DNA from: an uncultured Candidatus Saccharibacteria bacterium
GTDB taxonomy: Bacteria; Patescibacteriota; Minisyncoccia; 2-02-FULL-40-12; GWA2-44-9
NCBI GenBank assembly: GCA_964436165.1
Contig: CAYTBY010000004.1
Span: 1 to 58,796 of the forward strand
Direction of reading: 5' to 3'
DNA: 58,796 nt
Shown here: positions 1 to 58,796 of the stretch, in pieces
Position numbering within the stretch: position 1 is the first letter of the stretch
Layout of the letters: each line of letters starts with the position of its first letter
Made by a program: the position numbers and the translations under genes
Notes under the pieces: model-generated
Databases searched by the model: none
Told to the model about the DNA's origin: nothing
What the model saw: the letters and a program-made list of their open reading frames with translations, nothing else

Positions 1-1
1 G

Positions 2-145
2 CAGCAGTTCTTTCTCAGAACGATGAACTCCGCCTCCAGTTCCGCTCGGACCTGATTTCTCCTGCTCCAAAGAGGATTTCTTTTCCTGAAGCCGGCGCTC
101 AAGTTCAGCAATATCATGTTCGATTGTAGTTATGTTACTTTCCAT
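2..145 (-). CDS. Hypothetical protein, 5' part (runs off window start)
   Basis: Manual translation MESNITTIEHDIAELERRLQEKKSSLEQEK..., open to the window edge; TATAAT 7 nt upstream of ATG. Confidence 0.7.
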   Translation of the reverse strand, partial: MESNITTIEHDIAELERRLQEKKSSLEQEKSGPSGTGGGVHRSEKELL

Positions 146-153
146 AATATAAA

Positions 154-335
154 TTATACCACGACTGTTTAAAACTTCATATTTCTGTTATCCTATCCCC
201 ATGCCCTCCCAAGAATGCCGACAATTCAAAGAAGACCTGGCTGGCCTTTCTTCCCTCGGGGAAGAGTTTGACCGTCTCTTAAAAACAGCCGTCCCAAGCG
301 GTAAAGAAGAGGAGGTCATACAAAGATGGGAAGAA
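154..335. repeat. 182-bp perfect inverted repeat, left copy
   Basis: Reverse complement of 2385-2566. Confidence 0.95.
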
Positions 336-1445
336 CTGAAGCAAGAGATGATCAGCAAAAAGGAAGGCTTAAGAGAAAAGCTCTGGCCCTTTCCGGAGTT
401 ATCAAGAACAGAGCTGGAATCCCAATACAATAACCAGATCGAGATTCTTGAGAGAACCGGTCTCTTAACTCATCTGGCTAACGGAGAACTGGGGATTAAA
501 CTAAATAACCCTTCGAATTCCTCAGGGCAAGCCATAGAATACCCTCTGCCTAGCTTTCAGGAAATAACCCGAAGAATACGACCCTCCTTCGCTGAAGCTT
601 CGGAGGGCAAGGAAAAAAGAGAAATCTTAAGAACCAAGATCAGCCAGGGCTTCAATCAGCTCCAGATTACCCCCTTAGTCTCAATTGAGACCCTTAAACA
701 AACCCTCGGCCGTCTTCTAGTAGAACATCATCATAACCATAAACTGTTTAAAACTAAGAGGAATCCTACTGTGCCCTCCGAAGCCTTTGGCGTAGGACGG
801 GAAGACAAAGATGAACTCCTGGATCTAGACCTTAATAACCCGGTCTATCTCTATGACCGGTTCCAAGATAACCCTTTATTAAGATATTACCCCAAGGCCT
901 TTGACCCCGATAATCATCAAGGGATAACCAAAGACCAGCTGATTGCCGAAACTAAGGGTTTTAACGTTATTCTCCAGGAAAAGAACCAATTCCTGCCTCA
1001 AGAGAACGAGAATCAGATCGTCCCTTCGAGTCCCTCAGGGCAAGCTAACCAAGGCAAGCCCAATCAGAGAAAAAGAATAGAAAACAACAAAACCCCCATA
1101 GAATACCTTAACCTTCAGAATCCCGCCTCCGTCCAAGACTTCGGCGAGGCAAAGCAATATCAGCACGAATCCTATCTGACCATTGAAGACTGGCTGATTC
1201 AGTTTATCACCCATCTTGAGCAAACCAACCAAGTATCCAATGACTTGGACGACAATAACGCCGTCTGGCTGCCAGGGAACTATCTGCCTCCTACCCTACA
1301 GGAAAGACGACAAAATACTAGTTCTTCGGGCAGGCTCCCGGACGGCGACTGGCTTCGCGACGATCGCCGGGCCAGGGTTGGTTGGGACGATCCCGGTTTT
1401 CGCTTTCCGGCGTGGGGTGTTCGTGCCGCGGTGAGGGTCTCTTAG
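201..1445 (+). CDS. Probable DGR target protein with C-terminal CLec-type variable region
   Basis: C-terminus GRLPDGDWLRDDRRARVGWDDPGFRFPAWGVRAAVRV resembles DGR variable-protein ends; terminal ~110 nt are adenine-poor. Confidence 0.65.
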   Translation: MPSQECRQFKEDLAGLSSLGEEFDRLLKTAVPSGKEEEVIQRWEELKQEMISKKEGLREKLWPFPELSRTELESQYNNQIEILERTGLLTHLANGELGIKLNNPSNSSGQAIEYPLPSFQEITRRIRPSFAEASEGKEKREILRTKISQGFNQLQITPLVSIETLKQTLGRLLVEHHHNHKLFKTKRNPTVPSEAFGVGREDKDELLDLDLNNPVYLYDRFQDNPLLRYYPKAFDPDNHQGITKDQLIAETKGFNVILQEKNQFLPQENENQIVPSSPSGQANQGKPNQRKRIENNKTPIEYLNLQNPASVQDFGEAKQYQHESYLTIEDWLIQFITHLEQTNQVSNDLDDNNAVWLPGNYLPPTLQERRQNTSSSGRLPDGDWLRDDRRARVGWDDPGFRFPAWGVRAAVRVS

Positions 1446-1553
1446 GCTTAAGACTTTTCTTCTTATCTCTTTTCTTATCCCTTAATCTTATTCCTTTCTT
1501 CGAAATTTTTTATGGAAATCTTTGAAGCCTGGCTTGTCGATCTTTCTATATAA

Positions 1554-1976
1554 CTATTGCCGAGAAATAAAATTCAAAATAATCTTTATATAGTCCCGAT
1601 AAGCTGGGATAAACTCTTTGGCTGATTCGTAGAATTTCTTATAGTCCTCGTCAAAATCATATTCATGGACAAGTATATTGCGCAGTTTGGCACTAATTAT
1701 CAACTGCGAAAGCGTCTTTTCTTCAAAAATCCCCAATTTTGCCAAATTGCTGAATGACGAACGATAAGAGTCTGGGGTTTCGCTAGTCCTTTCTATCAGA
1801 ATAGTCGTATTAACATCGCTCGCTAGTTCTACGATGAGCTGAAAATCTCGTTCCGCCGCTCGAATGGAAATCATATCTGAATAAGTAGCCGAAAACGGCT
1901 TTGACAGTAAGTTTTCAAGTTCATTTAGCAAAGCCGCTATTTGTTCTAATTTTTTATGGATTATTTCAATACCCAT
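1554..1976 (-). CDS. HEPN (DUF86/HepT-like) RNase toxin
   Basis: RNILVHEY = Rx4HxY HEPN motif; directly downstream of an MNT gene. Confidence 0.9.
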   Translation of the reverse strand: MGIEIIHKKLEQIAALLNELENLLSKPFSATYSDMISIRAAERDFQLIVELASDVNTTILIERTSETPDSYRSSFSNLAKLGIFEEKTLSQLIISAKLRNILVHEYDFDEDYKKFYESAKEFIPAYRDYIKIILNFISRQ

Positions 1977-1979
1977 TTT

Positions 1980-2330
1980 TTATTTAATACCGGCATTTAG
2001 AACTTCCGCCCGACGTAGCCTGAATTTAGCCGTATCTTGATAGCGTTTCCAAGCAAGTACCTTAAAGCGAAGGAAATCGTATTCTGTTCCTGATAAAAGC
2101 CGGCCGGTTTGGGCAATAGAATGCTGTAATAGCGGCGAAGCGGTATTTAGGTCTACTAAATCGATCAGATCTGAAGAGATATGCATATCCTTGGCTATTT
2201 GTTCTGATACTTCTTCCTTGTCTTTTATAGAAAGGGGGTGATCAGCCAAAACAGCCACATCAATGTCGGATGTAGGTCTTGTATTTCCCGATATTTGAGA
2301 ACCGAAAAGAATTATCAGATTTGTTTTCAT
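1980..2330 (-). CDS. Minimal nucleotidyltransferase antitoxin (MntA-like)
   Basis: LFGS...SDIDVAV motif, 116 aa. Confidence 0.9.
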   Translation of the reverse strand: MKTNLIILFGSQISGNTRPTSDIDVAVLADHPLSIKDKEEVSEQIAKDMHISSDLIDLVDLNTASPLLQHSIAQTGRLLSGTEYDFLRFKVLAWKRYQDTAKFRLRRAEVLNAGIK

Positions 2331-2384
2331 AGAATAAAAATATCATAATTATGATATAGAAACAATATGGTGTATGTTTTACCA

Positions 2385-2566
2385 TTCTTCCCATCTTTGT
2401 ATGACCTCCTCTTCTTTACCGCTTGGGACGGCTGTTTTTAAGAGACGGTCAAACTCTTCCCCGAGGGAAGAAAGGCCAGCCAGGTCTTCTTTGAATTGTC
2501 GGCATTCTTGGGAGGGCATGGGGATAGGATAACAGAAATATGAAGTTTTAAACAGTCGTGGTATAA
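2385..2566. repeat. 182-bp perfect inverted repeat, right copy (carries a truncated duplicate 5' end of the 201..1445 gene)
   Basis: Reverse complement of 154-335; reads MPSQECRQ...RWEEW* from 2519 on the minus strand. Confidence 0.95.
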
Positions 2567-2603
2567 GATAATAAATTTTATGTTAAAATAATTATAGTTA
2601 TAC

Positions 2604-4316
2604 ATGAACAAGGGGGTCAACAAAGAATTTATTATCTTTTTAGTTATTATGGCCGTGGCCGTATTTTTTCGTTTCTATCAGTTGGATTTAGTTCCGCCGG
2701 GCTTATGGCCCGATGAAGCGGCTAATGGCGTCGACGCCTTAAAAGTGCTGGATGAATGTCGAAATGTCGAAATGTCGAAATGTCTTAGCAAGTTTAAGAT
2801 ATTCTATCCGGCCAATAACGGACGGGAAGGATTGTTTATAAATCTCCAGGCATTTTCTATAGCCATATTCAGAGTTGAACCCTGGGCCTTGCGCCTAGTT
2901 TCAGCGATTATGGGCGTTCTGACCATAGCCGGTCTTTATCTGTTAACTCGGTATATTTTTAACTGGCGAATAGCCGCTGTATCAAGCTTTTTCCTGGCCA
3001 TATCATTCTGGCATGTTAACTTTTCTCGGATCGGCTTCCGGGCAATCATGCTGCCCCTTATTTTAGTTTGGGGATTTTACTTTTTATGGCGTGGCCTGCG
3101 AAACGGCCGTTTGAGGGACTTTTTTATTGCCGGCCTTATCACTGGACTAGGTTTTTATACTTATTTTTCATTCCGGATAGCTCCCTTGATCGGACTTATA
3201 CTTTTCTGGAATTATTGGTCATACATTAAAAAAGATTTTTCTTTTTCCAAATATGAACACACCAGAAACCACCTTCTTCGAGGCTTTGCTCTTTTAGTCC
3301 TGACAACAATAATTATAGCTCTGCCGATGATGGTGTATTTTTACGTCCATCCAGATGACTTTCTAAAACGAGAAGGCCGGCCGATATCGGTATTTGCCCA
3401 GGAAAAACCAATCAAGGAATTAGGAATTAGTATAGTTAGGACATTAGGAATGTTCAATTTTACCGGAGACCAAAACCAGCGCCACAATATTCCCGGTTGG
3501 CCGGAATTGTCTCTGCCGATCGGAATTTTATTTATAGCCGGATTTTTGAAAGAGTTATTCCATTGGCTTTCAAGAAAACACGGCCCTCCTTCGCCCAAAG
3601 GCTTCCTCCTTCGCCAAGGCTTCGGAGGACAAGTCGGAGGACACAGCCACTTTTCAACCGTGCACACTTTTCTTTTCAGCTGGTTCTTGGTAATGCTTCT
3701 GCCAGGTTTCTTATCAATCGAAGCCCCTCATGCTTTGCGGGTTATCGGCGTTGTACCGGTCGTAATGATATTCGCCGCCATCGGCTTCTGGTGGTTCGTT
3801 AATCTTATTTCTCGGCTCTACCGAGTTTACGATCCCCACTACCAATTTGATAAGCAAACATACAATCACGAAGCCAAAATACTTATTTCAATCACGGCTT
3901 TAGTCTTTCTTATTTCACTTGGATTTTTAGAATATTCAAGATATTTTATAAGTTGGGGCCTTAACCCAAAAACTAAAGAGGCATTTACCCAAAAATATAT
4001 TGATATCGCTGAATATTTGAACATGATAGACGTTGAGGTGCCAAAATATATTTTAGTTAATGAGGGCGACGTTTTGGTTGATAAAGTACCTAATAATGCC
4101 CAAACGATTAAATATCTAACCAGCACCCACAACCAACAATGCTCAATTCAAAATCAGATATACTATCTGCCTCCCAACCAGCTTTCAACTTTCAGGTTTC
4201 CAGCCCATTATTTCTTAATACCCCTTGCTACTGACCATGAACTTGAAACAACCTTAATTAACCGGCATTATTTATACAAAACACCCCATGAATCTTTCAC
4301 TATTTTCAGCAAATAA
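2604..4316 (+). CDS. GT-C fold membrane glycosyltransferase (ArnT/PMT, GT39/83-like)
   Basis: PPGLWPDEA luminal DE motif, many TM helices, SFWHVNFSR. Confidence 0.85.
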   Translation: MNKGVNKEFIIFLVIMAVAVFFRFYQLDLVPPGLWPDEAANGVDALKVLDECRNVEMSKCLSKFKIFYPANNGREGLFINLQAFSIAIFRVEPWALRLVSAIMGVLTIAGLYLLTRYIFNWRIAAVSSFFLAISFWHVNFSRIGFRAIMLPLILVWGFYFLWRGLRNGRLRDFFIAGLITGLGFYTYFSFRIAPLIGLILFWNYWSYIKKDFSFSKYEHTRNHLLRGFALLVLTTIIIALPMMVYFYVHPDDFLKREGRPISVFAQEKPIKELGISIVRTLGMFNFTGDQNQRHNIPGWPELSLPIGILFIAGFLKELFHWLSRKHGPPSPKGFLLRQGFGGQVGGHSHFSTVHTFLFSWFLVMLLPGFLSIEAPHALRVIGVVPVVMIFAAIGFWWFVNLISRLYRVYDPHYQFDKQTYNHEAKILISITALVFLISLGFLEYSRYFISWGLNPKTKEAFTQKYIDIAEYLNMIDVEVPKYILVNEGDVLVDKVPNNAQTIKYLTSTHNQQCSIQNQIYYLPPNQLSTFRFPAHYFLIPLATDHELETTLINRHYLYKTPHESFTIFSK

Positions 4317-4321
4317 TTCTC

Positions 4322-6118
4322 ATGAATAAATATTCTCTCGATTTAATAGCCCTAATTATCGTGGCCGTGGCTTTAGTTCTGGCCATAACCAGCGTCTGGA
4401 ATGATACGCCGATAGTTGATGAGATACCCCACATCGGAGCCGGTTATTCTTATGTCGCCAAGCTCGACCATCGTTTGAATCCTGAGCACCCTCCCTTAGC
4501 CAAAGATTTAGCCGGTTTATCCTTAAAAATATACGGCATAAATGACGGCCCGGCTTTTGAAAGCCGTTTTTGGCAAAAAGATATAAACGGTCAATGGGAA
4601 TTCGGCCGAAAACTAATATTTAACTCCGGCAATGACCCGATGAGAGTGAGCCGGTTTGCCAAAATGCCGATGTTAATTTTCTTCATAATCTCGGCGATTA
4701 TAGTTTTTGCCTGGGCCAGACAAATATCCGGCTATTTTGCCGCCTCAATGGCTCTGTTCCTATTTGCCCTCTCGCCCACTGTCCTTGCTCATGCAAGATT
4801 TGTAACTACCGATGTCCCGGCGCTTTTCGGAGTGCTTCTATCGTCTTATTTTTTCATCCACTATCTTAAGAATAAGAACAAAAAAAATCTTGCTGCAGCC
4901 GGCATTGCTTTTGGCATCGCCGAACTAACAAAGTTTTCTTTATTTTTATTAGTCCCGTTTTTTTTGGCCCTTTCTATTATTTATGCTCTTTTGAATTTTA
5001 AAGAAAAAAAGATACTACATACTACATACTACATACTACATACTATTCTTATCATTGTCATCGGCTACGTTTTTGTCGTCTGGCCGGTTTATGTCCTCCA
5101 CACCTGGAATTATCCGCCTGAGCTTCAGCACCAGCATACAGAAAATATGCTAAGCACTTATGGCACACGTTCAATCGCTGAAACAGTTATTTATCTATCC
5201 GATAAGCCGATCATTCGGGGTTTGGCTGAATATGGCCTGGGGCTTTTGATGGTTACCCAGCGCTCTGTCGGCGGTAATACCACTTACTTTATGGGTGAAA
5301 TTCGCAACTGGGCCTGGCCCCAATATTTTCCCATTGTTTACTTCATCAAAGAACCTCTCTCATTTTGGCTTTTGTTAACAATCGCATTTTTATACTTTGG
5401 AGCCAAAATTAAAATTACAAATTACAAATTACAAATTACAAAAATTCGAGATTGGTCTCGCAATAACTTCGAAAAATTATTCATGTTAGCCTGGATCCTT
5501 CTTTACTGGTTTGTCAGCATCAGATCAAATCTAAATATCGGCGTCCGCCACCTGATGCCCGTCTATGGATTTACGTTTATACTTTTAGCCGGTGTACTAG
5601 TTAAAATAACTACTTTAATCAATTCGAAAAAGATCCTTACTACTTACTACTTACTACTTACTACTCTCTTCGGATGGTACTTATATGAAAACTTATCCGT
5701 TTACCCCTACTATCTAACCTATTTTAACCAAGTTGCTGGCGGACCTTCGGGAGGTTACAGGTATGTCGTTGACTCTAATTTGGATTGGGGGCAGGACCTG
5801 AAACGTTTAACCGATTGGGTTGAAAATCCGCCAGCTGGCGGAAATATTAATAAAATAAGCTTGGACTATTTCGGCTGGTCAGATCAGACATATTTCTTGA
5901 AAGAAAAGCTTGTTTGGATATCATCTGGAAAATATAAAAATGCCAATGAGTTTCTTCTGGATAATCCGGACGGCGGATATATCGCCGTCTCAGCCAGTTT
6001 CTACATGGGTTCATTTGAAAAACCAGAAACATCTTATGCTTGGCTTGAAAACTATAAACCCGTAACCGTCATCGGGAACAGTATTTTTGTCTGGTATATA
6101 TCTCCACTTCTTCGCTAA
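4322..6118 (+). CDS. GT-C fold membrane glycosyltransferase (PMT-like)
   Basis: DEIPH, NPEHPPLAK, DSNLDWGQD motifs; polytopic. Confidence 0.85.
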   Translation: MNKYSLDLIALIIVAVALVLAITSVWNDTPIVDEIPHIGAGYSYVAKLDHRLNPEHPPLAKDLAGLSLKIYGINDGPAFESRFWQKDINGQWEFGRKLIFNSGNDPMRVSRFAKMPMLIFFIISAIIVFAWARQISGYFAASMALFLFALSPTVLAHARFVTTDVPALFGVLLSSYFFIHYLKNKNKKNLAAAGIAFGIAELTKFSLFLLVPFFLALSIIYALLNFKEKKILHTTYYILHTILIIVIGYVFVVWPVYVLHTWNYPPELQHQHTENMLSTYGTRSIAETVIYLSDKPIIRGLAEYGLGLLMVTQRSVGGNTTYFMGEIRNWAWPQYFPIVYFIKEPLSFWLLLTIAFLYFGAKIKITNYKLQITKIRDWSRNNFEKLFMLAWILLYWFVSIRSNLNIGVRHLMPVYGFTFILLAGVLVKITTLINSKKILTTYYLLLTTLFGWYLYENLSVYPYYLTYFNQVAGGPSGGYRYVVDSNLDWGQDLKRLTDWVENPPAGGNINKISLDYFGWSDQTYFLKEKLVWISSGKYKNANEFLLDNPDGGYIAVSASFYMGSFEKPETSYAWLENYKPVTVIGNSIFVWYISPLLR

Positions 6119-6139
6119 AAGCTTCGAAGTGCACAGCTC

Positions 6140-6690
6140 TAAAATAAAACGACCCTCGGATCCACCGCAACTTATGTGCGTAGAAACCGAGGGTAGCAAA
6201 CTGGCTTTAATTTCAAAGACTCGTGCCAGCAAATACAGTCAAGGCTCTGCCATCTGCCTTGAGGATCGGGGTTGTCCCCGATTAGGTGGCCAGCGACAAC
6301 ACCCATCAAGGTCAGGGAGCGACCGAGTTCATCCCGATCCGTTACTCCCCATAACAGCTGTCGCGGCCATTTCGACGCAAGAACTGCCGACCAACTATGA
6401 GTCCCTGACCCACAGCTCTAATTAGGTCTTTGATCCGCGCAGTTCCTGCAATTTGATTAGCCCAAACCCTTCAACTTAGCTCAGGGTAAAGAGCTCGAAG
6501 AAGCCAATAAACAAGAAACTTACTTTTACGTAGAGATCCCGAAGACATGTTTATAGTCTTTATTTACAATCTTTTAAGGCCTAGTTTATCTTACTTGAAT
6601 GCCTAGATTTGTAGAGTTTTATTGGCTTTTCCGAGCCCTCTGGCCAGCTGAACTGGCCTAAAGACTCGTTTTGATAAGGTACTTATTATT
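6140..6690 (-). ncRNA. Candidate large structured non-coding RNA (~550 nt)
   Basis: Consensus promoter at 6697-6725, no minus-strand ORF, many helices, terminal hairpin 6152-6194 followed by a U-rich tract. Confidence 0.55.
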
Positions 6691-6696
6691 ACTTCC

Positions 6697-6725
6697 AGTA
6701 TAGCAAATCCCACTATAAAAGTCAA
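6697..6725 (-). promoter_or_regulatory. Sigma70-type promoter TTGACT-N17-TATACT
   Basis: Reverse complement reads ttgact tttatagtgggatttgc tatact. Confidence 0.75.
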
Positions 6726-6772
6726 GTAGCCCAGCCCGAGATCGCGGAAAATTAAACATAAGCAAGGGAAAT

Positions 6773-7591
6773 TTATCTGAGTTTCAGATTTATCACCAGA
6801 TCCCCTGGCGGTTGGCCTTCTTTCCCGGTATTGCCGCCTTTTGGAATAACAACCGAATAATTGTTTTCAAGATATTCAGGAATTCTTATTTCCAGTTTCC
6901 TTTTCGTTTTTACTCTGCCCGAACCAGAGCAAATACGACATTCTTTTTCCGGCAGTTTTCTTTTGCCGTGGCATTTCGGACAAATTCCGATTCTCGTAAA
7001 GACGCCGAAGGCGCTCTTGGTTGTCTGCCTAACCTGGCCGGCTCCGCCGCAGGTTCCGCAATTGATCAGCTTGTATCCCTTTTCCACGCCACCGCCATCA
7101 CATGATTCGCACTTATCCAGAACCGAATATTCAAAAATTTTTGTAGTTCCCAGATCCTTTTTACCAATATGAGCTTCTAGGTAAATATCCTCACCTTTAG
7201 CTGGCTCTTCCTGATATGCCGGCCGAGCGTAGCCTCCGCCGCCCATCATATCGGAAAAGGCCTCAAAAATATCTTCGAATCCTCCCCCGCTTCGTCCTCC
7301 CCGAAATCCGCCGAATATATCAGAAAAATCAAAATCTTGTCCTCCATAGGCGGATCCGCCTCCGGCGGAAAAAGCACCATCGTTATAGGCAGAACCAAAA
7401 TTGTCATAGCTCGAACGCTTTCTGGGGTCAGATAAAACCTGATAGGCCTCGTTAACCTCTTTGAATTTCGCCTCATTCCCGCCCTGCTTGTCGGGATGAT
7501 ATTGATGGGCCATCTTGCGGTAAGCCTTCTTAACCTCCTCTTCGGACGCGGTTCTTGGTATGCCTAATATTTGATAATAGTCGTGTGGCAT
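6773..7591 (-). CDS. dnaJ: DnaJ chaperone, short form
   Basis: J domain with HPD, G/F region, four CxxCxGxG-type repeats; ends early at [10 protein letters not shown]. Confidence 0.9.
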
Positions 7592-7698
7592 AGTTTAAAA
7601 TAAATTTTTTAATTTAGAATTTTTAATTTTTATTGAATTTATAATTTTAAAATTAGTCATTGAAAATTGATTGAAAATTTTAAATTAAAAATTGGAAA

Positions 7699-8496
7699 TT
7701 ATATCGTAATTCTTTCTGCCTTAATATCATATTCTTCAATCCTGAAAAAGTTAGTCTTCTTTAAAATCCAGAATATTGCCATTCCCAGAAACACACTTAG
7801 CCAAATAAATATCCAGCCGACTCCCCATAATACCAGAAACAGTCCAAAGGCCAAGGCCGGTGGAGCATATTGGAAATAAGGCTCCAAAAAAGAGTTAGCT
7901 TGCCCGACTAATTCCTTAGTCGCCTGATTCAAGACCAGCTCTTTTTGCTGAGGAGTTGCTTCGGCTAACTGGCCGCCCAGAGTTTGTTCAATGATAGTTT
8001 TAATAAAAATCTCGCTTGATGACGGCAATTGCTGGATATTTTTAAAACTTTCTATGGCCGGGCTTCCATAAGCGGCAAAAGAAACCAGAACAAACAATCC
8101 CAACACCAAACTAGGCAAACTTTTCCTAATCAATAACCTGGAATTCATTTTTATTCTCTCCCGCATTTCTCCGGAGACCAAATCATCGGCATGAATGAAC
8201 AGTAGGATCAGTATTGTAACTCCCACAAGATTAAAATTAGAAACACCGAACATTACAAAATACATCAGACCGACGATCCCGCTCAATATAATTCCCTCTT
8301 TCTTGCCCCTAAAGCATAGAAAACCGAGAGATAAAATTGATATTAATACCGTTAAGAGGGCGCCGAAGATACCGAAATAGCTGGAATTGCTCTCAAAAAG
8401 CGGAACCGAAAGCCACATTCTTGCACTCGCCCACATCCAAAAGCTGGCTACCGCCACCAGCACGCACCACAATATAAATTTATTCGTTTTGGACAT
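7699..8496 (-). CDS. Hypothetical polytopic membrane protein
   Basis: 265-aa ORF with about 6 hydrophobic segments. Confidence 0.8.
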   Translation of the reverse strand: MSKTNKFILWCVLVAVASFWMWASARMWLSVPLFESNSSYFGIFGALLTVLISILSLGFLCFRGKKEGIILSGIVGLMYFVMFGVSNFNLVGVTILILLFIHADDLVSGEMRERIKMNSRLLIRKSLPSLVLGLFVLVSFAAYGSPAIESFKNIQQLPSSSEIFIKTIIEQTLGGQLAEATPQQKELVLNQATKELVGQANSFLEPYFQYAPPALAFGLFLVLWGVGWIFIWLSVFLGMAIFWILKKTNFFRIEEYDIKAERITI

Positions 8497-8530
8497 TATT
8501 TGGAATATTTCCCGCTTCCGCCTTATTAAT

Positions 8531-8680
8531 AAATCTCGCTCTCGGCTATTGTCTTTCGCTACCGTTCGCTCGCCCAGCGAGCTCGCTCACTGCTTTTCGT
8601 CGCTACCTCTCTCGAAGACTCGAACCATGCCCGTCCGCTCCTCGAAGCGCGCGAGAAGACAATAGCCTGCGCTCGATTTT
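8531..8680. repeat. MITE-like structured element, related to 27873-28021
   Basis: Arms ggctattgtctt/aagacaatagcc; shared core tcgctacc.ttcg...cccagcgag. Confidence 0.65.
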
Positions 8681-8743
8681 AAATTTTGAAGGCTGCGCAG
8701 AAATATTCTATTTTAAACGTCTTTTTACTCATTTTAGTTGGAT

Positions 8744-8772
8744 TTGACATTTTTCATTTATTCCAATAGAAT
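8744..8772 (+). promoter_or_regulatory. Sigma70-type promoter TTGACA-N17-TAGAAT
   Basis: Upstream of ORF 8799. Confidence 0.65.
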
Positions 8773-8798
8773 AATAATGCTGTATTATTAAGGAGTGC

Positions 8799-9014
8799 AT
8801 GATGGACAGAAAAACGCTCGCATGGGTATATGATGTAGCCGGGTTTGCAAGTGCAATACTTATCGGCCTTGGAACGTCAAGCTGGCTTGTGGGAATCGGC
8901 GTACTTCTTGGCTTTGCCGCAATACATGCCGCAACTGAAAAAGTGGGACTAGATCTTTATTTACATAGCCGAGCTATTGAAAAAGCTGAGGCTTCAGCTC
9001 GTAATCTCCATTAA
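8799..9014 (+). CDS. Small membrane protein
   Basis: AAGGAG RBS, own promoter, two hydrophobic segments. Confidence 0.7.
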   Translation: MMDRKTLAWVYDVAGFASAILIGLGTSSWLVGIGVLLGFAAIHAATEKVGLDLYLHSRAIEKAEASARNLH

Positions 9015-9190
9015 TTACGGGCTTTTTTATTGGCCAGGTAACAAAAATAATCAAAAACGAGAGTAATTGCTTTTGAGGAACATCCCGCAGGCGATTTGGC
9101 TTGGTTTTCTTAACAAATCGCCGAGGGCGAAGAAATTTTTGCCGCTGGAGCAAAAATATTCTGTTTCCGAAAAGGCGATTACTCGAGTGA

Positions 9191-11083
9191 TTATTTTTTC
9201 TCTTCTTCTTTGGCTTCTTCGGCTTTTTGCGGTTCCTCTTTCGGTTTCTCGGCTTGCTGGGCTTGATAGAGCGACGTTCCGACCCTTTGGGCGACTTTTG
9301 AAAGTTCTTCTACGGCTTTCTTAATTTCCTCTATATTATCATTTTTTAACTCTTCCTTCAATTTTTCAACCTTAACTTTTAGTTCTTCCCTATCTCTTTC
9401 TTTTATTTTACCTGCCCCGGCCGAAGCGTCGGGGCCATCATTTTCTTTGACCATCTTTTCAGTTGTGTATATCATTGTCTCGGCCAAATTCTTAGTTTCA
9501 GCCAGCTCTTTGCGCTTGGCGTCTTCAGCCGCGTGTTTCTCGGCATCAGCGGTCATCCTTTTCTTCTCTTCATCTGTAAGACCCGATGAACCCTCAATTC
9601 TTACCGACTGCTCCTTGCCGGTGCCCTTATCTTTAGCTTTAACATTCAATATCCCGTTAGCATCAATATCAAATGAGACTTCTACTTGCGGAATACCTCG
9701 AGGAGCCGGCGGAATACCGTCGAGAATAAATCTTCCGAGGGTTTTGTTATCGTGGGCCATCGCCCTTTCTCCCTGCAAGACATGAATCTCAACCGAGGGC
9801 TGGTTATCAGCCGCGGTTGAAAATATCTGGCTCTTTGAAACAGGAACAGTGGTGTTCTTCTCTATCATTTTGGTAAATACCTGGCCCAGCGTCTCAATAC
9901 CAAGCGATAAGGGCGTAACATCGAGCAACAACACATCCCGAACCTGGCCCTGCATGATACCTCCCTGAATGGCCGCTCCGACCGCAACTACTTCATCGGG
10001 ATTTATATCTTTATGAGGTTCTTTGTCGAATAATTTCTTAACTTCTTCCATTATCAACGGCATCCTCGTCTGTCCGCCGACCATCACCACTTCGTTTATA
10101 TCCGACATTTTATATCCCGCCTCTTCGACGGTTTTCCTGGTCAATTCTATCGAACGGTCAACCAGATCTTTGACCAAACTTTCCAGTTTAGCCCTGGTAA
10201 GGGCCATATTAAAGTGCTTTGCTCCACCAGAATCAGCCGTTAAGAACGGGATATTTATTTCCGTTTGCATTGTGCTTGATAACTCGTGCTTAGCTTTTTC
10301 AGCCGCATCTTTCAAGCGCTGTATAGCCAGCTGGTCTTTTGAAACATCCACACCCTGCTCTTTTTTAAATTCATCAACTAAATAAGCTATCAGTTTTTGG
10401 TCTATATCGTCTCCGCCCAGATGAGTATCTCCGCCTGTGCCTTTTACTTCGATTGTGTCATCTCCTATTTCAAGCACCGAAATATCAAAAGTTCCTCCGC
10501 CAAAGTCATAGACAACGATCTTCTCATCTTTTTTCTTATTTAAACCGTAAGCCAAAGCGGCCGCCGTAGGCTCATTGATAACCCTTTTGACGGTTAGCCC
10601 GGCAATTTCTCCGGCATCTTTAGTCGCTTTCCTTTGAGAATCATCAAAATATGCCGGAACGGTAATTATGGCTTCAGTGATCTTTTCGCCTAACTTGTCT
10701 TCCGCGTCCTGTTTTAATTTCTGCAAAACCATTGCTGAAATTTCTGCTGGTTTATGATATTTCTCACCCATTTTAACCTCAACATCACCATGAGCGCCCT
10801 CCTTAATCTCGTAAGGTAAGAGTTTTTTATCTCTCTGAACTTCGGTATCTGAAAAACGCCGGCCGATAAGCCGTTTGACCGAATAAATGGTATTAGCCGG
10901 ATTGGTAACGGCCTGTCTCTTGGCCGTTACGCCAACGTATCTTTCGCCGTTCTTGCCAACAGCAACAACCGAAGGCGTAGTCCGCATTCCTTCTTTATTT
11001 TCCAGTATCCTCGGCTGGCCTATCTCGACCACGGCCATGGCACTGTTAGTAGTACCGAGGTCTATACCTAAAATCTTTGACAT
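9191..11083 (-). CDS. dnaK: Chaperone DnaK (Hsp70)
   Basis: [30 protein letters not shown]. Confidence 0.99.
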
Positions 11084-11241
11084 AATTACTTAAGCTCCAA
11101 ATTACAAGCACCAAATTACAAATAATATCCAATTCGCCAGCCGGCGAATCAAACTCCAATGACCGAAACGTTTGGGATTTTGATCATTGGGATTTGGGAT
11201 TTATTTGGGATTTGGGATTTGTTATTTGGGATTTGTTAAAA

Positions 11242-11721
11242 TTATTTGATAATTTTGACTCTTGCCGGTCTTATTACTTTTCCGTGCATCGTATAACCAG
11301 GTCTGATTTCTTCTATTTTTTCTTCTGTACTTTCCTCTTGATTTTGCATTTCTGTGGTTACCGCTTCGTGTAATAACGGATCAAAACCACTACCCGCAAC
11401 ATTTATCTTCTCAACTCCGAACTTTTTTAAAAAATTGCTTAATTTATCCAAAGAACTATCAAATCCGCTAGTCCACTCCTTTAAATCGTTTGAGTCGGGC
11501 AGATTTTTTCTAGAAACCTCTATCCCATCTACCACGTCTATCAGTTCCATTATTATTCCCTCAGTAGAAAACTTCAAAAACTCTTCCATTCTCTTTGACT
11601 CATCCTTCTTATAATTCACAAAATCCGCTCGTTCTCTTTTCCAATTATTTAAATATTCGTCGCATTCTCTCTGACAAAGTTCAAGTTCTGTATTTTTTAT
11701 ATCATTATTATCTTCGCTCAT
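11242..11721 (-). CDS. grpE: Nucleotide exchange factor GrpE
   Basis: RADFVNYKK, FDPLLHEAV, GYTMHGKVIRPARV; lies between hrcA and dnaK. Confidence 0.97.
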   Translation of the reverse strand: MSEDNNDIKNTELELCQRECDEYLNNWKRERADFVNYKKDESKRMEEFLKFSTEGIIMELIDVVDGIEVSRKNLPDSNDLKEWTSGFDSSLDKLSNFLKKFGVEKINVAGSGFDPLLHEAVTTEMQNQEESTEEKIEEIRPGYTMHGKVIRPARVKIIK

Positions 11722-11831
11722 AGTCAAAATGTAAAATGTAAATATCGAAGTGAAAAATGACAGTTTAAAATCTTAAAATTTTTAATTTTACATTGTCATT
11801 TTAAATTTTGATTTTTAAATTTTAAATTAGC

Positions 11832-12578
11832 TCAAATTTGTCTTGCAAATTTTTCCTTAAACTCATCCACGATATATTTTGCCAATCCGATATTCTTTTC
11901 GTAATTCATTCTCATTGGCCCGATAATAGTCATCGTTCCGGTTTTCCTGCCGGGCAAAGGATATCTGGCTAGAATAACCGTTTCTTCTTTTATATTTTTT
12001 ATCTGATTTTCGTCACCGATCAATATTGTAATATCGTTTTTATCAAACTCGAAAAATTCACTTTCCATTCGATTGAACATTGTCTCAAAATGATCGAAGA
12101 CGCTGGCGACATTGAAAACCCGGTTGAACTCCCTGAATTCTGGAAACTCAAATAAACTTGAAAGCCCAGTTTTGTAAAAATAGTCACTGTCCTTGACGTT
12201 AGTCACCACGATATTATCTGACAGGACGGATATAATATTAGCTACCACCCTATTTAGTTCTTCGGGGTTGTTGCCGGCATCGGTTATTGCCTTGTGTATC
12301 TTCTTTTTTGTTGCTTCAGGCACATAAATTGCCGGATCAGCCATCAAGTTATCAACATAAAGACGATAGGCTTTGGTTGTTGGGACCCGGCCGCTTGAAG
12401 TATGCAAATGGGTTAGGTAGCCGGCCTTCTCAAGCTCATTCATCTCATGCCTGATCGTGGCCGAACTTAAGCTAAATGAGCCAGATTTTACAAGGGCTTT
12501 TGAACTAACCGGCTCCGGCTCCTTTATATACTCTTCTATTAAAATATTTAATAATTTCCCCTGCCTCTTCGTAAGCAT
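11832..12578 (-). CDS. hrcA: Heat-inducible transcription repressor HrcA
   Basis: SSATIRHEM, HTSSGRVPT, IGPMRMNY. Confidence 0.95.
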   Translation of the reverse strand: MLTKRQGKLLNILIEEYIKEPEPVSSKALVKSGSFSLSSATIRHEMNELEKAGYLTHLHTSSGRVPTTKAYRLYVDNLMADPAIYVPEATKKKIHKAITDAGNNPEELNRVVANIISVLSDNIVVTNVKDSDYFYKTGLSSLFEFPEFREFNRVFNVASVFDHFETMFNRMESEFFEFDKNDITILIGDENQIKNIKEETVILARYPLPGRKTGTMTIIGPMRMNYEKNIGLAKYIVDEFKEKFARQI

Positions 12579-12596
12579 AAAAGCATTATATCATAG

Positions 12597-12623
12597 CTGG
12601 CACTCCGAGGTCAACAGTGCCAG
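12597..12623. promoter_or_regulatory. CIRCE operator variant overlapping the hrcA -35
   Basis: CTGGCACTC-N9-CAGTGCCAG versus consensus TTAGCACTC-N9-GAGTGCTAA; minus-strand TTGACC-N18-TATAAT overlaps it. Confidence 0.85.
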
Positions 12624-12693
12624 CCAAATAAAAAACCACTTTCGTGGTTTTTTATTTTAACTAATTACTAGCTACTAAGCACCACCCACTATT

Positions 12694-12900
12694 CTATAAT
12701 GCTTTGTATCCTAGCTCTTCAATTGCTTTTACGAGCTGCTCTTTGGTAACCTTTGTTTCATCAAATTCAAATGTCCCGAATTTTTTTTCATAATCAACAA
12801 AAACCTCCTTAACTCCATCCATAGATGAAGTCAGCATCTGAATGCCGGTGGCGCAGGCCCCGCAATGCATGCCCTCAATTTTCATCTCGATTTTTACCAT
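12694..12900 (-). CDS. copZ: Heavy-metal-associated domain chaperone (CopZ-like)
   Basis: GMHCGAC motif, ends IEELGY. Confidence 0.85.
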   Translation of the reverse strand: MVKIEMKIEGMHCGACATGIQMLTSSMDGVKEVFVDYEKKFGTFEFDETKVTKEQLVKAIEELGYKAL

Positions 12901-12977
12901 GGGTTTAATCAACTACCACGCGGCAAGCCGCGAGGAAATCCCCTTCGGGTATTATACCACAAATTTTATCCATAAAA

Positions 12978-15900
12978 CTATTTCGAAGTAACTGTCACAA
13001 TAGCAGAATTTCCTATACCGCCCTGAGCATCATGGGGTTTAGTCTGTAACTTATACGTTTTATTGGGGGCATTGGGCACTCTCCAGGCACAGGTGTACGG
13101 CAATGTAGTATCACCGCACATAAAGTTATTATTGACGTAAAAATCTACCTGAGTGACACCGACATTGTCTGAGGCATCGGCTGAAATTATCACGGTAGAG
13201 CCACCCGTTACAAAAGTATTGTTAAGCGGATAAGTTATAACAGAGGTCGGGACTATTGAATCAGCATATACATTATAGATAACCCCGATATTTTGAGGAC
13301 TATTTGAGGCATTTGGATCGACGAAGCTTACAGAACACGAATATATGCCTAAACTCATAGTATCCACGGAAACATATACCTGCCCACTACCGCCAACATT
13401 CATACTGCCAGAGGAAGGAGTAACATGGCACCAAGGCTGGTTAGCAGTTGCAGTCCAATTAAGAATTCCCGTTCCGGGATTGGATAAAGTCACCTGCTGA
13501 GATGCCGGCGGCGGAGCGTTATTCATGCCGGTAAAAATAACCGAATCGGGGTTTAAATTAATAACCGGAATTGGAATCAGAATATCTACAACAAATGACC
13601 TTGGCAATGAGGTGGTTGAATTGCCTGCAGAATCATATGCTTTTACCGTCCAGACATTCGTACCGTTGTCGGCAGAAGTTATCGACCAGGAAAAATTAGA
13701 AAACTCGTATTTATTATAACCGCTGGAATAAGACCTGGAATCGTAATAAACCCCATTTTTATAAAGCTCGACTTTAGTTATTTTATCTGTGCCGGACGAG
13801 GCATAAGCGTATATGGTAACGGTTTTATCATTCTTATAAACCGAATTTTCTTCAGGAGATACAATGGAAGCGGAAAGCGGCGGTATTGGCGGTAAAACAG
13901 TTATATATCTGATAACATAGTCTTTTAGGGAATTACTGTCCGTAGCCCGGGCAATTATTCTATAATTTCCCGGCTTATTGTATACGCACTGCACATTTTC
14001 GTAACCGGAGCAGTAATCGCCGGCGATATAAGTTGATACCGTTGCCCCGTCAAAAGCCTGGGTTGTGGCGCTGACGTTAACCGTCAAAGGCGCCTGACCG
14101 CTACTTTGGTCAATGTTTAAACCGATAATCGGCGGAGTACCGACAGCGCCGCCGGTCCGTACAATCACTGATTTTCGTTCTGATTGCTGAAGCTGGGTAT
14201 CTATACCATCAGCTCCGACCCTAAATACTCCCTGGCTTGGAAAAGTATAAGTAGCCGAAGAACCAGTATAACAACAATTAAAATATGCATTATCGGGAAT
14301 TCCGATACCGGCCGTAACAAAACCCCAGGCTGTTAACCCGCTATCCGGATCAGTCAGGGGATAATTAATTGAGTAGGTGGTGCCACTTACCGACGTTGCC
14401 GTTAATATTCCATAAGGAGGGCCGGCTAAAGTTACATCGGGATTTATATTAAACTGGGTCTGAGCAATTACGCCCCCTCCGCGTCCGTCCCTGGAAGAAA
14501 TTTGATACGTTGCCAAACCGGGTCGTTCCAACCTGGGAGCTGTAAAATATATATAATTTCCGGTCGGCAAAGGAAAAGCTTTTCTTAAGGCCCAGCCCAA
14601 AAGATCAGTTGTGGAAACATATTGTGATCCGAACGATTGTTTAAACGTTCCTTTAGAAATTAAATCCCCGTCCTGGTCAATCGTGTCAGAGAAAATTGTA
14701 TATTGGGTTCCGGCATTACCTATCACGTATTGAGGCATGAGCATCACTGGAAACTGATTTAAAACGGGATTGGAATTGAACGAATTAGTAAATAATTTAT
14801 TCAGATTTAACCGGCCACCGGATGAAGTAAGGGCCGCCAAAGATGAAACCGTATCATAACTCTGGGGATGAAGAACAGCATCTCGAACCTGCTCTGCGCT
14901 TAGACCCGGGTAAAGATGCAATAACGCCGCAACCGCTCCTGTCACATGGGGCGCTGCCATTGATGTTCCGGATAAAAATGAATACCCGCTCGGATCGCAA
15001 TAGTAGCAAGTACCGGTCGGGACGGTTGAGAGAGTAGACATTCCCGGCGCAGCAATATCGACAGTAGCATATCCATAATTAGTAAAATAAGCTCCGGCAT
15101 CATTAGCATCCGTTGCTAAAACAGATATTATTCCCCTTCCATCAAATGAGGCAGGATAACTTGGCGTTATATCCGTGTTTAATGCGTTATTACCCGAAGC
15201 CGCAACATTAATTATTCCCAGATCTTCCACCTGCGACATCGCATCTCTTAAAGCCTGACCATGGGTCGGGCTTGCCCAGGAATTATTCGCAACCCGAATA
15301 TTAACTCCGGATTGTTTTAAGTCGGCAATTTTTTGAAAAGCTAAAACTGCATCCGAGGTCATCCCGTTTCCGTAAGAATCCAGAAATTTAACGGCCATTA
15401 GCTTTACATTCCAGTTAATGCCGGCCATACCAATCAAATTATTGGCCGCCGCTCCGATCGTGCCGGCTATATGGGTGCCGTGTCCATAGTTATCTTGTCC
15501 GCCAAAATTACATGTCCCGAGAATGCACGTAAAACCGTGATTACCGCCGGTATCTGACCACAAATTACTTTGCAAATCGGGGTGATTGTAATCTATGCCT
15601 GAATCAACAACTGCAACCACCACATCCGATGCATCATTCTGAACCGCCCATGCCAAAGGCGCCGAAATCTTGGTCATATCCCACTGCTGTAACCAAAGGG
15701 GGTCATTTGGCGGAATATTGGGTGTAGGTGTCGGGATAGGTGTTGGAGTTGGAGTAGGTGAGGGTGAGGGAGTGGGGGTCGGCGTAGGCGTCGGCGTTTC
15801 ACTGGGCGTAGGCGTTGGAGTAGGAGTCCTTTTGGGAGCAATTGCTCTGTATACATAATTATAGCTTACCTGATCGATACTAGAATCTTTATTGAGCTTG

Positions 15901-16400
15901 CCGATAATTTGTTTTAAATCTGAAAAACTAGGATCTGATTCATCTTTATCAATGCCATTATTCTTCAAAATCGTTGACGGCCCGTCAAAAGTAATCATAT
16001 ACCAGCCAAAGACATCGGCATTAGGATTGGATTTACTGTTCGGCTTAACCAATTTCTTAAAACTGACAACCTTTTTAACCTTATTGGCCTCGGAAAGAGA
16101 TGAGAGTCCTGATGTACTGATATTCCCCTCTTTAACCTTGTTTCTGGCCGATAATTTCACGCGAACCAATACTTGATTCGAAGAATATTCTGTATCGGAA
16201 TTACTCTTAACGGTTTGTGAGGCCAGAGCCGCATTGATTTTAAGAAACTTTAGGGATGCCCAGGATCCCGATATGGCAACGGATAAAAAGGCTGAGAAAA
16301 CGACCAGAATCGCCAAATGGGTAGCTAAAGACCATGAACTCTGGTGCCATTGGTTATACCAGCCTAATTTATTGCAAAAGTAATTATGCAGTTGTTTCAC
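12978..16400 (-). CDS. Secreted or anchored S8 subtilisin-like protease with PT linker and Ig-like/BACON domains
   Basis: Catalytic motifs VVDSG, HGTHIAG, GTSMAAP; (PT)n linker; C-terminal Big-like repeats. Confidence 0.9.
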   Translation of the reverse strand: MKQLHNYFCNKLGWYNQWHQSSWSLATHLAILVVFSAFLSVAISGSWASLKFLKINAALASQTVKSNSDTEYSSNQVLVRVKLSARNKVKEGNISTSGLSSLSEANKVKKVVSFKKLVKPNSKSNPNADVFGWYMITFDGPSTILKNNGIDKDESDPSFSDLKQIIGKLNKDSSIDQVSYNYVYRAIAPKRTPTPTPTPSETPTPTPTPTPSPSPTPTPTPIPTPTPNIPPNDPLWLQQWDMTKISAPLAWAVQNDASDVVVAVVDSGIDYNHPDLQSNLWSDTGGNHGFTCILGTCNFGGQDNYGHGTHIAGTIGAAANNLIGMAGINWNVKLMAVKFLDSYGNGMTSDAVLAFQKIADLKQSGVNIRVANNSWASPTHGQALRDAMSQVEDLGIINVAASGNNALNTDITPSYPASFDGRGIISVLATDANDAGAYFTNYGYATVDIAAPGMSTLSTVPTGTCYYCDPSGYSFLSGTSMAAPHVTGAVAALLHLYPGLSAEQVRDAVLHPQSYDTVSSLAALTSSGGRLNLNKLFTNSFNSNPVLNQFPVMLMPQYVIGNAGTQYTIFSDTIDQDGDLISKGTFKQSFGSQYVSTTDLLGWALRKAFPLPTGNYIYFTAPRLERPGLATYQISSRDGRGGGVIAQTQFNINPDVTLAGPPYGILTATSVSGTTYSINYPLTDPDSGLTAWGFVTAGIGIPDNAYFNCCYTGSSATYTFPSQGVFRVGADGIDTQLQQSERKSVIVRTGGAVGTPPIIGLNIDQSSGQAPLTVNVSATTQAFDGATVSTYIAGDYCSGYENVQCVYNKPGNYRIIARATDSNSLKDYVIRYITVLPPIPPLSASIVSPEENSVYKNDKTVTIYAYASSGTDKITKVELYKNGVYYDSRSYSSGYNKYEFSNFSWSITSADNGTNVWTVKAYDSAGNSTTSLPRSFVVDILIPIPVINLNPDSVIFTGMNNAPPPASQQVTLSNPGTGILNWTATANQPWCHVTPSSGSMNVGGSGQVYVSVDTMSLGIYSCSVSFVDPNASNSPQNIGVIYNVYADSIVPTSVITYPLNNTFVTGGSTVIISADASDNVGVTQVDFYVNNNFMCGDTTLPYTCAWRVPNAPNKTYKLQTKPHDAQGGIGNSAIVTVTSK

Positions 16401-16594
16401 GGGATACTAAATTATTGCAAATCAAAAATGCGTTAATAGAACGCAAAATTATAATCACAACATTATGTTAACCGCCATATAGCTATTCTATTATTTTAAT
16501 AATAAACAGAAAAACAACGTTATCCACTCCGTCGCTTATACTCTTTAATACCAGACTCAACCAATATCCACATACGGTTATGATATATCATAAT

Positions 16595-16762
16595 TCTTCC
16601 CCGCCTAGCGGTCTTGCTCTGAGAAATTTAAAGGAGATTTTTGGATATAATTCCGTAAAATAGCTTCGCTATCACGAGACCGTTGTTGTTTTAATTCTTC
16701 GTTTTCCATACTACTTACTACCGACTACTTGCTACATACTAATTTTGGTCTTGGTTGGGCAT
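16595..16762 (-). pseudogene. Degenerate 5' gene fragments of the 'NQDLQNYIEKSRQAGK' family
   Basis: MPNQDQN* then MENEELKQ..YIQKS..DR*AGK; similar to 23305-23424 and to the 35911 N-terminus. Confidence 0.6.
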
Positions 16763-16771
16763 TGTTGCGGC

Positions 16772-18247
16772 TTAAGGGCTGACCTTAAACTCGATCGGAT
16801 TATCAGGATACGACCAATACCATGTAGAGTAATCGGCATTGTGTCCTATGCCCATAATTGAAAATGTGTAAGTTTTTGATGGGTCAAGAGGTGGACCATC
16901 ATAGATCTTAGAATTAATGCCTGGAGTAATGTTGGCGTAAAAAGACCAGGCAGGCTTATATGAAGAAGCTGGCTTATCAAAAAGAACAATTCCGTAACAG
17001 CATGGGGTCGGCCAATTAGCATCAACCACCCACTCGAACTTCAGATTAGAGACTGGGGATTGAGATGCGGCGGGAGACAGAATTTTCACCGGGAAATACC
17101 TCAATGTCTGCACGTTGGAAGAGATGATTTCCTGACCGCTGGAATCATAGGCTATAACATAATATTTATACTCACCAGGAGAATATGTAGAAGGAGGAAA
17201 ATCAGATGTTCCATACAACGTTGTGGTAGAGCCTGGTTTTACTCTAGTAATAGTCCATCTAGTACAATCATCTACAAATTGCGTGGCTATCCATTCGTTT
17301 GTCACTCGGATACTATTGCAGAGGTTTGAATCTATATTTTGAAAATCTGCGGCTAATGAATAACCACTGTCATTTGGAAACTTTTTATATAATTTCAAAG
17401 AGTTTGCTTTGGGATTATTTTTAGAATAACTAAGCTTTAATATCGTATTGATCATATTAACGCGCGTAGTTTCATAAAAATTATAAAAACCATCCTCAAG
17501 AATCATTGCGGTGCCGGGAGGTGGAACCGGAGTTGAGGTAACACAAGAGCCCATAGTATCTCCATGATTTAAATGTGCCGGTACAAGCGATGGGTCGGCA
17601 ACATTTATTTCATGCCAATTTTCAGGATTATCCGAGGCATGGTGGCAAATCTTAGTTAAAGACTGCCCCCATCTCTTAGCCCTGTCATAAACCTGTGTAT
17701 CTTTTGCCGAAGTTACCGCCGTTCCTTTCTGATACCAATTAAATTCTTTAGAATTTATACAGAAAACTTTTTTGAAGAAATCCGGGTCTTGGTTGACGGC
17801 CTGATCACCAGAAACATTAACCCATTGAAGCTGGGCGGTGCTTTGGCCGGTTAGTTTTATGGCATAGATTTTAGGGTCACTTGCTTGCCCTGAGCTTGCC
17901 TGCCCTGAACTTGTTGAAGTGGTCGAATGGGTTTCGCAATTTCTGTAATAACTTGATGTTGGAAAAGCGTCTCGAGCTTGGACAGAAACCTTTTTCACAT
18001 TCTTAAACCCGCCCAAATGACCGTAGTAATCAAAGATAGCGGGATTTAAGAATAATCTCTTGTACCCATGTTCATTAACAATGAAAACATCCGGATCACC
18101 AGAGCTAGAAGCGCTTATTAAGCTACCTTCTTTCAATCCAAAATCAGAGGGCCTGCCCTGAGGCAGCTCGAAGGGTTGGGCGGCGTGGGAATTATCAGCC
18201 ACCAGGAATAATGACAAAAGTGACAAAAAGAAGAGTTTTTTGATCAT
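16772..18247 (-). CDS. Secreted hypothetical protein
   Basis: Signal peptide MIKKLFFLSLLSLFLVADNSHA; 491 aa. Confidence 0.85.
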   Translation of the reverse strand: MIKKLFFLSLLSLFLVADNSHAAQPFELPQGRPSDFGLKEGSLISASSSGDPDVFIVNEHGYKRLFLNPAIFDYYGHLGGFKNVKKVSVQARDAFPTSSYYRNCETHSTTSTSSGQASSGQASDPKIYAIKLTGQSTAQLQWVNVSGDQAVNQDPDFFKKVFCINSKEFNWYQKGTAVTSAKDTQVYDRAKRWGQSLTKICHHASDNPENWHEINVADPSLVPAHLNHGDTMGSCVTSTPVPPPGTAMILEDGFYNFYETTRVNMINTILKLSYSKNNPKANSLKLYKKFPNDSGYSLAADFQNIDSNLCNSIRVTNEWIATQFVDDCTRWTITRVKPGSTTTLYGTSDFPPSTYSPGEYKYYVIAYDSSGQEIISSNVQTLRYFPVKILSPAASQSPVSNLKFEWVVDANWPTPCCYGIVLFDKPASSYKPAWSFYANITPGINSKIYDGPPLDPSKTYTFSIMGIGHNADYSTWYWSYPDNPIEFKVSP

Positions 18248-18597
18248 TAGAAAGACCTTAGAAGCTCGCTCATTGCTTGTTTAAGTATCGGCAGATCATT
18301 TTCTATTGCACTCCAAACAATTTTAAAATTAACACCAAAATATTCATGGATCAGCTTATTTCTCATATTAGATATTTCGAGCCAAGGCAAATCGGAATTA
18401 GATTTTTTAATTTCTTCTGATAATTTTTTAACTGCTTCGCCAATTACTTCAAATTCACGTATTACCGCAGCTCGGATCATTTTATTATCTTTATTCTCTT
18501 TGGCTAAAAATTGTTCTTTATTTATATTTTCTGTATATTCTTGGATGGATTTAATCGAATCAAGAATGTGTTGTATGTATAGTTTATCTTTATCCAT
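18247..18597 (-). CDS. HEPN (DUF86/HepT-like) toxin
   Basis: VIGEAVK, RNKLIHEYF. Confidence 0.92.
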   Translation of the reverse strand: MDKDKLYIQHILDSIKSIQEYTENINKEQFLAKENKDNKMIRAAVIREFEVIGEAVKKLSEEIKKSNSDLPWLEISNMRNKLIHEYFGVNFKIVWSAIENDLPILKQAMSELLRSF

Positions 18598-18600
18598 ATA

Positions 18601-18891
18601 TTAATTGGGGTTAAGTATGACTTGTAAATTTCGGATAATAGAATCCCGAATATACGGACTGAGTGCTTCTTCTGTAACTAAATCTACTTTTACACCTAAT
18701 TTATCAGATAAAATATTCTCCAAATGGATAAAACCTAATAAGCTTATATCGTCTTTTTTGAATCTGACCAAAACATCCAGATCGCTGTCGGGCTTATTAT
18801 CGCCTCTTGCCCGCGAACCAAAAATGCCGGCAAACTCAACGCCGTTATTAAGAAGAATTGACCTTAAAGATTGTATATTTATCTCGTTCAT
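18601..18891 (-). CDS. Minimal nucleotidyltransferase antitoxin
   Basis: FGSRARGDNKPDSDLDVLV. Confidence 0.92.
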   Translation of the reverse strand: MNEINIQSLRSILLNNGVEFAGIFGSRARGDNKPDSDLDVLVRFKKDDISLLGFIHLENILSDKLGVKVDLVTEEALSPYIRDSIIRNLQVILNPN

Positions 18892-19046
18892 AATGCTATA
18901 AATATATCATAAAATCACGTTTTCAGCCATCAAGCGAAAAGAGGGGCTAGATAGACCCCTTGTTCTCGAGACCGTTTCAAATTGGGTGCTTGAAAGCACT
19001 CTTTTTTGTTGCCCTGTCTAGGCTACATTCTCAATTAACATGTTAA

Positions 19047-20111
19047 ATTGGGTATTATGACCAAAAAAAGAACCCAAAATGTCCAATCTGTGGCAGTAAC
19101 AAAACAATTAAGCGAGGTAGTAGAAATGGATTAAAAAGATTTTTCTGTAAGAAACAGAGCCACTCTTTTTCAATAGACCACAGAGTAAAACCAATTTTCT
19201 GGATACCGCATATTGACGGAGTCCCATTCAGAAAACTAGCTGACCAATATCAAACATCTCCAGCCAAAGTATTTAGGCAAGTCGAAAATGAAATGGACCG
19301 CTTACCAGAAAATACTTGGCTGTCCGCTAACTATTGCAATCGCTGGTCAGGCAGATTAGTCGTTGACGGCAAATATGTAAAAGTTAAAGGCTATGACCAA
19401 AAGATACCATTCATTTATGGCATTGATTACCTGACCCATGATATTCCCGTAGGATTACTAGCTCCAAGCGAAAATGAGGAAGCCTATTACAAATTTTTTA
19501 TCCTACTTAAAACTTGTAAATATCCTTTTCAGATTGTGATTGCCGATGATAACGGAGCCGTCAGACCAGCCTTGGCTAAAGTATTCCCAACCGTCAGAAC
19601 TCAATTATGCCAGAATCATTATTTAGAAAATTGGAGGCAGGCTTTGGCTATTAGAACGAATGAAAAATATCGGGAGTTCTTTTACGGATTAAACGCTGCC
19701 TTTGACTCAAAACTGCACCATAAAGCCAGAGAAGCCAGATTGCAGTATCTTTACTTCAGATATGGCAAATACAGCTCTGTAGTCCAAACCATATTGGTGG
19801 ATGTAGCTAAAAGAAGCAATGAATTGTTTGCCTTCAAATATCGCCTGGAACATTGTCCCAATACGACCAATATCATTGAGAGCTACAATTCACACTTACA
19901 GGGCAGATTAAAATCAATCAAAGGATTTCAGAGTTTTCATTCAGCTGAGAGATGGCTCAATGCCTGGATGATAAGGAGAAGGACTAAACCTTTTACTGAT
20001 TGCGAGGAACCGTTCAAAGATTTGAATGGAAAATCATCATTAGAAGTTGCTCTTAAAAAAGATGTTAAATTTCCTGAGATTTTGGGGATAAAAAGAAAAA
20101 CGTCCAAATAA
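19047..20111 (+). CDS. DDE transposase with N-terminal zinc-ribbon-like region; start uncertain (frameshifted)
   Basis: Frame open from 19047 (CPICGS...FFCKK), VVDGKY, IADD, CQNH, TTNIIESYN; nearest ATG (19057) is in another frame before an A7 run. Confidence 0.85.
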   Translation: MGYYDQKKNPKCPICGSNKTIKRGSRNGLKRFFCKKQSHSFSIDHRVKPIFWIPHIDGVPFRKLADQYQTSPAKVFRQVENEMDRLPENTWLSANYCNRWSGRLVVDGKYVKVKGYDQKIPFIYGIDYLTHDIPVGLLAPSENEEAYYKFFILLKTCKYPFQIVIADDNGAVRPALAKVFPTVRTQLCQNHYLENWRQALAIRTNEKYREFFYGLNAAFDSKLHHKAREARLQYLYFRYGKYSSVVQTILVDVAKRSNELFAFKYRLEHCPNTTNIIESYNSHLQGRLKSIKGFQSFHSAERWLNAWMIRRRTKPFTDCEEPFKDLNGKSSLEVALKKDVKFPEILGIKRKTSK

Positions 20112-20149
20112 AACAAAGAACCCGCCGAGCAGATTCTCTGCTGACGGGT

Positions 20150-20305
20150 TTACTGAAAGGAAATGATAGTACCCCATGGATTGCTTACCTCTCCTTTCAG
20201 AAGTTCACAGTCATTCTTTTTGTCATACCAGACAATGAGCTTGCCCTCATTGATGGCGTCCACTATCCACTGAGGAAGTGGCTTTACCCAACCTTTTAAA
20301 TGCAT
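20150..20305 (-). CDS. Small passenger protein inside the IS (51 aa)
   Basis: GGAGG RBS, TTGCAA-N17-TATAAT upstream, hairpin at 20119-20150 downstream. Confidence 0.6.
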   Translation of the reverse strand: MHLKGWVKPLPQWIVDAINEGKLIVWYDKKNDCELLKGEVSNPWGTIISFQ

Positions 20306-20618
20306 AACGCACCTCCACGATGTAATTATTATACCATATTTATTTAATATTTGCAAATTTTGCCAAAAGATTTAAGAGAAGAGAATACTTAAGAAAAGAA
20401 CCCGAAATGAAACGGACTTCTTGTTCTCCTCCCCTAAAGTAATTTACCCTCAATTTCTATGGGAAAAATGGTCATTACTTAAGATTAACGACAAATTGCC
20501 GAAAAAATAGCAATTTGTTATACCCTCTCTTTCAATCCGAAATCAGAAGGCTTGGTGGCATAGGTATATGGTGTGATAAGAAATGAGACGAGAATTAAGA
20601 AAAATATTTTTTTTCATG

Positions 20619-22094
20619 CTATTTTATTACCCTTCCTTGACCTAAAGGATTATATCCATTCTGGACTTCTTCCCCGTCAGGCCAGCTGTCGCCGTCGGTA
20701 TCGGGATTATTAGGATCTGTTCCATATATAGCCTCCACATCATCAGACAAGCCGTCATTATCTGAATCTTTCAGAATAGAATCTCTCACAATATCAGGCG
20801 CCTTAAATATATCCGACAAAATTTCCTCAAGCTCTATCGCCGAAGAGGGTGTTTCAATGTTTATCGGCTGATTAAAATTCTTAAATTCGGCCAAAATACT
20901 TAATTTACCCTGAAATTGTTGTTCTCCGTTTTGAGTTAAATTAACTACTATGGAATACTTATACGGCAACAGGTCCTTTTTGCCTATCCATATCTCTCCT
21001 CCCACAGACAGCCCCTCTAACATTTTGTTCCAATTTTCAATTTCTTCCTTCGTCAAAGATTTACTGCCGACAATCTCATTTATTTTTATTATCAATTGAG
21101 AAAGCCCCTCCTTGATGACCGAGAACTGATAATGATAGGTGCTAACGCCATTTATCTCTTCTCCTGATAATTTTTCAGTTATATCCAGGAATTTAATATC
21201 TTTAATTGCCTGCTTTATATCCTCTATTTGTTGCGAAGATAACTTATTTTTACTTTGTTCCCGTCCGGCTTCAACGGCACTTGCCTCGAATTGGCCTTTT
21301 ACTGAATTGTAATCAGCCTTGATCCATTTTCCGATAAAAGACGTGATATCAAAACCGTAGAAACCACCTGAAAAAACATCATTGATCTTGAAATATATTG
21401 TTCCGCCGGAGTTTAAGCTTTCTATATCAAGAAGGGTTCCGACACGAGGATCTTCAATTTTAAACTTCATCATGCCCTTCGGATCGCTAGTATCATTAAT
21501 GTCGGTAACGCCACTAAGACTTGTTTTGGCCTGGCCGAGGGGCAAATTGCCCATCTTTAGTTCTGAATCTACCTTGATGTCATACTCGAAGGATTTAACA
21601 TTAGTCATGCTCTCTATTGATCTTTGGATTACCCTCTCGGGAACTTGGAACGGTAATACGTCTAAGAAAGTATTTATTACCGGATCAAATACCGGCCCCA
21701 AATAGGGCTGAACATACTTGGCATATTGAGGGAAGTAATTCGCTAAAGCAAAATAGCCACCGATCACTATGGCGACTACAACCAAAAGGGCAATGATTAT
21801 TTTAAATATTTTGAATTTTGGAAATTGGAATTTATTTGGGTTTTGCCCGTGCTCCACCGTCGGCAGGACGGAGTCCGCCTCTGGCGAGACAAAGTCCGCC
21901 GGAGGCTTCGGCGAGGCGAGGGATTTGGGGCTTGGGATTTCTCCTTGGAAAGCTTCTTCAATCTCCTGAACCGAATACCCGGAACCCAAAAGAGCCTGCC
22001 GGATGGCGCTGTCATCAGCCCCGTCCTGCCGAGATTGTTTTATGTAATCGATTAGTTGCTTGCCCTGAGTTGTATCGAAGGGTTGATTTGGCAT
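20619..22094 (-). CDS. Membrane-anchored surface protein with C-terminal TSP3-like Ca-binding repeats
   Basis: Single TM, LppX/LolA-like beta-rich body (tentative), DSDNDGLSD and DTDGDSWPDG. Confidence 0.8.
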   Translation of the reverse strand: MPNQPFDTTQGKQLIDYIKQSRQDGADDSAIRQALLGSGYSVQEIEEAFQGEIPSPKSLASPKPPADFVSPEADSVLPTVEHGQNPNKFQFPKFKIFKIIIALLVVVAIVIGGYFALANYFPQYAKYVQPYLGPVFDPVINTFLDVLPFQVPERVIQRSIESMTNVKSFEYDIKVDSELKMGNLPLGQAKTSLSGVTDINDTSDPKGMMKFKIEDPRVGTLLDIESLNSGGTIYFKINDVFSGGFYGFDITSFIGKWIKADYNSVKGQFEASAVEAGREQSKNKLSSQQIEDIKQAIKDIKFLDITEKLSGEEINGVSTYHYQFSVIKEGLSQLIIKINEIVGSKSLTKEEIENWNKMLEGLSVGGEIWIGKKDLLPYKYSIVVNLTQNGEQQFQGKLSILAEFKNFNQPINIETPSSAIELEEILSDIFKAPDIVRDSILKDSDNDGLSDDVEAIYGTDPNNPDTDGDSWPDGEEVQNGYNPLGQGRVIK

Positions 22095-22429
22095 AGTGTT
22101 ATTATATCACTCCAGCACTAAAACTCCCATCAACAGATGGGAATTTTAGAAATACACAGCATGCTTTTAGGCTTTGGTCTCTAATGCAACAACTCTTCTT
22201 TCGAGACCCTTATGTTCTGAACTATTAGCTTTGTTATCCAGCTCCATTCTATTTCCGATAACTTCTACCTTGATATCGGCTACAGTCTCTGTCAGCAAAT
22301 CCACTTTGTTCTCCTAGAGAACAAACTAAGACTAATTTCTTATACGTCCCGGCGGTTATGATATATCATAACTAGTTTTCGGCTTGGCGAGTTTTTTGGG
22401 ATATATTGTTTTCACTCTTCGTTGGACAT

Positions 22430-23080
22430 TTAGCTGATTACCAAGGGGGATAATTTTTTTGCTTCGAAATTGAAAAATTCTTTTAATTCTTCAACGGTGA
22501 GGGGCTTTACCATTTTGGGCAAAGCCTCAATACTTCTGACCTTAGCGAAAGAACTGCCGATAGTAAGCGGGTCTAATTTTGTATTAAACTTAGCCAGCAC
22601 TCCCTCTTTCAATTTATCAAGCGGATATTTGTGAAGCAAAAAATATAGATCAGCAAAATCTTTGGGATCAAACCGATCGGTTATTGTAATAAGCTTATTT
22701 ACCGCCATATCAAGCTCGCTATCAACATTTACACCTTCAAAATTACTCACTTTCTCGAGTTGTTTAAAGGGGTATTTCGTAAATTCCACTTTCAATTCTT
22801 CATCGGCAACAAAATAAAAAAACTGGTTACGGTCATATAATTTAGAAAACCTAAACTTTTCTGTTCCGATGATTTTTCTTAAATCTTCGGCAATTTTATG
22901 AATAAAAAGGGGGTCGATATCGTCAAAACAAAAAAAATCCAGATCATCGGATATTCGATGGTGTAAATAATAACCGGCCAGAGCTGTTCCGCCAGTCAAG
23001 TAAAAATTATTCAGTTCGTTCTTTGAGAAAACAAAATCTATGACTTGTTTCTGCCATTCTTTTAGAATTTCTTGTTCCAT
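22430..23080 (-). CDS. AbiEii/AbiGii-family nucleotidyltransferase toxin
   Basis: LTGGTALAGYYLHHRISDDLDFF, NKL...R...KDFADLY. Confidence 0.9.
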   Translation of the reverse strand: MEQEILKEWQKQVIDFVFSKNELNNFYLTGGTALAGYYLHHRISDDLDFFCFDDIDPLFIHKIAEDLRKIIGTEKFRFSKLYDRNQFFYFVADEELKVEFTKYPFKQLEKVSNFEGVNVDSELDMAVNKLITITDRFDPKDFADLYFLLHKYPLDKLKEGVLAKFNTKLDPLTIGSSFAKVRSIEALPKMVKPLTVEELKEFFNFEAKKLSPLVIS

Positions 23081-23262
23081 ATTAATAGTTCCAAAAATGC
23101 CCGTTTTTCGTCAGGAATTTTTAATTCAGGCAGATATTTTTCAAGATTTTTCCTGTCAATTTTTTCGCCGTTTAGGCCATAGTTGATCTGTCTTTCTAAA
23201 TGCCATTTCGGGTCAGCTTTTGCCTGTTTTTGGTATTCGGTTGTATCATAATCCCATGTCAT
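23062..23262 (-). CDS. Small partner (putative antitoxin) of the AbiEii protein
   Basis: Overlaps toxin start; WDY...ERQINYG; paralogue at 57736. Confidence 0.8.
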   Translation of the reverse strand: MTWDYDTTEYQKQAKADPKWHLERQINYGLNGEKIDRKNLEKYLPELKIPDEKRAFLELLIWNKKF

Positions 23263-23304
23263 AAACGGATTATACCATAGATCTGGCTGAAATAAAAAAA
23301 TTAA

Positions 23305-23424
23305 TTAGCTGATTAATCCCGCTTGGCGGTCTTGCTCTGAGCCAGTTGAAGAGGATTGCTGGATATAATCCCGTAAAGTAGCTTCGCTACCACGGGACAG
23401 GTTTTGTAGGTCTTGGTTGGGTAT
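23305..23424 (-). pseudogene. Truncated 5' gene fragment of the 'NQDLQNYI' family with two palindromic inserts
   Basis: (ATA)PNQDLQN[LSRGSEATLRD]YIQQS[SSTGSEQD]RQAGLIS*. Confidence 0.65.
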
Positions 23425-23435
23425 TTGAAGAAGAA

Positions 23436-24443
23436 TTAATCTGTAAATTTAAAAGTAGCTACAACTTTATCAAAAGTTTCTATCCAACTGTCTGAATATT
23501 GATTAGTAATGGAAAAGCCCATAATTTCAAAGATTCTATCACCGGTTTTTAAATAATAGGTTTTAAAAGTCATTGGATCTCCGTCAGAAGCAGTTATAGC
23601 TCTTGAATAATGAACTAAAGCGGCCATACCACCAATTTGTGCGTCAATCCATTGATCAATATTGTGCTCATGCACCTGCACCCACGATTTCAAGTTCTGC
23701 TGAACATCGGCCCAAATCAAAATTCTTGCTCCACCCATTTTATCAGTAGATAGTTTATCGCCAAGTTCATATTGTCTTCGATCGACATAACCAAAATAAG
23801 CAACGACAGGAATAACCCCATCGCTGTAATCTACTGAATCATATGCAATAAGATTGTTAGGATATTCAAAAGAAAAATTATATCTTATATTTGTATATTT
23901 GTTCCAACCAGGAAATTGGCCCGAAGATGTGATAGTAGATAAGGCTGGCGGTGTCGGAATAGAAGTAGGAGTTACATCGACAGATGATTCTGTTGGTAAA
24001 TTCTGGCTAGGAGTTAGCGGAATTATAGAGTTAGACTCTCGGCTATTGATAGAAACAAGATTACTTAGCGTCATAATCGGAGATAAGATAAGCACCGTAA
24101 CCAAGGCCGTTCGTATCATATTAAACCTGAATTTTATATTTAACCAATAGACAACGAGATAGGCGAAGTAGCTGGCTAAAAAAGATATGACAAATAAAAT
24201 TAAGGCTAACAAAACCAGAGAGAAGCTGATAATTTCTGGATTATTAATTTTTACTAAAGGCAACGATAAAAATAAAGATAAAGAAAACCATGAAAGAAAA
24301 AAGTGGAAAATTAAAAAAAGAGATGATACAGAACAGGAAATTATAGTAGCGTCTCGCAAGGCTGACTTTTTTAAGCGAGACCATTCGGTAATATCCGTTC
24401 CCGCCTGTTTATTTATTTGGAATTTTAAATCGTCATTTTGCAT
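23436..24443 (-). CDS. Membrane protein with extracellular PsbP-like domain
   Basis: 3 TM segments, then WNKYTNIRYNFSFEYP ... FDKVVATFKF. Confidence 0.8.
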   Translation of the reverse strand: MQNDDLKFQINKQAGTDITEWSRLKKSALRDATIISCSVSSLFLIFHFFLSWFSLSLFLSLPLVKINNPEIISFSLVLLALILFVISFLASYFAYLVVYWLNIKFRFNMIRTALVTVLILSPIMTLSNLVSINSRESNSIIPLTPSQNLPTESSVDVTPTSIPTPPALSTITSSGQFPGWNKYTNIRYNFSFEYPNNLIAYDSVDYSDGVIPVVAYFGYVDRRQYELGDKLSTDKMGGARILIWADVQQNLKSWVQVHEHNIDQWIDAQIGGMAALVHYSRAITASDGDPMTFKTYYLKTGDRIFEIMGFSITNQYSDSWIETFDKVVATFKFTD

Positions 24444-24539
24444 TTTGGTCTTTGCATTTTTAATTTCTTCTTATATCACCCTAAAGAATAAGAATCTGCG
24501 ATGAGTGGTCATGATATATCATGACCGCAAAAATTAAAA

Positions 24540-25280
24540 TTATTTAAATACCGACTTCTTACTATATTTTGATTCAATTTTTTTAAAAATTTGGATAAAA
24601 CCATTCATCACTAAAATCGATACAAAAACGATTATAACTGGCATTAAAGGTCGCCACACTATTTGTTCCCATGAACATGGTTTAGGTCCAGTGTTAAATA
24701 AATCCAACCATTGGTTACAGTAGAGTCCGTACTCTCCATTCGGTGGATAAACATCAGATTCCCGCCAATTAGTACGAATAAAATCAATAAAGCTAAATAA
24801 ATAAACAACGACCAATACCAACCTGGTATTTTTTGAACTAGGCCACATGTGTTTACCCCACCCCTTACCTAGTAAATACGCCCCATAAAAAATTCCCCAA
24901 AAAATAAGAATATCTACAAAAAAAGGGGTCATAAAAAATCCGTCCAATGGATATAGCTTAGGATTCACAAGACAATCTAATACTTCGTCATTGGTATGGT
25001 CCGCCAAATTAACATTATTATTGCCTAGATCGCAGGGAGTAAAAATCAACTGAACGAGAATAGTTGCTATCTGAAAGATTATCGAGTAAATAAGTAATTT
25101 AAAGCCAGGATTATTAATTATTTTTTCTATGTAATCCTTAATTTTTAAATGATGGGGTAAGGCATCATCAATCTCCCCTTTTCCCCACTCTGCACCTAAA
25201 AGCTCCTGACGGATTTGGTCATCGGTTTTGCCCGCCTGACGGGATTTTTCAATATAGTTTTGTAGATCTTGGTTAGCCAT
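24540..25280 (-). CDS. Hypothetical membrane protein
   Basis: N-terminal MANQDLQNYIEKSRQAGKTDDQIRQELL motif plus 4 TM segments. Confidence 0.8.
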   Translation of the reverse strand: MANQDLQNYIEKSRQAGKTDDQIRQELLGAEWGKGEIDDALPHHLKIKDYIEKIINNPGFKLLIYSIIFQIATILVQLIFTPCDLGNNNVNLADHTNDEVLDCLVNPKLYPLDGFFMTPFFVDILIFWGIFYGAYLLGKGWGKHMWPSSKNTRLVLVVVYLFSFIDFIRTNWRESDVYPPNGEYGLYCNQWLDLFNTGPKPCSWEQIVWRPLMPVIIVFVSILVMNGFIQIFKKIESKYSKKSVFK

Positions 25281-25319
25281 AAAAATTAGAAAAGTTAGTT
25301 GTAATAATTTTGAATACAG

Positions 25320-27839
25320 CTAACTTTTCCCTGACAGCTTCTCCATCGGCGGAATATACCTCCTTAACAACAATGAATTCGTCACCACCGAGACCGAACT
25401 GAAGGCCATCGCGAATCCGGCGATTTCGGGACGGAGCGTAGCCTGTGAGAAGTTAAAGAATATCTGGCCGAACTGACCCCCTGACTGAGCAATACTCAAA
25501 ACCCATTCTGCCGGCACGCCAAGCGAGGCTTGAGTAAATATCAAATGGGCACCAGCCGCAATAGGAATCGCCACCACATTATATATAAAAGCCCAGAAAA
25601 GATTTTGCCAAACTTTTACGATCGTCCTGCCGGAAAGCTGAATCGCCGTTACAACATCGCGCAGATCATCTTTGACTAAAACAACTTCTCCGGTTTGAAC
25701 AGCAACATCGGTTCCTGAACCGACGGCAATACCAAGATTCGATTGGGCTAAGGCCGGCGAATCATTTATACCATCACCAACCATTGCCACAGTTCTCCCC
25801 TCTTCCTGTAATTTTTTAATGACCTCGACTTTCTGACTTGGCAAAACCTTTGCAAGTACCCTATCAATTCCGACCTCTCTGGCTATGGCTTCGGCGGTCT
25901 TGGCATTGTCACCCGTTATCATCACGATTTCTTTTTTCATTTTCTTGAGTGCTTGAATGGCTTCTTTAGCAAAAGGCTTCAAGGTGTCCGCCATAGCGAT
26001 TATAGCGACTGGTTTCCAACCTGCCCCGACACCATTCGGGTCGTCGGGGGCGCCATTCTGATTCATTGCCAAGAATACAACTGTCTTAGCTTCGTTCTGT
26101 AATTTCTCAAAAGTGCCTGAATGCTCCTCAACATTAATTCCTAAATTTTTCATAAAGCCGTCGTTACCCAAAGCCACAATAGAACCGGCAACATTGCCCT
26201 GCACCCCAAATCCGGCAACGGCTTTGAATTCCTTAACTTCCGGTAACTCGCCGATTTCGGCTTTGCCTTTTTCAATGACTGCCCTAGCCAGAGGATGTTC
26301 TGAACCAACCTCAACTGCTGCCGCGAGTTTAATGGCCTCCTTAACGTCAAATCCACCCAAAGGAACAAGATCGGTTACAACCGGCTTGCCGACAGTAAGA
26401 GTGCCGGTTTTATCAAAAGCAACGGCATTGATTCTGTATGCCTTCTCTAAGGCCTCACCACCCTTTAAAATTATCCCGAACTTAGCCGCTCTACCGATAC
26501 CGACAATAAGAGCCGTTGGCGTAGCAAGACCCATTGCACAAGGACAAGAGATCACAAGTACAGCAATCATTCTTATTAATCCCGCCCTGAACGGCAAAGC
26601 GGCAAAGAAATACCAGCCGACAAAAGTTAGAACTGACAGCACAACAACTGCCGGCACAAATGATTCGCTCACTTTATCAACTAGGTCTTGAATTGGCGCT
26701 TTGCGGGCTTGAGCTTCTTCAACCATCGCCACTATCTGATAAAGCAATGTCTCTTTGCCAACCTTAGTTGCCTTAAATTTGAATAATCCTTCCTGGTTAA
26801 CGGTGGCGCCTATTACCTGATCGCCAACGACTCGTTTAACTGGAAATGACTCACCGGTAACAACTTTTTCATCAATATGTGTTTCTCCTTCAACAACAGT
26901 TCCGTCAACAGGAATTTTTTCTCCAGGACGAACAACGATAATTTCTCCCTGAACTAATTGGTCAAGAGGAACGGTCACTTCTTTTCCATCGCGAATAACA
27001 TGAGCTTCTTTGGCTTCGAGTTTTAATAATTCCTTAATTGCTTCCGAAGCCCTGCCTTTAGCAACCGCTTCAAAATATCTGCCTAATAATATAAAGAATA
27101 ACAAAGCCGCCGAAGACTCCCAGAAAGGATGATCAATGTTGAAAAATAAGAATCCGATAGCGCTATACAAATATGCGGCTGTAGTCCCAAGAACAACTAA
27201 GACATCCATATTGGCTGAACCGACACGGACAGAAGTAAATGAGTTGCGGTAAAATGGCCAGGCAATAATGAATTGAATAGGAGTTGAAAGTACCCAGTAA
27301 ATATAGTTTAAATCTACCCTGAACGGCGGATTAAAAACATCGATAAAAGTACCTGCGAACCACTTCATCGGCTGAGCAACGAGCCAGAAAATATATCCCG
27401 TAATAAGCGAACCATAGGCCATAAACCCTGAGCCAGAAAGCTGGGGCTGTCTCTGGGCTATAAAATCAAATAGCTCATGGACGTGAGTCACATTGAACAT
27501 GTGAATCGCCATGTAATAAAAGATGATGGGAAAAGCCAGGATAAATGCCGCTCGAACCCGCCGCTTTGCCTCTTCGGTGGCAATTGCCTCTTTTTTCTCT
27601 TCTTCCTCGGCTGAAAAACCTTTTTCACCCGGCCGCATCAAATCATAACCCAGTTTGTTTATTAGCTCGTCTATCTTCTCCAATGTTATCTTGTTCTCAT
27701 CAAACTCAATAACGGTCTTTTCAGACCCATAACTTGTCTTTATAGACACCACGCCCGCCTGCTTGCCCACAAGTTTATCAATTAAAATTGAACAACTTGC
27801 GCAGTGCATTTTCTTAACTTTTAGAACTACTTTAGTCAT
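25320..27839 (-). CDS. copA: Cu(I)-translocating P1B-type ATPase
   Basis: MHCASC, TGES, CPC, DKTGT, SEHP, GDGIND, YN and MAFSS motifs. Confidence 0.93.
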
Positions 27840-27872
27840 ATTTATAAAATTTAATTATTTGTCATGCGGTTC

Positions 27873-28021
27873 GGCAGATATGGATATCCTCTCGCTACCA
27901 TTCGAGCTCCCAGCGAGAGCTCTCATTGCGCTGCTCCCTCGCTCTGTCCCTCGCATATAGGCTCGGGACAACCCTGCCCGCTCGGTCGCAGATGCGCGCT
28001 CCGAGGACATCCATATCTGCC
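27873..28021. repeat. MITE-like structured element, related to 8531-8680
   Basis: 19-nt arms ggcagatatggatatcctc / gaggacatccatatctgcc. Confidence 0.7.
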
Positions 28022-28100
28022 TTACATTCACGATTTTTTAAATCACAATTTTCGAAAATAGCACGGAAAGTATTCATTTTTATATCGCCTTATGTACCTA

Positions 28101-28129
28101 TTGACATTTTAATTTTGATTTGATATACT
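28101..28129 (+). promoter_or_regulatory. Sigma70-type promoter TTGACA-N17-TATACT
   Basis: Near-consensus; points into an ORF-free structured segment. Confidence 0.75.
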
Positions 28130-28134
28130 GACTG

Positions 28135-28237
28135 CAGGCTGGTTTCTGCAGAGACCGTGCCGATAGGTGTCGTGACTCACGAGTCACGGCTGTCCGTAGG
28201 GTCAGTTACCGCAAGGTACCTGACCCTATTTCATTTT
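28135..28237 (+). ncRNA. Candidate small structured RNA (~100 nt)
   Basis: Hairpins cgtgactc-ac-gagtcacg and tagggtcag...ctgacccta followed by a T-rich tract. Confidence 0.45.
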
Positions 28238-28408
28238 ATGGGGTTGAACTTACACTTTCTTTCGGTGGTCGAACCCCCGGCCCTTTAAATGCCGAATGTT
28301 CTGCCCATAGTTCATATCCATCTTGTTTATCTTGGAACTGTGAATACATGTTCAGTATACTAATTTGATTAATTTAATCGGCATTCTAAAGAGCGGGGTC
28401 AGACAACA

Positions 28409-28867
28409 TTACTGTGCTCGTTCGCCTTTTGGCTCACTGCGCTCAGATGGTTGTCTGACTTTAATCACCCCTATCATGTCGAAATGGGTTCGTTTAACTC
28501 CGTCAACTTCTCCTTCTCCGCAGGGAACTGAACAGTAATACGGGAAATCGCCAACCTGGGTTACAACAAATTCAACATTTATCGTGGCATTGGCTGGCAT
28601 TCTTTGTGATACTCCGAATGCGTCAATGGCAATCCCATGGTCATATTCGTCCTCATTAATTATTTCGAGCTTGACTCTATCTCCTCTATCAACCTCGATA
28701 ACTTCCGGCGTCCACCGCCACTCGTCTTTATCAGCTGTTATTGTAAAATTCCTGACCACGCCCGTCTCAACCGGCCTGTCAGCTTCGGACAATAAAACAG
28801 TGCGGTAAAATATCCCGCCTCCGATGATTAAGATTGTGATACCGATTAGAATGAAGTACTTATTCAT
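28409..28867 (-). CDS. Membrane-anchored cupredoxin-domain protein
   Basis: HGIAI, YYCSVPCG...H.DM copper ligands. Confidence 0.88.
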   Translation of the reverse strand: MNKYFILIGITILIIGGGIFYRTVLLSEADRPVETGVVRNFTITADKDEWRWTPEVIEVDRGDRVKLEIINEDEYDHGIAIDAFGVSQRMPANATINVEFVVTQVGDFPYYCSVPCGEGEVDGVKRTHFDMIGVIKVRQPSERSEPKGERAQ

Positions 28868-28966
28868 ATCGTTCGCTATCGCTCACAATATAATGCGAAT
28901 CTACGAATCTATGCGAATGCCGCAAATATTTATTCGTAGTATTCGCATGTCATTCGTAGATTTACG

Positions 28967-30289
28967 TTACTTAGCTTTAGCTGTCACATCCTCTGGTTTA
29001 ACTTTTAAATAATTATTTACCCACCAGCTCAATCCGGCTATTAACAGTACGGATACTAAGAGCAACCCCCACCATTGAGACATCGGAAACGGGGCTTTTT
29101 CTTCTACCTGGATCCAAAATTCAGCAAGTATCGCTTCACCTGCCGGCAGTTCTGTCCCTTCCGGCCTGAATTGGGCAAATGCCTTATACAAACCGGCTTC
29201 GGGAAAAGTAACCGCGAAGGATATAACCTCATCAGCTCCTGGAGTCGTTTGATGTTCTTCGGTTGCCCCAGCTGGTTCATCTTCCACCCCGCCATGAGCC
29301 AAGGCGATATTTATCAATTTTGGCGCTTGCGAATGCTCGTGTCCAGCCGGATGAGTATGAATGAATTGCTTGAGGTCATCTTTTATCAAAACCAGGTGCA
29401 TCTGGGCGCCGAGGTAGTTCTCAACCGTCACTTCCTGACCAGTCAGGGTATGAATATCAAAAGAAAGTTCAACTTCTCGATTCTTAACTACCGTATCAGA
29501 TGATATCAAGGAAACTTGGTAATCCCCGGTAATAACATTCCTGGAGAAAGAAACCTTCTTGCCCTCCGAAGCCTCGGCGAAGGAGGGTTTTTCTTCTTTG
29601 GGACCCTGGCCATTAACATTAACTTCGGGATGGCCAAAAGTGTGGTCAGTACCGTCTTTCTTTATCGAAGACCATATTTTATAAAGCCCTGGTTTTTTAA
29701 AAGTATGCTCAACGCTGAAGATCGAAGGGTTGTCAGCTAAAAATTCGGGGTGAATATGGAAATACTCGTTCATATCCGAACGCAGACCAACAACATGCAT
29801 CAGTTTCGTATGCTCTATCTGAAGCTGGCTAGCTAACACCGGAACATTACCGGGTTTTGTGTTAACAAAAAAGTCTAGGTTCAAGGCGGTTCCAACATTG
29901 TAAGGCACAGGGCTTATGTTCAAATTTACTGCAAGCCCTTCCTTAACCTCATTTTCCTCATGGTAACGGTTTTCTCCATTGGCTTCGTGGCCAGCCCCTT
30001 CGTCTTCCTTCATCATGCCGGAAGATTCCATATGCCCGTTCTCATGCTCTTCTTCCATCATACCAGTAGCAACCGGTTTTGGGGTTGTACTATCATGGCC
30101 ATGAGGCTGGCTTTCATCAATCGGCATACCCGTCAGAGCATCATGGGGAATCATGGACTGATTCAAAAACATAGTCGGCAAATAATAAACAAAGGTGATT
30201 ATAAGCAAGAACGAAAAAACCACCAGCCACCAGAAGTGCCATTGCCTAAATTTATCTAATGCCGATTTTGGGAATTCGCTTTCGCTCAT
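28967..30289 (-). CDS. His-rich putative heavy-metal-binding membrane protein
   Basis: MHVV...YFHIHP and MHLV...FIHTHP repeated domains; terminal TM segments. Confidence 0.8.
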   Translation of the reverse strand: MSESEFPKSALDKFRQWHFWWLVVFSFLLIITFVYYLPTMFLNQSMIPHDALTGMPIDESQPHGHDSTTPKPVATGMMEEEHENGHMESSGMMKEDEGAGHEANGENRYHEENEVKEGLAVNLNISPVPYNVGTALNLDFFVNTKPGNVPVLASQLQIEHTKLMHVVGLRSDMNEYFHIHPEFLADNPSIFSVEHTFKKPGLYKIWSSIKKDGTDHTFGHPEVNVNGQGPKEEKPSFAEASEGKKVSFSRNVITGDYQVSLISSDTVVKNREVELSFDIHTLTGQEVTVENYLGAQMHLVLIKDDLKQFIHTHPAGHEHSQAPKLINIALAHGGVEDEPAGATEEHQTTPGADEVISFAVTFPEAGLYKAFAQFRPEGTELPAGEAILAEFWIQVEEKAPFPMSQWWGLLLVSVLLIAGLSWWVNNYLKVKPEDVTAKAK

Positions 30290-30373
30290 AATATAACGCG
30301 AATCTACAAATCTATACGAATGCTGCAAATATTTATTCGTGGTATTCGCATGTCATTCGTAGATTTGCGTTAC

Positions 30374-31471
30374 TCAATGTTTCTCGACTTTTATCTCCAT
30401 CTTGTAGTGTTCCCGAAAAAACCACCACCACAAAGGCAAAAGCCATAAGAAAACCAAAGCCCAGCTTCCGCCACTAAGCGGTAAGCCGAATAAACCTTCT
30501 CCCGTCTCCATGCCATGAGCATGGCCACCCTTGGAAGTTCCGATACGATTCCCTACCGTGTCTAAAAGTACCTCTTCCTGGGTTATTTGCTCGAGCACAG
30601 TGTGCTGACCAGAATTTACCCACCAATCATGCGTAAATAATCCTAAAACAAGTATAAACCCTGCCACAAATATCATCATCCACGCCGTAGCTTTTTCTAC
30701 TTTTTCACGATGAGCCGAAAGCCAACTCAAACCATTCACTCCGAGAATTCCTAAAAGGGCGAGAAGTAACAGGGGTAAGACGCGTGCAACTGCATGAACA
30801 AAGAATAAAGACCAGCCGTAGAAAATATTACCGGATCTGGCTATTTCTAAAAATATGAGAGGCGTGGCAGGATGAGGACAACCGATACCGATATTTCCAA
30901 GGAATAAACCAAGCAGAAGCGCCTTAACATAATCTTTTTTCTCCTGAATTATCTTCGGCGCCGCACCGGAATATGTCGGCATTTTTAATTTGATGAGTCC
31001 TAGTTCACCAAGAGCAAACAAATAAGCAATGATACCGGCTATAAAATACAGCCAATTTTTCATTCCTTCTGCCTGAACACCGAAAGAAGTTATAAAAGTT
31101 TTTCCTATAATAGCTGCCAGTACTCCATACATGCTCAATGTAATTGCTACGCCAGCCCCAAAAGCGATTGCCATTCCCAATCCTTTGATCGGTCCCTTTC
31201 CCATTGATAATGGCACTATTACGAAAGCTAAAGGAAAAGTGCACGGCAAAACTATCATTGTCAGACCCATTGCATAACTAAAAAGATACCAACCCATACC
31301 CTCCACCTGACCCGAAGAGCCAAAGAATGCCCAGACCAAACCCATACCTATGACGGCTGCCAATCCAAAAACTAAAGCTATGATCCAATGCCGGGCCTGG
31401 GAAGATACGACAACAGCATCTACTGCTTGAGATGACTGTATTGTTTCTTGTGTTTTAATTTCTTCTGGCAT
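30374..31471 (-). CDS. CcdA/DsbD transmembrane-domain protein
   Basis: LPCTFP and GCPHP cysteines in a polytopic protein. Confidence 0.8.
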   Translation of the reverse strand: MPEEIKTQETIQSSQAVDAVVVSSQARHWIIALVFGLAAVIGMGLVWAFFGSSGQVEGMGWYLFSYAMGLTMIVLPCTFPLAFVIVPLSMGKGPIKGLGMAIAFGAGVAITLSMYGVLAAIIGKTFITSFGVQAEGMKNWLYFIAGIIAYLFALGELGLIKLKMPTYSGAAPKIIQEKKDYVKALLLGLFLGNIGIGCPHPATPLIFLEIARSGNIFYGWSLFFVHAVARVLPLLLLALLGILGVNGLSWLSAHREKVEKATAWMMIFVAGFILVLGLFTHDWWVNSGQHTVLEQITQEEVLLDTVGNRIGTSKGGHAHGMETGEGLFGLPLSGGSWALVFLWLLPLWWWFFREHYKMEIKVEKH

Positions 31472-31571
31472 CTTTAATTTTCAATTTTTAATTTAAAATT
31501 TTCAATCAATTTTCAATGACTAATTTAAAAATTTAAAATTCAATAAAAATTAAAAATTCTAAATTAAAAAT

Positions 31572-32093
31572 TTACTGCTTTCCTATAAACTGATCAAATG
31601 TCTGGACTAGAGGCTCACCTTCTTTGACTGGCTCGTTCTCGGCTTTGTTGTGGGTTGTAGGTTGCAAGTTGCCCCGGTTGAAAGTTTCCTTAAATCCTCC
31701 GTTTAAAATTAAAAATAATGCCAACCCCCCGCCCAGCAAACCAATATCCCTGAAAGTTACAGCATCAATAGGAATTATGAAAAGAATAGCCACCATTTCT
31801 AAAGCTGTAAGTCCGGCCACCCATTTCGTATATTTCTTTGGCAAAAACCAGGCAAGAAGAATAGCTGCAAAAATAATTTCTATTACGCCTTGAACCATCA
31901 AAAAACCCTTCATTATTTCTGGTTTGGTCAGATCTGCCTGCATTGTTGCCGGAAACCACTTGAATACCGGCCTCAAAGCCCAAAACCATGCCGTCGGATG
32001 CCGAACAATATCAATTCCAGAATATAAATACATCACGCCCAAACCAGCGCGCAAAGCCCATTCGGGAGTAAGTTTTGATAAAAATTTATTCAT
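31572..32093 (-). CDS. DoxX-family membrane protein
   Basis: LRAGLGVMYLYSG, GVIE, RDIGLLG. Confidence 0.75.
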   Translation of the reverse strand: MNKFLSKLTPEWALRAGLGVMYLYSGIDIVRHPTAWFWALRPVFKWFPATMQADLTKPEIMKGFLMVQGVIEIIFAAILLAWFLPKKYTKWVAGLTALEMVAILFIIPIDAVTFRDIGLLGGGLALFLILNGGFKETFNRGNLQPTTHNKAENEPVKEGEPLVQTFDQFIGKQ

Positions 32094-32097
32094 TAAT

Positions 32098-32223
32098 TTA
32101 CCAAAACATCCAAGGTTTATTTAATTCTTTTTCGACCCAAAAAAATATCATTAAAAGGACGCCGATAACAACTCCTGATACGACAAGACCCGTTATTAAA
32201 TCGTTAATATCAATTTTTTTCAT
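32098..32223 (-). CDS. 41-aa single-TM protein (below the ORF-track cutoff)
   Basis: MKKIDINDLITGLVVSGVVIGVLLMIFFWVEKELNKPWMFW*; ATGA overlap with the thioredoxin stop, ends 4 nt before DoxX. Confidence 0.7.
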   Translation of the reverse strand: MKKIDINDLITGLVVSGVVIGVLLMIFFWVEKELNKPWMFW

Positions 32224-32489
32224 TCTTTTGATAATTCTTTTAATTTTTCGACAAATTCTTTTTGATTAACTCCGCCAGTGCTAAAAAGCTCGCCGTTCAA
32301 GATAATTCCCGGCGAGGCGAATATCATATATTTCTGGACCATTGCCTGGCCTTCCGGGGTTACAACGCTTAATTCTTTGAAGGTTACGTTCGGCCAGTCC
32401 TTCTCTATTGTATGCCAAAAGGCGCGAAAAGCCGCACAATGCTGACATCCCGGAGAAGATAGCTCTTCCAATACAATAGGTTTAGCCAT
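32220..32489 (-). CDS. Thioredoxin/glutaredoxin-family protein
   Basis: SPGCQHC, cis-Pro loop FASPG. Confidence 0.88.
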   Translation of the reverse strand: MAKPIVLEELSSPGCQHCAAFRAFWHTIEKDWPNVTFKELSVVTPEGQAMVQKYMIFASPGIILNGELFSTGGVNQKEFVEKLKELSKE

Positions 32490-32592
32490 TAGTTATATTA
32501 TAGCATTGCTCAACCAAATGACACTGTTGATTATTTTGCCCTTTTTGATATAATAAATGAACAAATTGATCCTTAACAAAAAGGTGGTTATT

Positions 32593-33723
32593 ATGGAAGA
32601 AAACGCTGAGATGACTAGAGAGAAACTTGAATATCTATTTAAACGCAAACACGAACGACCCGGTGATGTATTCATGCAACTACTAAAGCAAAACAGGCCC
32701 GTTGTTTGCGCAAGTGTTTACCATGCAATGGGTGCCAAAGAGGCCCGACTAGTTAAAGAAAAAAGGGCTGCCGTGGGCTTGCCATCTGAATATAACGCAA
32801 TCTATCTTGGTGGATATGCTGTCAGCGGTATGCTCTGGGGTTTGCCGGACAATGGCTTTCATGACCTTTCAATGATGACCTTGGTTGGTAAATTTGTCGT
32901 TTTACAGGCATACCCAATGCCCGTACTAATGGATGCCGAAACTGGTTTTGGTAATGGCACCACTCTCACACGAACAGTTCAAGAATATCATAATCTAGGA
33001 GTTGGTCTTGCTCACATGGAAGATCAGGTTTTTGAAGATCCCTATGATGGTGACGCAACGAGAAGTTGCGGAAACCAGGGCGGGAAGACAACTATATCAA
33101 TAAGGGCAATGGGGAAAAAGGTTAAGTCTTGGTTGGAAACCTCCGATATTATCGGAACATCGATGGGACTTATAGTACGAACTGATTCGCTGACGGCAGT
33201 TGGTGGTGGCATTAAAGAAGTTATCGAACGGGGTAAGCATTACTTGAGTGTTGAAGTAAACGGTCGCCGTCCGATAGGATTTTGGGTCGATGCGTTGATA
33301 AAACCAGAAGAAATTGAGCAACTAAAAACAGAAATGCGCCGATTTGATCCAAATGTTGTGCTGTGTATAAACAACTCACCCAACAAGGATTGGCCCGCCC
33401 ATTACCGCGAATATTACAAACGTGAACCTCCAACTTACGCTGAATTATATGATAATGGCAAGGGATTCAATATTATTCATCATACTATTATGGATATGCG
33501 TGCTCACTTGGAAGCATCCTGGATTACGTTCGAGGATCAGGCAGAAAACGGTAATAAAGCTCTTTATGACCTTCAAGACCGTCAGCGCGGCCGTCCTTAC
33601 GACAACGCACATATTATGACTGATACACACCTCTATCAAGAATATCAGAAGCATATTGGAGGTGAGTCGGCAAAGAAACGATTTGATCAATCAAAAGGTT
33701 TTGGCGGAAAAGAATTAATATAG
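32593..33723 (+). CDS. Isocitrate lyase/PEP mutase superfamily enzyme
   Basis: AIYLGG, DAETGFG, HMEDQ, SCGNQGGK, VRTD, NNSP. Confidence 0.85.
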   Translation: MEENAEMTREKLEYLFKRKHERPGDVFMQLLKQNRPVVCASVYHAMGAKEARLVKEKRAAVGLPSEYNAIYLGGYAVSGMLWGLPDNGFHDLSMMTLVGKFVVLQAYPMPVLMDAETGFGNGTTLTRTVQEYHNLGVGLAHMEDQVFEDPYDGDATRSCGNQGGKTTISIRAMGKKVKSWLETSDIIGTSMGLIVRTDSLTAVGGGIKEVIERGKHYLSVEVNGRRPIGFWVDALIKPEEIEQLKTEMRRFDPNVVLCINNSPNKDWPAHYREYYKREPPTYAELYDNGKGFNIIHHTIMDMRAHLEASWITFEDQAENGNKALYDLQDRQRGRPYDNAHIMTDTHLYQEYQKHIGGESAKKRFDQSKGFGGKELI

Positions 33724-33791
33724 ATAATTGTAGATTTTGTCTACAATCAGCCATTAACGGCTGATTTTTAATTTATGCTATAATTCTAAGA

Positions 33792-35048
33792 ATGGTTGAC
33801 TTAAAAAAATTATGGAAATCTCTCGGTCCAGGCTTAATAACCGGCGCTTCAGATGACGAACCGTCAGGAATTGCCACTTATTCCATTGCCGGCGCAAAGT
33901 TCGGCTTGGCCAGCTTATGGATGGCTCTTTTTACCTTGCCTTTGATGATAGCCATTCAGGAAATGAGCGCTCGGATCGGACGAGTTTCTAACCGGGGCTT
34001 GGCTGGAAATATGAAAATGTTTTATCCAAAGTGGGTTCTTTTTAGCATCGCTTCACTAATAGTCGTCGTTAATACCATAAACATCGGGGCCGATATGTCC
34101 GGTATGGCCCAATCAGTCGCTTTGATAATGCCTTTTCCGGAGAAGATCACGGCCATTATCATAACCATCGCCATACTTTTGATAACTATAATCCTGCCTT
34201 ATCAGAAAATATTCAATATTTTTAAATGGCTAGCCTTAAGCCTGTTCGTTTATGTATTTGCCGTATTCACGGTTCAAGAAAATTGGTCTGATATTTTATA
34301 CTCCCTTTTTGTACCCGAGATCCTATGGTCAAGGGATTTTTTCATAATGATGACTGCATTTTTCGGCACGACTATTGCGCCTTACCTTTTTTTCTGGCAA
34401 GCCAATCAGGAAGTTGAAGAAAAAATAATCCATCAGTGCAAACCGGGACGGGTCTGCCACTTGAAACCGGCTACTAACGACGAACTCAACAAACTAAAAA
34501 TAGATACCCGCATCGGAATGACATTTTCAAATCTGATAACTTTTTGCATCATTATTCTCACTTCTTCAACTTTATTCCGGGCCGGCCTTCACAATATTGA
34601 GACCCTCCAAGACGCGGCCGAGGCTCTTAAGCCTATCGCTGGAAAATATGCTTATATCCTATTTACGACCGGAATAATAAGTTCAGGATTTCTAGCTATT
34701 CCGATCCTAGCCGGCTCAGCCGCTTATGTCATTGCTGAAATATTCGGCTGGTCGGAAGGATTAAACAAAACCTTTACCAAGGCCAAAGAATTCTATGGAG
34801 TAATAATCGCTTCGACTCTAGTCGGACTAATAATTCCCTTGCTGGGCCTACATCCGGTCAAAGCTCTTTTTTATACCGCTATTCTATACGGTTTAATATC
34901 GCCATTTATAATTTCGATGATAATCCATATGGCCAACAACCCCAAAATCATGGGCCAGCACGTAAATTCCAGAAACATGAACTTAGCCGGCCGCCTTACC
35001 CTAGCCATAATGACCGCCACCGCCATAATATCATTAATCGTCCTATAA
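33792..35048 (+). CDS. NRAMP-family divalent metal transporter
   Basis: LGPGLITGASDDEPSGIATYS, GTTIAPY. Confidence 0.88.
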   Translation: MVDLKKLWKSLGPGLITGASDDEPSGIATYSIAGAKFGLASLWMALFTLPLMIAIQEMSARIGRVSNRGLAGNMKMFYPKWVLFSIASLIVVVNTINIGADMSGMAQSVALIMPFPEKITAIIITIAILLITIILPYQKIFNIFKWLALSLFVYVFAVFTVQENWSDILYSLFVPEILWSRDFFIMMTAFFGTTIAPYLFFWQANQEVEEKIIHQCKPGRVCHLKPATNDELNKLKIDTRIGMTFSNLITFCIIILTSSTLFRAGLHNIETLQDAAEALKPIAGKYAYILFTTGIISSGFLAIPILAGSAAYVIAEIFGWSEGLNKTFTKAKEFYGVIIASTLVGLIIPLLGLHPVKALFYTAILYGLISPFIISMIIHMANNPKIMGQHVNSRNMNLAGRLTLAIMTATAIISLIVL

Positions 35049-35177
35049 AAATTATTGACAAAGTTGTCAAAGGCAGCCTTTGTATTTCTCCAGAAGCCTT
35101 GCTTCTGGAAAGTATCAAGAATTAAAAAGCCGTCCAGTTATAATTGCTAGTTATGATATATCATAACTAACCGTGGA

Positions 35178-35639
35178 TTATTTATCATTATCTTTATCGT
35201 CTTGATTATCTTTATTAATTTCATCTAATAAATCTGAGAGCCAATAATAACTTTTATACCGCCTTCTAACCTCAGCAAAACCGCCAGTTGGATAATAATC
35301 CAAAAACTCAGACTTGCGTTTTGACTTTGGCCTAACAGATTTTTTGATCTTTTCAACTACTTTTTCGTAACCTTTGTGCCTGCCGCCAAGCCATTTTTGA
35401 ACTCTATACACGGTATCTAAGCCGACTCCCATTTCTCTTACTATTTGATCATGCGGCCATTTTTTTAATAATCCCTTGGCAATCAGAATTCTTCTGCCGA
35501 ACATGATCTGTTCGCTTTCGGTTAAAAGATCGCTAATGAGTTGTTTAACCTCATTTCTGGCTTTAGCATATTCCAAAGCAGTATAGAGGGCATCTAAATA
35601 TTTGTTTTTGTTTTTGAGTTCTTTTAATTTGACTTTCAT
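35178..35639 (-). CDS. TrpR-like (YerC/YecD) DNA-binding protein
   Basis: DLLTESE...RRILIA...I...GVGLDTVYRV HTH. Confidence 0.8.
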   Translation of the reverse strand: MKVKLKELKNKNKYLDALYTALEYAKARNEVKQLISDLLTESEQIMFGRRILIAKGLLKKWPHDQIVREMGVGLDTVYRVQKWLGGRHKGYEKVVEKIKKSVRPKSKRKSEFLDYYPTGGFAEVRRRYKSYYWLSDLLDEINKDNQDDKDNDK

Positions 35640-35910
35640 AAATAATAGCCACGCCTAGTTATGATATATCATAACTGGTGAGCTGATATAAGTCCTCGCC
35701 ATAAATTAAAACTAGGAGTGTAAAAACATCTCGAGTTATGATATATCATAACTGACGAACTAATACAAATCCGCATAACGTGTAAATTAAAAGAAATGAA
35801 TTACGAAGAAACGTGCCTTAGTTATGATATATCATAACTAAGGCACGGAAAGAAGGACGGTGGTTTTATATTATATTGGAAGAAATTGCTAAATAGTATA
35901 TAATTTCTGT

Positions 35911-36324
35911 ATGTCCGACGAAGAATTAAAACAATATATTGAAAAATCCCCTTCGAATTCCTCAGGGCAAGACCGCCAGGCCGGAAAAACCGACCCGCGC
36001 TACGCCGAAGGCTCCGGCGAGGCGAGCGACCAGATCCGGCAGGAGCTTTCGAACGTGATGAGGGATAGAAAAATACTAGTCAAAATAGTCAAGATTTTAA
36101 CTATAACTATTATAACCTTTGGTATCGGCTTTTTCTTATTAGTAATGACGACGAGGGGTGTAGTTATTTTTAAAACGAGTGCGGGTGGGACGAGCGTATT
36201 TAGGGTGTACAAATTAAAAATTGGTAAAATATCTGATAATGTATTTTGTTTAGGATATAAAACTAGTAACGCTACTTGTCTTGGTATTGGTATAGAAATG
36301 AGAAGCGAGGGTTGGGATACCTAA
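35911..36324 (+). CDS. Small membrane-anchored protein, copy 1
   Basis: TATAAT 6 nt upstream of ATG; one TM; paralogous to 37837. Confidence 0.8.
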   Translation: MSDEELKQYIEKSPSNSSGQDRQAGKTDPRYAEGSGEASDQIRQELSNVMRDRKILVKIVKILTITIITFGIGFFLLVMTTRGVVIFKTSAGGTSVFRVYKLKIGKISDNVFCLGYKTSNATCLGIGIEMRSEGWDT

Positions 36325-36612
36325 GGTAAAATATTAAAAGGGGTCGGGACTAAAGACTAGTTATGATATATCATAACTGGTGAGCTGATATAAGTCCTCG
36401 CCATAAATTAAAACTAGGAGTGTAAAAACATCTCGAGTTATGATATATCATAACTGACGAACTAATACAAATCCGCATAACGTGTAAATTAAAAGAAATG
36501 AATTACGAAGAAACGTGCCTTAGTTATGATATATCATAACTAAGGCACGGAAAGAAGGACGGTGGTTTTATATTATATTGGAAGAAATTGCTAAATAGTA
36601 TATAATTTCTGT

Positions 36613-37026
36613 ATGTCCGACGAAGAATTAAAACAATATATTGAAAAATCCCCTTCGAATTCCTCAGGGCAAGACCGCCAGGCCGGAAAAACCGACCCGC
36701 GCTACGCCGAAGGCTCCGGCGAGGCGAGCGACCAGATCCGGCAGGAGCTTTCGAACGTGATGAGGGATAGAAAAATACTAGTCAAAATAGTCAAGATTTT
36801 AACTATAACTATTATAACCTTTGGTATCGGCTTTTTCTTATTAGTAATGACGACGAGGGGTGTAGTTATTTTTAAAACGAGTGCGGGTGGGACGAGCGTA
36901 TTTAGGGTGTACAAATTAAAAATTGGTAAAATATCTGATAATGTATTTTGTTTAGGATATAAAACTAGTAACGCTACTTGTCTTGGTATTGGTATAGAAA
37001 TGAGAAGCGAGGGTTGGGATACCTAA
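36613..37026 (+). CDS. Small membrane-anchored protein, copy 2 (identical)
   Basis: Identical translation, offset 702. Confidence 0.75.
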   Translation: MSDEELKQYIEKSPSNSSGQDRQAGKTDPRYAEGSGEASDQIRQELSNVMRDRKILVKIVKILTITIITFGIGFFLLVMTTRGVVIFKTSAGGTSVFRVYKLKIGKISDNVFCLGYKTSNATCLGIGIEMRSEGWDT

Positions 37027-37120
37027 GGTAAAATATTAAAAGGGGTCGGGACTAAAGACTAGTTATGATATATCATAACTGCCTGGGACATAAAAGATAA
37101 TTTAAAGTCTAAATATCAAA

Positions 37121-37729
37121 ATGGAAAATGACAGTTTAAAAAAGTTTCGTTATATTCTTGTGGGTGTTGTTTTAATTTTAGTACTGGTAAAAGTACCTAT
37201 AGCTCCTTGCGTATCGCCAGAAGATTCATTTGGAATAGCGCCTTGGTGTACCATCTCTGAACATCTCAGAAATTTTTATTTGATAAAATTAAGAATCATA
37301 GAAAACTTAAATTTTGAAAAACAGATGGTAGGTCGGAATAATAAAACATTTAATTGGACAACCTATCGCAATGAAGAATATGGTTTTGAGATAAGCTATC
37401 CTATATCGGCAAAATTATTCGGTGATTTTAGCAAAGATGGATCCGTTAGTATATTTGAGCAAGAAATATCTGAAGGAACGGGACTTAACATAAAATATTC
37501 TACCAAAACTTCAGATCAGTTAGTTGATGAAATGAGTGAAAATTACGAAATAATTTCTAACAAAGAGGCGGTATTCAATGGACTAAACGCCAGAGAGATA
37601 ATACGTAAGTCAGAAGTGGGTGGCCCTTATAGGGTTATACTGATTTCAAGAAATAGTGGAGCTTTTGTTTTGACCCATTGGATAGGTCAATATGAAGATA
37701 CTCTTTCCACTTTTAAGTTTACAAAATAA
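37121..37729 (+). CDS. Membrane-anchored PsbP-like protein
   Basis: WTTYRNEEYGFEISYP ... LSTFKF, like 23436..24443. Confidence 0.8.
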   Translation: MENDSLKKFRYILVGVVLILVLVKVPIAPCVSPEDSFGIAPWCTISEHLRNFYLIKLRIIENLNFEKQMVGRNNKTFNWTTYRNEEYGFEISYPISAKLFGDFSKDGSVSIFEQEISEGTGLNIKYSTKTSDQLVDEMSENYEIISNKEAVFNGLNAREIIRKSEVGGPYRVILISRNSGAFVLTHWIGQYEDTLSTFKFTK

Positions 37730-37836
37730 GCATTGATCAAGACCTTAAAAGTTATACCAACCAAGATCATTCCATGGGTCAAGGACATTCAAGAATTACA
37801 GGTATAGTGCTATCGTATTGAGATAAAATTATATAA

Positions 37837-38103
37837 ATGAAGACCGTATTAAGAATTATTAAAGTTTTATTATTAACAGTGTTAATATTCTTTATGATAT
37901 TTTTTTTAATACTGGCTATGACAGGTGGCATTAGTATGGGTCAATCTACATATTTTAGGGCAGGTAAATTTTCTGGCATTAGGTTTAAGGAAACTGGACT
38001 TGAAAATATATTTTGTTTGGGTTTTAAATCTTATGATAATTTAGAAAATCCTTACTGTATTGGGGTCGGCTTAGTAGAAAGATATGCTGGTTTTGATATT
38101 TAA
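37837..38103 (+). CDS. Small membrane-anchored protein
   Basis: TM plus FCLGFK...CIGVG shared with 35911. Confidence 0.75.
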   Translation: MKTVLRIIKVLLLTVLIFFMIFFLILAMTGGISMGQSTYFRAGKFSGIRFKETGLENIFCLGFKSYDNLENPYCIGVGLVERYAGFDI

Positions 38104-38113
38104 TTTTTAAATT

Positions 38114-39583
38114 ATGCTCCTCTATAACACCCTAACCAAAGCTAAGGAAAAACTGATTCACCGTAATGACCACGTAAAATCGCCTAACGGCGATCACGAG
38201 GCAAGTAAGAAAATCCGGATGTTCGTCTGTGGGCCGACAGTTTATGATTATATTCACATCGGCAATGCCAGGACTTTTGTATTTTTTGATGTAGTTGCCA
38301 AATATTTAAAATATCAAGGCTACGAAGTCGATTATATCCAGAATATAACTGACATAGACGACAAGATAATAAAGCGGGCTCAAGAAGCCGAACGCGAGCC
38401 TCTTGATTGGGCAAAAGAATACACTGACAAATTCCTAGAAGACATGAAAGGGTTAGGGGTTGATTCGCCTAAGTACGCTCCCGCGACAGAGTATATTGAG
38501 CAAGTCGTGAAACAGATCAAAACATTAATAGATAAGGGCCGTGCTTATTTAATTGAGGGGGATGGTTGGTATTTTGACCTATCTACTTTCAAGGACTATG
38601 GGAAACTATCCGGCCGAACAACCCTTATGGCTGATGACGCTATAAGTCGTATAGATGAAAATGATAAAAAAAGGAACAAAGGCGATTTTGCTTTGTGGAA
38701 AATTTCGAAAGAAGGAGAGCCAGCTTGGGACTTTGAGACAGCAAAATATATTGGAATAATTGGGGCCGGCCCCGCCTTCGCTAAAGCTACGGCGGGCAGG
38801 CCGGGTTGGCACATCGAGGACACGGCTATTACCGAACATTTCTTCGGCCCGCAATATGATCTACACGGCGGAGGACAGGACCTATTGTTCCCCCATCATG
38901 AAGCCGAGATAACCCAGCAAGAATCGGCTTCCGGTAAAAAACCATTCGTCAAATACTGGATGCACGTCGCTTTCTTGGTCAACAAAGAACAAAAAATGTC
39001 CAAGTCTCTCGGTAATTTTGAAACGGTCAATGAACTATTAAAAAAATACCCGAAAGAAGTTTTGCGATTTTACTTATTGAGTGGATATTACCGTTCGCCT
39101 CTTGATTACAGCGACGACATGCTCAAGCAATCCCAAGCTGCCGTATCTCGAATATCAGAATTCATCCAAAAGCTTCACTTGGAAGCTAAGCTTCCAGGTG
39201 AAGTTAAGCTTCCAGGTGAAGTAATTAAATCAGCTAAAGAGAAATTTCTTGAAGCAATGGACAACGACTTTAATACTCCCGAAGCATTTGCGACCATATT
39301 TGATATGATAAGAGCAATTAATCCTTTCCTGGCCGAAAATAAGGTTAGTAAAAAACAAGCCGAAGAAATTTTGGGGTTATTAAAGGCAATTAATGACATA
39401 ATGGGTATCATCCCAACAGAACAACAAAAAATTCCCGCCGAAGTGCAGGAATTAATAGAAAAACGTGAAAAATTCCGCCACGAAAAAAACTATGAGGCAT
39501 CAGACGAAATAAGAACCCAAATACGAGATTTGGGCTATAATGTTGAGGATACAACATATGGGCCTCTGCCGATTAAGAACTAG
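38114..39583 (+). CDS. cysS: Cysteine--tRNA ligase
   Basis: CGPTVY, HIGN, DFALWK, RPGWHIE, KMSKS. Confidence 0.97.
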   Translation: MLLYNTLTKAKEKLIHRNDHVKSPNGDHEASKKIRMFVCGPTVYDYIHIGNARTFVFFDVVAKYLKYQGYEVDYIQNITDIDDKIIKRAQEAEREPLDWAKEYTDKFLEDMKGLGVDSPKYAPATEYIEQVVKQIKTLIDKGRAYLIEGDGWYFDLSTFKDYGKLSGRTTLMADDAISRIDENDKKRNKGDFALWKISKEGEPAWDFETAKYIGIIGAGPAFAKATAGRPGWHIEDTAITEHFFGPQYDLHGGGQDLLFPHHEAEITQQESASGKKPFVKYWMHVAFLVNKEQKMSKSLGNFETVNELLKKYPKEVLRFYLLSGYYRSPLDYSDDMLKQSQAAVSRISEFIQKLHLEAKLPGEVKLPGEVIKSAKEKFLEAMDNDFNTPEAFATIFDMIRAINPFLAENKVSKKQAEEILGLLKAINDIMGIIPTEQQKIPAEVQELIEKREKFRHEKNYEASDEIRTQIRDLGYNVEDTTYGPLPIKN

Positions 39584-39825
39584 CCTGATTTTTCTTTTTT
39601 CTCTTCTCGGAAAATAAGAAAAAATAGATAATACAACGCCGTCATTATTAAGTAAATACTCGCCATGAGTTTTATGTTTTCTGAACTAGCTAAAAAAAGT
39701 GCAAACGATCCAATGACAAAAACTGTAATAAAACCCAAGGTTACTCGCTTAATGCTACCATGACATAATACTGCCCAAGCTATTGATGATAGTGCCAAGA
39801 TTACAAACCACAAGCCGTTACTCAT
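39580..39825 (-). CDS. Small membrane protein
   Basis: 81 aa, 3 hydrophobic segments. Confidence 0.55.
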   Translation of the reverse strand: MSNGLWFVILALSSIAWAVLCHGSIKRVTLGFITVFVIGSFALFLASSENIKLMASIYLIMTALYYLFFLIFREEKKEKSG

Positions 39826-39883
39826 GAATATCTCACTTTTAAAAAACTAGGTGAGTATACTATAAAATAATCCGCAATAAATG

Positions 39884-40288
39884 TCAAAAACTACCAACTT
39901 CCCGCCAGCGAGTAATGGCAAGAGTTGTCGGATCGAGATTTATAATTAAATCTGTAACTGCTCCTCCGGCATTATCTGGTACTCGAGCAGTTGTTTTTAT
40001 TTCAAACGAACCGGGTGAAATGAGAAGCACATCACAGGAATCAGTGCCTATAGGAAGTGTTTCGTTACCAGAATAGGTATTATCCTGAATAAATTTGAGA
40101 ACGGCGATGTCTCCGCAGGCATTAGCCAGAGCCAGACTAGCCTCTTTATTATAACTGTCCAGCAAATTAAATCTTGTAAAAAATCCGCTGAAGCTCAATG
40201 AAAAAACCACCGCCACAAGAATTGCGGAAATTACGATGGAAGACATCAATAAAATAAATCCCGATTCTTTGTTGGTAGTATGTAGCAT
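39884..40288 (-). CDS. Minor pilin-like protein (PilX-type)
   Basis: ESG|FILLM followed by a hydrophobic helix; last gene of the pil cluster. Confidence 0.75.
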   Translation of the reverse strand: MLHTTNKESGFILLMSSIVISAILVAVVFSLSFSGFFTRFNLLDSYNKEASLALANACGDIAVLKFIQDNTYSGNETLPIGTDSCDVLLISPGSFEIKTTARVPDNAGGAVTDLIINLDPTTLAITRWREVGSF

Positions 40289-40305
40289 GTAGTAAGTAGT
40301 AAGGG

Positions 40306-40857
40306 TTATCTTAATTTTCTGGTTAATTTAAATAACCGGCCATTAAGATCAAAGCTCATTCTGATAAGATCTGACTCGGGATTTGAGCCGTCCCAGGTTC
40401 TTTCAAAACTTAAACTTGAAACAACAAATCTGTCATTGCTTAATTGCTTAGGCCCGTTCCCGCCCCTCTCTATCCGCATGATTCCACTGTCCGAATCAAT
40501 CACCACAGGATTCTGGCTTGGACTTAGGTCGTTTTTATCCACCGATAAAAATTCCTCGGTTGAATTAAGAACTGGATAATTTACGGTCTCGGCATCATTA
40601 ATAACCCAGCTGAGTTTTTTTAAAATAAAATTCCCCTCTTCCTCAAGGCTGATACCGGTTTTTAAGGCCTCGCTGTTACTTAAAAGATTCTGAACAATCC
40701 CAAACGTTGCTCCAAGAATAACGGTTATAAAAACAATATAAAAAAGCATCTCGACGAGAGTAAATCCCGCACTTAAAGACTGACTGCCTTTGGCATTTTT
40801 AAATTCAGTTTTTAAGTGCGGGATAAATCCCGTTTGATTGTTCTTTTTAAGCTTCAT
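40306..40857 (-). CDS. Type IV minor pilin
   Basis: G|FTLVE N-methylation motif; ATG at 40857. Confidence 0.88.
   Translation of the reverse strand: MKLKKNNQTGFIPHLKTEFKNAKGSQSLSAGFTLVEMLFYIVFITVILGATFGIVQNLLSNSEALKTGISLEEEGNFILKKLSWVINDAETVNYPVLNSTEEFLSVDKNDLSPSQNPVVIDSDSGIMRIERGGNGPKQLSNDRFVVSSLSFERTWDGSNPESDLIRMSFDLNGRLFKLTRKLR
40765..40823. mobile_element. Miniature inverted-repeat element in a pilin leader
   Basis: TIR tcccgcacttaaa / tttaagtgcggga with 4-nt flank duplication; 63 nt total, in frame. Confidence 0.75.
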
Positions 40858-40858
40858 A

Positions 40859-42436
40859 CTAGTATTGGCTAAGATCATCGAAAATAACCCGAAAAGCATC
40901 ATTGCTTTGAACTGATGCAAATACAAAACTGTCATCATATTCCAAATCTGTTATTTTGGCCGGAAAGTTATATTTACCACAATTAACAAAACCGCCGGGA
41001 TAGCCGGGTTCGCCGCAATTTTGGATATTAGCCGGATTGTCTATCCTAAAAACCTGAAATTCAAAATTACTATCATCCGTCCCAAGAAAAGCGAATTTAT
41101 TTGATACGGCTATCGCCGTTAAACCAAGAGCTACATTCGGGTTTCGGGTAATATACTTTGAACCCAAAGAAACAATAGCGGTTGGTTGGCTGATGTCCAA
41201 GACAAAGAAATTATGAATAGCTGAGTTATTGTATCCGCCCTTTCGACCTAAATAAAGTTTATTGCCCAAGAGATATAATGATGTGCCGTCATAATCACCA
41301 GGAACATTAAACTTCATTCCGCTATTATCCGGATGATACGGATTCAACGGATACGGAACATCATCCAAAGCCCCGGGATTCGAAACGTCAATCATCATAA
41401 CCTCGCCAGTATTATCCGATGTCGCCAAATAGGCATAATTACCCCTGACAATAATATCGTGAACATTGTGAAAGAGCTCTAAACCGCCTAGATGTATGGG
41501 GTCAGCTGGATCGGAAACATCAAAAACATGGAACTCGGCTCCTGCCGTTTCATTGATTCCAACATAAACCCGGTCATTATAGTAAAAAACTTTTCTTCCT
41601 TGAGGATAGGAACCGGCTGGATTAACGCCAGACAAAGAAATGGAAGCTAGCCCGTCAGGAACAGCAAGATCTAGCATATCTATTACATGCAGTTGTTTTT
41701 GATTCTCATAATTGGCAGCAAAAGCATAGTCACCGGCAACATCAATTTCGTTAAGCCCGGCGCTTAAATCGAGCGAGCCTTCTAAAGAAGTAGTATAGGG
41801 AGCCGCGCCGTCAGTAACATCGGTAACATCCACGACCCAAACATCAGGAACCGTAGTTGTACCGTGAGTCGAACTTAAAACAGCATATTTACTGCCATTC
41901 TTTGTGATAACCTCGATGCTGGTCGCGCTTGTTCCATTATTATCTCCTCCCAACGAACCAAAGTCCACGCTCACAAAAGTATCGGGATGCCACCATTCGC
42001 TTATCGGACCGCCGCTTAAATCGCAATCATACCCTAAGTCCTCGGCCTCATCTTGGCTAATTAGAGTTGTCGTTAAATAAACATTTTGAGACCGAGAAGC
42101 CTTGATTGACCAATTAACAGAGCCGGCGATGTCTTTACGACAAGGACTGCTATCTGAAACCGCTAAACCTTCTGTAAAGATATCGTTTAGAGAGGAACTG
42201 GATATAACGGCATTGAAATCGACTGCCCCCGCCACTCTCGCCTTCTCAATAATTTCCGAAGCCCGATAAAGAGCAACATTATTAACTTCATTATCCAATC
42301 TAATATCCTGGTTGCTATAAACAACTAAAATCACCGCAGTTACGGCCGAAGTTATGACCATCAGAGATATTATGACCTCTAATACTCCGATGCCTTTATC
42401 CGACCTAATTTTCAATTTTAAATTTTCAATTTTCAT
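40859..42436 (-). CDS. Pilin-like protein with LVIVD-repeat beta-propeller
   Basis: KG|IGVLE N-terminus; repeated VFDVSDP, MIDVSNP, VLDISQP. Confidence 0.85.
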   Translation of the reverse strand: MKIENLKLKIRSDKGIGVLEVIISLMVITSAVTAVILVVYSNQDIRLDNEVNNVALYRASEIIEKARVAGAVDFNAVISSSSLNDIFTEGLAVSDSSPCRKDIAGSVNWSIKASRSQNVYLTTTLISQDEAEDLGYDCDLSGGPISEWWHPDTFVSVDFGSLGGDNNGTSATSIEVITKNGSKYAVLSSTHGTTTVPDVWVVDVTDVTDGAAPYTTSLEGSLDLSAGLNEIDVAGDYAFAANYENQKQLHVIDMLDLAVPDGLASISLSGVNPAGSYPQGRKVFYYNDRVYVGINETAGAEFHVFDVSDPADPIHLGGLELFHNVHDIIVRGNYAYLATSDNTGEVMMIDVSNPGALDDVPYPLNPYHPDNSGMKFNVPGDYDGTSLYLLGNKLYLGRKGGYNNSAIHNFFVLDISQPTAIVSLGSKYITRNPNVALGLTAIAVSNKFAFLGTDDSNFEFQVFRIDNPANIQNCGEPGYPGGFVNCGKYNFPAKITDLEYDDSFVFASVQSNDAFRVIFDDLSQY

Positions 42437-42519
42437 TGAATTTTATAATTCCTTAATTTTTAAACATTGGAACATTAAAAATTGATTTAATAATTATAAA
42501 TTAAAAATTAAAAATTCTA

Positions 42520-42978
42520 CTACCGATTAATAAGGCCTTCATAATTTAATGATATCGTCGCACTTTTCCCGCTGCCGTTGATTACTAAATTACCCTCAAA
42601 ACTGGAGTCGCCGGAAAGCTGTCTAAAAACAACTTCCGATGTCCCGCTGAAGTTAACATTGGGATTTCTGGAAATTACTTGATCAAAAGTGGTATTGCGT
42701 AATGCATATGAATCACCTTGAAATAATACATAATCATCGGTATCAATGTAAACGCCATGATCTGATTCATTTATATTATTGATCGCCTTGGCTCTTGCTC
42801 GCTGAAGAATACTTGCAAAAATATCAACATCCGCATGGAAAGATGCGCCCCGATAAAAAGTAAAATCAAAAAAAAGCCCCATCATTACCAAGGCCCCAAA
42901 GATAGCTATAACGACAAGAACTTCTACTAGGGTAAAGCCGTGTTCTTGAATTTTTAATTTACAATTTTCATTTTTCAT
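42520..42978 (-). CDS. Type IV pilin (FimT/GspH-like)
   Basis: HG|FTLVEVLVVIAI, LQRARAKA. Confidence 0.88.
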   Translation of the reverse strand: MKNENCKLKIQEHGFTLVEVLVVIAIFGALVMMGLFFDFTFYRGASFHADVDIFASILQRARAKAINNINESDHGVYIDTDDYVLFQGDSYALRNTTFDQVISRNPNVNFSGTSEVVFRQLSGDSSFEGNLVINGSGKSATISLNYEGLINR

Positions 42979-42985
42979 TTTGTGG

Positions 42986-44044
42986 TTACGGATGAATGTT
43001 CGCTGTAAGTTCATAAATCGGAGTTATCACCGAGACCGCCACAAATCCGACCACCAATCCCATTACAACCAGCAGAATTGGTTCAAGAGAATTTGATAAA
43101 TTTTTAGTTATATCGTTTACTTCGCTTTCAAAATGATCACTCAAGTAAAGCAGGGTGTCGCCTAAATTACCAGCCGTCTCGCCGATAGCCACCATTTGGT
43201 GAACCATCTCCGGAAATAAACCCTGCCTTTGCTCTAAATAATCGGCCACCCTTTTGCCTCTGGTGATTTGTTCGCCCAAGGCAGTTATTTCCCGCCTGTA
43301 TAAGAGGTTAGCCGTAGCATCACCGGTAATGTTGGCGGCATTAATTATACCGACTTGGCAATTTAAAAGCAGTCCAAAAGTCCGGCAGAAATTTGCCATG
43401 TGATAACTCTGAAAAAGAGGACCGAATATCGGCACGCCGATTAAAAGACGACTGACAGCCATATTGAACGGCCTGACTTTTTTATATAAAAATACTAAAC
43501 CGATAACGGCAAGGAGAATGCCAATAAAAAGGTAGAAACCGTAAGCAATCATGAAACCGCTGACAGCCATCAGCATTCGGGTGGTCAAAGGCAACTTAAA
43601 ACTGACGCTCTCAAAGACCGGCATCAGTTTGGGGAATATGTAAACGGTGATCATGGTCGTTACGCCGATGGTCGCAAGAGAAATAAAAGCCGGATATACC
43701 ATCGCACCCAGTATTTTTTTCTTAAGCTCTTGCCTCTTTTTTAGCTCTTCGGCCAAATACTCCAGGTTCTGGTCAAGAATACCGCCCTCCTCACCGACTT
43801 TAATTATATTAATCGCAAAAGTACCGAAAGTATTCCCATGTTTCGCTAAACTTGAAGATAAAAACTGTCCGCTGGTAACGTCCCCCAGAATCTGCTCAAA
43901 TATTTTTGCCCGTGAAAAAGTGCTCTGATTTTTAATCATTCTTAGTGATTCCATTATCGGCACGTCGGCTCTGATCAAAAAAGCCAGTTTTTTAGCAAAT
44001 GAGGCTTGATCTCTAATCGATAATTTTCTATTTAAACTGAACAT
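42986..44044 (-). CDS. pilC: Type IV pilus platform protein (PilC/GspF)
   Basis: VGEEGG, MVYPAF, IGETAGNL, LEPILL. Confidence 0.93.
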   Translation of the reverse strand: MFSLNRKLSIRDQASFAKKLAFLIRADVPIMESLRMIKNQSTFSRAKIFEQILGDVTSGQFLSSSLAKHGNTFGTFAINIIKVGEEGGILDQNLEYLAEELKKRQELKKKILGAMVYPAFISLATIGVTTMITVYIFPKLMPVFESVSFKLPLTTRMLMAVSGFMIAYGFYLFIGILLAVIGLVFLYKKVRPFNMAVSRLLIGVPIFGPLFQSYHMANFCRTFGLLLNCQVGIINAANITGDATANLLYRREITALGEQITRGKRVADYLEQRQGLFPEMVHQMVAIGETAGNLGDTLLYLSDHFESEVNDITKNLSNSLEPILLVVMGLVVGFVAVSVITPIYELTANIHP

Positions 44045-44126
44045 TGTGTATTTTTTATTCGCTTACAATTTTCTTATTCGCATGTGCGTATTCGCATAGA
44101 GCTTTGCTCACGCTATTCGCATACGA

Positions 44127-45347
44127 TTACTCGTGAATCACCCGAAGAACTTCTTCGAGAGAGGTTACACCCTCAAAAACCTTGTCCAGGCCATCCTCAA
44201 TCATTGTTTTCATGCCATTATTAATAGCAATCTGTTTGATATTGTCAGCTGAAACCTTTTTTAAAATTCCTTCGCGGATACTATTATCGACAACCAAAAC
44301 CTCATGAATGCCGATGCGTCCGTCATAACCGGTCATATTGCACTTTTCACATCCCTCGCCATTATAAACTTTCCTGTCGCCGGGCAGTTTGAACTTAATC
44401 GTTTCGGCTAAACTTTTTAACTCGGCCTCGGTTAGTTTTTTAGATTTTTTGCATTTTTCGCATATTTTTCTTACTAAACGCTGGCCGAGAGCGATGTTAA
44501 CGGTTGAAGCAACCAGAAATGGTTCGACTTTCATGTCTAACAAGCGTGGCAAAGTAGTAGCCGAATCGTTGGTATGCAAAGTTGAAAGCAAAAGATGGCC
44601 AGTCAAAGCCGTGTTTACCGCCAGACCGGCCGTATCTTCGTCTCTTATTTCACCGACCATGATAATGTCCGGATCCTGCCTCAAGATCGAACGAAGTCCG
44701 TTGGCAAAGGTCATGGTAGTTCTGGAATTAACCTGGATCTGTTTTATATCATCAATGGCGTACTCAATGGGATCCTCAATAGTGATTATGGCCGATTCTT
44801 TCTTGTTGAGTATTTTAAGTATCGTATAAAGGGTGGTAGTTTTACCGGAGCCGGTTGGACCAGTAGCCAGGATCATGCCGTATGGTTTAGAAATACCGTC
44901 TATTATCTTTTTCTGGTTTTCCTTGCTAAAGCCCAGGCTTTCTAAGGTGAACTTTTCCGCTTGTTCGCTTAAAAGACGCATGACCGCACTTTCACCATAA
45001 TAACTCGGGCTTACCGCCACTCTGACATCGATGGTCTCCGACTTATCGGTTAAGATTCTAAAACGCCCATCCTGGAAGTTCTGGTGTTCATCCATCCTTA
45101 AATTTGAGAGTATCTTGATCCGACCGATTATTTCCATTAGCATCTCCCGGGGAATGTCAAAAACATCCTGCAAAACGCCGTCTATTCTAAAACGGACTTT
45201 GATTGAATCGGCTTTGGGATTAATATGAATATCGGAGGCCCTAAGATTGTGGGCATATTCAACCATATGGTCTATAATGCTAATAATTGATTTGGCCGAA
45301 CCTTTGCTTATTTCTTCTTCAATTTTTTGCTTGTTTATGTTTACCAT
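44127..45347 (-). CDS. pilB: Type IV pilus assembly ATPase (PilB/GspE)
   Basis: ASDIHI, GPTGSGKTT, EDPIEY, LRQDPD, LSTLHTN, tetracysteine. Confidence 0.93.
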   Translation of the reverse strand: MVNINKQKIEEEISKGSAKSIISIIDHMVEYAHNLRASDIHINPKADSIKVRFRIDGVLQDVFDIPREMLMEIIGRIKILSNLRMDEHQNFQDGRFRILTDKSETIDVRVAVSPSYYGESAVMRLLSEQAEKFTLESLGFSKENQKKIIDGISKPYGMILATGPTGSGKTTTLYTILKILNKKESAIITIEDPIEYAIDDIKQIQVNSRTTMTFANGLRSILRQDPDIIMVGEIRDEDTAGLAVNTALTGHLLLSTLHTNDSATTLPRLLDMKVEPFLVASTVNIALGQRLVRKICEKCKKSKKLTEAELKSLAETIKFKLPGDRKVYNGEGCEKCNMTGYDGRIGIHEVLVVDNSIREGILKKVSADNIKQIAINNGMKTMIEDGLDKVFEGVTSLEEVLRVIHE

Positions 45348-45414
45348 AAGAATCGGGGTATAGAGATGTAAATACGACTGGATAAATATACGGCTTAATA
45401 ATACCACAAAAATA

Positions 45415-46893
45415 ATGAATCGTCAAATCAATGTAAATCGGCTATATTTTTTAGGCATTGGCGGCATCGCCATGGCCAATTTGGCCTGCCTGCTTAAAAA
45501 ACGTGGCTATTCAATTTCCGGATCAGACCTGGATACTTTCGGTCCCTCGGCTGTTCTTCTTAAAAAACATGGGATTAAATACTTCAAAGACCACAGCCCA
45601 AATCATATTAAAAAATTCAAGCCCGACATCGTGGTAATAGGCAATGCTATCCAGAGGGGTAATCCAGGATTAGAATACGTTCTTAATCGTCGAATCCCCT
45701 ATCAATCAATGCCTGAAATTATAAAGACCACGCTCCTTAATAAAAAACGGCCAATTGTTATAACCGGCACCAGCGGAAAAACCACAACCACCGCTCTTGT
45801 TACCTGGATACTCCATCATTCCGACTTCAAGCCAACGGCTTTAGTCGGCGGTATAATGAACAACTTTGGTTCAGGATTTTTAAACGGAACCGGCCCCTAT
45901 ATCGTTATTGAAGGCGATGAATATAATTCTTCTTTCTATGACTCGTCTCCTAAATTTATTCACTACTCTCCGTATATTGGCGTTGTAAATAATATCCAGC
46001 CAGATCATCTTGATATCTACGGTTCTCTCGATGAACTAATGAAGGCCTTCCAAAAATTACCCCGCCTTATACCGGAAAAAGGACTCCTGGTCCTTAATGC
46101 TAAAGATAAAAATTCATTATCGCTTAAAAACGTTTCTCATTCAAGGGTAGAGACATTCGGACAAGGCGGTTCGGTCGCGGCCAAAAATATCCGTTACCAC
46201 GAAAATGGTATATCTTTTGATTTAATCATAGGTTCCAGAAGCAAGGCTTCTGGAAATACTGATAATACCTATACTTCCAGAAGCCTTGCTTCTGGAAGTA
46301 TAGGGACCGTGACAAGCCGGCTTTTGGGGAAACATAATGTAGAAAATATTCTCGCTGCTTCTGCCGTGGCTTTGAATATTGGTATCTCTTTTAAAAAATT
46401 AGCCAAAGCAATAGAAACATTCAAAGGAGTCAAAAGACGGCTAGAAATAATCTATAAAAAGCAAGGCGTTACCATAATTGACGATTTCGCTCATAACCCA
46501 GACAAAGTTTTGGCTTCTCTTTCTGCTCTGCGGGACCATTTCCAAAAACATAAAATTATCGCCATATTTGAACCCCGCACTGCTTCATCAAGAAGAAAAT
46601 TTTTCCAAGATGCCTACCCCGCCTCTTTCAAACCAGCCGATATAGTCTACATCGCCGAACCATACAAAAAACATGCCCTGAACAAAAAAGAGGTTTTCTC
46701 AAGTAAAAAACTAGTATCAGATTTAAATAAAAAAGGCACCGAGGCCTATTCCCTAAAAACCGTTGACGCCATACTCGCCCATGTTAAACATCGGATGTTT
46801 AACAAACCGGCAAATCAATCGGTTATTATTATCGTCATGACCAGCGGCGACTTCGACGGCATTCATCAAAAACTCATTAATTTAGTTTCTTAA
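45415..46893 (+). CDS. mpl: Murein peptide ligase Mpl / MurC-family ligase
   Basis: GIGGIAM, GTSGKTTTT, IEGDEY, DHLDIY, GVKRR, DDFAHNP, FEPRT. Confidence 0.8.
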   Translation: MNRQINVNRLYFLGIGGIAMANLACLLKKRGYSISGSDLDTFGPSAVLLKKHGIKYFKDHSPNHIKKFKPDIVVIGNAIQRGNPGLEYVLNRRIPYQSMPEIIKTTLLNKKRPIVITGTSGKTTTTALVTWILHHSDFKPTALVGGIMNNFGSGFLNGTGPYIVIEGDEYNSSFYDSSPKFIHYSPYIGVVNNIQPDHLDIYGSLDELMKAFQKLPRLIPEKGLLVLNAKDKNSLSLKNVSHSRVETFGQGGSVAAKNIRYHENGISFDLIIGSRSKASGNTDNTYTSRSLASGSIGTVTSRLLGKHNVENILAASAVALNIGISFKKLAKAIETFKGVKRRLEIIYKKQGVTIIDDFAHNPDKVLASLSALRDHFQKHKIIAIFEPRTASSRRKFFQDAYPASFKPADIVYIAEPYKKHALNKKEVFSSKKLVSDLNKKGTEAYSLKTVDAILAHVKHRMFNKPANQSVIIIVMTSGDFDGIHQKLINLVS

Positions 46894-46989
46894 TTCTCCT
46901 CCTTTATTATTTCCGCTCTCACCCCAAAATCTCGCTCTCAGCCGTAGATAATAAAAAAGCTTCACTAAAGTTCAGTGAAGCCAATTTTA

Positions 46990-47313
46990 TTACTTATCTA
47001 TCTGTGTCCCTGGAGCTGGAGACTGAGGATCAGACGCTGTTAATTCATTATATAATGCCAATAATACCCTAAGTAAGGCCTTGGTAGCAGTTTTGGAAAG
47101 ATTCATGGATGTCAAAATATTTTCTTTGTCATTTGAAATGACTACGGTCATGCTTGAAAGGTTTTCCAAGGCAGTAGCTGTTTTCAGTGGTCTCTTAAGT
47201 TCAAGAATATAGCAACCTTGATCAGGATTGTGATAAAGAGCTACAGAACGTACTTCGCCATTGAATTCATACTCAGCTTTCTTACCCTCAAGATATTTCG
47301 GTTGTTCTTCCAT
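46990..47313 (-). CDS. Hypothetical protein
   Basis: GAGG RBS before ATG 47313; downstream hairpin gcttcact...agtgaagc. Confidence 0.6.
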   Translation of the reverse strand: MEEQPKYLEGKKAEYEFNGEVRSVALYHNPDQGCYILELKRPLKTATALENLSSMTVVISNDKENILTSMNLSKTATKALLRVLLALYNELTASDPQSPAPGTQIDK

Positions 47314-47431
47314 AATCTTCCTCTTCCATAATCTTCCTCCAAGACGGATACGTAAAATTATATTATCATTATCCTTGATATATGTCAAATATGTGTATGA
47401 CTGCTAGGATGTAGGATGTAGGATGTAGGTG

Positions 47432-47654
47432 CTTGTTTTTATCTCCCGCATAGCCATTTCTATTTTGAAACCTTTGAGCAACTTGATACAATATTCGAGA
47501 TAATTTTGATATTTTCTGTAGAATATAAAATTGGGATGTAGTCCCTCGAAGGGACCCAATTTTTATTCAAGAAAATGAGAAATTATCGAAGAATTTGTTA
47601 AAGTTGTGAACCGGTTGAAAAATAGGAATGGCGAGAGCGGGAATAAATAACAAG
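47432..47654. repeat. ~220-nt imperfect rod-like hairpin upstream of dnaB
   Basis: Nested complementary blocks, e.g. gccatttctatttt/aaaataggaatggc and aaaattggg/cccaatttt. Confidence 0.8.
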
Positions 47655-47723
47655 ATTAGGAAATGAACAGCCTATCAACTTTTATCAACTTGATTATCTT
47701 CGCCAATCATAAATAATGTATGC

Positions 47724-49112
47724 ATGCAGAATACTTCTCCTAACAAATCCTTCGGCATAACTCAGGACAAGCTTCCTCCTCAAAGTATTGATGCCGAGAA
47801 ATCGGTCCTTGGTTCAATAATTATTGATAAGGACTCGCTCCACAAGGTGGTGGACTTTTTAAATCCGGAAGACTTTTACCATCCCTCTCATCAGATAATT
47901 TATGCCACCGCCATTAATCTCTTTGAAAAACGCGAACCAATAGATATGTTGAGCTTGTCAAATCGTCTTGAAGAAATGGGCCAGCTAAATGAGATTGGCG
48001 GAGTCGGCTATCTGACAAGCCTGGCCAATTCTGTCCCGACTTCCAGCCATATCTCCACCTACGGCAAGATAGTCCAGCGCAAAAAGATGCTCCGCGATCT
48101 TATCGGCGCCGCCAGCCATATATCATCCCTCGGCCACAACGAAGAGGAAGATGTTGAGCATCTCCTTGATGAAGCCGAACAGAAAATATTTTCCGTTTCC
48201 CAGCGTTCCTTAACCCATGCTTTCTCTCATCTTGGTTCAGGATTAGCTGACGCCATGGAAAGAATAACCAACCAGGATTTGGGCGTTCTTCGCGGTTATG
48301 CAACCAAGCACAAATATCTTGATAATCTTCTGGGCGGACTCCAAAAATCAGATCTTATAATTCTGGCGGCACGGCCATCTGTTGGTAAAACATCATTTGC
48401 CATTGATCTGGCTCTTAGGGCCGCAGAGCAAGGGATAGCAACTGGCATCTTTAGCATGGAAATGTCCATTGACCAGGTCGTTGACCGATTCATAGCCAAT
48501 CGGGCCGGTGTCAGCATGTGGAAACTCCGAACGGGCAAGCTTTCTCATGACGAGGACGATTTTCTTCGAATAACCACTGCCTGCGATGAACTTAAAACCA
48601 TGCCGATCTATGTTGATGATGCTTCATCGCCAAACATTCTCCAGATGCGAGCCATGGCCAGACGGCTTCAGGCCAACCAAGGCCTTGGCTTATTAATCGT
48701 AGATTATCTTCAGTTAATGAGCGCCAAGCGCAGTTATGACAGTCCTGTCCAGCAAGTCACGGAGATCTCCCGTGGATTAAAGGGTTTGGCTAAAGAGTTA
48801 AATATACCGATCATAGCCGTCTCCCAGCTATCGCGAGCGGTTGAACAAAGAGAGGGCCACAAGCCAAGGCTTTCTGACCTGAGGGATTCCGGGAGCATAG
48901 AGCAAGATGCAGACGTGGTTATGTTTATCCACCGCGAAGATAAAATAAACTATGAAAAAGCAAAGGAACAAAATAAGCTCAACTACGCCCAGCTTGTTGT
49001 CGCTAAACATAGAAATGGCCCGACGGGAGAAGTTGAATTCCGGATTGATCCGGATAGTTTAAGATTTTTGGAGATAGATAAATCGAGACAAGAAGAAGTT
49101 TTAACTTTTTGA
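47724..49112 (+). CDS. dnaB: Replicative DNA helicase
   Basis: PPQSIDAE, AARPSVGKT, VDYLQL, SQLSR, DLRDSGSIEQDAD, KHRNG. Confidence 0.98.
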   Translation: MQNTSPNKSFGITQDKLPPQSIDAEKSVLGSIIIDKDSLHKVVDFLNPEDFYHPSHQIIYATAINLFEKREPIDMLSLSNRLEEMGQLNEIGGVGYLTSLANSVPTSSHISTYGKIVQRKKMLRDLIGAASHISSLGHNEEEDVEHLLDEAEQKIFSVSQRSLTHAFSHLGSGLADAMERITNQDLGVLRGYATKHKYLDNLLGGLQKSDLIILAARPSVGKTSFAIDLALRAAEQGIATGIFSMEMSIDQVVDRFIANRAGVSMWKLRTGKLSHDEDDFLRITTACDELKTMPIYVDDASSPNILQMRAMARRLQANQGLGLLIVDYLQLMSAKRSYDSPVQQVTEISRGLKGLAKELNIPIIAVSQLSRAVEQREGHKPRLSDLRDSGSIEQDADVVMFIHREDKINYEKAKEQNKLNYAQLVVAKHRNGPTGEVEFRIDPDSLRFLEIDKSRQEEVLTF

Positions 49113-49209
49113 CGACGGGGTCCTGTCTCGGCATACCCCATCCATGGGTACTCAATAAATTTCCGTTCCCATGGGGTCCCCAGTCGGGTCACCCCTCTTA
49201 TCAAATCCG

Positions 49210-49818
49210 TTGAATTTAAAGTTTAAAAATACAATTAAATTACTTCAAAAGTTGCCGGGAGTTGGGCCGAGACAGGCGGCGCGTTTTGTTCTGGCTTTAT
49301 TAGAAAAAGATGAATCGGAACTAAAGGAACTCGGCCAGGCTATATCGAATCTAAAGAAGGAGATACGATTCTGTAGAGAGTGCTTTAACATCTCGGAAAA
49401 CGGCCAATGTCACATTTGTATAGATACAAAAAGAGATCTGTCCAAAATACTGGTCGTAGAAAAAGTTACTGACCTGGATTCGATAGAAAAAACTGGGCTA
49501 TATAAAGGCCTATATTACGTTCTCGGCGGAGCAATTAATCCCCTTGATGGCGCTACTCCAGAGACATTACGATTTAAAGAGTTAGAAAAAAGAATAGACT
49601 CCCTGTTGAAGTCAAACTTCAACAGGGGTGGTATCGAACTAATTATCGCTACCAATCCAAACACAACTGGCGAGACAACAGCTCTCTACATTAAAGACCT
49701 ATTTAAAAACACGCCGGGCGTAGTTCTGACCCGTCTCGGCCGCGGCCTCGCCTCCGGCTCTAACCTTGAATATGCCGATGAAATCACACTGCGTAATGCA
49801 TTAGAATATCGTAAGTGA
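49210..49818 (+). CDS. recR: Recombination mediator RecR (start uncertain)
   Basis: LPGVGPRQA HhH, C4 zinc finger, Toprim domain, LEYADEITL. Confidence 0.95.
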   Translation: MNLKFKNTIKLLQKLPGVGPRQAARFVLALLEKDESELKELGQAISNLKKEIRFCRECFNISENGQCHICIDTKRDLSKILVVEKVTDLDSIEKTGLYKGLYYVLGGAINPLDGATPETLRFKELEKRIDSLLKSNFNRGGIELIIATNPNTTGETTALYIKDLFKNTPGVVLTRLGRGLASGSNLEYADEITLRNALEYRK

Positions 49819-49906
49819 AATATTATTGGATGGCAGCTACTCATGCCTGCCCGCCTATGGAGGGCTGACGAGATCACTCTTCGAAATGCACTAGAATATA
49901 GAAAAT

Positions 49907-49937
49907 AAAAAACGGCTGCGAGATGCAGTCGTTTTTT
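49907..49937. terminator. Bidirectional intrinsic terminator
   Basis: aaaaaacggctgc-gagat-gcagtcgtttttt between convergent genes. Confidence 0.75.
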
Positions 49938-51583
49938 TACATTTCAAAATATGATTCGGTTATTCCCTGGCTAATGTCCAAATTTAGCTTGCTTAATACA
50001 CGTTTAATTTTATTTTCGTTTTTCATCTTATTATCTGATCTAATCTCCAAAAAGTTTCCCAGAACCCTCTTCCTGAATTCATCAATAACATAGACGGAAT
50101 CAAGAGAAAAAACTACACCGTCGAGCTGGAATAGTTCCCTGGTTTTCTTGACTGTTTTAATACAATTTCCATAAAGAGCTAAAAATTTATTTTTTACTTC
50201 CTCGGTAATTTCAAATTCGAATTTTGGTCTCTTTCTGAAGGACGATCTTACCTTTGGTCCTTTGTAGGTAAGGATGAAAAGCGCGCCCTCTTCTCTTATC
50301 CTTAAAATCTCTCCGGTATCAACAAGGTTTCTATCTTTCGGATTGTAATAGTAATCTGTCTGAACAACGGCCCCCAACCGGTCAGCGCCTAATTTTCTTA
50401 AACTCTCCGAGTCTATGTCGGCAACAAATTTAATCTGAACTTCATGAAGACCGGACTTTTCAGCTTCTACTTCTGGGTTATATTCATTATTAATTATTAT
50501 GTCAGCATTGTTCTTGGTAGCTTGAACATATTTTTCGTGCATTGGCTCCACTATTTCTGAGAAATACTTTAAAATATCAGACGGTTTCTGGCCGGTTCTC
50601 TCGACATCTCTAAGCAACCTTCTGAGAATTCGGCCATGAAAACCTATATCGACGAAGATTCTGATATCCCCCTCACCGACCAAAGCTTCATTTAAGGCAA
50701 AAAGTCCTTCCAAAATTATAACCTTTGCTGACCTAAATACTTCTGAACCTATCGGCTCCCCGCTTTTAAAACTATAGACCGGTTTATCTATAAACGTTTC
50801 TCTTTTTAGTAATGCGAGGTGTTCTTTTAAAAGCCCGAGGTCTAGGGCTTCGGGCTGATCCCAATTCAAAATTACGCCCCGCTCCTTTTCTCTGTCCATA
50901 TAACTACGGCCACGATAGTAATCGTCCATCGATAATATAGCCGCTTTATCGCCAAACCTACTCTTAATCTTATCGGCCACAGCGCTAGTTTTTCCGGAAG
51001 CCGAACCGCCTGCTACCTGAATAATAACCGACTGCCGACCATTCTTTAAAATTTTATCCACTAAAGCAATGACTCTGGCAATTCCTGATTCCAGGTCAAA
51101 CTTATATTTATTCCCTAATCCGTCAAATCCATGCGTAGCCAAGTTGTTACTCGAATATTTTTTGTCATCGGTTACATCTCGACCGAACCATTCAGGAGGT
51201 ATGAAACTCTTGGCGTTATTTTCCGTTTTAAACTCTACCTCAGCAGTATAAAGATCGTCAAAGTCACGATAGATATCTAATTCTATTATAAATCCATTAT
51301 ATGGAATATAAAAACGGGTCTTCCAGAGACGTCTGCCTATGGTTTTAGGCCACAATGAATAAAATTCTTCTTTCGTTATTTCCATGTCGCCGTCTGGACC
51401 AATATCCCTTACGACGCCATGACCGGATTTCTTAACCTTAAAATATTTGTCGCCCTCGCGTCTTATCCTGGTATCTAATCCATCCTTGTCCTTAAAATAA
51501 CCGGCTACCAGTTCCTTATGCGGATACGAATCTAAATTTTTCGGTATAAGTTTAACTTCCCATTTTCGTTCTATTTCTTGCAT
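49937..51583 (-). CDS. CYTH - uridine kinase-like - CYTH fusion protein
   Basis: EIERKW...EVEF; GGSASGKT...DDYY...EGLF; EVQIKF...QTDYY...LRIR...LEI. Confidence 0.85.
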   Translation of the reverse strand: MQEIERKWEVKLIPKNLDSYPHKELVAGYFKDKDGLDTRIRREGDKYFKVKKSGHGVVRDIGPDGDMEITKEEFYSLWPKTIGRRLWKTRFYIPYNGFIIELDIYRDFDDLYTAEVEFKTENNAKSFIPPEWFGRDVTDDKKYSSNNLATHGFDGLGNKYKFDLESGIARVIALVDKILKNGRQSVIIQVAGGSASGKTSAVADKIKSRFGDKAAILSMDDYYRGRSYMDREKERGVILNWDQPEALDLGLLKEHLALLKRETFIDKPVYSFKSGEPIGSEVFRSAKVIILEGLFALNEALVGEGDIRIFVDIGFHGRILRRLLRDVERTGQKPSDILKYFSEIVEPMHEKYVQATKNNADIIINNEYNPEVEAEKSGLHEVQIKFVADIDSESLRKLGADRLGAVVQTDYYYNPKDRNLVDTGEILRIREEGALFILTYKGPKVRSSFRKRPKFEFEITEEVKNKFLALYGNCIKTVKKTRELFQLDGVVFSLDSVYVIDEFRKRVLGNFLEIRSDNKMKNENKIKRVLSKLNLDISQGITESYFEM

Positions 51584-51659
51584 TGATTTTTCCTTGTTAA
51601 AGTGCATCGGTTTTTATATTTAACCATATTTATATAAAATTACAAACAAAAATCCTGGG

Positions 51660-51980
51660 TTAATCCAGGATTTTTGTTATCTGAACTTTCGTGTAGGGTT
51701 GCCTGTGGCCTTTCTTTTTTCTCCTTCTTGTCTTGTTTTTATAACGAAAGACCATTTTCTTTTTACCCTTTCCTTCTTCAATTACTTTGGCCTCAACCTT
51801 AGCTCCGACCACTAGGGGTTTCCCTACCTTAATATCCTTGGCATTAGCCCAGAGCAAAACCTGATCAAAGATAACCATGCCCTGAGCTTGTCGAAGGGTT
51901 TCATCCAATTTTTCCACGCTTAAAACATCCCCTTCTTGGACTTTGTACTGTTTTCCTCCGGTTTTAATTACGGCAAACAT
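51660..51980 (-). CDS. rplU: 50S ribosomal protein L21
   Basis: MFAVIKTGGKQYKV, GHRQPYT. Confidence 0.98.
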   Translation of the reverse strand: MFAVIKTGGKQYKVQEGDVLSVEKLDETLRQAQGMVIFDQVLLWANAKDIKVGKPLVVGAKVEAKVIEEGKGKKKMVFRYKNKTRRRKKKGHRQPYTKVQITKILD

Positions 51981-52242
51981 GGTTTCGTTATGTTATCACA
52001 ATATATTTTTAGGTCAAGCTCGCCTTATTCCGTTTTTTTATTATTATTCATGAGGTCGTGCCGCTTTAAAAATTTAATTATATCTTTACCACAAATCTCA
52101 CAAAAAGATTGCGAACTAAAAGGATGGGCTATTGTTACAGCTATTTCTAATTCTTTTTGTTTAATTTGTTTACGACATAAGTCGCACTTAATAATGCGCA
52201 TTTTAGTAATTATAACAAAAAATATTGAAAAGCAATCACTCC

Positions 52243-55200
52243 TTAGCTACAAGTCAACGGTATCCAGGGCAAAATAGTCGATCCTGTTACCATCAAAGAA
52301 ATGCTTAAAATAATCGTATAAACCCCATAAATTACCAACCCGCCAATAATGGCATATAGAAACGCCTTTTTAGCATTGGCAAAGCCGGTTGGATTACCGC
52401 GTGAGAGCATAAATGCAATTCCTGAATAAATAAATACTATTCCCACTGCAATCAGAGCGAATCTTACGCTGTAGCAGGCAAGACCGGCGAATATCCTCGG
52501 CACCGACTGGACGGTAAAATTACTGCCTATCCCCTGCGCAATTGGTCCTGACGATGTGGAAGTGGGAGTGGGTGTTGGTGTTGGTCCAATAGTAGATGTT
52601 GGTATAGGGGTAGGGGTAGGTCCAATGGTAGATGTTGGCGTCGGCGTCGGCGTCGGACTAGGCAAAACAACATTAAAGAAATTAACCTGATTGGATTGAA
52701 CATAATTTGACTGTCCCTGAACTTGGGCAGTAAAGTAAATTTCTTCATTGCCCGATTCATTACCGCCGTCAATATAGTCTTGAGGAGTAAGTTGATAGGT
52801 GTAAGTTACGGCGCTGGTTGAAGAGTTGAATATTTGAGCCAACGGACCGGCGATTAGGTCGTCAGGATTAAGGGGATCTTCCTCGTATATATTTAAGTTT
52901 ATGGTTTGGCCGTTACAGGCAACAGGATCGGCCACGATTAGATTGAGTGTCGCTGTGTCTCCAACATTGTATTGACTCCCCCCCTGCCAGGTGGCCGAGG
53001 TAATGGTGCAGGGAGGATTTGCCACATTTTGGACCGTAATATAAACCACCGCAGTATTTCTGTTTCCAGCTGAATCCCTGGCCCTAGCCGTGAGCTTGTG
53101 ACTGCCGTTGGTAAATTGAGTTGAATCAAATGTGACTGAATATGGGAGTGTCGTATCTTCCGGTCCCAAAGCAACTCCTGACGCGCCATCAAATCTAAAC
53201 TCCACACCGACTACTCCGACTGCGTCAGTTGCCAAAGCCGAAAGAAGAACATTTGTCCCGCTAATTATAGAACCGTCGGCTGGGGCAGTGATTGATATTG
53301 CCGGCGGGGTAACATCTATCCCTGGCTGGCCAAGAACAATTTCCGAAAGAAACGTCCACCAGCTGTTCCAAATTTTTAATCTACTCTGCTGGCAATTTGA
53401 AGGCAATCCCTGGAGAATTATCTGATAAAGACCGTCTGTCACTGGTTGAGCCAGAGTCCACTCCATATTTCTAGTCAGTCCGCACCACAGTTCGATTCTA
53501 GTGGGAAGATAAATCCCGGAAGCTTGATTTCTTAAAGTATGAAGCGTTACTTGGTTTGGAATATTGCCGCTGGCTGGACTAATTTGGATATCAAAATTAA
53601 AACTTGGCTGACCAATTATACCCACCCATTCAGAATTACGAAAATCAGTCGGACTAAAGAGGCCATTATTTAGCTCCGTTCCCGCATCGGAGTAAGCCGA
53701 GTCAGGTGAAGCACTAAAAGTATAAGTATACGGTGTTATGGGAACGTGGTAGTAAGAGTGAACATAATCAACATACATATAGTCCGGCAGGGAAGCCTGG
53801 GCAATGTCCCCGCCCCAGGTCCCGACCTCGTTTGTAACTAAAACGTACCCGGGCTGCTGAGATACTCCACCGCCAGAAGATTGAAAGGTTTGATTTCCAT
53901 CGGCATAAAAACGATACTCTGTTGGCTGCCAATTTAACCCAACCTCATGGTATCCCTGGCTAATACCAGGAACATTAGATAGTAAACTGTCTCCCTGATG
54001 ATCCACTCCATACCCGTCCCAGCCACTACCATTGTTTATAATATCGCCGATCGCTGGCTTCTCAATTATATCTATCTCCGCTCCGTCTTGAGCTGAATTA
54101 TCAACTCTCGTATAGTCACCAGAAAGCATCCAAAAAGCGCCCCAATTGCCCGGTTGCATCATAAAATCGATTTTCGCGCCAAAGTACCCGAACTTTTGGT
54201 TGTATTTACCGTTTGTATCAATTGCTCCGCTAGTGTAAGCCGGGATTCCATTATCTAATCCGGTCCTCTGGACTAACTGCCCCTGACCATTTAAGTAAGA
54301 AGCGTCTCTGGTCCACCAATTAGGAGGTACGGTCAGATTTTGGCGTAAATAATCACCGAGTTGATTCCACTTGGTGCCTTCTATTGTACTCCCGTCAAAC
54401 TCGTCATAAAAAGTCAATTGCCAAACGGTGCCAGCGGGAGGAGTAGGAAGAAGTTCTTGGGGAAGAACAATGGCTGAAAAAGCGGGCAATGACGATGGAG
54501 TTGGCGTTGGCGTCGGCGTTGGAGTAGGTGTTGGAGTTTGGGTTGGAGTTGGAATGGGTGTCGGAGTTGGAGAAATAACAGTACCACCGATTCCGATTAT
54601 CTCGGAACCAGTGATAAAGGCTCCCATATTTATGGCTGAACCGCTGGAGATTCCTCCGATTCGACCAGCATTGCGAGCTGAGGAGCCTGATTGCAATCGA
54701 AATGCAGTCGCTGGAGGAGTACCGGTTAATGGCCCGACAAAAAGTGGATCGGTGGTGATTGAATTTAGATCAAAACCTAAAGATTGCCATTGAGATAAGG
54801 ATTGAATCCCGCCAGAGAGAAAGAATCCTGCATATGGTGAAGTCGGCGCACGATAGTTAGAATAGTTGGAAAGTAGCTGAGTTGTTGTCGGAGATCCAGG
54901 GTCAAATCTTAATGAAGCATTATTGTATCCGTTTGGAACAGTATTTAGATTGATAATATTGTTGTAAAATTGCATGCCCGGTAAAGATATGTATTCAGCT
55001 ATACCAATGCGGCCATTATGCATAGTATTATTGTAAACTGACATATTACCATCACGGCTTGCGTCGCCAAGATTAAACAAGACACCTACTGGGGTATTGG
55101 CTATTACGTTGTTTCGAATTATGTTCCCCTGAACCGGACATGCACCGCACCTAGAGGAAGTGAAGCCGTTGAAGAGAACCCCATAAGAATAGACGTCATG

Positions 55201-57117
55201 GATGTAATTTAATTCATGGACATTGGAGACGCCATTCTCTTTATCAAAGATAGCCACATTGCATTGTGACAGGTCATTATTGTGAACATGGGTATTATGG
55301 GCATCGTATAGCTTGATGCAGGCAGCGTTTTGATGGGTATCACTGACATAATATACATTACGAATTATGTTGTTTCGGAGAATGACGTAATCGGCTTGCT
55401 CAACACGTATCCCGTCGTAGTTGCCCGTTCCTCCGGTTGAGCCAGTACTGCCCTTATTGATTATCATATTTTCAATTATCACGTTATTGGAGCTTTGAAT
55501 GCGAATATCAGTACTTGGAGCGGTAACAAAACCATCCCAAATTATATGGTTCCTGCTTGATGTACCGATAACTGGATTATTAACCCCATTACCTCCCTGA
55601 AGATTCCTTGAAACTATCGGCTGATGACGTGAACCACTTACTGGTGTATAGGCACGAAAAGAGATGGGTTGGGAGGCAGTTCCGGAATTGGAGGGATTAA
55701 ATTTGGGATTGGGATCGCCAGATATGGCCACCGTAATATCCGTATACGTTCCGTTTTTCACACAGACTGTAGCTCCGGCGCTGATGGGAGTAAAGGTTCC
55801 TACTCCTCCGCCTTGTTCTCTTGAAGGAATACCATCAACTGCTCGGTGGAGTGTCCGCCATGGCGCTGTTTCACTAGTGCCGGCATTGGAATCACTAGCA
55901 TTGGTATGGTTCTGATCAACGTAATGAGTGCAGCTAGTCGTAGAAATTGGTGTTGGAGTTGGTGTTGGTGTTAGGGTTGGGGTGGGGGTAGGAGTAGCAG
56001 AGGGGATCGGTGTAGGAGTAGGTGTGGGAGTTAACGTAGGAGTCGGTATTGATCCCCCGCTACCCAATACATACTGCCAAGTTTCACCAGCACGAGCACT
56101 AGAAGCATTCTCGTCAGCCCATAAAATAATGCGATCTTGGAAAGGAACGTAAGTCATTTCAAAATGATGAACCTCTGGACGGGGAGTACCAGTGACATTA
56201 GTCCAAGTATTTATGTTGTAGTCATAAGTCCAGGTTGTATTGTTGTCGGCAGCAACAAGGACTGCCAACTGGCTTTGGATGTCATAGGCCATTTTTAGAA
56301 AAATACCTGTCGGCTGGCCAGTAGTTCCTCTTAGACTCCAGCAGTTAGTATTATAATCATAAGCCCAGGTTTGCATTAATCCGTTTGAACTATAGCCGGT
56401 CATCAAGACTCTATCGACGGAATATACATAAGCCATAGCGTGAGTGTGCATAGCTGGAGGACGATTACTTAAACAGCTTGGACTCATTATAGAATCTCGA
56501 TTCTGCCAGGTATTGGTTGCATCATCATAGGCCCAGGTTACGTTGTCCTGAAAATAGTATCCTCCAAATAGAATCGCCCGATCAGATTCACTGTCATAAG
56601 CCATAGCGTGACCCCAGCGGTTGCCAGGGTTAGAGACCGGATTAGGATTAGTCCAGCTATTGGTGTTAAAATTGTAAATCCAGGTTTCGTTGCTGCCACT
56701 GCCTCCTTGTAGCTGACCGCCATAAAGAATCATCCGATCACTTGTGCTATCATAGACCATCACCGCATGGCCGCGGGGGCTGGGTCTTGATGCTGGCGAC
56801 ATTTGTGACCAAATATTGGTTCCTACGTTATATATCCAGGTCTGATCAGTATAAGTGGCGCCGCCATGGTCACCAAACATAACAATCCTCTGGCTTTCGG
56901 AGTCATAAGCCAGGGCTGGGCCATCTTTATGACCTGGGGGGCTGGTTGAGTTGAGTAGGGTCCAGGTGCCGGATACTTGAGCCAAAGAAGGAGAAGAAAT
57001 ATGTGCTGTATACAAGAATCCAAAACTAATCGTCGTAGCAATTATTAGTACAAAAAAGAAATGAAACCTGTGATGATGTTCCTTAATATAGTCCGGGAGA
57101 AATTTATAAGAGGACAT
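52243..57117 (-). CDS. Large multidomain surface protein: Kelch-like propeller, right-handed beta-helix, GH16, Ig-like and C-terminal pilin-like membrane domain
   Basis: MAYDSES repeats; parallel beta-helix repeats; GH16 EIDIIE; PT linkers; C-terminal ...GNP...AKK...AIIG. Confidence 0.85.
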   Translation of the reverse strand: MSSYKFLPDYIKEHHHRFHFFFVLIIATTISFGFLYTAHISSPSLAQVSGTWTLLNSTSPPGHKDGPALAYDSESQRIVMFGDHGGATYTDQTWIYNVGTNIWSQMSPASRPSPRGHAVMVYDSTSDRMILYGGQLQGGSGSNETWIYNFNTNSWTNPNPVSNPGNRWGHAMAYDSESDRAILFGGYYFQDNVTWAYDDATNTWQNRDSIMSPSCLSNRPPAMHTHAMAYVYSVDRVLMTGYSSNGLMQTWAYDYNTNCWSLRGTTGQPTGIFLKMAYDIQSQLAVLVAADNNTTWTYDYNINTWTNVTGTPRPEVHHFEMTYVPFQDRIILWADENASSARAGETWQYVLGSGGSIPTPTLTPTPTPTPIPSATPTPTPTLTPTPTPTPISTTSCTHYVDQNHTNASDSNAGTSETAPWRTLHRAVDGIPSREQGGGVGTFTPISAGATVCVKNGTYTDITVAISGDPNPKFNPSNSGTASQPISFRAYTPVSGSRHQPIVSRNLQGGNGVNNPVIGTSSRNHIIWDGFVTAPSTDIRIQSSNNVIIENMIINKGSTGSTGGTGNYDGIRVEQADYVILRNNIIRNVYYVSDTHQNAACIKLYDAHNTHVHNNDLSQCNVAIFDKENGVSNVHELNYIHDVYSYGVLFNGFTSSRCGACPVQGNIIRNNVIANTPVGVLFNLGDASRDGNMSVYNNTMHNGRIGIAEYISLPGMQFYNNIINLNTVPNGYNNASLRFDPGSPTTTQLLSNYSNYRAPTSPYAGFFLSGGIQSLSQWQSLGFDLNSITTDPLFVGPLTGTPPATAFRLQSGSSARNAGRIGGISSGSAINMGAFITGSEIIGIGGTVISPTPTPIPTPTQTPTPTPTPTPTPTPSSLPAFSAIVLPQELLPTPPAGTVWQLTFYDEFDGSTIEGTKWNQLGDYLRQNLTVPPNWWTRDASYLNGQGQLVQRTGLDNGIPAYTSGAIDTNGKYNQKFGYFGAKIDFMMQPGNWGAFWMLSGDYTRVDNSAQDGAEIDIIEKPAIGDIINNGSGWDGYGVDHQGDSLLSNVPGISQGYHEVGLNWQPTEYRFYADGNQTFQSSGGGVSQQPGYVLVTNEVGTWGGDIAQASLPDYMYVDYVHSYYHVPITPYTYTFSASPDSAYSDAGTELNNGLFSPTDFRNSEWVGIIGQPSFNFDIQISPASGNIPNQVTLHTLRNQASGIYLPTRIELWCGLTRNMEWTLAQPVTDGLYQIILQGLPSNCQQSRLKIWNSWWTFLSEIVLGQPGIDVTPPAISITAPADGSIISGTNVLLSALATDAVGVVGVEFRFDGASGVALGPEDTTLPYSVTFDSTQFTNGSHKLTARARDSAGNRNTAVVYITVQNVANPPCTITSATWQGGSQYNVGDTATLNLIVADPVACNGQTINLNIYEEDPLNPDDLIAGPLAQIFNSSTSAVTYTYQLTPQDYIDGGNESGNEEIYFTAQVQGQSNYVQSNQVNFFNVVLPSPTPTPTPTSTIGPTPTPIPTSTIGPTPTPTPTSTSSGPIAQGIGSNFTVQSVPRIFAGLACYSVRFALIAVGIVFIYSGIAFMLSRGNPTGFANAKKAFLYAIIGGLVIYGVYTIILSISLMVTGSTILPWIPLTCS

Positions 57118-57754
57118 TTGGAAGTAATTTTTTAGCTTCAGAATTGAAAAATTCTTTTAATTCTTCAACAGAAAGTGGCTTAACCATTTTGGGCAATGCT
57201 ACAATATTTCTAACTTTAGCAAAAGAACTTCCTATAGTTAACGGGTCTAACTTAGTGTTGAATTTAATTAATACCTTGTTCTGTAGTTTTTCTAGCGAGT
57301 ATTTTTGAATAAGAAAATAGAGATCTACAAAATCTTTGGGATCAAAACGGTCAGTAATTGTAATTAGTTTATTGACGGCGATATCAAATTCGCTATCCAC
57401 CCTAGCGCCATTAAAATCATTGGCAATTTCAAGCTGTTTGAAAGGATATTTTGTAAACTCAACTTTATATTCTTCATCCCCTGCGCCATAAAAAAACTGA
57501 TTACGATCATACAATTTAGAAAATCTAGTTTTCTCAGCTCCGACTATCTTTCTTAGGTCATCTGCAATACTATGAATAAAAATTGGATCGAAATCGTCAA
57601 AAGAAAAAAAATCCAGATCATCGGATATGCGATGATACAAATAATAACCAGCCAAAGCTGTCCCGCCGGTTAGATATAAATTATTCAGATTTTTTTTCGA
57701 GAAAACAAAACCTATGGCTTTTTTCTGCCATTCTTTTAGAATTTCTTGTTCCAT
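57104..57754 (-). CDS. AbiEii/AbiGii-family nucleotidyltransferase toxin, paralogue 2
   Basis: Highly similar to 22430..23080. Confidence 0.9.
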   Translation of the reverse strand: MEQEILKEWQKKAIGFVFSKKNLNNLYLTGGTALAGYYLYHRISDDLDFFSFDDFDPIFIHSIADDLRKIVGAEKTRFSKLYDRNQFFYGAGDEEYKVEFTKYPFKQLEIANDFNGARVDSEFDIAVNKLITITDRFDPKDFVDLYFLIQKYSLEKLQNKVLIKFNTKLDPLTIGSSFAKVRNIVALPKMVKPLSVEELKEFFNSEAKKLLPNVLL

Positions 57755-57936
57755 AATAGAAGTTCGAGAAAGGCTCTTTTTTCATCTTGAATATTAAGTT
57801 CTTCGAGGTATTTCTCGAGCTGTTTTTTATCCAACTTTTCATCGCCCAAGCCATAATTTATTAACCTTTCTAAATGCCATTTTGGATCATGCTGGGCCTG
57901 CTTCTCATATTCTGTTGTATTATAATCCCAAGGCAT
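57736..57936 (-). CDS. Small partner (putative antitoxin), paralogue 2
   Basis: Similar to 23062..23262 with the same overlap. Confidence 0.8.
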   Translation of the reverse strand: MPWDYNTTEYEKQAQHDPKWHLERLINYGLGDEKLDKKQLEKYLEELNIQDEKRAFLELLLWNKKF

Positions 57937-58100
57937 AATTAGATTATATCACATTTGCCACCCAAAACAAAAAGGAAATGAAACCTGTGGTGACGTTCTT
58001 TAATAAAACTGGCCAATTGGTCTGATAAGGACACTAGTTACATTATACTAAATATTTTCTATTTTAAAAAATGTGTTAAAATACAGTAGTTATGGCGCCA

Positions 58101-58397
58101 CCCTCACACCTACTCAGCTTAATCATGTATTATTTCTATGTCTTAAAAAGTACCCAAGATAACGAACTTTATTTTGGATACACCGAAGATCTAAAGAATA
58201 GATTGTTGCAACACAATTCCGGGGAGGTTCAATCTACAAGATTGAGAAAACCTCTAATTTTGGTATACTATGAGGCATACACATCACAATCTGATGCTAA
58301 ACACAGAGAATATAGCATTAAGCTGAGAGGTAATGCCTATCTACAGCTAAAAAGAAGAATAAAGAATTGTGTTGCAAAAGCTGAGTAGGTGTGAGGG
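58101..58397 (+). mobile_element. 297-bp TIR element carrying a GIY-YIG gene, at the 5' end of a tRNA-Glu-like sequence
   Basis: Perfect 20-bp TIR ccctcacacctactcagctt / aagctgagtaggtgtgaggg; CGCCA duplicated on both sides. Confidence 0.85.
58125..58388 (+). CDS. Stand-alone GIY-YIG nuclease
   Basis: YFYVLKS...LYFGYT.DLKNRL.QHN.G...LVYYEAY...A..RE. Confidence 0.92.
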   Translation: MYYFYVLKSTQDNELYFGYTEDLKNRLLQHNSGEVQSTRLRKPLILVYYEAYTSQSDAKHREYSIKLRGNAYLQLKRRIKNCVAKAE

Positions 58398-58685
58398 CGC
58401 CATCGTCTATCGCCAGCCAGAGGCTGGTCCGCCCATGGCGGAGTTAGGACATCCCGCACATAGCTGTTCCGCTGACCGCCAAACAAAACGGGGGCGGGCT
58501 ATATGCGGGACAGGTATGCTTCCTTGCCCCGTACATAACTCCCACTAAATGGCCTCATCGTCTAGTGGTTAGGACATCGCGTTCTCATCGCGGGAACACG
58601 GGTTCGACTCCCGTTGAGGCTGCTAATGGTGGGAGTTATGTGCGGGATCATTCTAGTAACTGGGGTTCAAATCCCCATGGCGGTG
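58396..58685 (+). pseudogene. Interrupted tRNA-Glu-like sequence
   Basis: 5' part GGCGCCATCGTCTATCG[30 nt]GTTAGGACA; 3' part TCATTCTAGTAACTGGGGTTCAAATCCCCATGGCGGTG. Confidence 0.65.
58551..58622 (+). tRNA. tRNA-Glu(CTC)
   Basis: Acceptor GGCCTCA/TGAGGCT, D arm, anticodon arm TCGCG-TTCTCAT-CGCGG, T arm ACGGG-TTCGACT-CCCGT; CCA not encoded. Confidence 0.95.
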
Positions 58686-58796
58686 CAAAAGTTTTAGAAA
58701 AATTTATAAAATTTTGAAGATTATCTAAATACTCAGGATTCTGAATGATCAATTTATAAATCTTTATCAGCATAGTTCTAATCCCTCCGGCCCTGC

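Follow-up and report, generated by a model that had tools for sequence, protein, structure and literature searches.

Families of short GC-rich hairpin elements read in frame within the genes of a Candidatus Saccharibacteria genome

The tiny genome of a groundwater Candidatus Saccharibacteria bacterium (G000; 1,151,101 bases, 41.2% GC) carries five families of short GC-rich hairpins, A to E, which exceed chance frequency genome-wide and most of whose copies lie within open reading frames (ORFs). We consider that they are probably non-autonomous elements of the REP or Ssn-related-motif kind. In this explanation, the elements would be copied into single-stranded DNA, and selection would clear those insertions that shift the frame, bring a stop or hit a structured part of the protein. 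The remaining insertions would be translated as Ser-, Gly-, Ala- and Pro-rich additions of 4–21 residues, and the nicking or copying enzyme would most likely be a hairpin-specific single-strand nuclease of the same genome.

The families were first noticed in a stretch of 58,796 nucleotides, the whole of which is referred to here as the window. Fuzzy patterns for each family were run over G000 with five dinucleotide shuffles as the control, and ORFs were taken from a crude caller (coding fraction 89.4%). Matches numbered 35 for family A (0–1 in the shuffles), 64 for B (4–10), 50 for C (7–10) and 52 for D (0–2), and an additional family, E (CCAGAAGC..GCTTCTGG), gave 31 (1–5). The exact family A pattern CCCTTCGA-N4-6-CTCAGGGCAAG was matched five times in the window and never in any of 100 shuffles. 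Perfect GC-rich hairpins (stem of at least 7, GC at least 0.66) were likewise in excess, with 211 in the genome compared with 43 and 33 in two shuffles. According to the crude caller, 178 of the 232 matches fall wholly within ORFs (A 28/35, B 45/64, C 35/50, D 41/52, E 29/31), 51 are intergenic, and one or more are present in 92 of the 830 ORFs that reach 150 aa. The first-pass annotation had described tiny hairpin families lying in frame within many proteins, essential ones included; these counts, along with the clean indels described below, bear it out. The repeats are 15–33 nt in length and all five families share with REPs a short, imperfectly palindromic form and many dispersed copies, far above the shuffles. 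When assembled independently, the source reads span several elements with no differences (e.g., at 5644–7635), and an Rfam search of the window returned one tRNA and nothing else.

The elements of the window, together with a nuclease gene near its end, are as follows.

509..531, + strand: family A hairpin, read as PSNSSGQA in ORF 201-1445
583..606, + strand: family B hairpin (named earlier as 582), PSFAEASEG in ORF 201-1445
775..799, - strand: family B hairpin in opposite orientation (earlier 771), PSEAFGVGR in ORF 201-1445
1022..1044, + strand: family A hairpin, PSSPSGQA in ORF 201-1445
1122: degenerate or sister-subfamily site, earlier family B
3585..3647, + strand: two family B units as a 63-nt insertion in PMT_2 glycosyltransferase gene 2604-4316; missing in G001, G002 and G004
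5827..5842, palindromic: family D TCCGCCAGCTGGCGGA, NPPAGG in PMT gene 4322-6118, net insertion 12 nt
6467..6490, + strand: family A member, intergenic
7343..7366, - strand: family D, 24-nt insertion (earlier 7340), AGGGSAYG in DnaJ; four congeners lack it
9413..9436, - strand: family C, 24-nt insertion (earlier 9411), GPDASAGA in the DnaK lid loop
17884..17932, - strand: degenerate family A pair in ORF 16772-18247, seemingly nested as judged by reading the sequence
18152..18175, - strand: family A copy outside the earlier list, PFELPQGR in ORF 16772-18247
21893..21923, - strand: GC-rich hairpin of a B-like subfamily (degenerate or sister) in ORF 20619-22094
22059..22082, - strand: family A member, PFDTTQGK in ORF 20619-22094
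26020..26051, - strand: family C, 30-nt insertion in a CopA-type P-type ATPase; missing in G001 and G002
29564..29593, - strand: family B, 30-nt insertion (earlier 29559), EKPSFAEASE in ORF 28967-30328; G001 carries a different element at this site
35949..36043, + strand: 5' end of a small ORF, where B-like hairpins follow a family A copy
36651-36745: second copy of that block, from a 702-nt tandem duplication
38772..38795, + strand: family B member, PAFAKATAG in CysRS directly before RPGWHIE, inside an extra segment of ~16 aa
46240..46296, + strand: family E inverted doublet of 57 nt, REPIN-like, SKASG...SLASG in the Mur ligase middle domain
46786..46800, palindromic: AAACATCGGATGTTT, which also flanks the RAYT gene of contig C18; located in the Mur ligase gene without a clear indel
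47748: degenerate family A site among the first 16 residues of DnaB
51876..51898, - strand: family A member, TLRQAQGM in ribosomal protein L21, net gain of 4 aa
58125..58388, + strand: small UPF0213-like GIY-YIG nuclease gene, framed by a perfect inverted repeat of 20 nt (58101-58120 / 58378-58397)
58411..58444, + strand: two adjoining hairpins lying 23 nt downstream of the GIY-YIG gene: CCAGCCAGAGGCTGG and family D TCCGCCCATGGCGGA

The sites named in the first-pass annotation thus fared unevenly. Family A membership holds at 509, 1022, 6467, 22059, 35949, 36651 and 51876, with 17884 and 47748 degenerate. In family B, it holds at 582, 771, 3584, 29559 and 38771, the sites at 1122, ~21895 and 35994 being degenerate or of a sister subfamily. 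Both family C sites (9411, 26020) are members, and the three family D sites (5827, 7340, 58411) all have TCCGCC..GGCGGA hairpins. The sites at 16613 and 23331 were rejected as family A; both lie within a shared conserved intergenic block of ~95 nt.

Eight small GIY-YIG nuclease genes (PF01541 matches) were found in G000, and the solved structures nearest to their products are UPF0213 proteins. Ssn systems are defined by small GIY-YIG proteins with a single domain that belong to the Ssn clade (CDD cd10448) and that cut single-stranded DNA site-specifically beside the hairpin. A family A–E match lies within 100 nt of four of the eight genes, compared with 75 of 1328 ORFs, and on contig C13 only, the same family occurs on both sides of the gene. 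Seven of 30 small GIY-YIG genes sampled from other genomes had a match within 150 nt; strict patterns for A and B, inspected by eye, gave only two adjacent cases among ~105 such genes of relatives. Two family C-adjacent proteins form a well-supported clade, as do two that are family D-adjacent, each pair coming from two genera, and a Pseudomonadota genome has a 92-aa GIY-YIG gene with family A arrays on both flanks. Across 31 genomes, element load correlated with GIY-YIG matches at rho 0.65, with RAYT matches at 0.42 and with genome size at 0.43, the genomes being kin and genome size a confounder. Searched with the published SRM pattern, G000 gave one match and five shuffles gave 1, 0, 1, 2 and 3. 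GIY-YIG genes appear to adjoin the GC-rich hairpins above chance and to track their load, and we put them forward as candidate mobilisers, as a lead and not as a result; for families A–D, the eight UPF0213/Ssn-like nucleases would be the best candidate.

The genome also holds five RAYT-like genes (PF01797 matches), which score best with the NCBIfam model for the REP-associated tyrosine transposase, at 38.9 and 42.7 bits, under its 80-bit cut-off. A palindrome of its own flanks each gene (AAACATCSGATGTTT, GGAAGTTSAACTTCC, CAAGGGCSGCCCTTG, ATAGTGGTCNNACCACTAT and TATCCACACTGTGGATA); these palindromes are dispersed through the genome, some as doublets. Families A–E flank none of the five loci. 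In relatives, at least 13 of 20 RAYT loci have a palindrome of their own, and no A–E stem was present among the perfect hairpins listed at these 20 loci. The REP hallmark of a RAYT gene flanked by the same repeat is therefore seen with these other palindromes and not with A–E, and the five Y1 transposases would be the enzyme of the perfect, AT-richer palindromes.

It could nevertheless be argued that all of the families, the GC-rich A–D included, are ordinary REPs or REPINs on which RAYT transposases act in trans. RAYT-like genes are indeed at hand, the inverted doublets of family E resemble REPINs, A or B is present in all 18 RAYT-bearing relatives, and RAYT is lacking from all five genomes that are free of A and B. 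However, each RAYT has a different palindrome, here and in relatives, and among 13 relatives without a RAYT match, 8 still have copies of A or B (as many as 11). One genome, of unknown completeness, has 226 family A copies and no Y1 transposase match. Families A and B also have no GTAG or CGTC end tetranucleotide; their 5' flank is not conserved and their constant 3' tail reads CAAG or CAGG (as CTTG or CCTG in the opposite strand), CGTC being found in some copies of family C only within the hairpin, at the loop-stem junction. We regard this explanation as unlikely. The first-pass annotation had named no mobilising enzyme; candidates are now available in the RAYTs, for their own palindromes, and, for the GC-rich families, in the GIY-YIG nucleases, which are partly tied to the hairpins.

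Comparison with relatives identified clean indels of 12–63 nt in seven genes, all multiples of three in length, as the first-pass annotation had proposed to check. These were of 24 nt in DnaK (present in one of 22 aligned DnaKs, the other 21 being without it) and, against congeners, of 24 nt in DnaJ, 30 nt in CopA, 30 nt in ORF 28967-30328, 57 nt in the Mur ligase (the doublet at 46240..46296), 63 nt in ORF 2604-4316 and 12 nt in ORF 4322-6118. Among the five proteins for which clean indels had been anticipated, they were found in DnaK and CopA; L21 carries the element with a gain of only 4 aa, CysRS has a messy insert of ~16 aa with the element inside, and DnaB has no indel at its element. 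Copies in L21, the Mur ligase (46786) and CysRS (39181) brought little or no net change in length, for which simple insertion does not account. In relatives, the same families occur at other positions of the same proteins (DPSTSSGQ, ASASAEASADK, PPAGG). The DnaK insert (residues 550–557) is predicted to lie in a low-confidence loop (pLDDT <50) between two lid helices (504–547 and 562–578). No target-site duplication, which along with terminal inverted repeats marks MITEs, was found at unambiguous junctions (DnaK, DnaJ and others). An Anaerolineales contig contains an IS200 copy whose end hairpin holds an exact 23-nt insert of family A that is missing from two sister copies; here too there is no duplication, the prefix of 12 and suffix of 13 nt giving the 25 nt of the empty site. 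These alignments show separate lineages gaining copies at separate sites, with no target-site duplication. Of the active mobile micro-element system adding 8–11 aa that had been proposed at the outset, lineage-specific gain at the DNA level is supported, over a broader range of 4–21 aa; as to present activity, no empty-site allele of the window elements was seen among four metagenome runs.

The exact family A 23-mer is present in many phyla, with unrelated flanks, and occurs in two cyanobacterial records. It is conceivable, though quite unlikely in our estimation, that no dedicated enzyme is involved and that the elements spread through mistakes of host replication or repair (template switching when forks stall) or because short pieces of foreign DNA are taken up. 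The lack of target-site duplications fits with this, as do the copies that replace sequence instead of adding to it, the minority (9%, with 3% in controls) that occupy the apex of a hairpin unrelated to them, and the identity of the family A letters in so many phyla with no single enzyme always present. Template switching, however, accounts for new palindromes and not for the import of a fixed 23-nt word, and the A and B load, which varies widely among congeners (from 0 to 37 copies), tracks the counts of nuclease genes.

Genic copies keep the reading frame and contain no stops; both orientations and nearly every frame are represented. Family A uses five of its six anchored frames, the one with an in-frame TGA holding 0 of 26 copies, and family B uses all six. 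Of the 232 matches, 99 are read through in frame, each side having 60 or more open codons, and only seven are restored solely by an out-of-frame deletion. The stems are kept by compensatory changes: in family B (n=18), the outer pair is T-A in 8, G-C in 8 and unpaired in 2, and the inner pair C-G in 8, T-A in 7 and other in 3. Such pairing was reached in 5 and 0 of 5000 shuffles, respectively, counts that do not amount to a probability because the copies are related. The use of several frames, the avoidance of the stop frame and the stem covariation therefore identify these as DNA elements and not peptide motifs, and from the frame and stop statistics, we infer that they are translated. The varied frames and orientations, the preserved ORFs and the covarying stems had all been noted in the first-pass annotation and are confirmed here.

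Removal of the hairpins from the transcript in the manner of an intron, leaving proteins unchanged, had also been suggested and is very improbable: stable hairpins with covarying stems would be expected of RNA elements too, but the in-frame copies, the empty stop frame and the indels in multiples of three speak against it because a spliced element would be free of such constraints, and Rfam yields only the tRNA in the window. Selection at the peptide level for Ser/Gly/Ala/Pro-rich linkers is similarly far-fetched, for while the commonest readings (SSGQA, PPAGG, SFAEASEG) are linker-like and family D strongly prefers the PPAGG reading in long ORFs, a single DNA word serves in five or six frames and on both strands, 51 matches are intergenic and the exact 23-mer recurs amid unrelated flanks.

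As non-autonomous elements, the hairpins have counterparts, intragenic repeats being known from a few other bacteria and in-frame REPs having already been published. RPE-1, which Ogata and colleagues reportedly described in 2000, is said to be several times longer than the present elements and confined to Rickettsia. It is likewise selfish palindromic DNA lying in frame within the protein genes of a small-genome bacterium, and by its description is set apart from the much shorter elements here. The small dispersed repeats (SDR) of cyanobacteria, attributed to Elhai and colleagues in 2008, are reportedly 21–27 nt hairpins with copies nested in one another and with no known mobiliser; by this description, they are alike in size class, hairpin form and nesting.

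The long Rickettsia palindromic elements, given as the analogue in the first-pass annotation, are not the closest. Nearer are the short GTAG/CGTC-tagged REPs, including RPE-4 and RPE-6 of Rickettsia, which are described in frame within uvrA, uvrB, dnaE and tRNA synthetase genes, adding ~10–30 residues as loops or linkers that the authors view as probably neutral (Di Nocera et al., 2013; PMC3733652). Those too are short palindromic repeats, single or dimeric, inside known genes; they are mostly intergenic, however, whereas 178 of 232 matches here are in ORFs, A and B lack the GTAG/CGTC head, and the present elements are shorter (15–33 nt) and belong to a member of the Patescibacteria. REPIN-RAYT systems or REPtrons (Bertels and Rainey, 2011; PMC3116915) are matched by the RAYT-like genes with their flanking, dispersed and sometimes doubled palindromes, and differ in that the GC-rich families are distinct from those palindromes, five RAYTs share one small genome and many copies are intragenic. 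The work on Ssn describes small GIY-YIG single-strand nucleases paired with gene-flanking hairpin repeats, such as the Neisseria NTS, only 2% of which lie within genes (Chenal et al., 2025; PMC11893778). Shared with these are the small single-domain GIY-YIG genes adjoining dispersed hairpin repeats of 20–50 nt, the different hairpins of different paralogues and a non-palindromic tail that gives orientation. Unlike them, the present repeats miss the published SRM pattern and most copies are in genes, and the proteins match UPF0213 structures.

What is new, then, is a genome in which five RAYT genes are each flanked by a palindrome of their own, distinct from the GC-rich families, and a family A whose exact 23-mer extends across many phyla, including 226 copies in a genome without a Y1 match. 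New also are the small GIY-YIG genes that appear to adjoin the GC-rich hairpins above chance and to track their load, an arrangement that resembles Ssn/SRM.

The genome to which the window belongs (as contig C4) comprises 1,151,101 bases in 58 contigs at 41.2% GC; the genomes of its relatives measure 0.4–1.0 Mb. Family A of its short hairpin repeats is a 23-nt hairpin, CCCTTCGA-N4-5-CTCAGGGCAAG, the strict pattern of which gave five matches in the window and none in any of 100 shuffles. In a genome-wide census using fuzzy family patterns, with counts from five dinucleotide shuffles in brackets, 35 copies of A (0–1), 64 of B (4–10), 50 of C (7–10) and 52 of D (0–2) were found, together with 31 (1–5) of an additional family E, CCAGAAGC-N-GCTTCTGG, often present as inverted doublets. 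All five families exceed the shuffled counts, in agreement with the hairpin families A–D of the first-pass annotation. Perfect GC-rich hairpins (stem at least 7, GC at least 0.66) numbered 211 in the genome, two shuffles giving 43 and 33, and at Rfam gathering thresholds nothing in the window was matched except one tRNA. About 20 of the 24 sites originally listed were borne out, with a few misassigned: 16613 and 23331, given as family A, belong to a separate conserved intergenic block of ~95 nt; 47748 in DnaB, given as an inserted element, is a degenerate match within the first 16 residues and has no indel; and 1122, 21895 and 35994 are degenerate or of a sister subfamily rather than plain family B copies.

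ORFs were called by a crude longest-ORF method, which gave 1328 of them and 89.4% coding DNA; on this basis, 178 of the 232 A–E hits were placed wholly within ORFs, three across an ORF end and 51 in intergenic DNA. Given the coding fraction, hit density is ~2.4-fold lower in coding DNA, though most copies are genic. At least one hit is carried by 92 of the 830 ORFs of 150 aa or more, and the claim that essential proteins are among the carriers stands, a tRNA synthetase and a ribosomal protein being represented besides chaperones and cell-wall ligases. Element-carrying ORFs confirmed by Pfam include CopA (E1-E2 ATPase, HMA), CysRS, a Mur ligase and two glycosyltransferases of PMT type. One 414-aa ORF of the window (201–1445) has at least four and probably five elements within its first 320 residues; it matched no Pfam family and, by tblastn, nothing in the regions syntenic to the window in four congeners, and repeats may make up a large share of it.

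Other repeats were also noted in the window. The ~95-nt block (16596–16700 and 23318–23420) lies downstream of two minus-strand genes and includes TGGATATAAT together with a half site resembling family A; it had no Rfam match at gathering level and may represent either a small RNA or some 3' element. A 702-nt tandem duplication at 35640–37090 contains a 137-aa ORF (35911–36324 and 36613–37026), and the perfect palindrome GTTATGATATATCATAAC is present eight times in and around it (22 copies genome-wide, 18 of them outside ORFs). These copies, adjoined by a 153-aa minus-strand ORF (35178–35639), resemble operator sites of a small regulator.

For comparison with relatives, syntenic regions from four congeners were used and 23 orthologue groups were aligned. 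In DnaK of the window, a 24-nt block sits between unchanged codons and is missing at the DNA level from six congeners, as well as from all 21 other aligned DnaKs (one locus was missed by the filter). Further clean blocks were found as follows.

Clean blocks in genes of the window relative to congeners
DnaJ: 24 nt
CopA: 30 nt
ORF 28967–30328: 30 nt
Mur ligase: 57 nt, a family E doublet
ORF 2604–4316: 63 nt
ORF 4322–6118: 12 nt

The clean indels expected by the first-pass annotation were therefore found in DnaK and CopA; DnaB has none, and in L21 the element amounts to a net gain of 4 aa and is not a simple insertion. Almost no length change accompanies the RAYT-type palindrome at 46786 in the Mur ligase (RAYT being the REP-associated Y1 tyrosine transposase) or the doublet at 39181 in CysRS. 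The same families occupy other positions in relatives: DnaK of G006 has DPSTSSG and KASASAEASA, DnaJ of G001 has the family peptide PRYAGGFGEAS, and L21 of G013 has PPAGG in the exact loop where L21 of the window has TLRQAQGM. By reading of the alignments, elements account for roughly half of those indels of 4 aa or more that are specific to the window. No target-site duplication was visible at the insertion junctions examined. These lineage-specific blocks, with the same families at other sites in relatives, support the earlier reading of the elements as mobile DNA adding loops to proteins.

Four groundwater DNA runs mapped on window positions 1–20000 gave no joint skipping an element; many foreign contigs share the elements at 3600–3640 and 7340–7372, and contig breaks fall at 585 and 3608. 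In an independent assembly of the source reads, contigs start within the family B copies at these same two positions, and read depth is up to 20-fold higher in bins containing elements, which indicates that the repeats break short-read assemblies of the whole community.

The elements behave as DNA rather than as peptide motifs. When anchored on CTCAGGG in ORFs of at least 100 aa, family A uses five of the six frames (14, 7, 1, 3 and 1 copies), none of the 26 copies being in the sixth, where TGA would be in frame; family B uses all six. The different frames and both orientations noted initially were thus confirmed, as was co-variation of the stems, with compensatory pair types in B (outer pair T-A in 8, G-C in 8 and unpaired in 2 of 18; inner pair C-G in 8 and T-A in 7 of 18) and in C (outer pair C-G in 20, T-A in 8 and G-C in 3 of 39). 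Families A and B have a common non-palindromic 3' tail, CAAG or CAGG. Within genes, 22 copies of A lie on the gene strand and 4 on the opposite one, a bias that could be an effect of selection or of strand-specific insertion. Insertion into hairpin loops was rejected as a general rule and is a minor feature of family A, with a perfect stem of 5 bp or more flanking only 9% of 88 cross-phylum copies against 3% of controls, and no copies of B or C.

The alternative that elements are removed at the RNA level was not supported. A search of RNA runs for the DnaK stretch gave no match. Under frame-blind excision, out-of-frame copies would be expected to outnumber in-frame ones about two to one; read-through with at least 60 open codons on each side was observed for 99 of the 232 hits, and an ORF restored solely by an out-of-frame deletion around the hit for 7 (24 such deletions were tried per hit). 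On these frame and ORF statistics, the element copies appear to be translated. Seven candidate split genes that removal of an element would heal were set aside; the one in the window (6106–6130) is a hairpin at a natural stop, since the proteins of relatives end there too. In an AlphaFold model of DnaK (from 21 sequences, two truncated loci of 23 being omitted; mean pLDDT 69.8), the insert (residues 550–557) is predicted to lie in a segment of pLDDT <50 between helices 504–547 and 562–578.

As for the enzymes that might move the elements, co-occurrence with RAYT or GIY-YIG genes had been suggested. Five Y1_Tnp (PF01797) matches were found in the genome, all over the cut-off, and the sole NCBIfam match for these proteins was REP-associated tyrosine transposase, under its cut-off. 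Each RAYT gene is bordered by a private palindrome, dispersed at low copy number and partly intragenic, and at least 13 of 20 RAYT loci of relatives have two or more private-palindrome copies at the gene borders. None of the flanking palindromes in this genome or at those 20 loci belongs to A–E. Some RAYT-like ORFs hold their own palindrome in frame (C5 17127–17801, C2 45019–45807, C18 12949–13620), one example being GGAAGTTGAACTTCC, read as EVELP. Among 31 relatives, 18 have a RAYT match, and all of these hold A or B copies; of the 13 others, five have no A or B copy and eight have 1–11. Families A–E are apparently independent of RAYT.

Small GIY-YIG nucleases emerged from a genome screen for genes having family hits close to each end, which returned one such gene flanked by two family D palindromes. 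The nine PF01541 matches in the genome are UvrC and eight proteins of 76–98 aa, and an A–E hit lies no more than 100 nt away from 4 of the 8 small genes, compared with 75 of the 1328 ORFs (Fisher p ~7e-4).

Small GIY-YIG genes and adjoining hairpins
Contigs C43 and C15: one gene each, adjoining family B
Contig C32: gene adjoining a family C doublet
Contig C13: gene with family D on both sides
Window, 58125–58388: gene adjoining D-like hairpins

Across 31 genomes, summed strict A+B+D counts correlated with GIY-YIG matches (Spearman 0.65; 0.61 without the present genome; 0.52 per Mb); the correlations with RAYT (0.42) and with genome size (0.43) were weaker. As the genomes are kin, the p-values overstate the association. 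Of the two suggested co-occurrences, that with GIY-YIG genes was the stronger in these counts, and that with RAYT genes, which other palindromes flank, the weaker. Twenty further regions were sampled (GIY-YIG matches: 13 of 15 in G016, 4 of 9 in G006, 3 of 5 in G027, and 1 in G031, a 1.8-Mb Pseudomonadota genome), and only 7 of 30 small GIY-YIG ORFs from these and other loci sampled outside the present genome have an A–E hit within 150 nt. In a tree of 38 proteins without UvrC, clades were formed by the two C-adjacent proteins (one from this genome, one from G016; support 100/98) and the two D-adjacent proteins (100/100), the two B-linked proteins of this genome were sisters (90/81), and all five A-adjacent proteins fell within one half, with support for the split of only 56/56. 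Clustering of hairpin labels was equally low in 8 of 200 shuffles, and orthologous loci may share a hairpin by descent alone. In G031 a 92-aa GIY-YIG gene has nested family A arrays on both sides (six core hits in 0.85 kb). From this sequence evidence, small GIY-YIG nucleases are candidate mobilisers of the hairpins, and we regard them as a lead.

The window protein matches the UPF0213 structures 1ywl and 1zg2. A perfect inverted repeat of 20 nt (58101–58397), absent elsewhere in the genome, exactly encloses its gene, which is adjoined by a tRNA gene (58551–58622); a second bracketed GIY-YIG gene lies on contig C1 (4245–4547). Both look like gene cassettes in the loop of a long hairpin, an arrangement rejected as a rule, with 20-nt arms at only 2 of the 8 genes.

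Family A is not confined to one lineage. In a species-representative genome collection, at least 119 stretches contain its exact 23-mer, the carriers by title, among the matches listed, including Alphaproteobacteria (the isolates Sphingopyxis granuli, Citromicrobium bathyomarinum and Chakrabartia godavariana), Acidobacteriota, Chloroflexota, Planctomycetota, Bacteroidota, Cyanobacteria, Deinococcota, Elusimicrobia and many candidate phyla. In a comparison of 88 copies, the flanks had just one base per side in common. In five such genomes the core pattern was found 226, 35, 24, 36 and 74 times (reversed control 0), and family B in none. The 226-copy genome, G031 (completeness not established), gave no Y1 match; many of its family A cores are nested in one another. 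Viruses were rejected as carriers, with the 23-mer in 11 stretches of a viral collection. On an Anaerolineales contig (L227, 1–1460), one of three tandem IS200-like tnpA copies has an exact 23-nt family A insert in one end hairpin, missing from the other two copies, and a second insert in its other end hairpin, neither with a duplication. This is a natural filled/empty pair in non-coding DNA.

Hairpin repeats within genes are of a known kind. Intragenic REPs have been described in Opitutus terrae, Rickettsia conorii (RPE-4, RPE-6), Thauera and others, over half of them dimers coding 20–30 residues, in uvrA, uvrB, dnaE and tRNA synthetase genes (Di Nocera et al., 2013; PMC3733652). Ssn, small single-domain GIY-YIG proteins, are described as cutting single-stranded DNA beside NTS/SRM hairpin repeats, which flank the Ssn genes and number hundreds of copies, with Rickettsia, Wolbachia and Sphingomonas among SRM-rich genomes (Chenal et al., 2025; PMC11893778). 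NTS are reported there to be intragenic in 2% of cases, in contrast to the predominantly intragenic hits found here. The published SRM pattern gave one match in the present genome against 0–3 in shuffles, so the repeats are not SRMs by that definition; the small GIY-YIG proteins, in view of the UPF0213 match, may be a sister family of Ssn. No paper was found by searching with family A DNA words, and none on such repeats in Patescibacteria or candidate-phyla bacteria among titles and abstracts. What is unusual here is that the repeats are mostly intragenic, very short, include one pan-bacterial family and are apparently RAYT-independent.

A broader reading, which we consider rather unlikely, is that family A, a pan-bacterial 23-nt hairpin letter-identical across many phyla, would together with B–D serve as DNA partner to a branch, as yet uncharacterised, of small GIY-YIG (UPF0213/YhbQ-like) single-strand nucleases, one paralogue per family and sister to Ssn/SRM, and that in ultra-small Patescibacteria these hairpins would be colonising coding sequence, continuously writing new surface loops into roughly one protein in nine.

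The identity of family A in Sphingomonadales, Acidobacteriota, Chloroflexota, Cyanobacteria and Patescibacteria, including genomes without a Y1 match, poses a mechanistic puzzle, and the link to small GIY-YIG genes makes the question of the mover testable at the bench. Small GIY-YIG nucleases of this type were recently demonstrated to be programmable single-strand DNA cutters, so new nuclease–hairpin pairs would have value as tools too. In this genome, repeats known as "extragenic" are mainly genic (178 of 232 hits; 92 of 830 longer ORFs), from chaperones to cell-wall ligases, and such intragenic repeats have implications for annotation, for phylogenies of candidate-phyla bacteria built from alignments and for the tolerance of selfish DNA by minimal genomes.

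Follow-up and report, generated by a model that had tools for sequence, protein, structure and literature searches.

Alternative pairings are a feature of the release of 6S RNA (SsrS; RF00013), and the RNA gene reported here resembles 6S RNA in being a single-copy, free-standing gene with a strong promoter, in having a common form of about 200 nt that is mostly double-stranded and closed by a long stem, and in carrying a conserved alternative pairing. It differs in that no 6S model matches it, that its predicted fold lacks a large two-sided central bubble, that the transcript's own ends play no part in its closing stem, that an extra leader and an extra helix (H1) are present, and that a 3′ expansion of about 290 nt has been added in this lineage. 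With ROOL, GOLLD, OLE and the raiA motif it shares the layout of a long, heavily folded non-coding gene running from promoter to terminator in one lineage, but only about 210 nt are conserved here, the rest is variable, and short forms of about 200 nt are common. The likeness to 4.5S/SRP RNA lies in the minimal form, a hairpin rod of about 105 nt whose internal loops are conserved and whose terminal stem is long, whereas no SRP model matches, no domain IV motif is found in the intergenic gap that holds the locus, and no Ffh or FtsY domains are found in the genome.

The window, that is, the whole stretch of 58,796 nt that was analyzed, is contig C4 of a 1.15-Mb genome (G000), and the gap in question spans positions 6119-6772. 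ROOL, GOLLD, OLE and the raiA motif are all included in Rfam 15. When the entire window was searched with Rfam 15 at the gathering score, only a tRNA was returned, as was also the case with ARAGORN; relaxing the threshold to E ≤ 10 over positions 5900-6900 gave only four matches at chance level (a snoRNA, wcaG, PK-repBA and IS128), and no family matched any of nine homologous loci. Thus, none of the 4227 Rfam families matches the RNA locus, and the ROOL, GOLLD, OLE and raiA models match neither the window nor, at E ≤ 10, the 5900-6900 region. The 6S model (RF00013) has no match anywhere in the genome at E ≤ 10. The genome also has long-stem elements beside ruvB on contig C6, which differ from the RNA here in both locus and sequence, so that the latter makes up a family of its own.

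The absence of RNase P, tmRNA and SRP hallmarks, which had been read from the letters of the tract alone, was borne out by genome-wide searches. The genome's own tmRNA lies on contig C9 (134.9 bits) and its RNase P RNA, with a clear CR-V-like motif, on contig C31 (39 bits), so that the locus is neither of them. SRP RNA was rejected as well: neither the small nor the large bacterial model (RF00169, RF01854) matches, and a wider search with RF00169 was negative in all genomes covered (0 of 62 in the family, 0 of 61 in the order). On the protein side, the domains of Ffh (SRP54 GTPase and M domain; PF00448 and PF02978) were not found in this genome, and none of its open frames holds a DTAGR or TKxD motif. 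Among 121 phylum genomes, PF00448 'matched' in 47, nearly all at about positions 3-60 of 196 (the P-loop) with two other short stretches and a best score of 25.9 bits, and no Ffh or FtsY domain was found in these genomes beyond such short, weak matches. A regular expression for the SRP domain IV motif found nothing in the gap and one match in the window about 21 kb away, which has no Rfam match. According to PMC8080830, many CPR bacteria lack two SRP subunits. A Y RNA is unlikely, because its Ro/Rsr (TROVE) protein partner (PF05731) was not found in the genome. In the literature on structured or 6S RNA or SRP in CPR/Parcubacteria and Yanofskybacteria, searched at the level of listings and abstracts, no account of this RNA was found, and a term search of PMC10936435 gave no match.

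Locus, promoter and terminator

The gap lies between two converging genes, and the elements that would begin and end a minus-strand transcript, together with the flanking genes and the mechanical open reading frames (ORFs) that overlap the tract, are as follows.

4322-6118, plus strand: PMT-type glycosyltransferase gene
6773-7591, minus strand: short dnaJ gene (272 aa)
6720-6725, minus strand: −35 box TTGACT, found by promoter scan
6697-6705, minus strand: extended −10 box TGcTATACT, with TG before the −10 hexamer
6669-6692, minus strand: leader with a GUWCYUUA motif; predicted 5′ end at about 6690, placed from the −10 box
6140-6194, minus strand: predicted intrinsic terminator, hairpin 6152-6194 plus U-tract, found by custom script, with counterparts in relatives
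6011-6232, minus strand: mechanical ORF, 73 aa
6087-6425, plus strand: mechanical ORF, 112 aa

A minus-strand TTGACT-17-TATACT promoter had been proposed from the sequence, and the promoter scan placed it exactly there, at 6725-6697, with 10 of 12 matches to the consensus. This near-consensus arrangement is shared by homologous loci: TTGAC-N16-19-TAnnnT stands upstream of 55 of 60, the remaining five having variant −35 boxes, and the extended form TGnTAnnnT occurs in 48 of the 60. Downstream of the promoter, the GUWCYUUA leader motif is almost invariant in alignment A4, but a similar motif also lies 3′ of other promoters in the same genome, so the leader motif may not be specific to this RNA.

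At the other end, the hairpin at 6152-6194 has a predicted stability of −22.4 to −22.5 kcal/mol and is directly followed by a T-run according to the custom script, as had been claimed, although a simple terminator scan listed no terminator there. An equivalent hairpin and T-run were found in three relatives (G001, G005 and G006) and, by eye on the alignment only, in G002. The tract between promoter and terminator had also been called free of ORFs, which is true only loosely, since two mechanical ORFs, one of 73 and one of 112 aa, lie partly within it; none of six local ORFs gave a Pfam match at E ≤ 1. On these grounds we place a predicted minus-strand RNA gene of about 550 nt between about 6690 and 6140, with the extent and expression of the transcript read from its signals.

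The gap is syntenic in four other genomes of the genus, with lengths of 587 to 1352 nt; in each of them the PMT gene is convergent with the element, and on the upstream side three have the short dnaJ and G006 has murB, with a PaaX/Cas2-like ORF between dnaJ and the element in G005. When these loci were aligned, the promoter, a 5′ block of about 190 nt and the terminator were found to be conserved, with a variable GC-rich middle. Across the family, the upstream genes vary (dnaJ, murB, an FtsQ-type POTRA protein, GreA) and the downstream gene is convergent at most loci and usually PMT-like. Outside the family, the neighbors are mutually unrelated, including RNase J, a Mur ligase, a TypA-like GTPase, SecD, RecO, Obg and an M23 peptidase, among others. 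Such changing neighbors, together with the convergent downstream gene, fit a free-standing trans-acting gene and speak against a leader of the gene that follows.

The conserved 5′ domain and its alternative helices

Only the first ~210 nt of the predicted transcript are conserved, and we consider this stretch, comprising the leader, H1, a core closed by P1/P2 and an inner hairpin P3, to be the probable functional unit. Its elements, with the downstream pairing that competes for one of its strands, are listed below.

6632-6668, minus strand: hairpin H1, formed by the 5′ copy (6660-6668) and the 'mid' strand (6632-6640); its loop holds a lineage-specific hairpin, 6642-6658
6617-6640, minus strand: 5′ strand of the P1/P2 closing duplex; positions 6632-6640 are also used by H1
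6569-6608, minus strand: hairpin P3, with AUCU/AGAU and AGGC/GCCU helices and a 4-nt bulge at 6573-6576
6489-6512, minus strand: 3′ strand of the P1/P2 closing duplex, with covariation in alignments A5 and A6
6459-6495, minus strand: P5/P6, a pairing of the 3′ copy AGCUC (6491-6495) with GGGCU (6459-6463) that encloses the hairpin 6483-6487/6466-6470, as picked in the whole-RNA minimum free energy (MFE) fold

To evaluate the closing duplex, two alignments were used. In A6, a MAFFT alignment of 37 sequences that was not fitted to the structure, the 21 pairs of P1/P2 are 95.5% paired and 16 of them have changed on both sides; in A5, a model-fitted alignment of 38 sequences, changes on both sides are found in 18 of the 21. 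Homologues with covariation, which the reading of the locus as a structured RNA called for, therefore exist. Taken over the whole tested structure, A6 is 90.8% paired, compared with 37-54% when the partner strand was slid by one to three columns, and its pairing and covariation scores were reached by 0 of 500 shuffles, a support that is overstated by such shuffle controls because the genomes are mutually related and not independent. When the closing stem was counted in 55 sequences with at most two mismatches allowed, the median was 23 pairs and 53 of the 55 had 19-26, the count failing at the outer end in two sequences of genus g16. Sequence conservation, too, is seen in the inner half of the duplex, with GCCAGU opposite AUUGGY and recurrent G.U wobbles.

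Within the core, the bulge of P3 lies on the 3′ side and separates two short helices, and close genera share an identical loop block at 6589-6603. This helix-bulge-helix is visible from Yanofskybacteria down to minimal forms of about 103 nt. A pairing between the leader and the P3 loop was rejected, as changes in the loop are not accompanied by changes in the leader, and so was a K-turn in P3, where no tandem G.A was seen by eye. Folded alone, the 5′ domain has a z-score of −4.4.

The 5′ copy that lies upstream of P1 is a near copy of the P1 3′ strand, so that the mid strand between them may pair with either. Among 38 homologues, H1 has at least six contiguous pairs in 33, at least seven in 28 and at least eight in 20; its mean of 7.26 pairs compares with 4.92 in shuffles, and 8 pairs were reached in 2.4% of shuffle trials. 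Where the shared strand varies (in genus g2, G079 and G014), the 5′ copy and the P1 3′ strand both change along with it. As H1 and outer P1 use the same strand and both follow its sequence changes, the two predicted helices are a mutually exclusive pair, of which both members are maintained. The folding predictions divide along the same line: the whole-RNA MFE picks H1 plus P5, in which the 3′ copy is taken up by its downstream partner, and full P1 is picked by the whole-RNA centroid and by the isolated 5′ domain. P5/P6-like pairings in relatives were seen by eye.

Alternative folds had been suggested earlier on another basis, namely that AAAGACTCGT occurs twice and that either copy can pair with GTCTTT at 6426. 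The repeats themselves are as described, with AAAGACTCGT found exactly twice in the window (6215 and 6660) and CACAGCTCTAA also exactly twice (6132 and 6411); GTCTTT lies at 6426 and also at 6556. Pairing of AAAGACTCGT with GTCTTT at 6426 is available in the sequence itself, but as a conserved switch it was rejected, since by eye on the alignment the third copy (6215) and the partner are not retained in four relatives (G001, G002, G005 and G006). A conserved alternative pairing thus does exist, in the form of H1 versus P1 and not of the AAAGAC pairing at 6426. Around 6467, where a 'family A' element had been placed, comparing the gap with the genome by BLAST revealed no repeat, the sole match being a chance one of 14 nt at 6461-6474.

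The 3′ expansion and the distribution of the gene

One further element makes up most of the remaining length.

6195-6486, minus strand: GC-rich 3′ expansion of about 290 nt, containing most of the helices described by the sequence-only reading and its crossing pair

The full 556-nt strand folds with an MFE of −205.2 kcal/mol and a z-score of −7.71, equaled by none of 100 shuffles, and every helix that had been listed can form at its coordinates. Helix 6642-6658 has 7 bp; 6493-6511/6618-6636 is a duplex of −23.6 kcal/mol with 14 pairs in the MFE structure; 6287-6298/6359-6369 has 11 pairs and a single bulge, and every pair is part of the MFE structure; and the hairpins at 6266-6282, 6239-6262 and 6201-6229 each form. 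Helix 6310-6318/6402-6410 consists of nine perfect base pairs (−16.5 kcal/mol) and has no pairs in the nested MFE structure or ensemble. Of the pseudoknot proposed on this basis, the crossing of 6310/6402 with 6287/6359 is indeed present in the sequence, but the 3′ strand of the 9-bp arm overlaps a competing nested hairpin (GGGGAG/CUCCC), the arm has zero probability in the nested ensemble, and comparative support was not found.

The expansion stands out by composition, with 52.7% GC over 6195-6486 compared with 36.7% in the 5′ domain and 41% in the window, and its fold is strand-specific, with a z-score of −4.0 on the minus versus −2.5 on the plus strand. Even within the genus, however, it could be aligned only in short pieces, the alignable part being query positions ~134-337 plus short terminal pieces, and predicted transcript lengths in the family range from ~350 to 820 nt. 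Many relatives have no 3′ part at all (families f2-f4, some f1 genera and members of other orders), and there the core is closely followed by a terminator or by the next gene; a short form with terminator, made up of leader, H1, a core of 103-130 nt and the terminator, measures about 200 nt. In genera g1, g13 and g11, the 3′ part contains a recurrent hairpin whose loop is of the RAUGGUGGAUWA type. Since the 3′ part is unalignable and often missing, the data do not support a conserved ornate fold of 550 nt, and they leave the pseudoknot without comparative support. The 3′ ~290 nt is instead a fast-evolving, lineage-specific expansion that is predicted to be well folded. What had been called an undescribed large structured RNA is uncatalogued and has its own promoter and terminator, but its conserved, covarying unit is limited to the 5′ ~210 nt.

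To define how widely the gene occurs, searches of increasing depth were performed. Of the 61 genomes searched by BLASTN, 10 besides G000 gave partial matches (11 when G000 is counted). R1, a first covariance model derived from nine sequences, detected a single 5′ domain in each of 43 of the 62 family genomes, covering 15 of 23 genera and 32 of 42 genomes of good quality; apparent second 'matches' turned out to be the antisense of the same locus. With a core model, R2, built from 37 sequences, 59 of 105 order genomes were positive, including 50/61 in family f1, 1/8 in f2, 6/26 in f3 and 1/9 in f4. A third model, R3, built from the short forms, was run on 151 class genomes, ~146 of them outside the order, where detection was sparse, with at least six positive genomes from five further families; because only about 22 first-look candidates per genome were scored, absence across the class cannot be claimed from this search and the breadth of the distribution is uncertain.

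Copy number is uniform. A search of its own genome found one locus in G000, and the short-form core is likewise single-copy in five genomes of four families, with 85-87% identity between them; one locus each was found in G055, G089, G020, G087 and G224. A foldback repeat of the REP/MITE type was rejected on this count, with one locus in G000 and in each of five other genomes. A single copy per genome in about 60 homologue-bearing genomes indicates a gene and not a spacer.

Proposed role and significance

The RNA gene is real and new, and it belongs to the class of orphan structured bacterial RNA genes. As to its nature, the single copy, the near-consensus promoter, the conserved duplex with its G.U wobbles, the bulged hairpin and the long stem together suggest a stable RNA bound by protein, and with modest confidence we favor a structured RNA of an uncatalogued family that comes from a free-standing gene, acts in trans, is probably bound by protein and carries a lineage-specific expansion in this genome. 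The sequences themselves show the anatomy of the gene, its conservation in single copy, the covariation and the mutually exclusive H1/P1 pair; that the gene is transcribed, that its RNA is stable and binds protein, and that strand exchange and any processing take place, we infer. Such an RNA would act in trans as a housekeeping or regulatory RNA in complex with a protein, for which the conserved duplex box and the bulged P3 may form the recognition surface. The long closing duplex could shield the ends or could serve as a maturation site for RNase III, which is encoded on contig C3. During transcription, H1 would hold the P1 5′ strand until the 3′ strand had been made and displaced it. A more specific proposal, which we put forward as speculation and think unlikely, makes the ~105-150-nt core the RNA subunit of a new housekeeping RNP in Paceibacteria-type CPR. 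The RNA might then, for instance, sequester RNA polymerase with a new type of structure, or stand in for a universal function that these SRP-less cells have lost, with the H1/P1 exchange as its switch and the 3′ expansions adding lineage-specific partners.

Among the named roles, that of the lineage's 6S-type RNA is the best available guess, as no 6S gene was seen in the genome and the role is to that extent unfilled. The RNA would then mimic a promoter and bind the sigma-70 RNA polymerase holoenzyme, with the H1/P1 exchange corresponding to the release rearrangement of 6S RNA, which agrees with the conserved alternative pairing, with a single-copy gene under a near-consensus promoter that is independent of its neighbors, and with a largely rod-like common form of ~200 nt closed by a long stem. 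We nevertheless regard this role as doubtful, given that the region has no similarity to Rfam 6S at E ≤ 10, that the predicted core is a perfect 23-bp stem with a one-sided junction in place of a two-sided bubble, that the closing stem is built from strands other than the transcript's 5′ and 3′ ends, and that the same genome has another long-stem RNA-like element, the one beside ruvB. It is also quite unlikely that the whole ~550 nt makes up a single large ornate RNA that is conserved and pseudoknotted, of the type of ROOL, GOLLD or OLE. The fold stability of the entire strand far above shuffles, the strand-specific structure of the 3′ part, the crossing helices in the sequence and the recurrent RAUGGUGGAUWA-loop hairpin would all suit such an RNA, but they have to be set against the restricted alignment within the genus, the variable lengths in the family with many relatives lacking the 3′ part, the competition faced by the 9-bp arm with its zero nested-ensemble probability, and the lack of an Rfam match.

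Mutually exclusive helices are typical of expression platforms, and a cis-acting leader of the attenuator or riboswitch kind, in which the H1, P1 and P5 alternatives would set read-through into a downstream gene, has some local appeal in three genomes (G088, G020 and G236), where the core is followed, at most a few tens of nt downstream and without an intervening terminator, by an ORF with a ribosome-binding site. It is improbable for the RNA as a whole: the next gene is convergent in the window and at most family loci, a strong terminator ends the unit, the genes that do lie downstream are unrelated (obg, secD, a typA-like gene, an ABC transporter, membrane proteins), and no U-run follows any of the alternative helices. 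That the tract is not a functional RNA at all, but spacer DNA, the decayed remnant of a longer dnaJ 3′ end or a mobile element of the foldback type, we hold to be very improbable. The encoded DnaJ has a J domain, a zinc finger and a C-terminal domain matched only at profile positions 27-71 of 152, and by stopping at position 71 it makes a lost 3′ part conceivable, but a short DnaJ with the same C-terminal motif is kept in five genomes of the genus (G000, G001, G002, G003 and G005) and no local frame carries a Pfam signal, on which grounds a decayed dnaJ end or other coding sequence was rejected. The occurrence of one copy per genome, the promoter, the covariation and the retention across the order likewise weigh against a spacer or a mobile element and are in line with the favored trans-acting structured RNA.

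The CPR genomes concerned are very small (~0.4-2 Mb), yet the RNA gene is kept in single copy across the order. Its retention in such tiny genomes, and even its enlargement in the window, argues for a role that the cell needs. In an RNA that has no Rfam relative, a sequence-conserved long duplex, mutually exclusive helices and a fast-evolving GC-rich appendage are combined, and these three features together offer a natural series for how structured RNAs grow. With the coordinates, the models and about 60 homologues at hand, there are concrete targets to pursue in the few cultivable relatives.

Leader motif, repeated word and flanking genes of the RNA gene

When other consensus promoters of the source genome (G000) were inspected, a GTTCTTT-like motif was observed 10-25 nt past such promoters on contigs C1, C7, C10, C14 and C26, and the promoters followed by this motif include those of protein-gene leaders. 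Thus, the leader motif of the RNA gene, GUWCYUUA, which lies near its inferred 5′ end, may be a feature that generally occurs close to promoters. Separately, the 11-nt word CACAGCTCTAA was found in two copies, one within the RNA gene (window 6411-6421) and the other just beyond the terminator U-tract (window 6132-6142).

The dnaJ gene neighboring the RNA gene (window 6773-7591) encodes a short DnaJ, which was found in five genomes of the genus. As called ORFs, the short DnaJ proteins of the window and of the loci L002, L003, L005 and L045 have 263-278 aa, and that of the relative G003 spans 284 codons when counted stop-to-stop. The C-terminus lies directly after the zinc-finger/CTD-I region, and therefore the C-terminal domain lacks its second half.

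Among the loci of relatives, a PaaX/Cas2-like ORF is inserted in G005 (L002 834-1364), with dnaJ on one side and the RNA gene on the other, and G068 has another PaaX/Cas2-like ORF (L031 162-773), located downstream of its RNA gene. In G062 (L055), an A-rich tract with short repeated CG-containing units was observed just 3′ of the conserved core of the RNA gene, within a long hairpin of the 3′ extension.

Other RNA and RNA-like loci of the source genome

Two further regions of the same genome are listed below.

Other RNA and RNA-like loci in G000
Contig C31, about 7030-7587 (locus L009): RNase P RNA, 39 bits versus a gathering score of 100
Contig C6, 9171-9510, minus strand: two elements between a pilB-like gene and ruvB, each with a perfect closing stem of ~21-23 bp

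Despite its low score, the RNase P RNA contains CR-I-like and CR-V-like motifs, and a perfect helix of unusual length is found near its 5′ end. The C6 region carries a promoter-like TTGACA box.

The SRP pathway

Domain searches of the whole source genome gave no match to the SRP54 GTPase domain or the M domain, and Rfam models identified neither a small nor a large SRP RNA in it. A GC-rich stretch on the minus strand of the window (about 27880-28010) was flagged by a loose SRP-like regular expression, and Rfam at E<=1 returned no match over window 27300-28600, which surrounds it. None of 62 genomes of the family and none of 61 genomes of the order matched RF00169. PF00448 gave only short weak matches across 121 phylum genomes, and nearly all of these matches correspond to the P-loop. 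An SRP pathway was not found in the source genome or in these relatives. Since a passage in PMC8080830 reports that SRP subunits are missing in many CPR bacteria, the lack of this pathway appears to be an already-known trait.

What the first reader, a model, noticed from the sequence alone, without database searches (positions are those of the whole stretch)
58094..58402. Minimal GIY-YIG element with perfect TIRs and 5-bp duplication at a tRNA 5' end
Seen: GG-CGCCA-[20-bp TIR, 87-aa GIY-YIG whose stop lies in the right TIR, TIR]-CGCCA-TCGTCT. The element's terminal GG regenerates the tRNA start GGCGCCA. There is no transposase or intron core. GIY-YIG enzymes are known as homing endonucleases and Penelope endonucleases, not as the sole gene of a TIR element. 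Inference: the autonomous member of a new tRNA-targeting mobile family, and a candidate mobiliser of the hairpin inserts across this window.
Basis: partly seen in the sequence, partly recalled or inferred. Interest (0 to 1): 0.85.

Follow-up and report, generated by a model that had tools for sequence, protein, structure and literature searches.

The report
Tiny GIY-YIG mobile element at tRNA
A 297-base piece of selfish DNA, whose only gene is an 87-residue nuclease enclosed by hairpin-forming inverted repeats, sits in the first bases of a glutamate tRNA gene of an ultra-small bacterium and belongs to a widespread family that may be the smallest self-sufficient transposon known.

Summary
A perfect 20-bp inverted repeat (58101-58120 / 58378-58397) encloses an 87-aa GIY-YIG ORF whose stop lies in the right arm. 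CGCCA flanks both sides, and the right arm's GG rebuilds the tRNA start.

Comparison supports a mobile element:
- 46 of 67 non-redundant homologous loci have flanking inverted repeats (3 of 300 random windows).
- 20 loci abut the first base of a tRNA, covering 7 anticodons.
- In the close subfamily, 18 of 21 elements have a target-specific 5-bp repeat (13 exact, 5 with one mismatch).
- The arms covary. The ORF is under purifying selection (median dN/dS 0.09).
- Empty sites exist in a same-genus genome and a same-family genome.
- ORF-less minis with the same ends occur in 9 of 105 related genomes; 4 of the 11 loci scanned abut tRNA 5' ends.

Caveats:
- The target tRNA-Glu(CTC) here is itself broken; a second copy carried in by nested hairpins replaces it.
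- This genome holds no ORF-less copy with this repeat.
- Five Y1 transposase genes are alternative hairpin mobilisers.

The closest published system is Ssn/NTS (Chenal 2025), a single-domain GIY-YIG ssDNA nuclease flanked by hairpin repeats, but its SRM motif is absent here.

This scan has noted the same family before on other DNA: 69 notes in at least 68 genomes.

Verdict: new variant of a known kind, interest 0.7.

The parts
58072..58082 (+). Extended -10-like promoter motif (TGTGTTAAAAT) 11 nt upstream of the left GGCGCCA. This is the presumed tRNA promoter, which now also drives the element.
   Evidence: Read directly. The same TGnGTTAAAAT motif lies at a similar distance upstream in three close relatives (L052, L053, L060), and TGATAAAAT lies before the empty site of G005. 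The consensus scanner did not list it because it has no good -35. Function is inferred.
58094..58100 (+). Left copy of tRNA nucleotides 1-7 (GGCGCCA). Its last 5 nt (58096-58100, CGCCA) are the left copy of the target-site duplication.
   Evidence: D2. The empty sites in L037 and L047 carry one copy only. In the subfamily, 13 of 21 repeats are exact and 5 of 21 have one mismatch.
58101..58120 (+). Left terminal inverted repeat (20 nt).
   Evidence: I1: 100% complementary. In alignment A1, 99.5% of cells are paired and 8 pairs have changes on both sides.
58125..58388 (+). ORF of 87 aa: a single-domain GIY-YIG nuclease of the Slx1/UPF0213/Ssn-like minimal type.
   Evidence: Pfam PF01541, E 1.5e-14. 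PDB UPF0213 proteins 1ywl at E 1.3e-8 and 1zg2 at E 2.3e-6. Median dN/dS 0.09 over 85 pairs. Tyr5, Tyr16, Arg26, His30/Asn31 and Glu62 are conserved in the translations.
58206..58219 (+). Left arm of an inner stem. It lies on the codons of the catalytic LQHNS motif.
   Evidence: I4: 14 nt, 100% complementary. The 12-nt core is invariant or nearly so, synonymous sites included, across the 21 sequences.
58364..58377 (+). Right arm of the inner stem (codons KNCVAK), directly contiguous with the right terminal repeat.
   Evidence: I4.
58378..58397 (+). Right terminal inverted repeat. It contains the stop codon, and its last two bases (GG, 58396-58397) serve as nucleotides 1-2 of the downstream tRNA sequence.
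   Evidence: In 20 relatives ARAGORN places the tRNA start 1-4 nt inside the right arm.
58398..58402 (+). Right copy of the 5-bp target-site duplication (CGCCA), equal to tRNA nucleotides 3-7.
58396..58451 (+). 5' part (nucleotides 1-26) of the disrupted target tRNA-Glu(CTC), interrupted in the D loop by a 30-nt hairpin insert at 58413-58442.
   Evidence: Comparison with the intact tRNA-Glu(ctc) that follows the element in L052, L053 and L060 and with L047. Direct repeats D3 and D5.
58452..58648 (+). Nested hairpin inserts that replace the 5' anticodon stem and the anticodon of the target tRNA. They comprise hairpin 58452-58510 and an 18-bp inverted repeat (58528-58545 / 58629-58646) that encloses an intact second tRNA-Glu(CTC) at 58551-58623.
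   Evidence: I2, I5, I8; ARAGORN; Rfam tRNA, 58.4 bits. The end motif CCCGCAC is shared with the hairpin family. A contig from another study covers 58453-58653 with 10 differences (record 22).
58647..58684 (+). 3' remnant of the disrupted target tRNA-Glu(CTC): the end of the anticodon loop, the 3' anticodon stem, the variable loop, the T arm and the 3' acceptor strand, with a G where C71 should be.
   Evidence: 85-93% matches to the 3' halves of tRNA-Glu(ctc) genes of relatives (query 1249-1290).

Best explanation
This is a 297-bp mobile DNA element (58101-58397) whose only gene is a minimal single-domain GIY-YIG nuclease. It has inserted between nucleotides 7 and 8 of a tRNA-Glu(CTC) gene with a 5-bp target duplication.

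Because the element's last two bases are GG, the tRNA 5' end is rebuilt downstream. The old promoter plus the stranded first seven tRNA bases now read into the nuclease gene, so the gene is expressed as part of the pre-tRNA leader.

The element belongs to a family spread through Patescibacteria. Its members sit at tRNA 5' ends, in 16S rRNA helix 6 and in RNase P RNA genes, and the family has ORF-less miniature derivatives.

The most likely mechanism, by analogy with the Ssn nucleases, runs as follows.
1. When the DNA is single-stranded (at the replication fork, or as the displaced strand of heavily transcribed stable-RNA genes), the two arms pair into a long hairpin.
2. The nuclease recognises the conserved base of that hairpin (CTCACACCTA / TAGGTGTGAG) and cuts a few bases outside it.
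3. Host repair or ligation completes excision or copying and insertion at a 5-nt staggered target.

Shown: the anatomy, conservation of the gene-plus-repeat unit, covariation of the arms, target-specific duplications, empty sites, ORF-less minis at the same kind of target, and purifying selection on the ORF.

Inferred: that the nuclease is the mobilising enzyme, that it acts on single-stranded hairpin DNA, how the strands are rejoined, and expression from the tRNA promoter.
For: 1. Unit conservation. 46 of 67 non-redundant homologous loci (95 fetched) have a flanking inverted repeat scoring at least 13, against 3 of 300 random windows. Among relatives of at least 69% identity the figure is 21 of 23.

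2. Target. 20 loci have the tRNA start 1-4 nt inside the right arm. They cover Glu ctc and ttc, Arg tcg and gcg, Ala tgc, Val gac and Pro cgg. Overall 35 of 67 are tRNA-adjacent, against about 0.007 expected. Other relatives sit in 16S rRNA (L020/L092, L107) and in RNase P RNA-like flanks (L106, L015/L086). In the window's own genome, 5 of 7 significant GIY-YIG copies lie within about 200 bp of a tRNA, and 3 have tight flanking repeats.

3. Duplication. In the 21-member subfamily alignment, 13 have an exact 5-bp repeat and 5 have one mismatch. The sequence differs with the tRNA: CGCCA, CCCCA, CCCCG, CCTCG, CCCTG, CGTTG.

4. Arms. 99.5% of cells are paired, 8 of 20 pairs change on both sides, 0 of 500 shuffles reach this, and slid controls pair 33-44%.

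5. Empty sites. G005 (same genus) has the same broken tRNA locus at about 85% identity with a single GGTGCCA and no element. G024 has an intact tRNA-Glu(ctc) starting with the identical 14 nt and no element. Only 5 of 105 genomes of the order have a full-length element with this core.

6. Minis. ORF-less 56-127-bp hairpins with the same 10-nt cores occur at 12 sites in 9 of 105 genomes; the reversed-pattern control gives 0. ARAGORN was run on 11 of these loci, and 4 abut a tRNA 5' end. L017 has a decayed ORF copy plus such a mini, in tandem at one tRNA-Glu.

7. Gene. Median dN/dS is 0.09 over 85 pairs. 2 of 21 copies carry a premature stop, as expected of a selfish gene.

8. Target switching. 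Two supported sister pairs join elements at tRNA-Glu(ttc) and tRNA-Glu(ctc) genes (98/96 and 94/90).

9. Biochemical precedent. SsnA (94 aa, single-domain GIY-YIG) binds a hairpin repeat only as ssDNA and cuts a few nt upstream. Its gene is flanked by those repeats (PMC11893778, sections 7, 8, 10 and 12 read).
Against: - No copy number in this genome. The repeat occurs only as the two arms, so there is no sign of recent transposition here.
- No read or contig in the four runs laid skips the element (contigs only, which cannot show rare forms).
- GIY-YIG enzymes hydrolyse DNA and are not known to form covalent intermediates or to transfer strands (my own knowledge), so a rejoining step is missing from the model.
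- Outside the tRNA-targeting subfamily, flanking duplications are absent or of other lengths (L015, L016, L018, L032: none seen; L014: 4 bp; L065: 7 bp).
- More distant relatives have no terminal repeats but carry 13-38-nt duplications of tRNA parts. That pattern fits homing or recombination better than cut-and-paste.
- Five Y1 transposase homologues in the genome could act on hairpins in trans.
- The Ssn repeat motif (SRM) is not present.
- The gene tree is mostly unresolved: 15 of 18 inner branches are open.
Confidence: 0.68

Rival explanations
1. It is a free-standing homing endonuclease gene of the phage T4 SegB type. The nuclease cuts tRNA genes that lack it, and recombinational repair copies the gene in. 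The inverted repeat is not a transposon end. It is a structure that insulates or processes the transcript (for example a long stem removed from the pre-tRNA leader) or that masks the cleavage site.
For: - GIY-YIG is a classic homing endonuclease fold, and SegB lies in the T4 tRNA cluster (PMC2330249; search listing and start of abstract only).
- The same tRNA species are occupied again and again: 12 of 20 flush sites are tRNA-Glu.
- Relatives without repeats carry long duplications of tRNA 5' or 3' parts, and some loci show a broken tRNA next to an intact replacement (this window; G032; L115, L118 and L119). This looks like repair with co-conversion.
- There is only one copy per genome for this subfamily.
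Against: - Homing does not make target-site duplications, yet 18 of 21 have a target-specific 5-bp repeat.
- The protein is 87 aa with no DNA-binding domain, unlike Seg and I-TevI-type enzymes (the domain architecture of those is my own knowledge).
- ORF-less minis with the same ends sit at tRNA 5' ends of other tRNA species, which homing of a gene does not predict.
- The rebuilt tRNA keeps its full sequence, so any recognition site would have to include the variable upstream DNA.
Confidence: 0.17
2. The inverted-repeat hairpin is a non-autonomous element (a MITE or REP-like hairpin) moved in trans by another enzyme, for example the Y1 (IS200/RAYT-like) transposase homologues. The GIY-YIG ORF is a passenger that landed in its loop.
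For: - The genome encodes 5 Y1_Tnp homologues above the Pfam cut-off.
- It holds hundreds of hairpins (555 with perfect stems of at least 11 bp).
- Hairpins of the CCCNCAC class can carry other cargo, such as a tRNA-Glu (58528-58646).
- 7 of the 9 genomes with minis lack a full-length element with the exact core.
Against: - Gene and repeat stay together from 90% down to about 45% protein identity and across several candidate phyla.
- The stop codon and the C-terminal codons are built into the right arm and the inner stem, and both are invariant. That argues for co-evolution, not a passenger.
- The Y1 genes are flanked by quite different palindromes.
- No DDE_Tnp_1 or rve transposase was found.
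Confidence: 0.08
3. It is a domesticated Ssn-type host nuclease whose flanking repeats regulate it or mark DNA for restriction during natural transformation, not a mobile element.
For: - The size, fold and repeat-gene-repeat layout match SsnA (PMC11893778, sections 7, 8 and 12).
- The ORF is under strong purifying selection.
Against: - There is no population of cognate repeats in the genome for it to act on, and the SRM motif is absent.
- Distribution is patchy: 5 of 105 genomes of the order.
- Empty sites exist in close kin.
- Some copies are decayed: L017, L069, L070, L076.
- Insertion inside stable-RNA genes with duplications is the behaviour of a selfish element.
Confidence: 0.05

Closest known systems
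Ssn nucleases with NTS/SRM hairpin repeats (SsnA of Neisseria meningitidis; Chenal et al., Nat Commun 2025, PMC11893778)
   Same: - A single-domain GIY-YIG protein of about 90 aa with no DNA-binding domain.
- Catalytic Tyr, Tyr and Glu at matching positions: Y6, Y17 and E64 in SsnA against Y5, Y16 and E62 here.
- A gene bracketed by hairpin-forming repeats. The authors themselves note that the layout is that of an insertion sequence.
- Related short hairpins scattered through the genome.
- A GC-rich 'CCCGC'-type stem base.
   Different: - Here the two flanks are the two halves of one long hairpin, not two self-contained palindromes.
- The published SRM search pattern finds nothing near any GIY-YIG gene of this genome.
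- This repeat has no further copies in the genome.
- The element shows transposon hallmarks not reported for Ssn: a 5-bp target duplication, empty sites and tRNA 5' end targeting.
- The words tRNA, Patescibacteria and Candidate Phyla do not occur in that paper's main text.
- I could not test whether this protein falls in CDD cd10448.
GIY-YIG ORFs in non-intron insertion sequences of CPR rRNA genes (Tsurumaki et al., J Bacteriol 2024, PMC11270868)
   Same: The same bacterial group and the same kind of small GIY-YIG ORF inside stable-RNA genes, with no group I or II intron around it. Relatives of this element lie in 16S rRNA helix 6 (L020/L092, L107).
   Different: - That paper treats rRNA only.
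- The terms 'inverted repeat', 'palindrom', 'hairpin' and 'tRNA gene' have 0 occurrences in its main text.
- It does not propose a transposon.
Free-standing GIY-YIG homing endonucleases, e.g. phage T4 SegB in the tRNA gene cluster (PMC2330249)
   Same: A GIY-YIG nuclease gene that stands alone next to tRNA genes and is present or absent between relatives.
   Different: - Seg proteins are larger and carry DNA-binding domains (my own knowledge).
- They have no terminal inverted repeats, no target duplication and no miniature derivatives.
Insertion sequences with MITE derivatives, and the hairpin-based IS200/IS605 and REP/RAYT systems
   Same: Terminal inverted repeats, a fixed-length target duplication, ORF-less miniature copies, empty sites and (as proposed here) recognition of DNA hairpins in single-stranded DNA.
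   Different: - There is no DDE, serine, tyrosine or HUH (Y1) transposase in the element; the only gene is a hydrolytic nuclease.
- At 297 bp it is less than half the size of the smallest insertion sequences I know of (about 700 bp; my own knowledge).

Membership tests
GIY-YIG nuclease superfamily (Pfam PF01541) | Significant match to the family profile above the curated cut-off | tested here: met
   54.4 bits against a cut-off of 22.6, E 1.5e-14, profile positions 1-74 of 78. Sequence matches to the solved UPF0213 proteins 1ywl and 1zg2.
GIY-YIG nuclease superfamily (Pfam PF01541) | Catalytic residues: Tyr of 'GIY', Tyr of 'YIG', the conserved Arg and the metal-binding Glu | tested here: met
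   In the 21 translations, Tyr5 (FYV), Tyr16 (LYFG), Arg26, His30-Asn31 and Glu62 (HRE) are conserved. The positions parallel SsnA Y6, Y17 and E64, whose mutation abolishes cleavage (PMC11893778, section 8). Activity itself was not tested.
Ssn family (CDD cd10448; Chenal et al. 2025) | Single-domain GIY-YIG protein of about 90-100 aa | tested here: met
   87 aa, with one Pfam domain covering residues 1-71.
Ssn family (CDD cd10448; Chenal et al. 2025) | Assignment to CDD cd10448 or placement in the Ssn clade | not testable with these tools
   No CDD library and no Ssn reference sequence is on hand. NCBIfam gave no match. The nearest solved proteins are UPF0213 members.
Ssn family (CDD cd10448; Chenal et al. 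2025) | Gene flanked by SRM hairpin repeats that match the published degenerate pattern, with many copies in the genome | tested here: not met
   The pattern from section 17 of the paper gives 1 match in the whole genome (1-3 in five Markov-1 controls) and 0 within 500 bp of any of 8 GIY-YIG genes. The flanks are hairpin-forming, but of another sequence.
Ssn family (CDD cd10448; Chenal et al. 2025) | Cuts only single-stranded DNA next to its hairpin | not testable with these tools
   This needs purified protein and oligonucleotides.
Class II TIR transposons / insertion sequences with MITEs | Terminal inverted repeats | tested here: met
   20 of 20 nt here. 46 of 67 relatives have them. The arms covary.
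Class II TIR transposons / insertion sequences with MITEs | Target-site duplication of characteristic length, and empty sites | tested here: met
   A 5-bp repeat is exact in 13 and has one mismatch in 5 of the 21 subfamily members. Empty sites occur in G005 and G024. The repeat is not general in more distant relatives.
Class II TIR transposons / insertion sequences with MITEs | Encodes a recognised transposase (DDE, HUH/Y1, serine or tyrosine recombinase) | tested here: not met
   The only ORF is the GIY-YIG protein. Elsewhere in the genome, DDE_Tnp_1 and rve give 0 matches, Y1_Tnp gives 5 and Phage_integrase gives 1.
Class II TIR transposons / insertion sequences with MITEs | Several copies and ORF-less derivatives with the same ends | tested here: inconclusive
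   Across genomes the answer is yes: 12 mini sites in 9 of 105 genomes, against 0 for the control pattern. In this genome the answer is no: only the two arms.
Free-standing GIY-YIG homing endonucleases (Seg / I-TevI type) | Nuclease domain joined to a DNA-binding domain that gives a long recognition site | tested here: not met
   The protein is 87 aa and the domain fills it.
Free-standing GIY-YIG homing endonucleases (Seg / I-TevI type) | Insertion without terminal repeats or target duplication | tested here: not met
   Both are present.
Group I / group II introns or RNase III-type intervening sequences of stable RNA genes | Ribozyme core, or position inside the mature RNA where it must be removed | tested here: not met
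   No intron family appears in the Rfam search at E up to 10. The element lies 5' of the rebuilt tRNA start, so ordinary 5' processing would remove it (inference).

The most novel reading that the evidence does not exclude
The 297-bp unit is a fully autonomous DNA transposon of a new class. An 87-residue GIY-YIG nuclease, acting on the hairpin that the element's own ends form in single-stranded DNA, is the only element-encoded function needed to move it and its ORF-less miniatures. It makes 5-bp duplications and prefers the displaced strand of heavily transcribed stable-RNA genes. That would make it the smallest self-sufficient transposon known and the first to use a GIY-YIG hydrolase as its transposase.
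Probability: 0.4. Interest if true: 0.9.

Novelty: new variant of a known kind. Interest (0 to 1): 0.7.

Why it matters
- If the nuclease does move the element, it defines the lower size limit for an autonomous mobile element (under 300 bp) and adds a fifth enzyme type to the known transposases.
- It would explain where the many hairpin inserts in genes and stable-RNA genes of ultra-small bacteria come from.
- It would explain why tRNA, rRNA and RNase P RNA genes of these bacteria are so often interrupted, and why tRNA finders miss some of them. ARAGORN finds no tRNA-Asn, tRNA-Phe or tRNA-Tyr in this genome.
- It turns the open question left by the Ssn paper (what these nucleases do outside Neisseria, and whether repeat-gene-repeat is a mobile unit) into a directly testable case with clear predictions.
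- Site-specific nucleases of this size, with hairpin-defined specificity that varies between lineages, are also of practical interest as ssDNA tools.

Tried and rejected
- RNA evidence. No RNA holder is listed among the public runs, so nothing can be said on expression.
- Population evidence. The four runs laid are contigs only, and no contig joins across the element. This says nothing about rare empty or excised forms.
- Outer tRNA. The idea of a functional split or intron-bearing tRNA was rejected. After removing the inserts, the 5' anticodon stem and the anticodon are missing and position 71 is mutated.
- tmRNA, RNase P or a large ornate RNA for 58396-58690: no Rfam support. The mascRNA-like hit (27 bits against a gathering score of 42.5) is just the T arm and acceptor of the tRNA remnant.
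- Ssn SRM motif: absent.
- NCBIfam: no family.
- Look-up of the protein among earlier scan findings by sequence: nothing.
- Partial tRNA duplications beside the paralogues on C25 and C43. I thought I saw one by eye on C25, but the scores do not exceed shuffled controls, so I dropped the claim. C15 (13 nt exact) holds. C32 (two collinear pieces, nt 1-15 and 16-26) is borderline: scores 10-11 against a null maximum of 10.5.
- Gene tree, to test whether lineages are target-specific. It is mostly unresolved, and I use only the two or three supported pairs.
- A general 5-bp duplication for the CCCNCAC hairpins of this genome: not seen on inspecting their flanks.
- Literature. The eight searches found no description of a TIR-bounded GIY-YIG element at tRNA genes. 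The library lacks most subscription journals, and supplements were closed.
- Not run: structure prediction, fold search and complex prediction. Pfam and PDB sequence matches already settle the fold.
Full report
**The observation**

Reading 57700-58796 with the repeat finder confirms each element of the finding.

- A 20-nt perfect inverted repeat lies at 58101-58120 / 58378-58397.
- CGCCA lies on both sides (58096-58100 and 58398-58402), with GG (58094-58095) before the left copy.
- An ORF runs 58125-58388 (87 aa), and its TAG lies inside the right arm.
- The ORF is a GIY-YIG domain: PF01541, 54.4 bits, E 1.5e-14. It matches the solved UPF0213 proteins 1ywl and 1zg2. NCBIfam has no family for it.
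- Rfam at a permissive threshold finds no intron or other family in the region except a tRNA-Glu further downstream.

The repeat is far beyond chance.

- The best ungapped score in 250 random windows of the same genome was 13, against 20 here.
- As single-stranded DNA the stretch folds with z = -10.2.
- A unitig of a public run covers 57726-58593 with no difference. That run may be the source sample.

**The tRNA**

ARAGORN calls only one tRNA in the window, tRNA-Glu(ctc) at 58551-58623. It does not call the sequence that starts at the element's GG.

Comparison with relatives shows what that sequence is. In the closest relatives of the element (L052, L053, L060), the same 17 nt that follow the right arm here (GGCGCCATCGTCTATCG) open an intact tRNA-Glu(ctc). 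The stretch 58647-58684 matches the 3' halves of tRNA-Glu(ctc) genes of related genomes at 85-93%.

So the target is a tRNA-Glu(CTC) gene that has since been wrecked.

- A 30-nt hairpin sits in its D loop (58413-58442).
- Its 5' anticodon stem and its anticodon are replaced by nested hairpins (58452-58648).
- Those hairpins enclose a second, different and intact tRNA-Glu(CTC) between an 18-bp inverted repeat (I2).
- Position 71 of the old gene is mutated.

The window ends at a contig end and continues in contig C26, with a 55-bp overlap.

**Relatives**

The genome (1.15 Mb, 58 contigs) is a Patescibacteria genome, going by the earlier notes on it and by the record titles of the closest relatives. 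It has seven significant GIY-YIG copies of this size.

- Five lie within about 200 bp of a tRNA gene.
- Three (this one, C1:4259-4534 and C9:28174-28416) are tightly bracketed by inverted repeats of 20, 20 and 27 nt.

I fetched 22 loci from species-representative genomes and 73 from metagenomes. They collapse to 67 non-redundant loci at 97% identity.

- With gapped scoring, 46 of 67 have a flanking inverted repeat of at least 13, against 3 of 300 random windows.
- Among those at least 69% identical to the query, 21 of 23 do. The two exceptions are L070, with a decayed left end, and L077, cut by its contig end.
- In 20 loci ARAGORN places the first base of a tRNA 1-4 nt inside the right arm: Glu(ctc) 6, Glu(ttc) 6, Arg(gcg) 2, Arg(tcg) 2, Val(gac) 2, Ala(tgc) 1, Pro(cgg) 1.
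- In all, 35 of 67 are tRNA-adjacent, where about 0.7% would be expected.
- Other repeat-bounded relatives have flanks that read as 16S rRNA around helix 6 (L020/L092, L107-L110) and as RNase P RNA (L106; L015/L086). These assignments rest on my recognition of the flanking conserved motifs and were not tested with a model.

**The close subfamily**

I aligned 21 elements: the window plus 20 relatives. I left out L017 and L070 as decayed and L077 as cut.

- The repeat cores CTCACACCTA / TAGGTGTGAG are invariant.
- The inner parts of the arms vary but stay complementary. 99.5% of cells are paired, 8 of 20 pairs change on both sides, 0 of 500 shuffles reach this, and slid controls pair 33-44%.
- The 5 nt outside the arms are identical on both sides in 13, differ at one base in 5, and differ otherwise in 3: L065 has a 7-bp repeat, L014 a 4-bp repeat and L073 none.
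- The duplicated pentamer changes with the tRNA (CGCCA, CCCCA, CCCCG, CCTCG, CCCTG, CGTTG) and equals tRNA nucleotides 3-7, so it comes from the target.
- The outermost two bases of both arms go with the tRNA's first two bases. CC..GG occurs with tRNAs that start GG, and GC..GC with tRNAs that start GC. Selection for a working tRNA explains the right arm. I have no explanation for why the left arm follows.
- A second, inner stem joins the codons of the catalytic QHN motif to the C-terminal KNCVA codons next to the right arm. It is invariant at synonymous sites too. Its role is unknown.
- The ORF is under purifying selection: median dN/dS 0.09 over 85 pairs of 18 intact copies. Two of the 21 carry premature stops.

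**Mobility**

Empty sites exist.

- G005, of the same genus, holds the same broken tRNA locus at about 85% identity. It has the same anticodon-region hairpin and a different D-loop insert, with a single GGTGCCA directly behind an extended -10-like motif and no element.
- G024, of the same family, has an intact tRNA-Glu(ctc) with the same first 14 nt and no element.

Distribution is patchy.

- Across 105 genomes of the order, a full-length element with the exact cores occurs in 5.
- ORF-less hairpins of 56-127 bp with the same cores occur at 12 sites in 9 genomes. The reversed control pattern gives 0 in both searches.
- ARAGORN was run on 11 of the mini loci, and 4 abut the 5' end of a tRNA: Ala cgc, Gly tcc, Glu ctc and Leu cag.
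- L017 shows a decayed ORF copy and a 62-bp mini in tandem before one tRNA-Glu, as expected if the rebuilt site can be hit again.
- Two well-supported sister pairs in an otherwise unresolved tree join elements at tRNA-Glu(ttc) and tRNA-Glu(ctc) genes.

Against recent activity here:

- The repeat has no other copy in this genome.
- No contig of four public runs skips the element.

**Link to the hairpins**

Of 555 hairpins with perfect stems of at least 11 bp in this genome, 21 begin with CCCNCAC. Three control motifs give 0. The two with the largest loops are the GIY-YIG elements on C4 and C1, and the third encloses the tRNA-Glu. The C1 element's ends resemble those around the tRNA-Glu and a 23-nt palindrome on C5.

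This fits an autonomous/non-autonomous relationship, but only the 7-nt end motif is shared.

A rival mobiliser exists: five Y1 transposase homologues. Their flanks carry other palindromes. No DDE_Tnp_1 or rve transposase was found, and one tyrosine recombinase was.

**Mechanism**

The nearest studied enzymes are the Ssn nucleases (PMC11893778; I read the abstract, sections 7, 8, 10, 12 and 17, and passages by word search).

- SsnA is 94 aa and has a single domain.
- It binds its hairpin repeat only as ssDNA and cuts a few bases upstream.
- Its gene is bracketed by those repeats.
- The authors note the likeness to an insertion sequence and to IS200/IS605 and REP/RAYT systems, and suggest domestication.

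I therefore think the most likely mechanism is that this protein recognises the base of the hairpin formed by the element's own ends in single-stranded DNA and nicks just outside it, with host functions completing the move. The preference for tRNA, rRNA and RNase P RNA genes could reflect single-stranded, structured non-template DNA at heavily transcribed genes. It could equally reflect survival only where a hairpin is harmless. These steps are inference.

The conserved extended -10-like motif upstream suggests the gene rides the tRNA promoter and is shed with the 5' leader. The generic promoter scan did not list it.

The main difficulty is that a hydrolytic nuclease gives no rejoining step. 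In addition, more distant relatives lack terminal repeats and instead carry 13-38-nt duplications of tRNA parts, which looks more like homing or recombination.

**Comparison with what is known**

- The protein is a GIY-YIG nuclease, so membership of that superfamily is met.
- It works like an Ssn nuclease in layout. However, the published SRM repeat pattern is absent and I could not test CDD membership, so I do not file it as an Ssn member.
- It has the hallmarks of a TIR transposon except a known transposase.
- It is not a Seg-type homing endonuclease by architecture.
- Tsurumaki et al. (PMC11270868, four passages read) recorded GIY-YIG ORFs in non-intron insertions of CPR rRNA genes and judged them outside homing. 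Their main text mentions no repeats and no tRNA genes.
- Dunin-Horkawicz et al. (PMC1564403, passages read) describe the stand-alone prokaryotic Slx1-like domains as the minimal GIY-YIG form.
- Eight literature searches gave no description of this element type. Supplements were closed, and most subscription journals are not in the library.

**Earlier notes of this scan**

A word search returned 69 notes in at least 68 genomes describing the same kind of element on other DNA. One of them pointed me to the Ssn paper. I treated them as leads and tested the claims on my own data.

**Verdict**

The reading as a mobile, tRNA-targeting, GIY-YIG-only element is well supported by comparison. Autonomy and the link to the genome's hairpins remain to be shown.

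I class it as a new variant of a known kind (nuclease-plus-hairpin-repeat units), with a substantial chance that it is a new class of transposon.

Noticed in passing
window 58452-58648: An intact tRNA-Glu(CTC) (58551-58623) is carried between an 18-bp inverted repeat with the hairpin-family end motif. It is nested inside the anticodon region of the older tRNA-Glu(CTC) that it functionally replaces. A contig from a different study covers 58453-58653 with 10 differences, so the module also exists elsewhere.
   Followed up: partly
window 58413-58442: A 30-nt GC-rich double-hairpin insert sits in the D loop of the broken tRNA-Glu. The same-genus genome G005 has a different hairpin insert at about the same place (L037, reverse strand).
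   Followed up: partly
window 58206-58219 with 58364-58377: An inner 14-bp perfect stem joins the codons of the catalytic QHN motif to the C-terminal codons. Its 12-nt core is invariant or nearly so at synonymous sites across 21 relatives, so the constraint is at nucleotide level. Its role is unknown.
   Followed up: partly
G000 contigs C18:12937-13620, C5:17055-17801, C35:7820-8599, C2:45019-45828, C3:47721-48416: Five Y1 (IS200/RAYT-like) transposase homologues of 227-269 codons. Two of them have 22-nt palindromes of their own kind at and just upstream of the 5' end of the gene. They may be a second hairpin-based system in the same genome.
   Followed up: partly
L051 (G032:C4) 190-340 reverse strand; L072 560-760: Behind two related elements lies a 5' half of a tRNA-Thr(GGT)-like gene that stops at the anticodon. 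In G032 an intact tRNA-Thr(ggt) follows it 5 nt later. In L072 a long structured stretch follows that might be a group I intron (not tested).
   Followed up: no
L115, L119, L030, L124, L105, L118, L031 (metagenome and genome loci): More distant GIY-YIG relatives without terminal repeats lie between a partial copy of a tRNA and the intact tRNA. The partial copy is 13-38 nt of the 5' part, sometimes with upstream bases, or 19-34 nt of the 3' part. In several the ORF's stop codon lies inside the tRNA's first bases.
   Followed up: partly
G000:C31:7038-7100; L106 around 681-985: A 61-nt hairpin with the CCCGCAC end motif lies directly before a GAGGAAAGTC motif, which I recognise as the RNase P RNA P4 strand. 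In L106 a GIY-YIG element sits in the equivalent place. These may be inserts in the P3 helix of RNase P RNA (no model was run).
   Followed up: no
window 57104-57936 (minus strand): Just upstream of the element lies an AbiEii-type nucleotidyltransferase toxin gene (PF08843, E 6e-13) with a small upstream ORF, probably a type IV toxin-antitoxin pair. A 77%-identical copy lies at window 22755-23277.
   Followed up: no
whole genome G000: ARAGORN finds 40 tRNA genes and a tmRNA gene but no tRNA-Asn, tRNA-Phe or tRNA-Tyr. Given how often tRNA genes here carry inserts, these may be present but interrupted.
   Followed up: no

Follow-up and report, generated by a model that had tools for sequence, protein, structure and literature searches.

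An intact tRNA-Glu(CTC) gene lies in the loop of a hairpin that is itself located between the 5′ and 3′ parts of a second, most likely dead, Glu-type tRNA gene in an uncultured Candidatus Saccharibacteria bacterium. The findings presented here suggest that this locus is a decayed example of small selfish hairpin elements of CPR/Patescibacteria that break tRNA genes but bring a replacement copy with them. Hereafter, the window is the whole 58,796-nt stretch analysed (contig CAYTBY010000004.1 of assembly GCA_964436165.1), G numbers denote genomes (G000 being the genome that contains the window) and C numbers denote their contigs.

An intact tRNA-Glu gene is nested within an interrupted Glu-type tRNA gene

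The first-pass annotation, made from the sequence alone, had described an intact tRNA-Glu carried by a hairpin element within an outer tRNA-Glu split by three inserts. This observation was confirmed, and the three inserts were found where it had placed them. The features of the locus are as follows:
58092-58388 (+): small GIY-YIG nuclease ORF, stop codon included; the longest ATG is at 58092 and the likely start is the ATG at 58125, giving 87 aa
58101-58397 (no strand): hairpin element enclosing the GIY-YIG ORF, with 20-nt perfect inverted arms at 58101-58120 and 58378-58397, flanked by a 7-nt direct repeat of the tRNA acceptor 5′ strand (58094-58100 and 58396-58402)
58396-58412 (+): outer tRNA-Glu-like gene, acceptor 5′ strand and start of the D arm
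58413-58442 (no strand): 30-nt double mini-hairpin inserted in the outer D loop
58443-58451 (+): outer tRNA, rest of the D arm and position 26
58452-58510 (no strand): first hairpin (E1) of a double-hairpin unit, 59 nt, with 13-nt arms and a GC-rich 33-nt loop
58511-58527 (+): 17-nt spacer between the two hairpins, which may be a remnant of the outer anticodon stem and loop
58528-58646 (no strand): second hairpin (E2), with 18-nt arms enclosing the tRNA
58551-58623 (+): inner, intact tRNA-Glu(CTC)
58647-58660 (+): residual stretch between E2 and the outer T arm, which may be a remnant of the anticodon 3′ strand and variable loop
58661-58685 (+): outer tRNA, T arm (58661-58677), acceptor 3′ strand (58678-58684) and discriminator base

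ARAGORN found a single tRNA in the window, the 73-nt inner tRNA-Glu(CTC), which has a full cloverleaf and scored 58.4 bits against the Rfam tRNA model RF00005 (gathering score of 29). It was the only Glu(CTC) gene found in the assembly. The 30-nt insert folded as two 6-bp mini-hairpins (z -3.46), E1 as one hairpin (z -3.54) and E2 as a long stem enclosing the tRNA (z -8.0), and for each of them 0 of 200 shuffles folded as well. A search for inverted repeats showed that the E2 arms (58528-58545 and 58629-58646) are 18 nt long and 94% complementary, that the outermost arms of the unit (58451-58465 and 58634-58648) pair with each other (15 nt, 93%) and that the arms of the nuclease hairpin are 100% complementary.

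Lack of read support for the assembly had been named in advance as a condition that would refute the observation. In order to address this, we aligned Logan contigs to the locus. Run X1, the likely source sample, provided contigs covering 58050-58593 and 58564-58796, run X2 covered 58469-58699 and run X3 covered 58549-58709, in every case with 0 differences. An assembly chimera, in which reads from different tRNA-Glu genes of the metagenome were wrongly joined, is therefore very improbable. Although the locus lies 110 nt from a contig end and the two X1 contigs overlap by only 30 nt inside the inner tRNA, the X2 and X3 contigs bridge the critical joints, the sister species G005 shares 58396-58555 and the architecture recurs in many independent assemblies.

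The outer tRNA gene is most likely dead

Removal of the 30-nt insert restored a 16-nt D arm that differed at one base from that of the tRNA-Glu(TTC) of the genome. The T arm is a perfect 5-bp stem and the only orphan T arm of this kind in the contig. The acceptor (58396-58402/58678-58684) pairs at 6 of 7 positions, with one G.G mismatch and a G1.U72 wobble that is also present in the intact Glu(TTC) gene. The possibility that the outer halves derived from unrelated neighbouring tRNA remnants had also been raised beforehand as a refutation. Among the 40 tRNAs called by ARAGORN in the genome, both halves were closest to the same gene, tRNA-Glu(TTC) at G000:C28:164-238 (summed score of 32, next best 17), so they belong to one former Glu gene. 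The presence of this intact tRNA-Glu(TTC), whose existence elsewhere in the genome was one of the points proposed for verification, means that the outer copy is dispensable.

We then attempted to rebuild the outer tRNA by in silico excision of the inserts, as had been suggested. Removing only the D-loop insert gave no new tRNA. Of 5775 single-deletion variants, 304 gave calls ending at the outer 3′ end, all of 79-100 nt with assorted anticodons and none (0 of 5775) a tRNA-Glu. Of 8379 double-excision variants, in which the 17-nt spacer was used, 171 gave calls (TCC 114, TCG 44 and TGC 13), never Glu, but 77 of 1000 shuffled controls also gave calls, the best reconstructions were barely better than shuffles and we do not rely on this result. 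Hence, acceptor, D arm and T arm are present but no convincing anticodon arm was found, which leaves undecided whether a complete cloverleaf underlies the inserts, and the outer anticodon was not shown to be Glu. A weak mascRNA-like match that was also a low-threshold ARAGORN tRNA at 58619-58685 (27 bits against a gathering score of 42.5) was set aside as below threshold.

Comparison with the sister species G005 indicated that the outer gene and its copy there are decaying. In G005, the locus aligned from 58396 to about 58555, including the 17-nt spacer, and then lost homology, and it carried a different hairpin at a different point of the same D loop.

RNA-level removal of the inserts was not supported

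As an alternative, the first-pass annotation had proposed that the stems are excised from the precursor RNA. In such a scenario, the hairpins would act as a new kind of bacterial tRNA intervening sequence, cut out for example by RNase III and by RNase P/Z acting on the inner tRNA, with the outer halves ligated or held together by the stems so that both tRNAs are made. In favour of this, the inserts are strong stems, an RNase III gene is present and the outer cloverleaf is still perfect after removing the insert in 21 of 42 loci elsewhere (see below). However, besides the failed reconstructions, the G.G mismatch and the loss of the 3′ part in G005, no RtcB ligase was found in a genome that is 100% complete by marker genes. 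No intron family matched 57900-58796 at E up to 10, while the same tool detected the genuine tRNA-Tyr intron of this genome (contig C8) as an ordinary group I ribozyme (Rfam, 50 bits). In addition, inserts of this class sit in the D stem, at position 26/27 and inside the anticodon, and in three layers at G010:C32. None of the datasets found to contain the stretch is on record as RNA, so expression and processing were not examined. We consider RNA-level removal very unlikely.

The nested layout recurs in related genomes

In order to investigate whether the layout applied to other loci, we searched related CPR/Patescibacteria genomes, in which hairpin elements carry either an ~85-aa GIY-YIG nuclease gene or a tRNA in a loop. 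Every tRNA-carrying copy inspected by eye sat inside a tRNA gene. Specifically, tRNA-Glu(CTC) lies inside tRNA-Glu(CTC) in G010:C71 and G052:C25, Thr(GGT) inside Thr(GGT) in G010:C37 and Thr(TGT) inside Thr(TGT) in G034:C1, and in all four ARAGORN found a canonical outer tRNA after excision. In G002:C11, a tRNA-Ala(TGC) is split in its anticodon by one hairpin holding a GIY-YIG ORF and a second holding tRNA-Ala(TGC), while G010:C32 presents three layers.

A scan of a public genome collection gave 57 matches, 42 of them with a tRNA in the loop. Motif-bounded excision restored an outer tRNA with the same anticodon in 21 of the 42, with a different anticodon in 1 and none in 20; these counts rest on ARAGORN, which is permissive. 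The four-arm architecture with the tRNA in a loop was found at many loci for at least seven anticodons, and the insertion point was fixed per tRNA type. The restored junctions mostly read G|element|C, a target too loose to explain why the cargo always matches the host. A heptamer pattern used in another search was not specific, since its reversed control matched about as often and only 3 of the 25 listed places were nests. In a further search, most one-mismatch matches were not examined. The central palindrome of the element family occurred in 42 of 105 genomes of the order, with up to 47 copies per genome, and its reversed control in none.

Several data pointed to mobility. The outer gene of G052 lies behind the same upstream gene (63% and 52% aa identity) as uninterrupted tRNA-Glu(CTC) genes in G017 and G020, so that filled and empty alleles of one site exist among relatives; for the site of the window, only the partial, decayed copy in G005 was found. 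The inner tRNA-Ala is identical by eye over its 73-nt body between G002 and G010, which are different genera. Finally, a contig from another study (run X4) carried 58453-58653 at about 94% identity with unlike flanks on both sides.

A rival explanation is that two neighbouring Glu tRNA genes were scrambled by replication slippage or recombination at palindromic repeats, without any element carrying a tRNA. Indeed, the genome is full of hairpin repeats and a dead tRNA-Val(CAC) copy with a D-loop hairpin lies next to a live one on contig C10. Moreover, the inner and outer tRNAs are 91-97% identical in 5 of the 21 restored loci, which fits duplication of the target on the spot, or later gene conversion, as well as carried cargo. 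Against this, the architecture and its fixed insertion points recur, a near-identical element occurs in two genera and the unit appears with different flanks in run X4. In the window, inner and outer tRNAs differ strongly, with about 21 of 26 and 14 of 25 positions matching in the two halves (by eye). Local rearrangement alone is thus improbable, although less so than RNA-level removal.

The unit resembles a non-autonomous inverted-repeat element linked to a GIY-YIG nuclease

The 198-nt unit (about 58451-58648) has the terminal inverted repeats and small size of a MITE and contains only a tRNA, with no transposase gene. Regarding copy number and an autonomous partner with the same ends, the data point both ways and leave the question undecided. 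E1 belongs to a multi-copy family (at least 13 BLAST places in G010, 5 in G016 and one inside an ORF at G000:C42:3913-3977) and the 30-nt insert has 3 copies in the genome at up to 4 mismatches, whereas the E2 arms occur nowhere else in it. Similar ends flank a GIY-YIG ORF at C1:4245-4546 and short elements on C6 and C43. A metagenome scan for the E2-type arms returned 74 loci, ~145-nt hairpin elements with no Rfam match in the 4 loci tested, and none held a tRNA. For this arm family, tRNA cargo is therefore seen only here and in the relative from run X4. No target-site duplication flanks the unit or the restored junctions elsewhere, where precise removal restores the tRNA.

The window ORF matched the GIY-YIG profile PF01541 with 54.4 bits (cut-off of 22.6), and two other element ORFs with 47.8 and 62.1 bits. 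The nearest solved structures are the UPF0213 proteins 1ywl and 1zg2; catalytic residues were not checked one by one. The ORF ends 8 nt before the outer tRNA and its hairpin sits directly against the 5′ end of that tRNA, while in G002:C11 nuclease and spare sit in adjacent hairpins of one insert. Thus, an endonuclease gene is associated with an insert that carries a duplicate of the target gene. The same nuclease hairpin, 80% identical, abuts an intact tRNA-Glu(TTC) in G009, where the flanking 7-mer matches the acceptor of that tRNA, and a 71% identical copy abuts a tRNA-Thr fragment in G032. In the genome of the window, 5 of the 7 GIY-YIG ORFs lie within about 140 nt of a tRNA gene.

Discussion

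Altogether, these results support, with a probability of roughly 0.75, that the locus is a DNA-level selfish-element scar and not a spliced gene. In this view, a resident Glu-type tRNA gene was invaded by the double-hairpin unit, the spare tRNA-Glu(CTC) does the work and the redundant outer gene is decaying, with a further mini-hairpin in the D loop, an acceptor mismatch and a lost anticodon arm. The unit would belong to a class of hairpin elements whose autonomous form carries the stand-alone nuclease gene in a hairpin loop, this locus being a decayed member that uses a different arm family. The interpretation of the first-pass annotation, that an element disrupting a tRNA gene can carry a replacement as cargo and that the outer gene is probably dead, is accordingly supported in both parts. 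What the analysis demonstrated directly is the anatomy of the locus, the recurrence of the layout, the shared anticodon of cargo and host, the filled and empty sites among relatives and the near-identical element in two genera. The mechanism, in contrast, is inferred: the nuclease would cut tRNA genes at exposed points of the cloverleaf (3′ side of the D stem, position 26/27 and anticodon loop), the filled allele would then spread by repair or gene conversion with the outer tRNA halves acting as homology arms, and the long stem around the spare would be cut by RNase III before RNase P and RNase Z finish the tRNA. No nuclease activity, transcript or transfer event has been observed, and neither cleavage of the empty target nor copying of the element by repair was assayed here.

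A more far-reaching hypothesis, which we regard as tentative and less likely than not, is that CPR bacteria host a homing system built for genes that cannot splice. A bare ~85-aa GIY-YIG nuclease, possibly structure-specific, would cut tRNA genes at exposed points of the DNA cloverleaf, the filled allele would be copied in using the broken halves as homology arms and a cut-resistant spare in a hairpin loop would keep the host alive. Repeated rounds would build two- and three-layer nests and move tRNA genes between genera, the window being an old, ORF-less layer made with a second arm family.

If the main reading holds, tRNA genes of ultra-small bacteria are a habitat for a selfish element that solves in a new way the problem of landing in an essential gene: it does not splice, as introns and inteins do, nor restore only a gene end, as islands and mobile endonuclease ORFs (mORFs) do, but carries a whole spare gene inside a hairpin. 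This would explain broken tRNA copies and odd tRNA counts in CPR genome bins, offer a route for tRNA genes to move between lineages and give the very common stand-alone UPF0213-type GIY-YIG proteins a testable role. For annotation, such loci hold one live gene and one or more dead shells that tRNA finders miss or miscall.

Comparison with known systems

Literature searches, which covered listings and abstracts but not supplementary files, found no description of nested tRNA genes or GIY-YIG hairpin elements in bacteria. Bacterial MITEs and palindromic elements (Rickettsia palindromic elements, REPs) and mitochondrial double-hairpin elements are likewise short, multi-copy, hairpin-forming units that insert into genes and into each other, and the four-arm double-hairpin layout is shared. 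Those families are not reported to carry a tRNA gene in a loop or to sit inside the cognate tRNA gene, and our searches found no such report.

Group I introns in bacterial tRNA anticodon loops (Rfam RF00028) also interrupt tRNA genes, including the tRNA-Tyr of this genome. Here, however, there is no ribozyme core, the inserts lie outside the anticodon loop as well and the host gene is not maintained.

Integrating elements also target tRNA genes and leave fragments. At the tRNA-Thr(GGU) locus of Caldiarchaeum subterraneum (PMC3293823), a 5′ fragment of the old gene is left beside a complete tRNA of the same anticodon. That element is 1.8 kb, encodes a recombinase and resides in an archaeon, whereas the inserts described here are 150-500 nt hairpin units. 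We rejected integrase-type integration: the three upstream ORFs (an AbiEii-like protein, a Kelch/Ig surface protein and a PRK/CYTH protein) hold no integrase domain, only the first 600 nt of contig C26 having been read downstream of the contig end, and the outer 3′ part is not a repeat of the inner one.

SegB, a free-standing GIY-YIG homing endonuclease of the phage T4 tRNA gene cluster, cleaves within tRNA genes, recognising a 27-bp site that includes the T-stem-loop motif, and drives co-conversion of its own gene and its flanks (PMC2330249). As here, a GIY-YIG nuclease gene lives among tRNA genes, but SegB is a phage protein with a DNA-binding extension, has no hairpin arms and no nested or duplicated tRNA, and its spread depends on phage co-infection, while the proteins found here are bare GIY-YIG domains of about 85 aa and of the UPF0213 type.

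In the mORFs of fungal mitochondria, such as atp6 of Allomyces macrogynus and atp6/atp9/cox2/nad3 of Glomus sp. (PMC3630166), an endonuclease-associated insert also lands inside a gene and brings a foreign duplicate of the displaced part, leaving the native part behind as an unused remnant, and a horizontal origin of the inserted copy is inferred there too. Those are protein genes in organelles, only the C-terminal part is duplicated and the endonucleases are LAGLIDADG or larger GIY-YIG proteins. Here, the host is a bacterium, the target is a tRNA gene and a whole tRNA is carried in the loop of a long inverted repeat, ORF-less (MITE-like) forms exist and layers can nest.

An intact tRNA-Glu(CTC) lies within the pieces of a second tRNA-like gene

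The locus belongs to contig C4 of a 1.15-Mb, 58-contig bacterial genome that is 100% complete by marker genes and has a tmRNA gene. The nested arrangement described in the first-pass annotation, an intact tRNA-Glu carried by a hairpin inside an interrupted one, was confirmed. The features considered here were as follows.

57104-57754 (- strand), ORF next to the locus, matching the AbiEii nucleotidyltransferase toxin family
58092-58388, ORF encoding a small GIY-YIG nuclease
58094-58100 and 58396-58402, 7-nt direct repeat of the tRNA acceptor 5′ strand
58396-58685, pieces of a second, outer tRNA-like gene
58413-58442, 30-nt insert splitting the outer D arm
58451-58465 and 58634-58648, left arm of the first hairpin (E1) and right arm of the second hairpin (E2)
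58551-58623, inner tRNA-Glu(CTC)
58661-58684, perfect T arm and acceptor 3′ strand of the outer gene
58742-58796, end of the contig, identical to positions 1-55 of contig C26

ARAGORN found a single tRNA in the window, tRNA-Glu(ctc) at 58551-58623, which Rfam scored at 58.4 bits against a gathering score of 29. Around it, the outer gene kept an acceptor 5′ strand and a D arm split by the 30-nt insert, followed by the T arm and the acceptor 3′ strand. The three inserts (the D-loop insert, E1 and E2) folded as the first-pass annotation had claimed, with z-scores of -3.46, -3.54 and -8.0, and 0 of 200 shuffles folded as well. The E2 arms are 18 nt long and 94% complementary. In addition, the left arm of E1 pairs with the right arm of E2, and the two hairpins therefore form one four-arm unit of about 198 nt.

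Since an assembly error would have overturned the observation, we examined the support for the contig. Logan contigs of the probable source run covered 58050-58593 and 58564-58796 without a difference, while two further samples of the same study bridged 58469-58699 and 58549-58709, also without a difference, so that a chimera is excluded by independent contigs. A contig from a different study carried 58453-58653 with 10 differences and 2 gaps, and its flanks were unlike the window on both sides, which suggests that the double-hairpin unit with its tRNA occurs in another sequence context in a related organism. The last 55 nt of the window contig being identical to the first 55 nt of C26, the locus probably continues into that contig.

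The outer gene derives from one Glu gene and looks dead

In order to determine whether the outer halves could be unrelated remnants, we compared them with the 40 tRNAs of the genome. Both halves were closest to the same gene, tRNA-Glu(TTC) at C28:164-238 (summed score 32, next best 17), indicating that they come from one Glu gene. This intact gene also settles whether a tRNA-Glu(TTC) exists elsewhere in the genome, a check that had been proposed beforehand, and it makes the outer copy dispensable. The inner gene is the only Glu(CTC) found in the assembly. Neither tRNA encodes CCA, which is ordinary here, as only 12 of the 40 tRNAs do.

The outer gene has a G.G mismatch in its acceptor. As had been suggested to test whether it could still form a tRNA, the inserts were removed in silico and the products were submitted to ARAGORN. 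Removing the D-loop insert alone gave no new tRNA. None of 5775 single-deletion variants gave a tRNA-Glu using the outer 3′ end, and the 304 calls obtained were 79-100 nt long with assorted anticodons. When both hairpins were removed and the 17-nt spacer between them was kept, a 72-78-nt tRNA was called in 171 of 8379 variants, with anticodons TCC, TCG or TGC, but 77 of 1000 shuffled controls also passed, so that these reconstructions do not decide whether a complete cloverleaf can be rebuilt. The spacer and the stretch after E2 may therefore be the remains of the anticodon arm, with E1 at position 26/27 and E2 in the loop, although this is not secure. Altogether, the outer gene looks dead.

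These results bear on the alternative raised in the first-pass annotation, that the stems are excised from the precursor RNA. Such RNA-level removal is unlikely: RtcB was not found in the genome, no intron family matched the region, and the outer gene is not maintained, either here or in the sister species G005. In contrast, the real tRNA intron of this genome, in tRNA-Tyr(GTA) (C8:12969-13286), is a group I ribozyme (Rfam RF00028, 50 bits). On the same contig, a tRNA-Thr(GGT) miscalled as His by ARAGORN (C8:7914-8223) carries a 236-nt insert after its anticodon loop, which holds three copies of a T-rich hairpin and has a group-I-like 3′ core by eye, but no Rfam hit. ARAGORN also called a tRNA-Phe(GAA) with a 1766-nt insert at C1:141942-143799, where Rfam found nothing at E up to 0.01 in the stretch searched; this call was not examined further. 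Finally, at C10:1480-1668 an intact tRNA-Val(CAC) is followed 41 nt later by a second Val(CAC)-like copy with a hairpin pair in its D loop and no matching acceptor 5′ strand (Rfam 28.6 bits, below the cut-off), which looks like another dead copy beside a live one.

A GIY-YIG nuclease hairpin abuts the outer gene

The ORF directly upstream of the outer tRNA (58092-58388) encodes a small GIY-YIG nuclease (Pfam 54.4 bits), whose nearest solved structures are the UPF0213 proteins 1ywl and 1zg2. It is enclosed by perfect 20-nt inverted arms, and the hairpin is flanked on both sides by the 7-nt acceptor 5′ strand of the tRNA it abuts. The same nuclease hairpin, 80% identical, abuts an intact tRNA-Glu(TTC) in genome G009, while a 71% identical copy in genome G032 abuts a 36-nt 5′ fragment of tRNA-Thr(GGT), which is followed by the complete gene. 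The flanking 7-mer differs in each of the three genomes and each time matches the local tRNA. The window genome has 7 such ORFs, and 5 of them lie within about 140 nt of a tRNA gene.

Arms resembling those of E1 and E2 flank another GIY-YIG ORF at C1:4245-4546 and two short elements on contigs C6 (9387-9518) and C43 (406-548). The short elements and metagenome loci L167-L240 represent a widespread family of ~145-nt elements with ~20-nt inverted ends, which begin with the same motif as the E1 and E2 arms, and an AT-rich interior. No Rfam match was obtained in the 4 loci tested, and neither a function nor a cargo is known for them. An E1-like hairpin (78% identical) also sits inside what reads as a protein-coding gene at C42:3913-3977. 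The ORF at 57104-57754 (- strand) matched the AbiEii family (PF08843, 49.7 bits), for which no partner gene was sought. Some relatives of this family are said to act on tRNA. An integrase island is excluded by the gene content, the three upstream ORFs holding no integrase domain.

Filled and empty sites among relatives

The locus was compared across relatives, as had been proposed. In the sister species G005 it aligned from the outer 5′ end through E1, the spacer and the left arm of E2 and then lost homology, and its D loop held a different hairpin at a different point, which is what decay of a dead gene should look like. In G010, from another genus, a tRNA-Glu(CTC) whose body is 95% identical to the inner tRNA of the window lies inside a tRNA-Glu(CTC). 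The first 22 nt of that outer gene match the outer gene of the window, allowing for the D-loop insert of the latter, and removing the 165-nt insert in G010 restored a canonical 73-nt tRNA. G052, from a third genus, has the same layout at the same point. The outer gene of G052 lies behind the same upstream gene as uninterrupted tRNA-Glu(CTC) genes in genomes G017 and G020 (63% and 52% aa identity), and therefore both filled and empty sites exist.

The inserts of G010 and G052 belong to a four-arm double-hairpin family whose central palindrome occurs in 42 of 105 genomes of the order, up to 47 times per genome, while the reversed control occurs in none. About 24 of the 30 loci inspected by eye showed all four arms. 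The loops are usually about 20 nt, and long loops hold either a GIY-YIG ORF (at least 8 cases) or a tRNA (at least 6 cases). All 6 tRNA-bearing copies seen sit inside a tRNA gene. In 4 of them the outer gene was restored by excision and has the same anticodon (Glu(CTC) twice, Thr(GGT) and Thr(TGT)), while in the other 2 the outer gene is decayed. Among the nuclease-bearing copies, the one on contig C11 of genome G002 splits a tRNA-Ala(TGC) within its anticodon and holds a tRNA-Ala(TGC) in its second hairpin. A three-layer nest of tRNA-Ala was present at G010:C32:6900-7685, where the outermost gene is split twice and a GIY-YIG hairpin is followed by a second split tRNA-Ala whose insert holds the intact tRNA-Ala(TGC), identical over its 73-nt body to that of G002. 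The contig ends before the 3′ parts of this nest. Five other nuclease-bearing copies had no tRNA within 901 nt. Pure local scrambling does not explain the recurring architecture or the cross-genus identity.

In order to extend these observations, we searched a public genome collection with a pattern for the second hairpin with a tRNA-sized loop, which gave 57 matches in 56 records. Public records carrying the related elements were mostly titled as Patescibacteria or Parcubacteria-group lineages. A tRNA was present in 42 of the 57 matches: Ala(TGC) in 20, Ala(CGC) in 4, Glu(CTC) in 6, Thr(CGT) in 4, Cys(GCA) in 4, and Thr(GGT), Lys, Ile and an odd Tyr call in one each. Motif-bounded excision restored an outer tRNA with the same anticodon in 21 of 42, with a different one in 1 and with none in 20. 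Some of these records probably overlap the genomes examined individually, so the counts are not fully independent. Moreover, ARAGORN is permissive and the pattern scans see only elements that keep the chosen motifs. Insertion points are fixed per type: inside the anticodon for Ala and Cys, in the 3′ strand of the D stem for Glu and Thr, and after nt 27 for Ile. Junctions mostly read G|element|C, and the identity between inner and outer tRNAs within a locus ranges from 0.62 to 0.97.

Interpretation and comparison with known systems

The idea in the first-pass annotation that an element disrupting a tRNA gene can carry a replacement as cargo was supported. What the data show is a hairpin element family that is mobile, judged by copy number, filled and empty sites and identical copies in two genera; autonomous-looking members with a bare GIY-YIG gene; members with a tRNA in a loop that are found inside the cognate tRNA gene; and outer genes ranging from perfect to ruined. 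For the window itself the cognate rule could not be confirmed, because the outer anticodon is lost. This locus represents an ORF-less, decayed member built with a second arm family.

The mechanism, on the other hand, is our inference; there are no RNA data and no biochemistry. In this view, the nuclease would open tRNA genes at sites that lie at loops and junctions of the cloverleaf. Prokaryotic stand-alone GIY-YIG domains are Slx1-like (PMC1564403). Slx1 is a structure-specific nuclease, and UPF0213 proteins belong to this cluster; neither point was tested here. Because the target (G|C) is too loose to explain the matching anticodons, the filled allele probably spreads by repair that uses the outer halves as homology arms, and the spare would remove the cost of the insertion. 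The high inner-outer identity in 5 of 21 loci leaves open that the spare is sometimes copied from the target itself, or is homogenised later by gene conversion. In the window, the E2 stem is a plausible RNase III site, the gene being present, ahead of RNase P and RNase Z.

We found no paper describing a whole tRNA carried in a hairpin element inside its cognate tRNA gene in bacteria, in a search of listings and abstracts that did not extend to supplements. The closest systems in logic are the mORFs of fungal mitochondria, which insert with a foreign copy of the displaced gene end (PMC3630166). The closest in enzyme and habitat is T4 SegB, a GIY-YIG homing endonuclease that cuts within tRNA genes (PMC2330249), while integrating elements that leave tRNA fragments beside a complete gene are known in archaea (PMC3293823).
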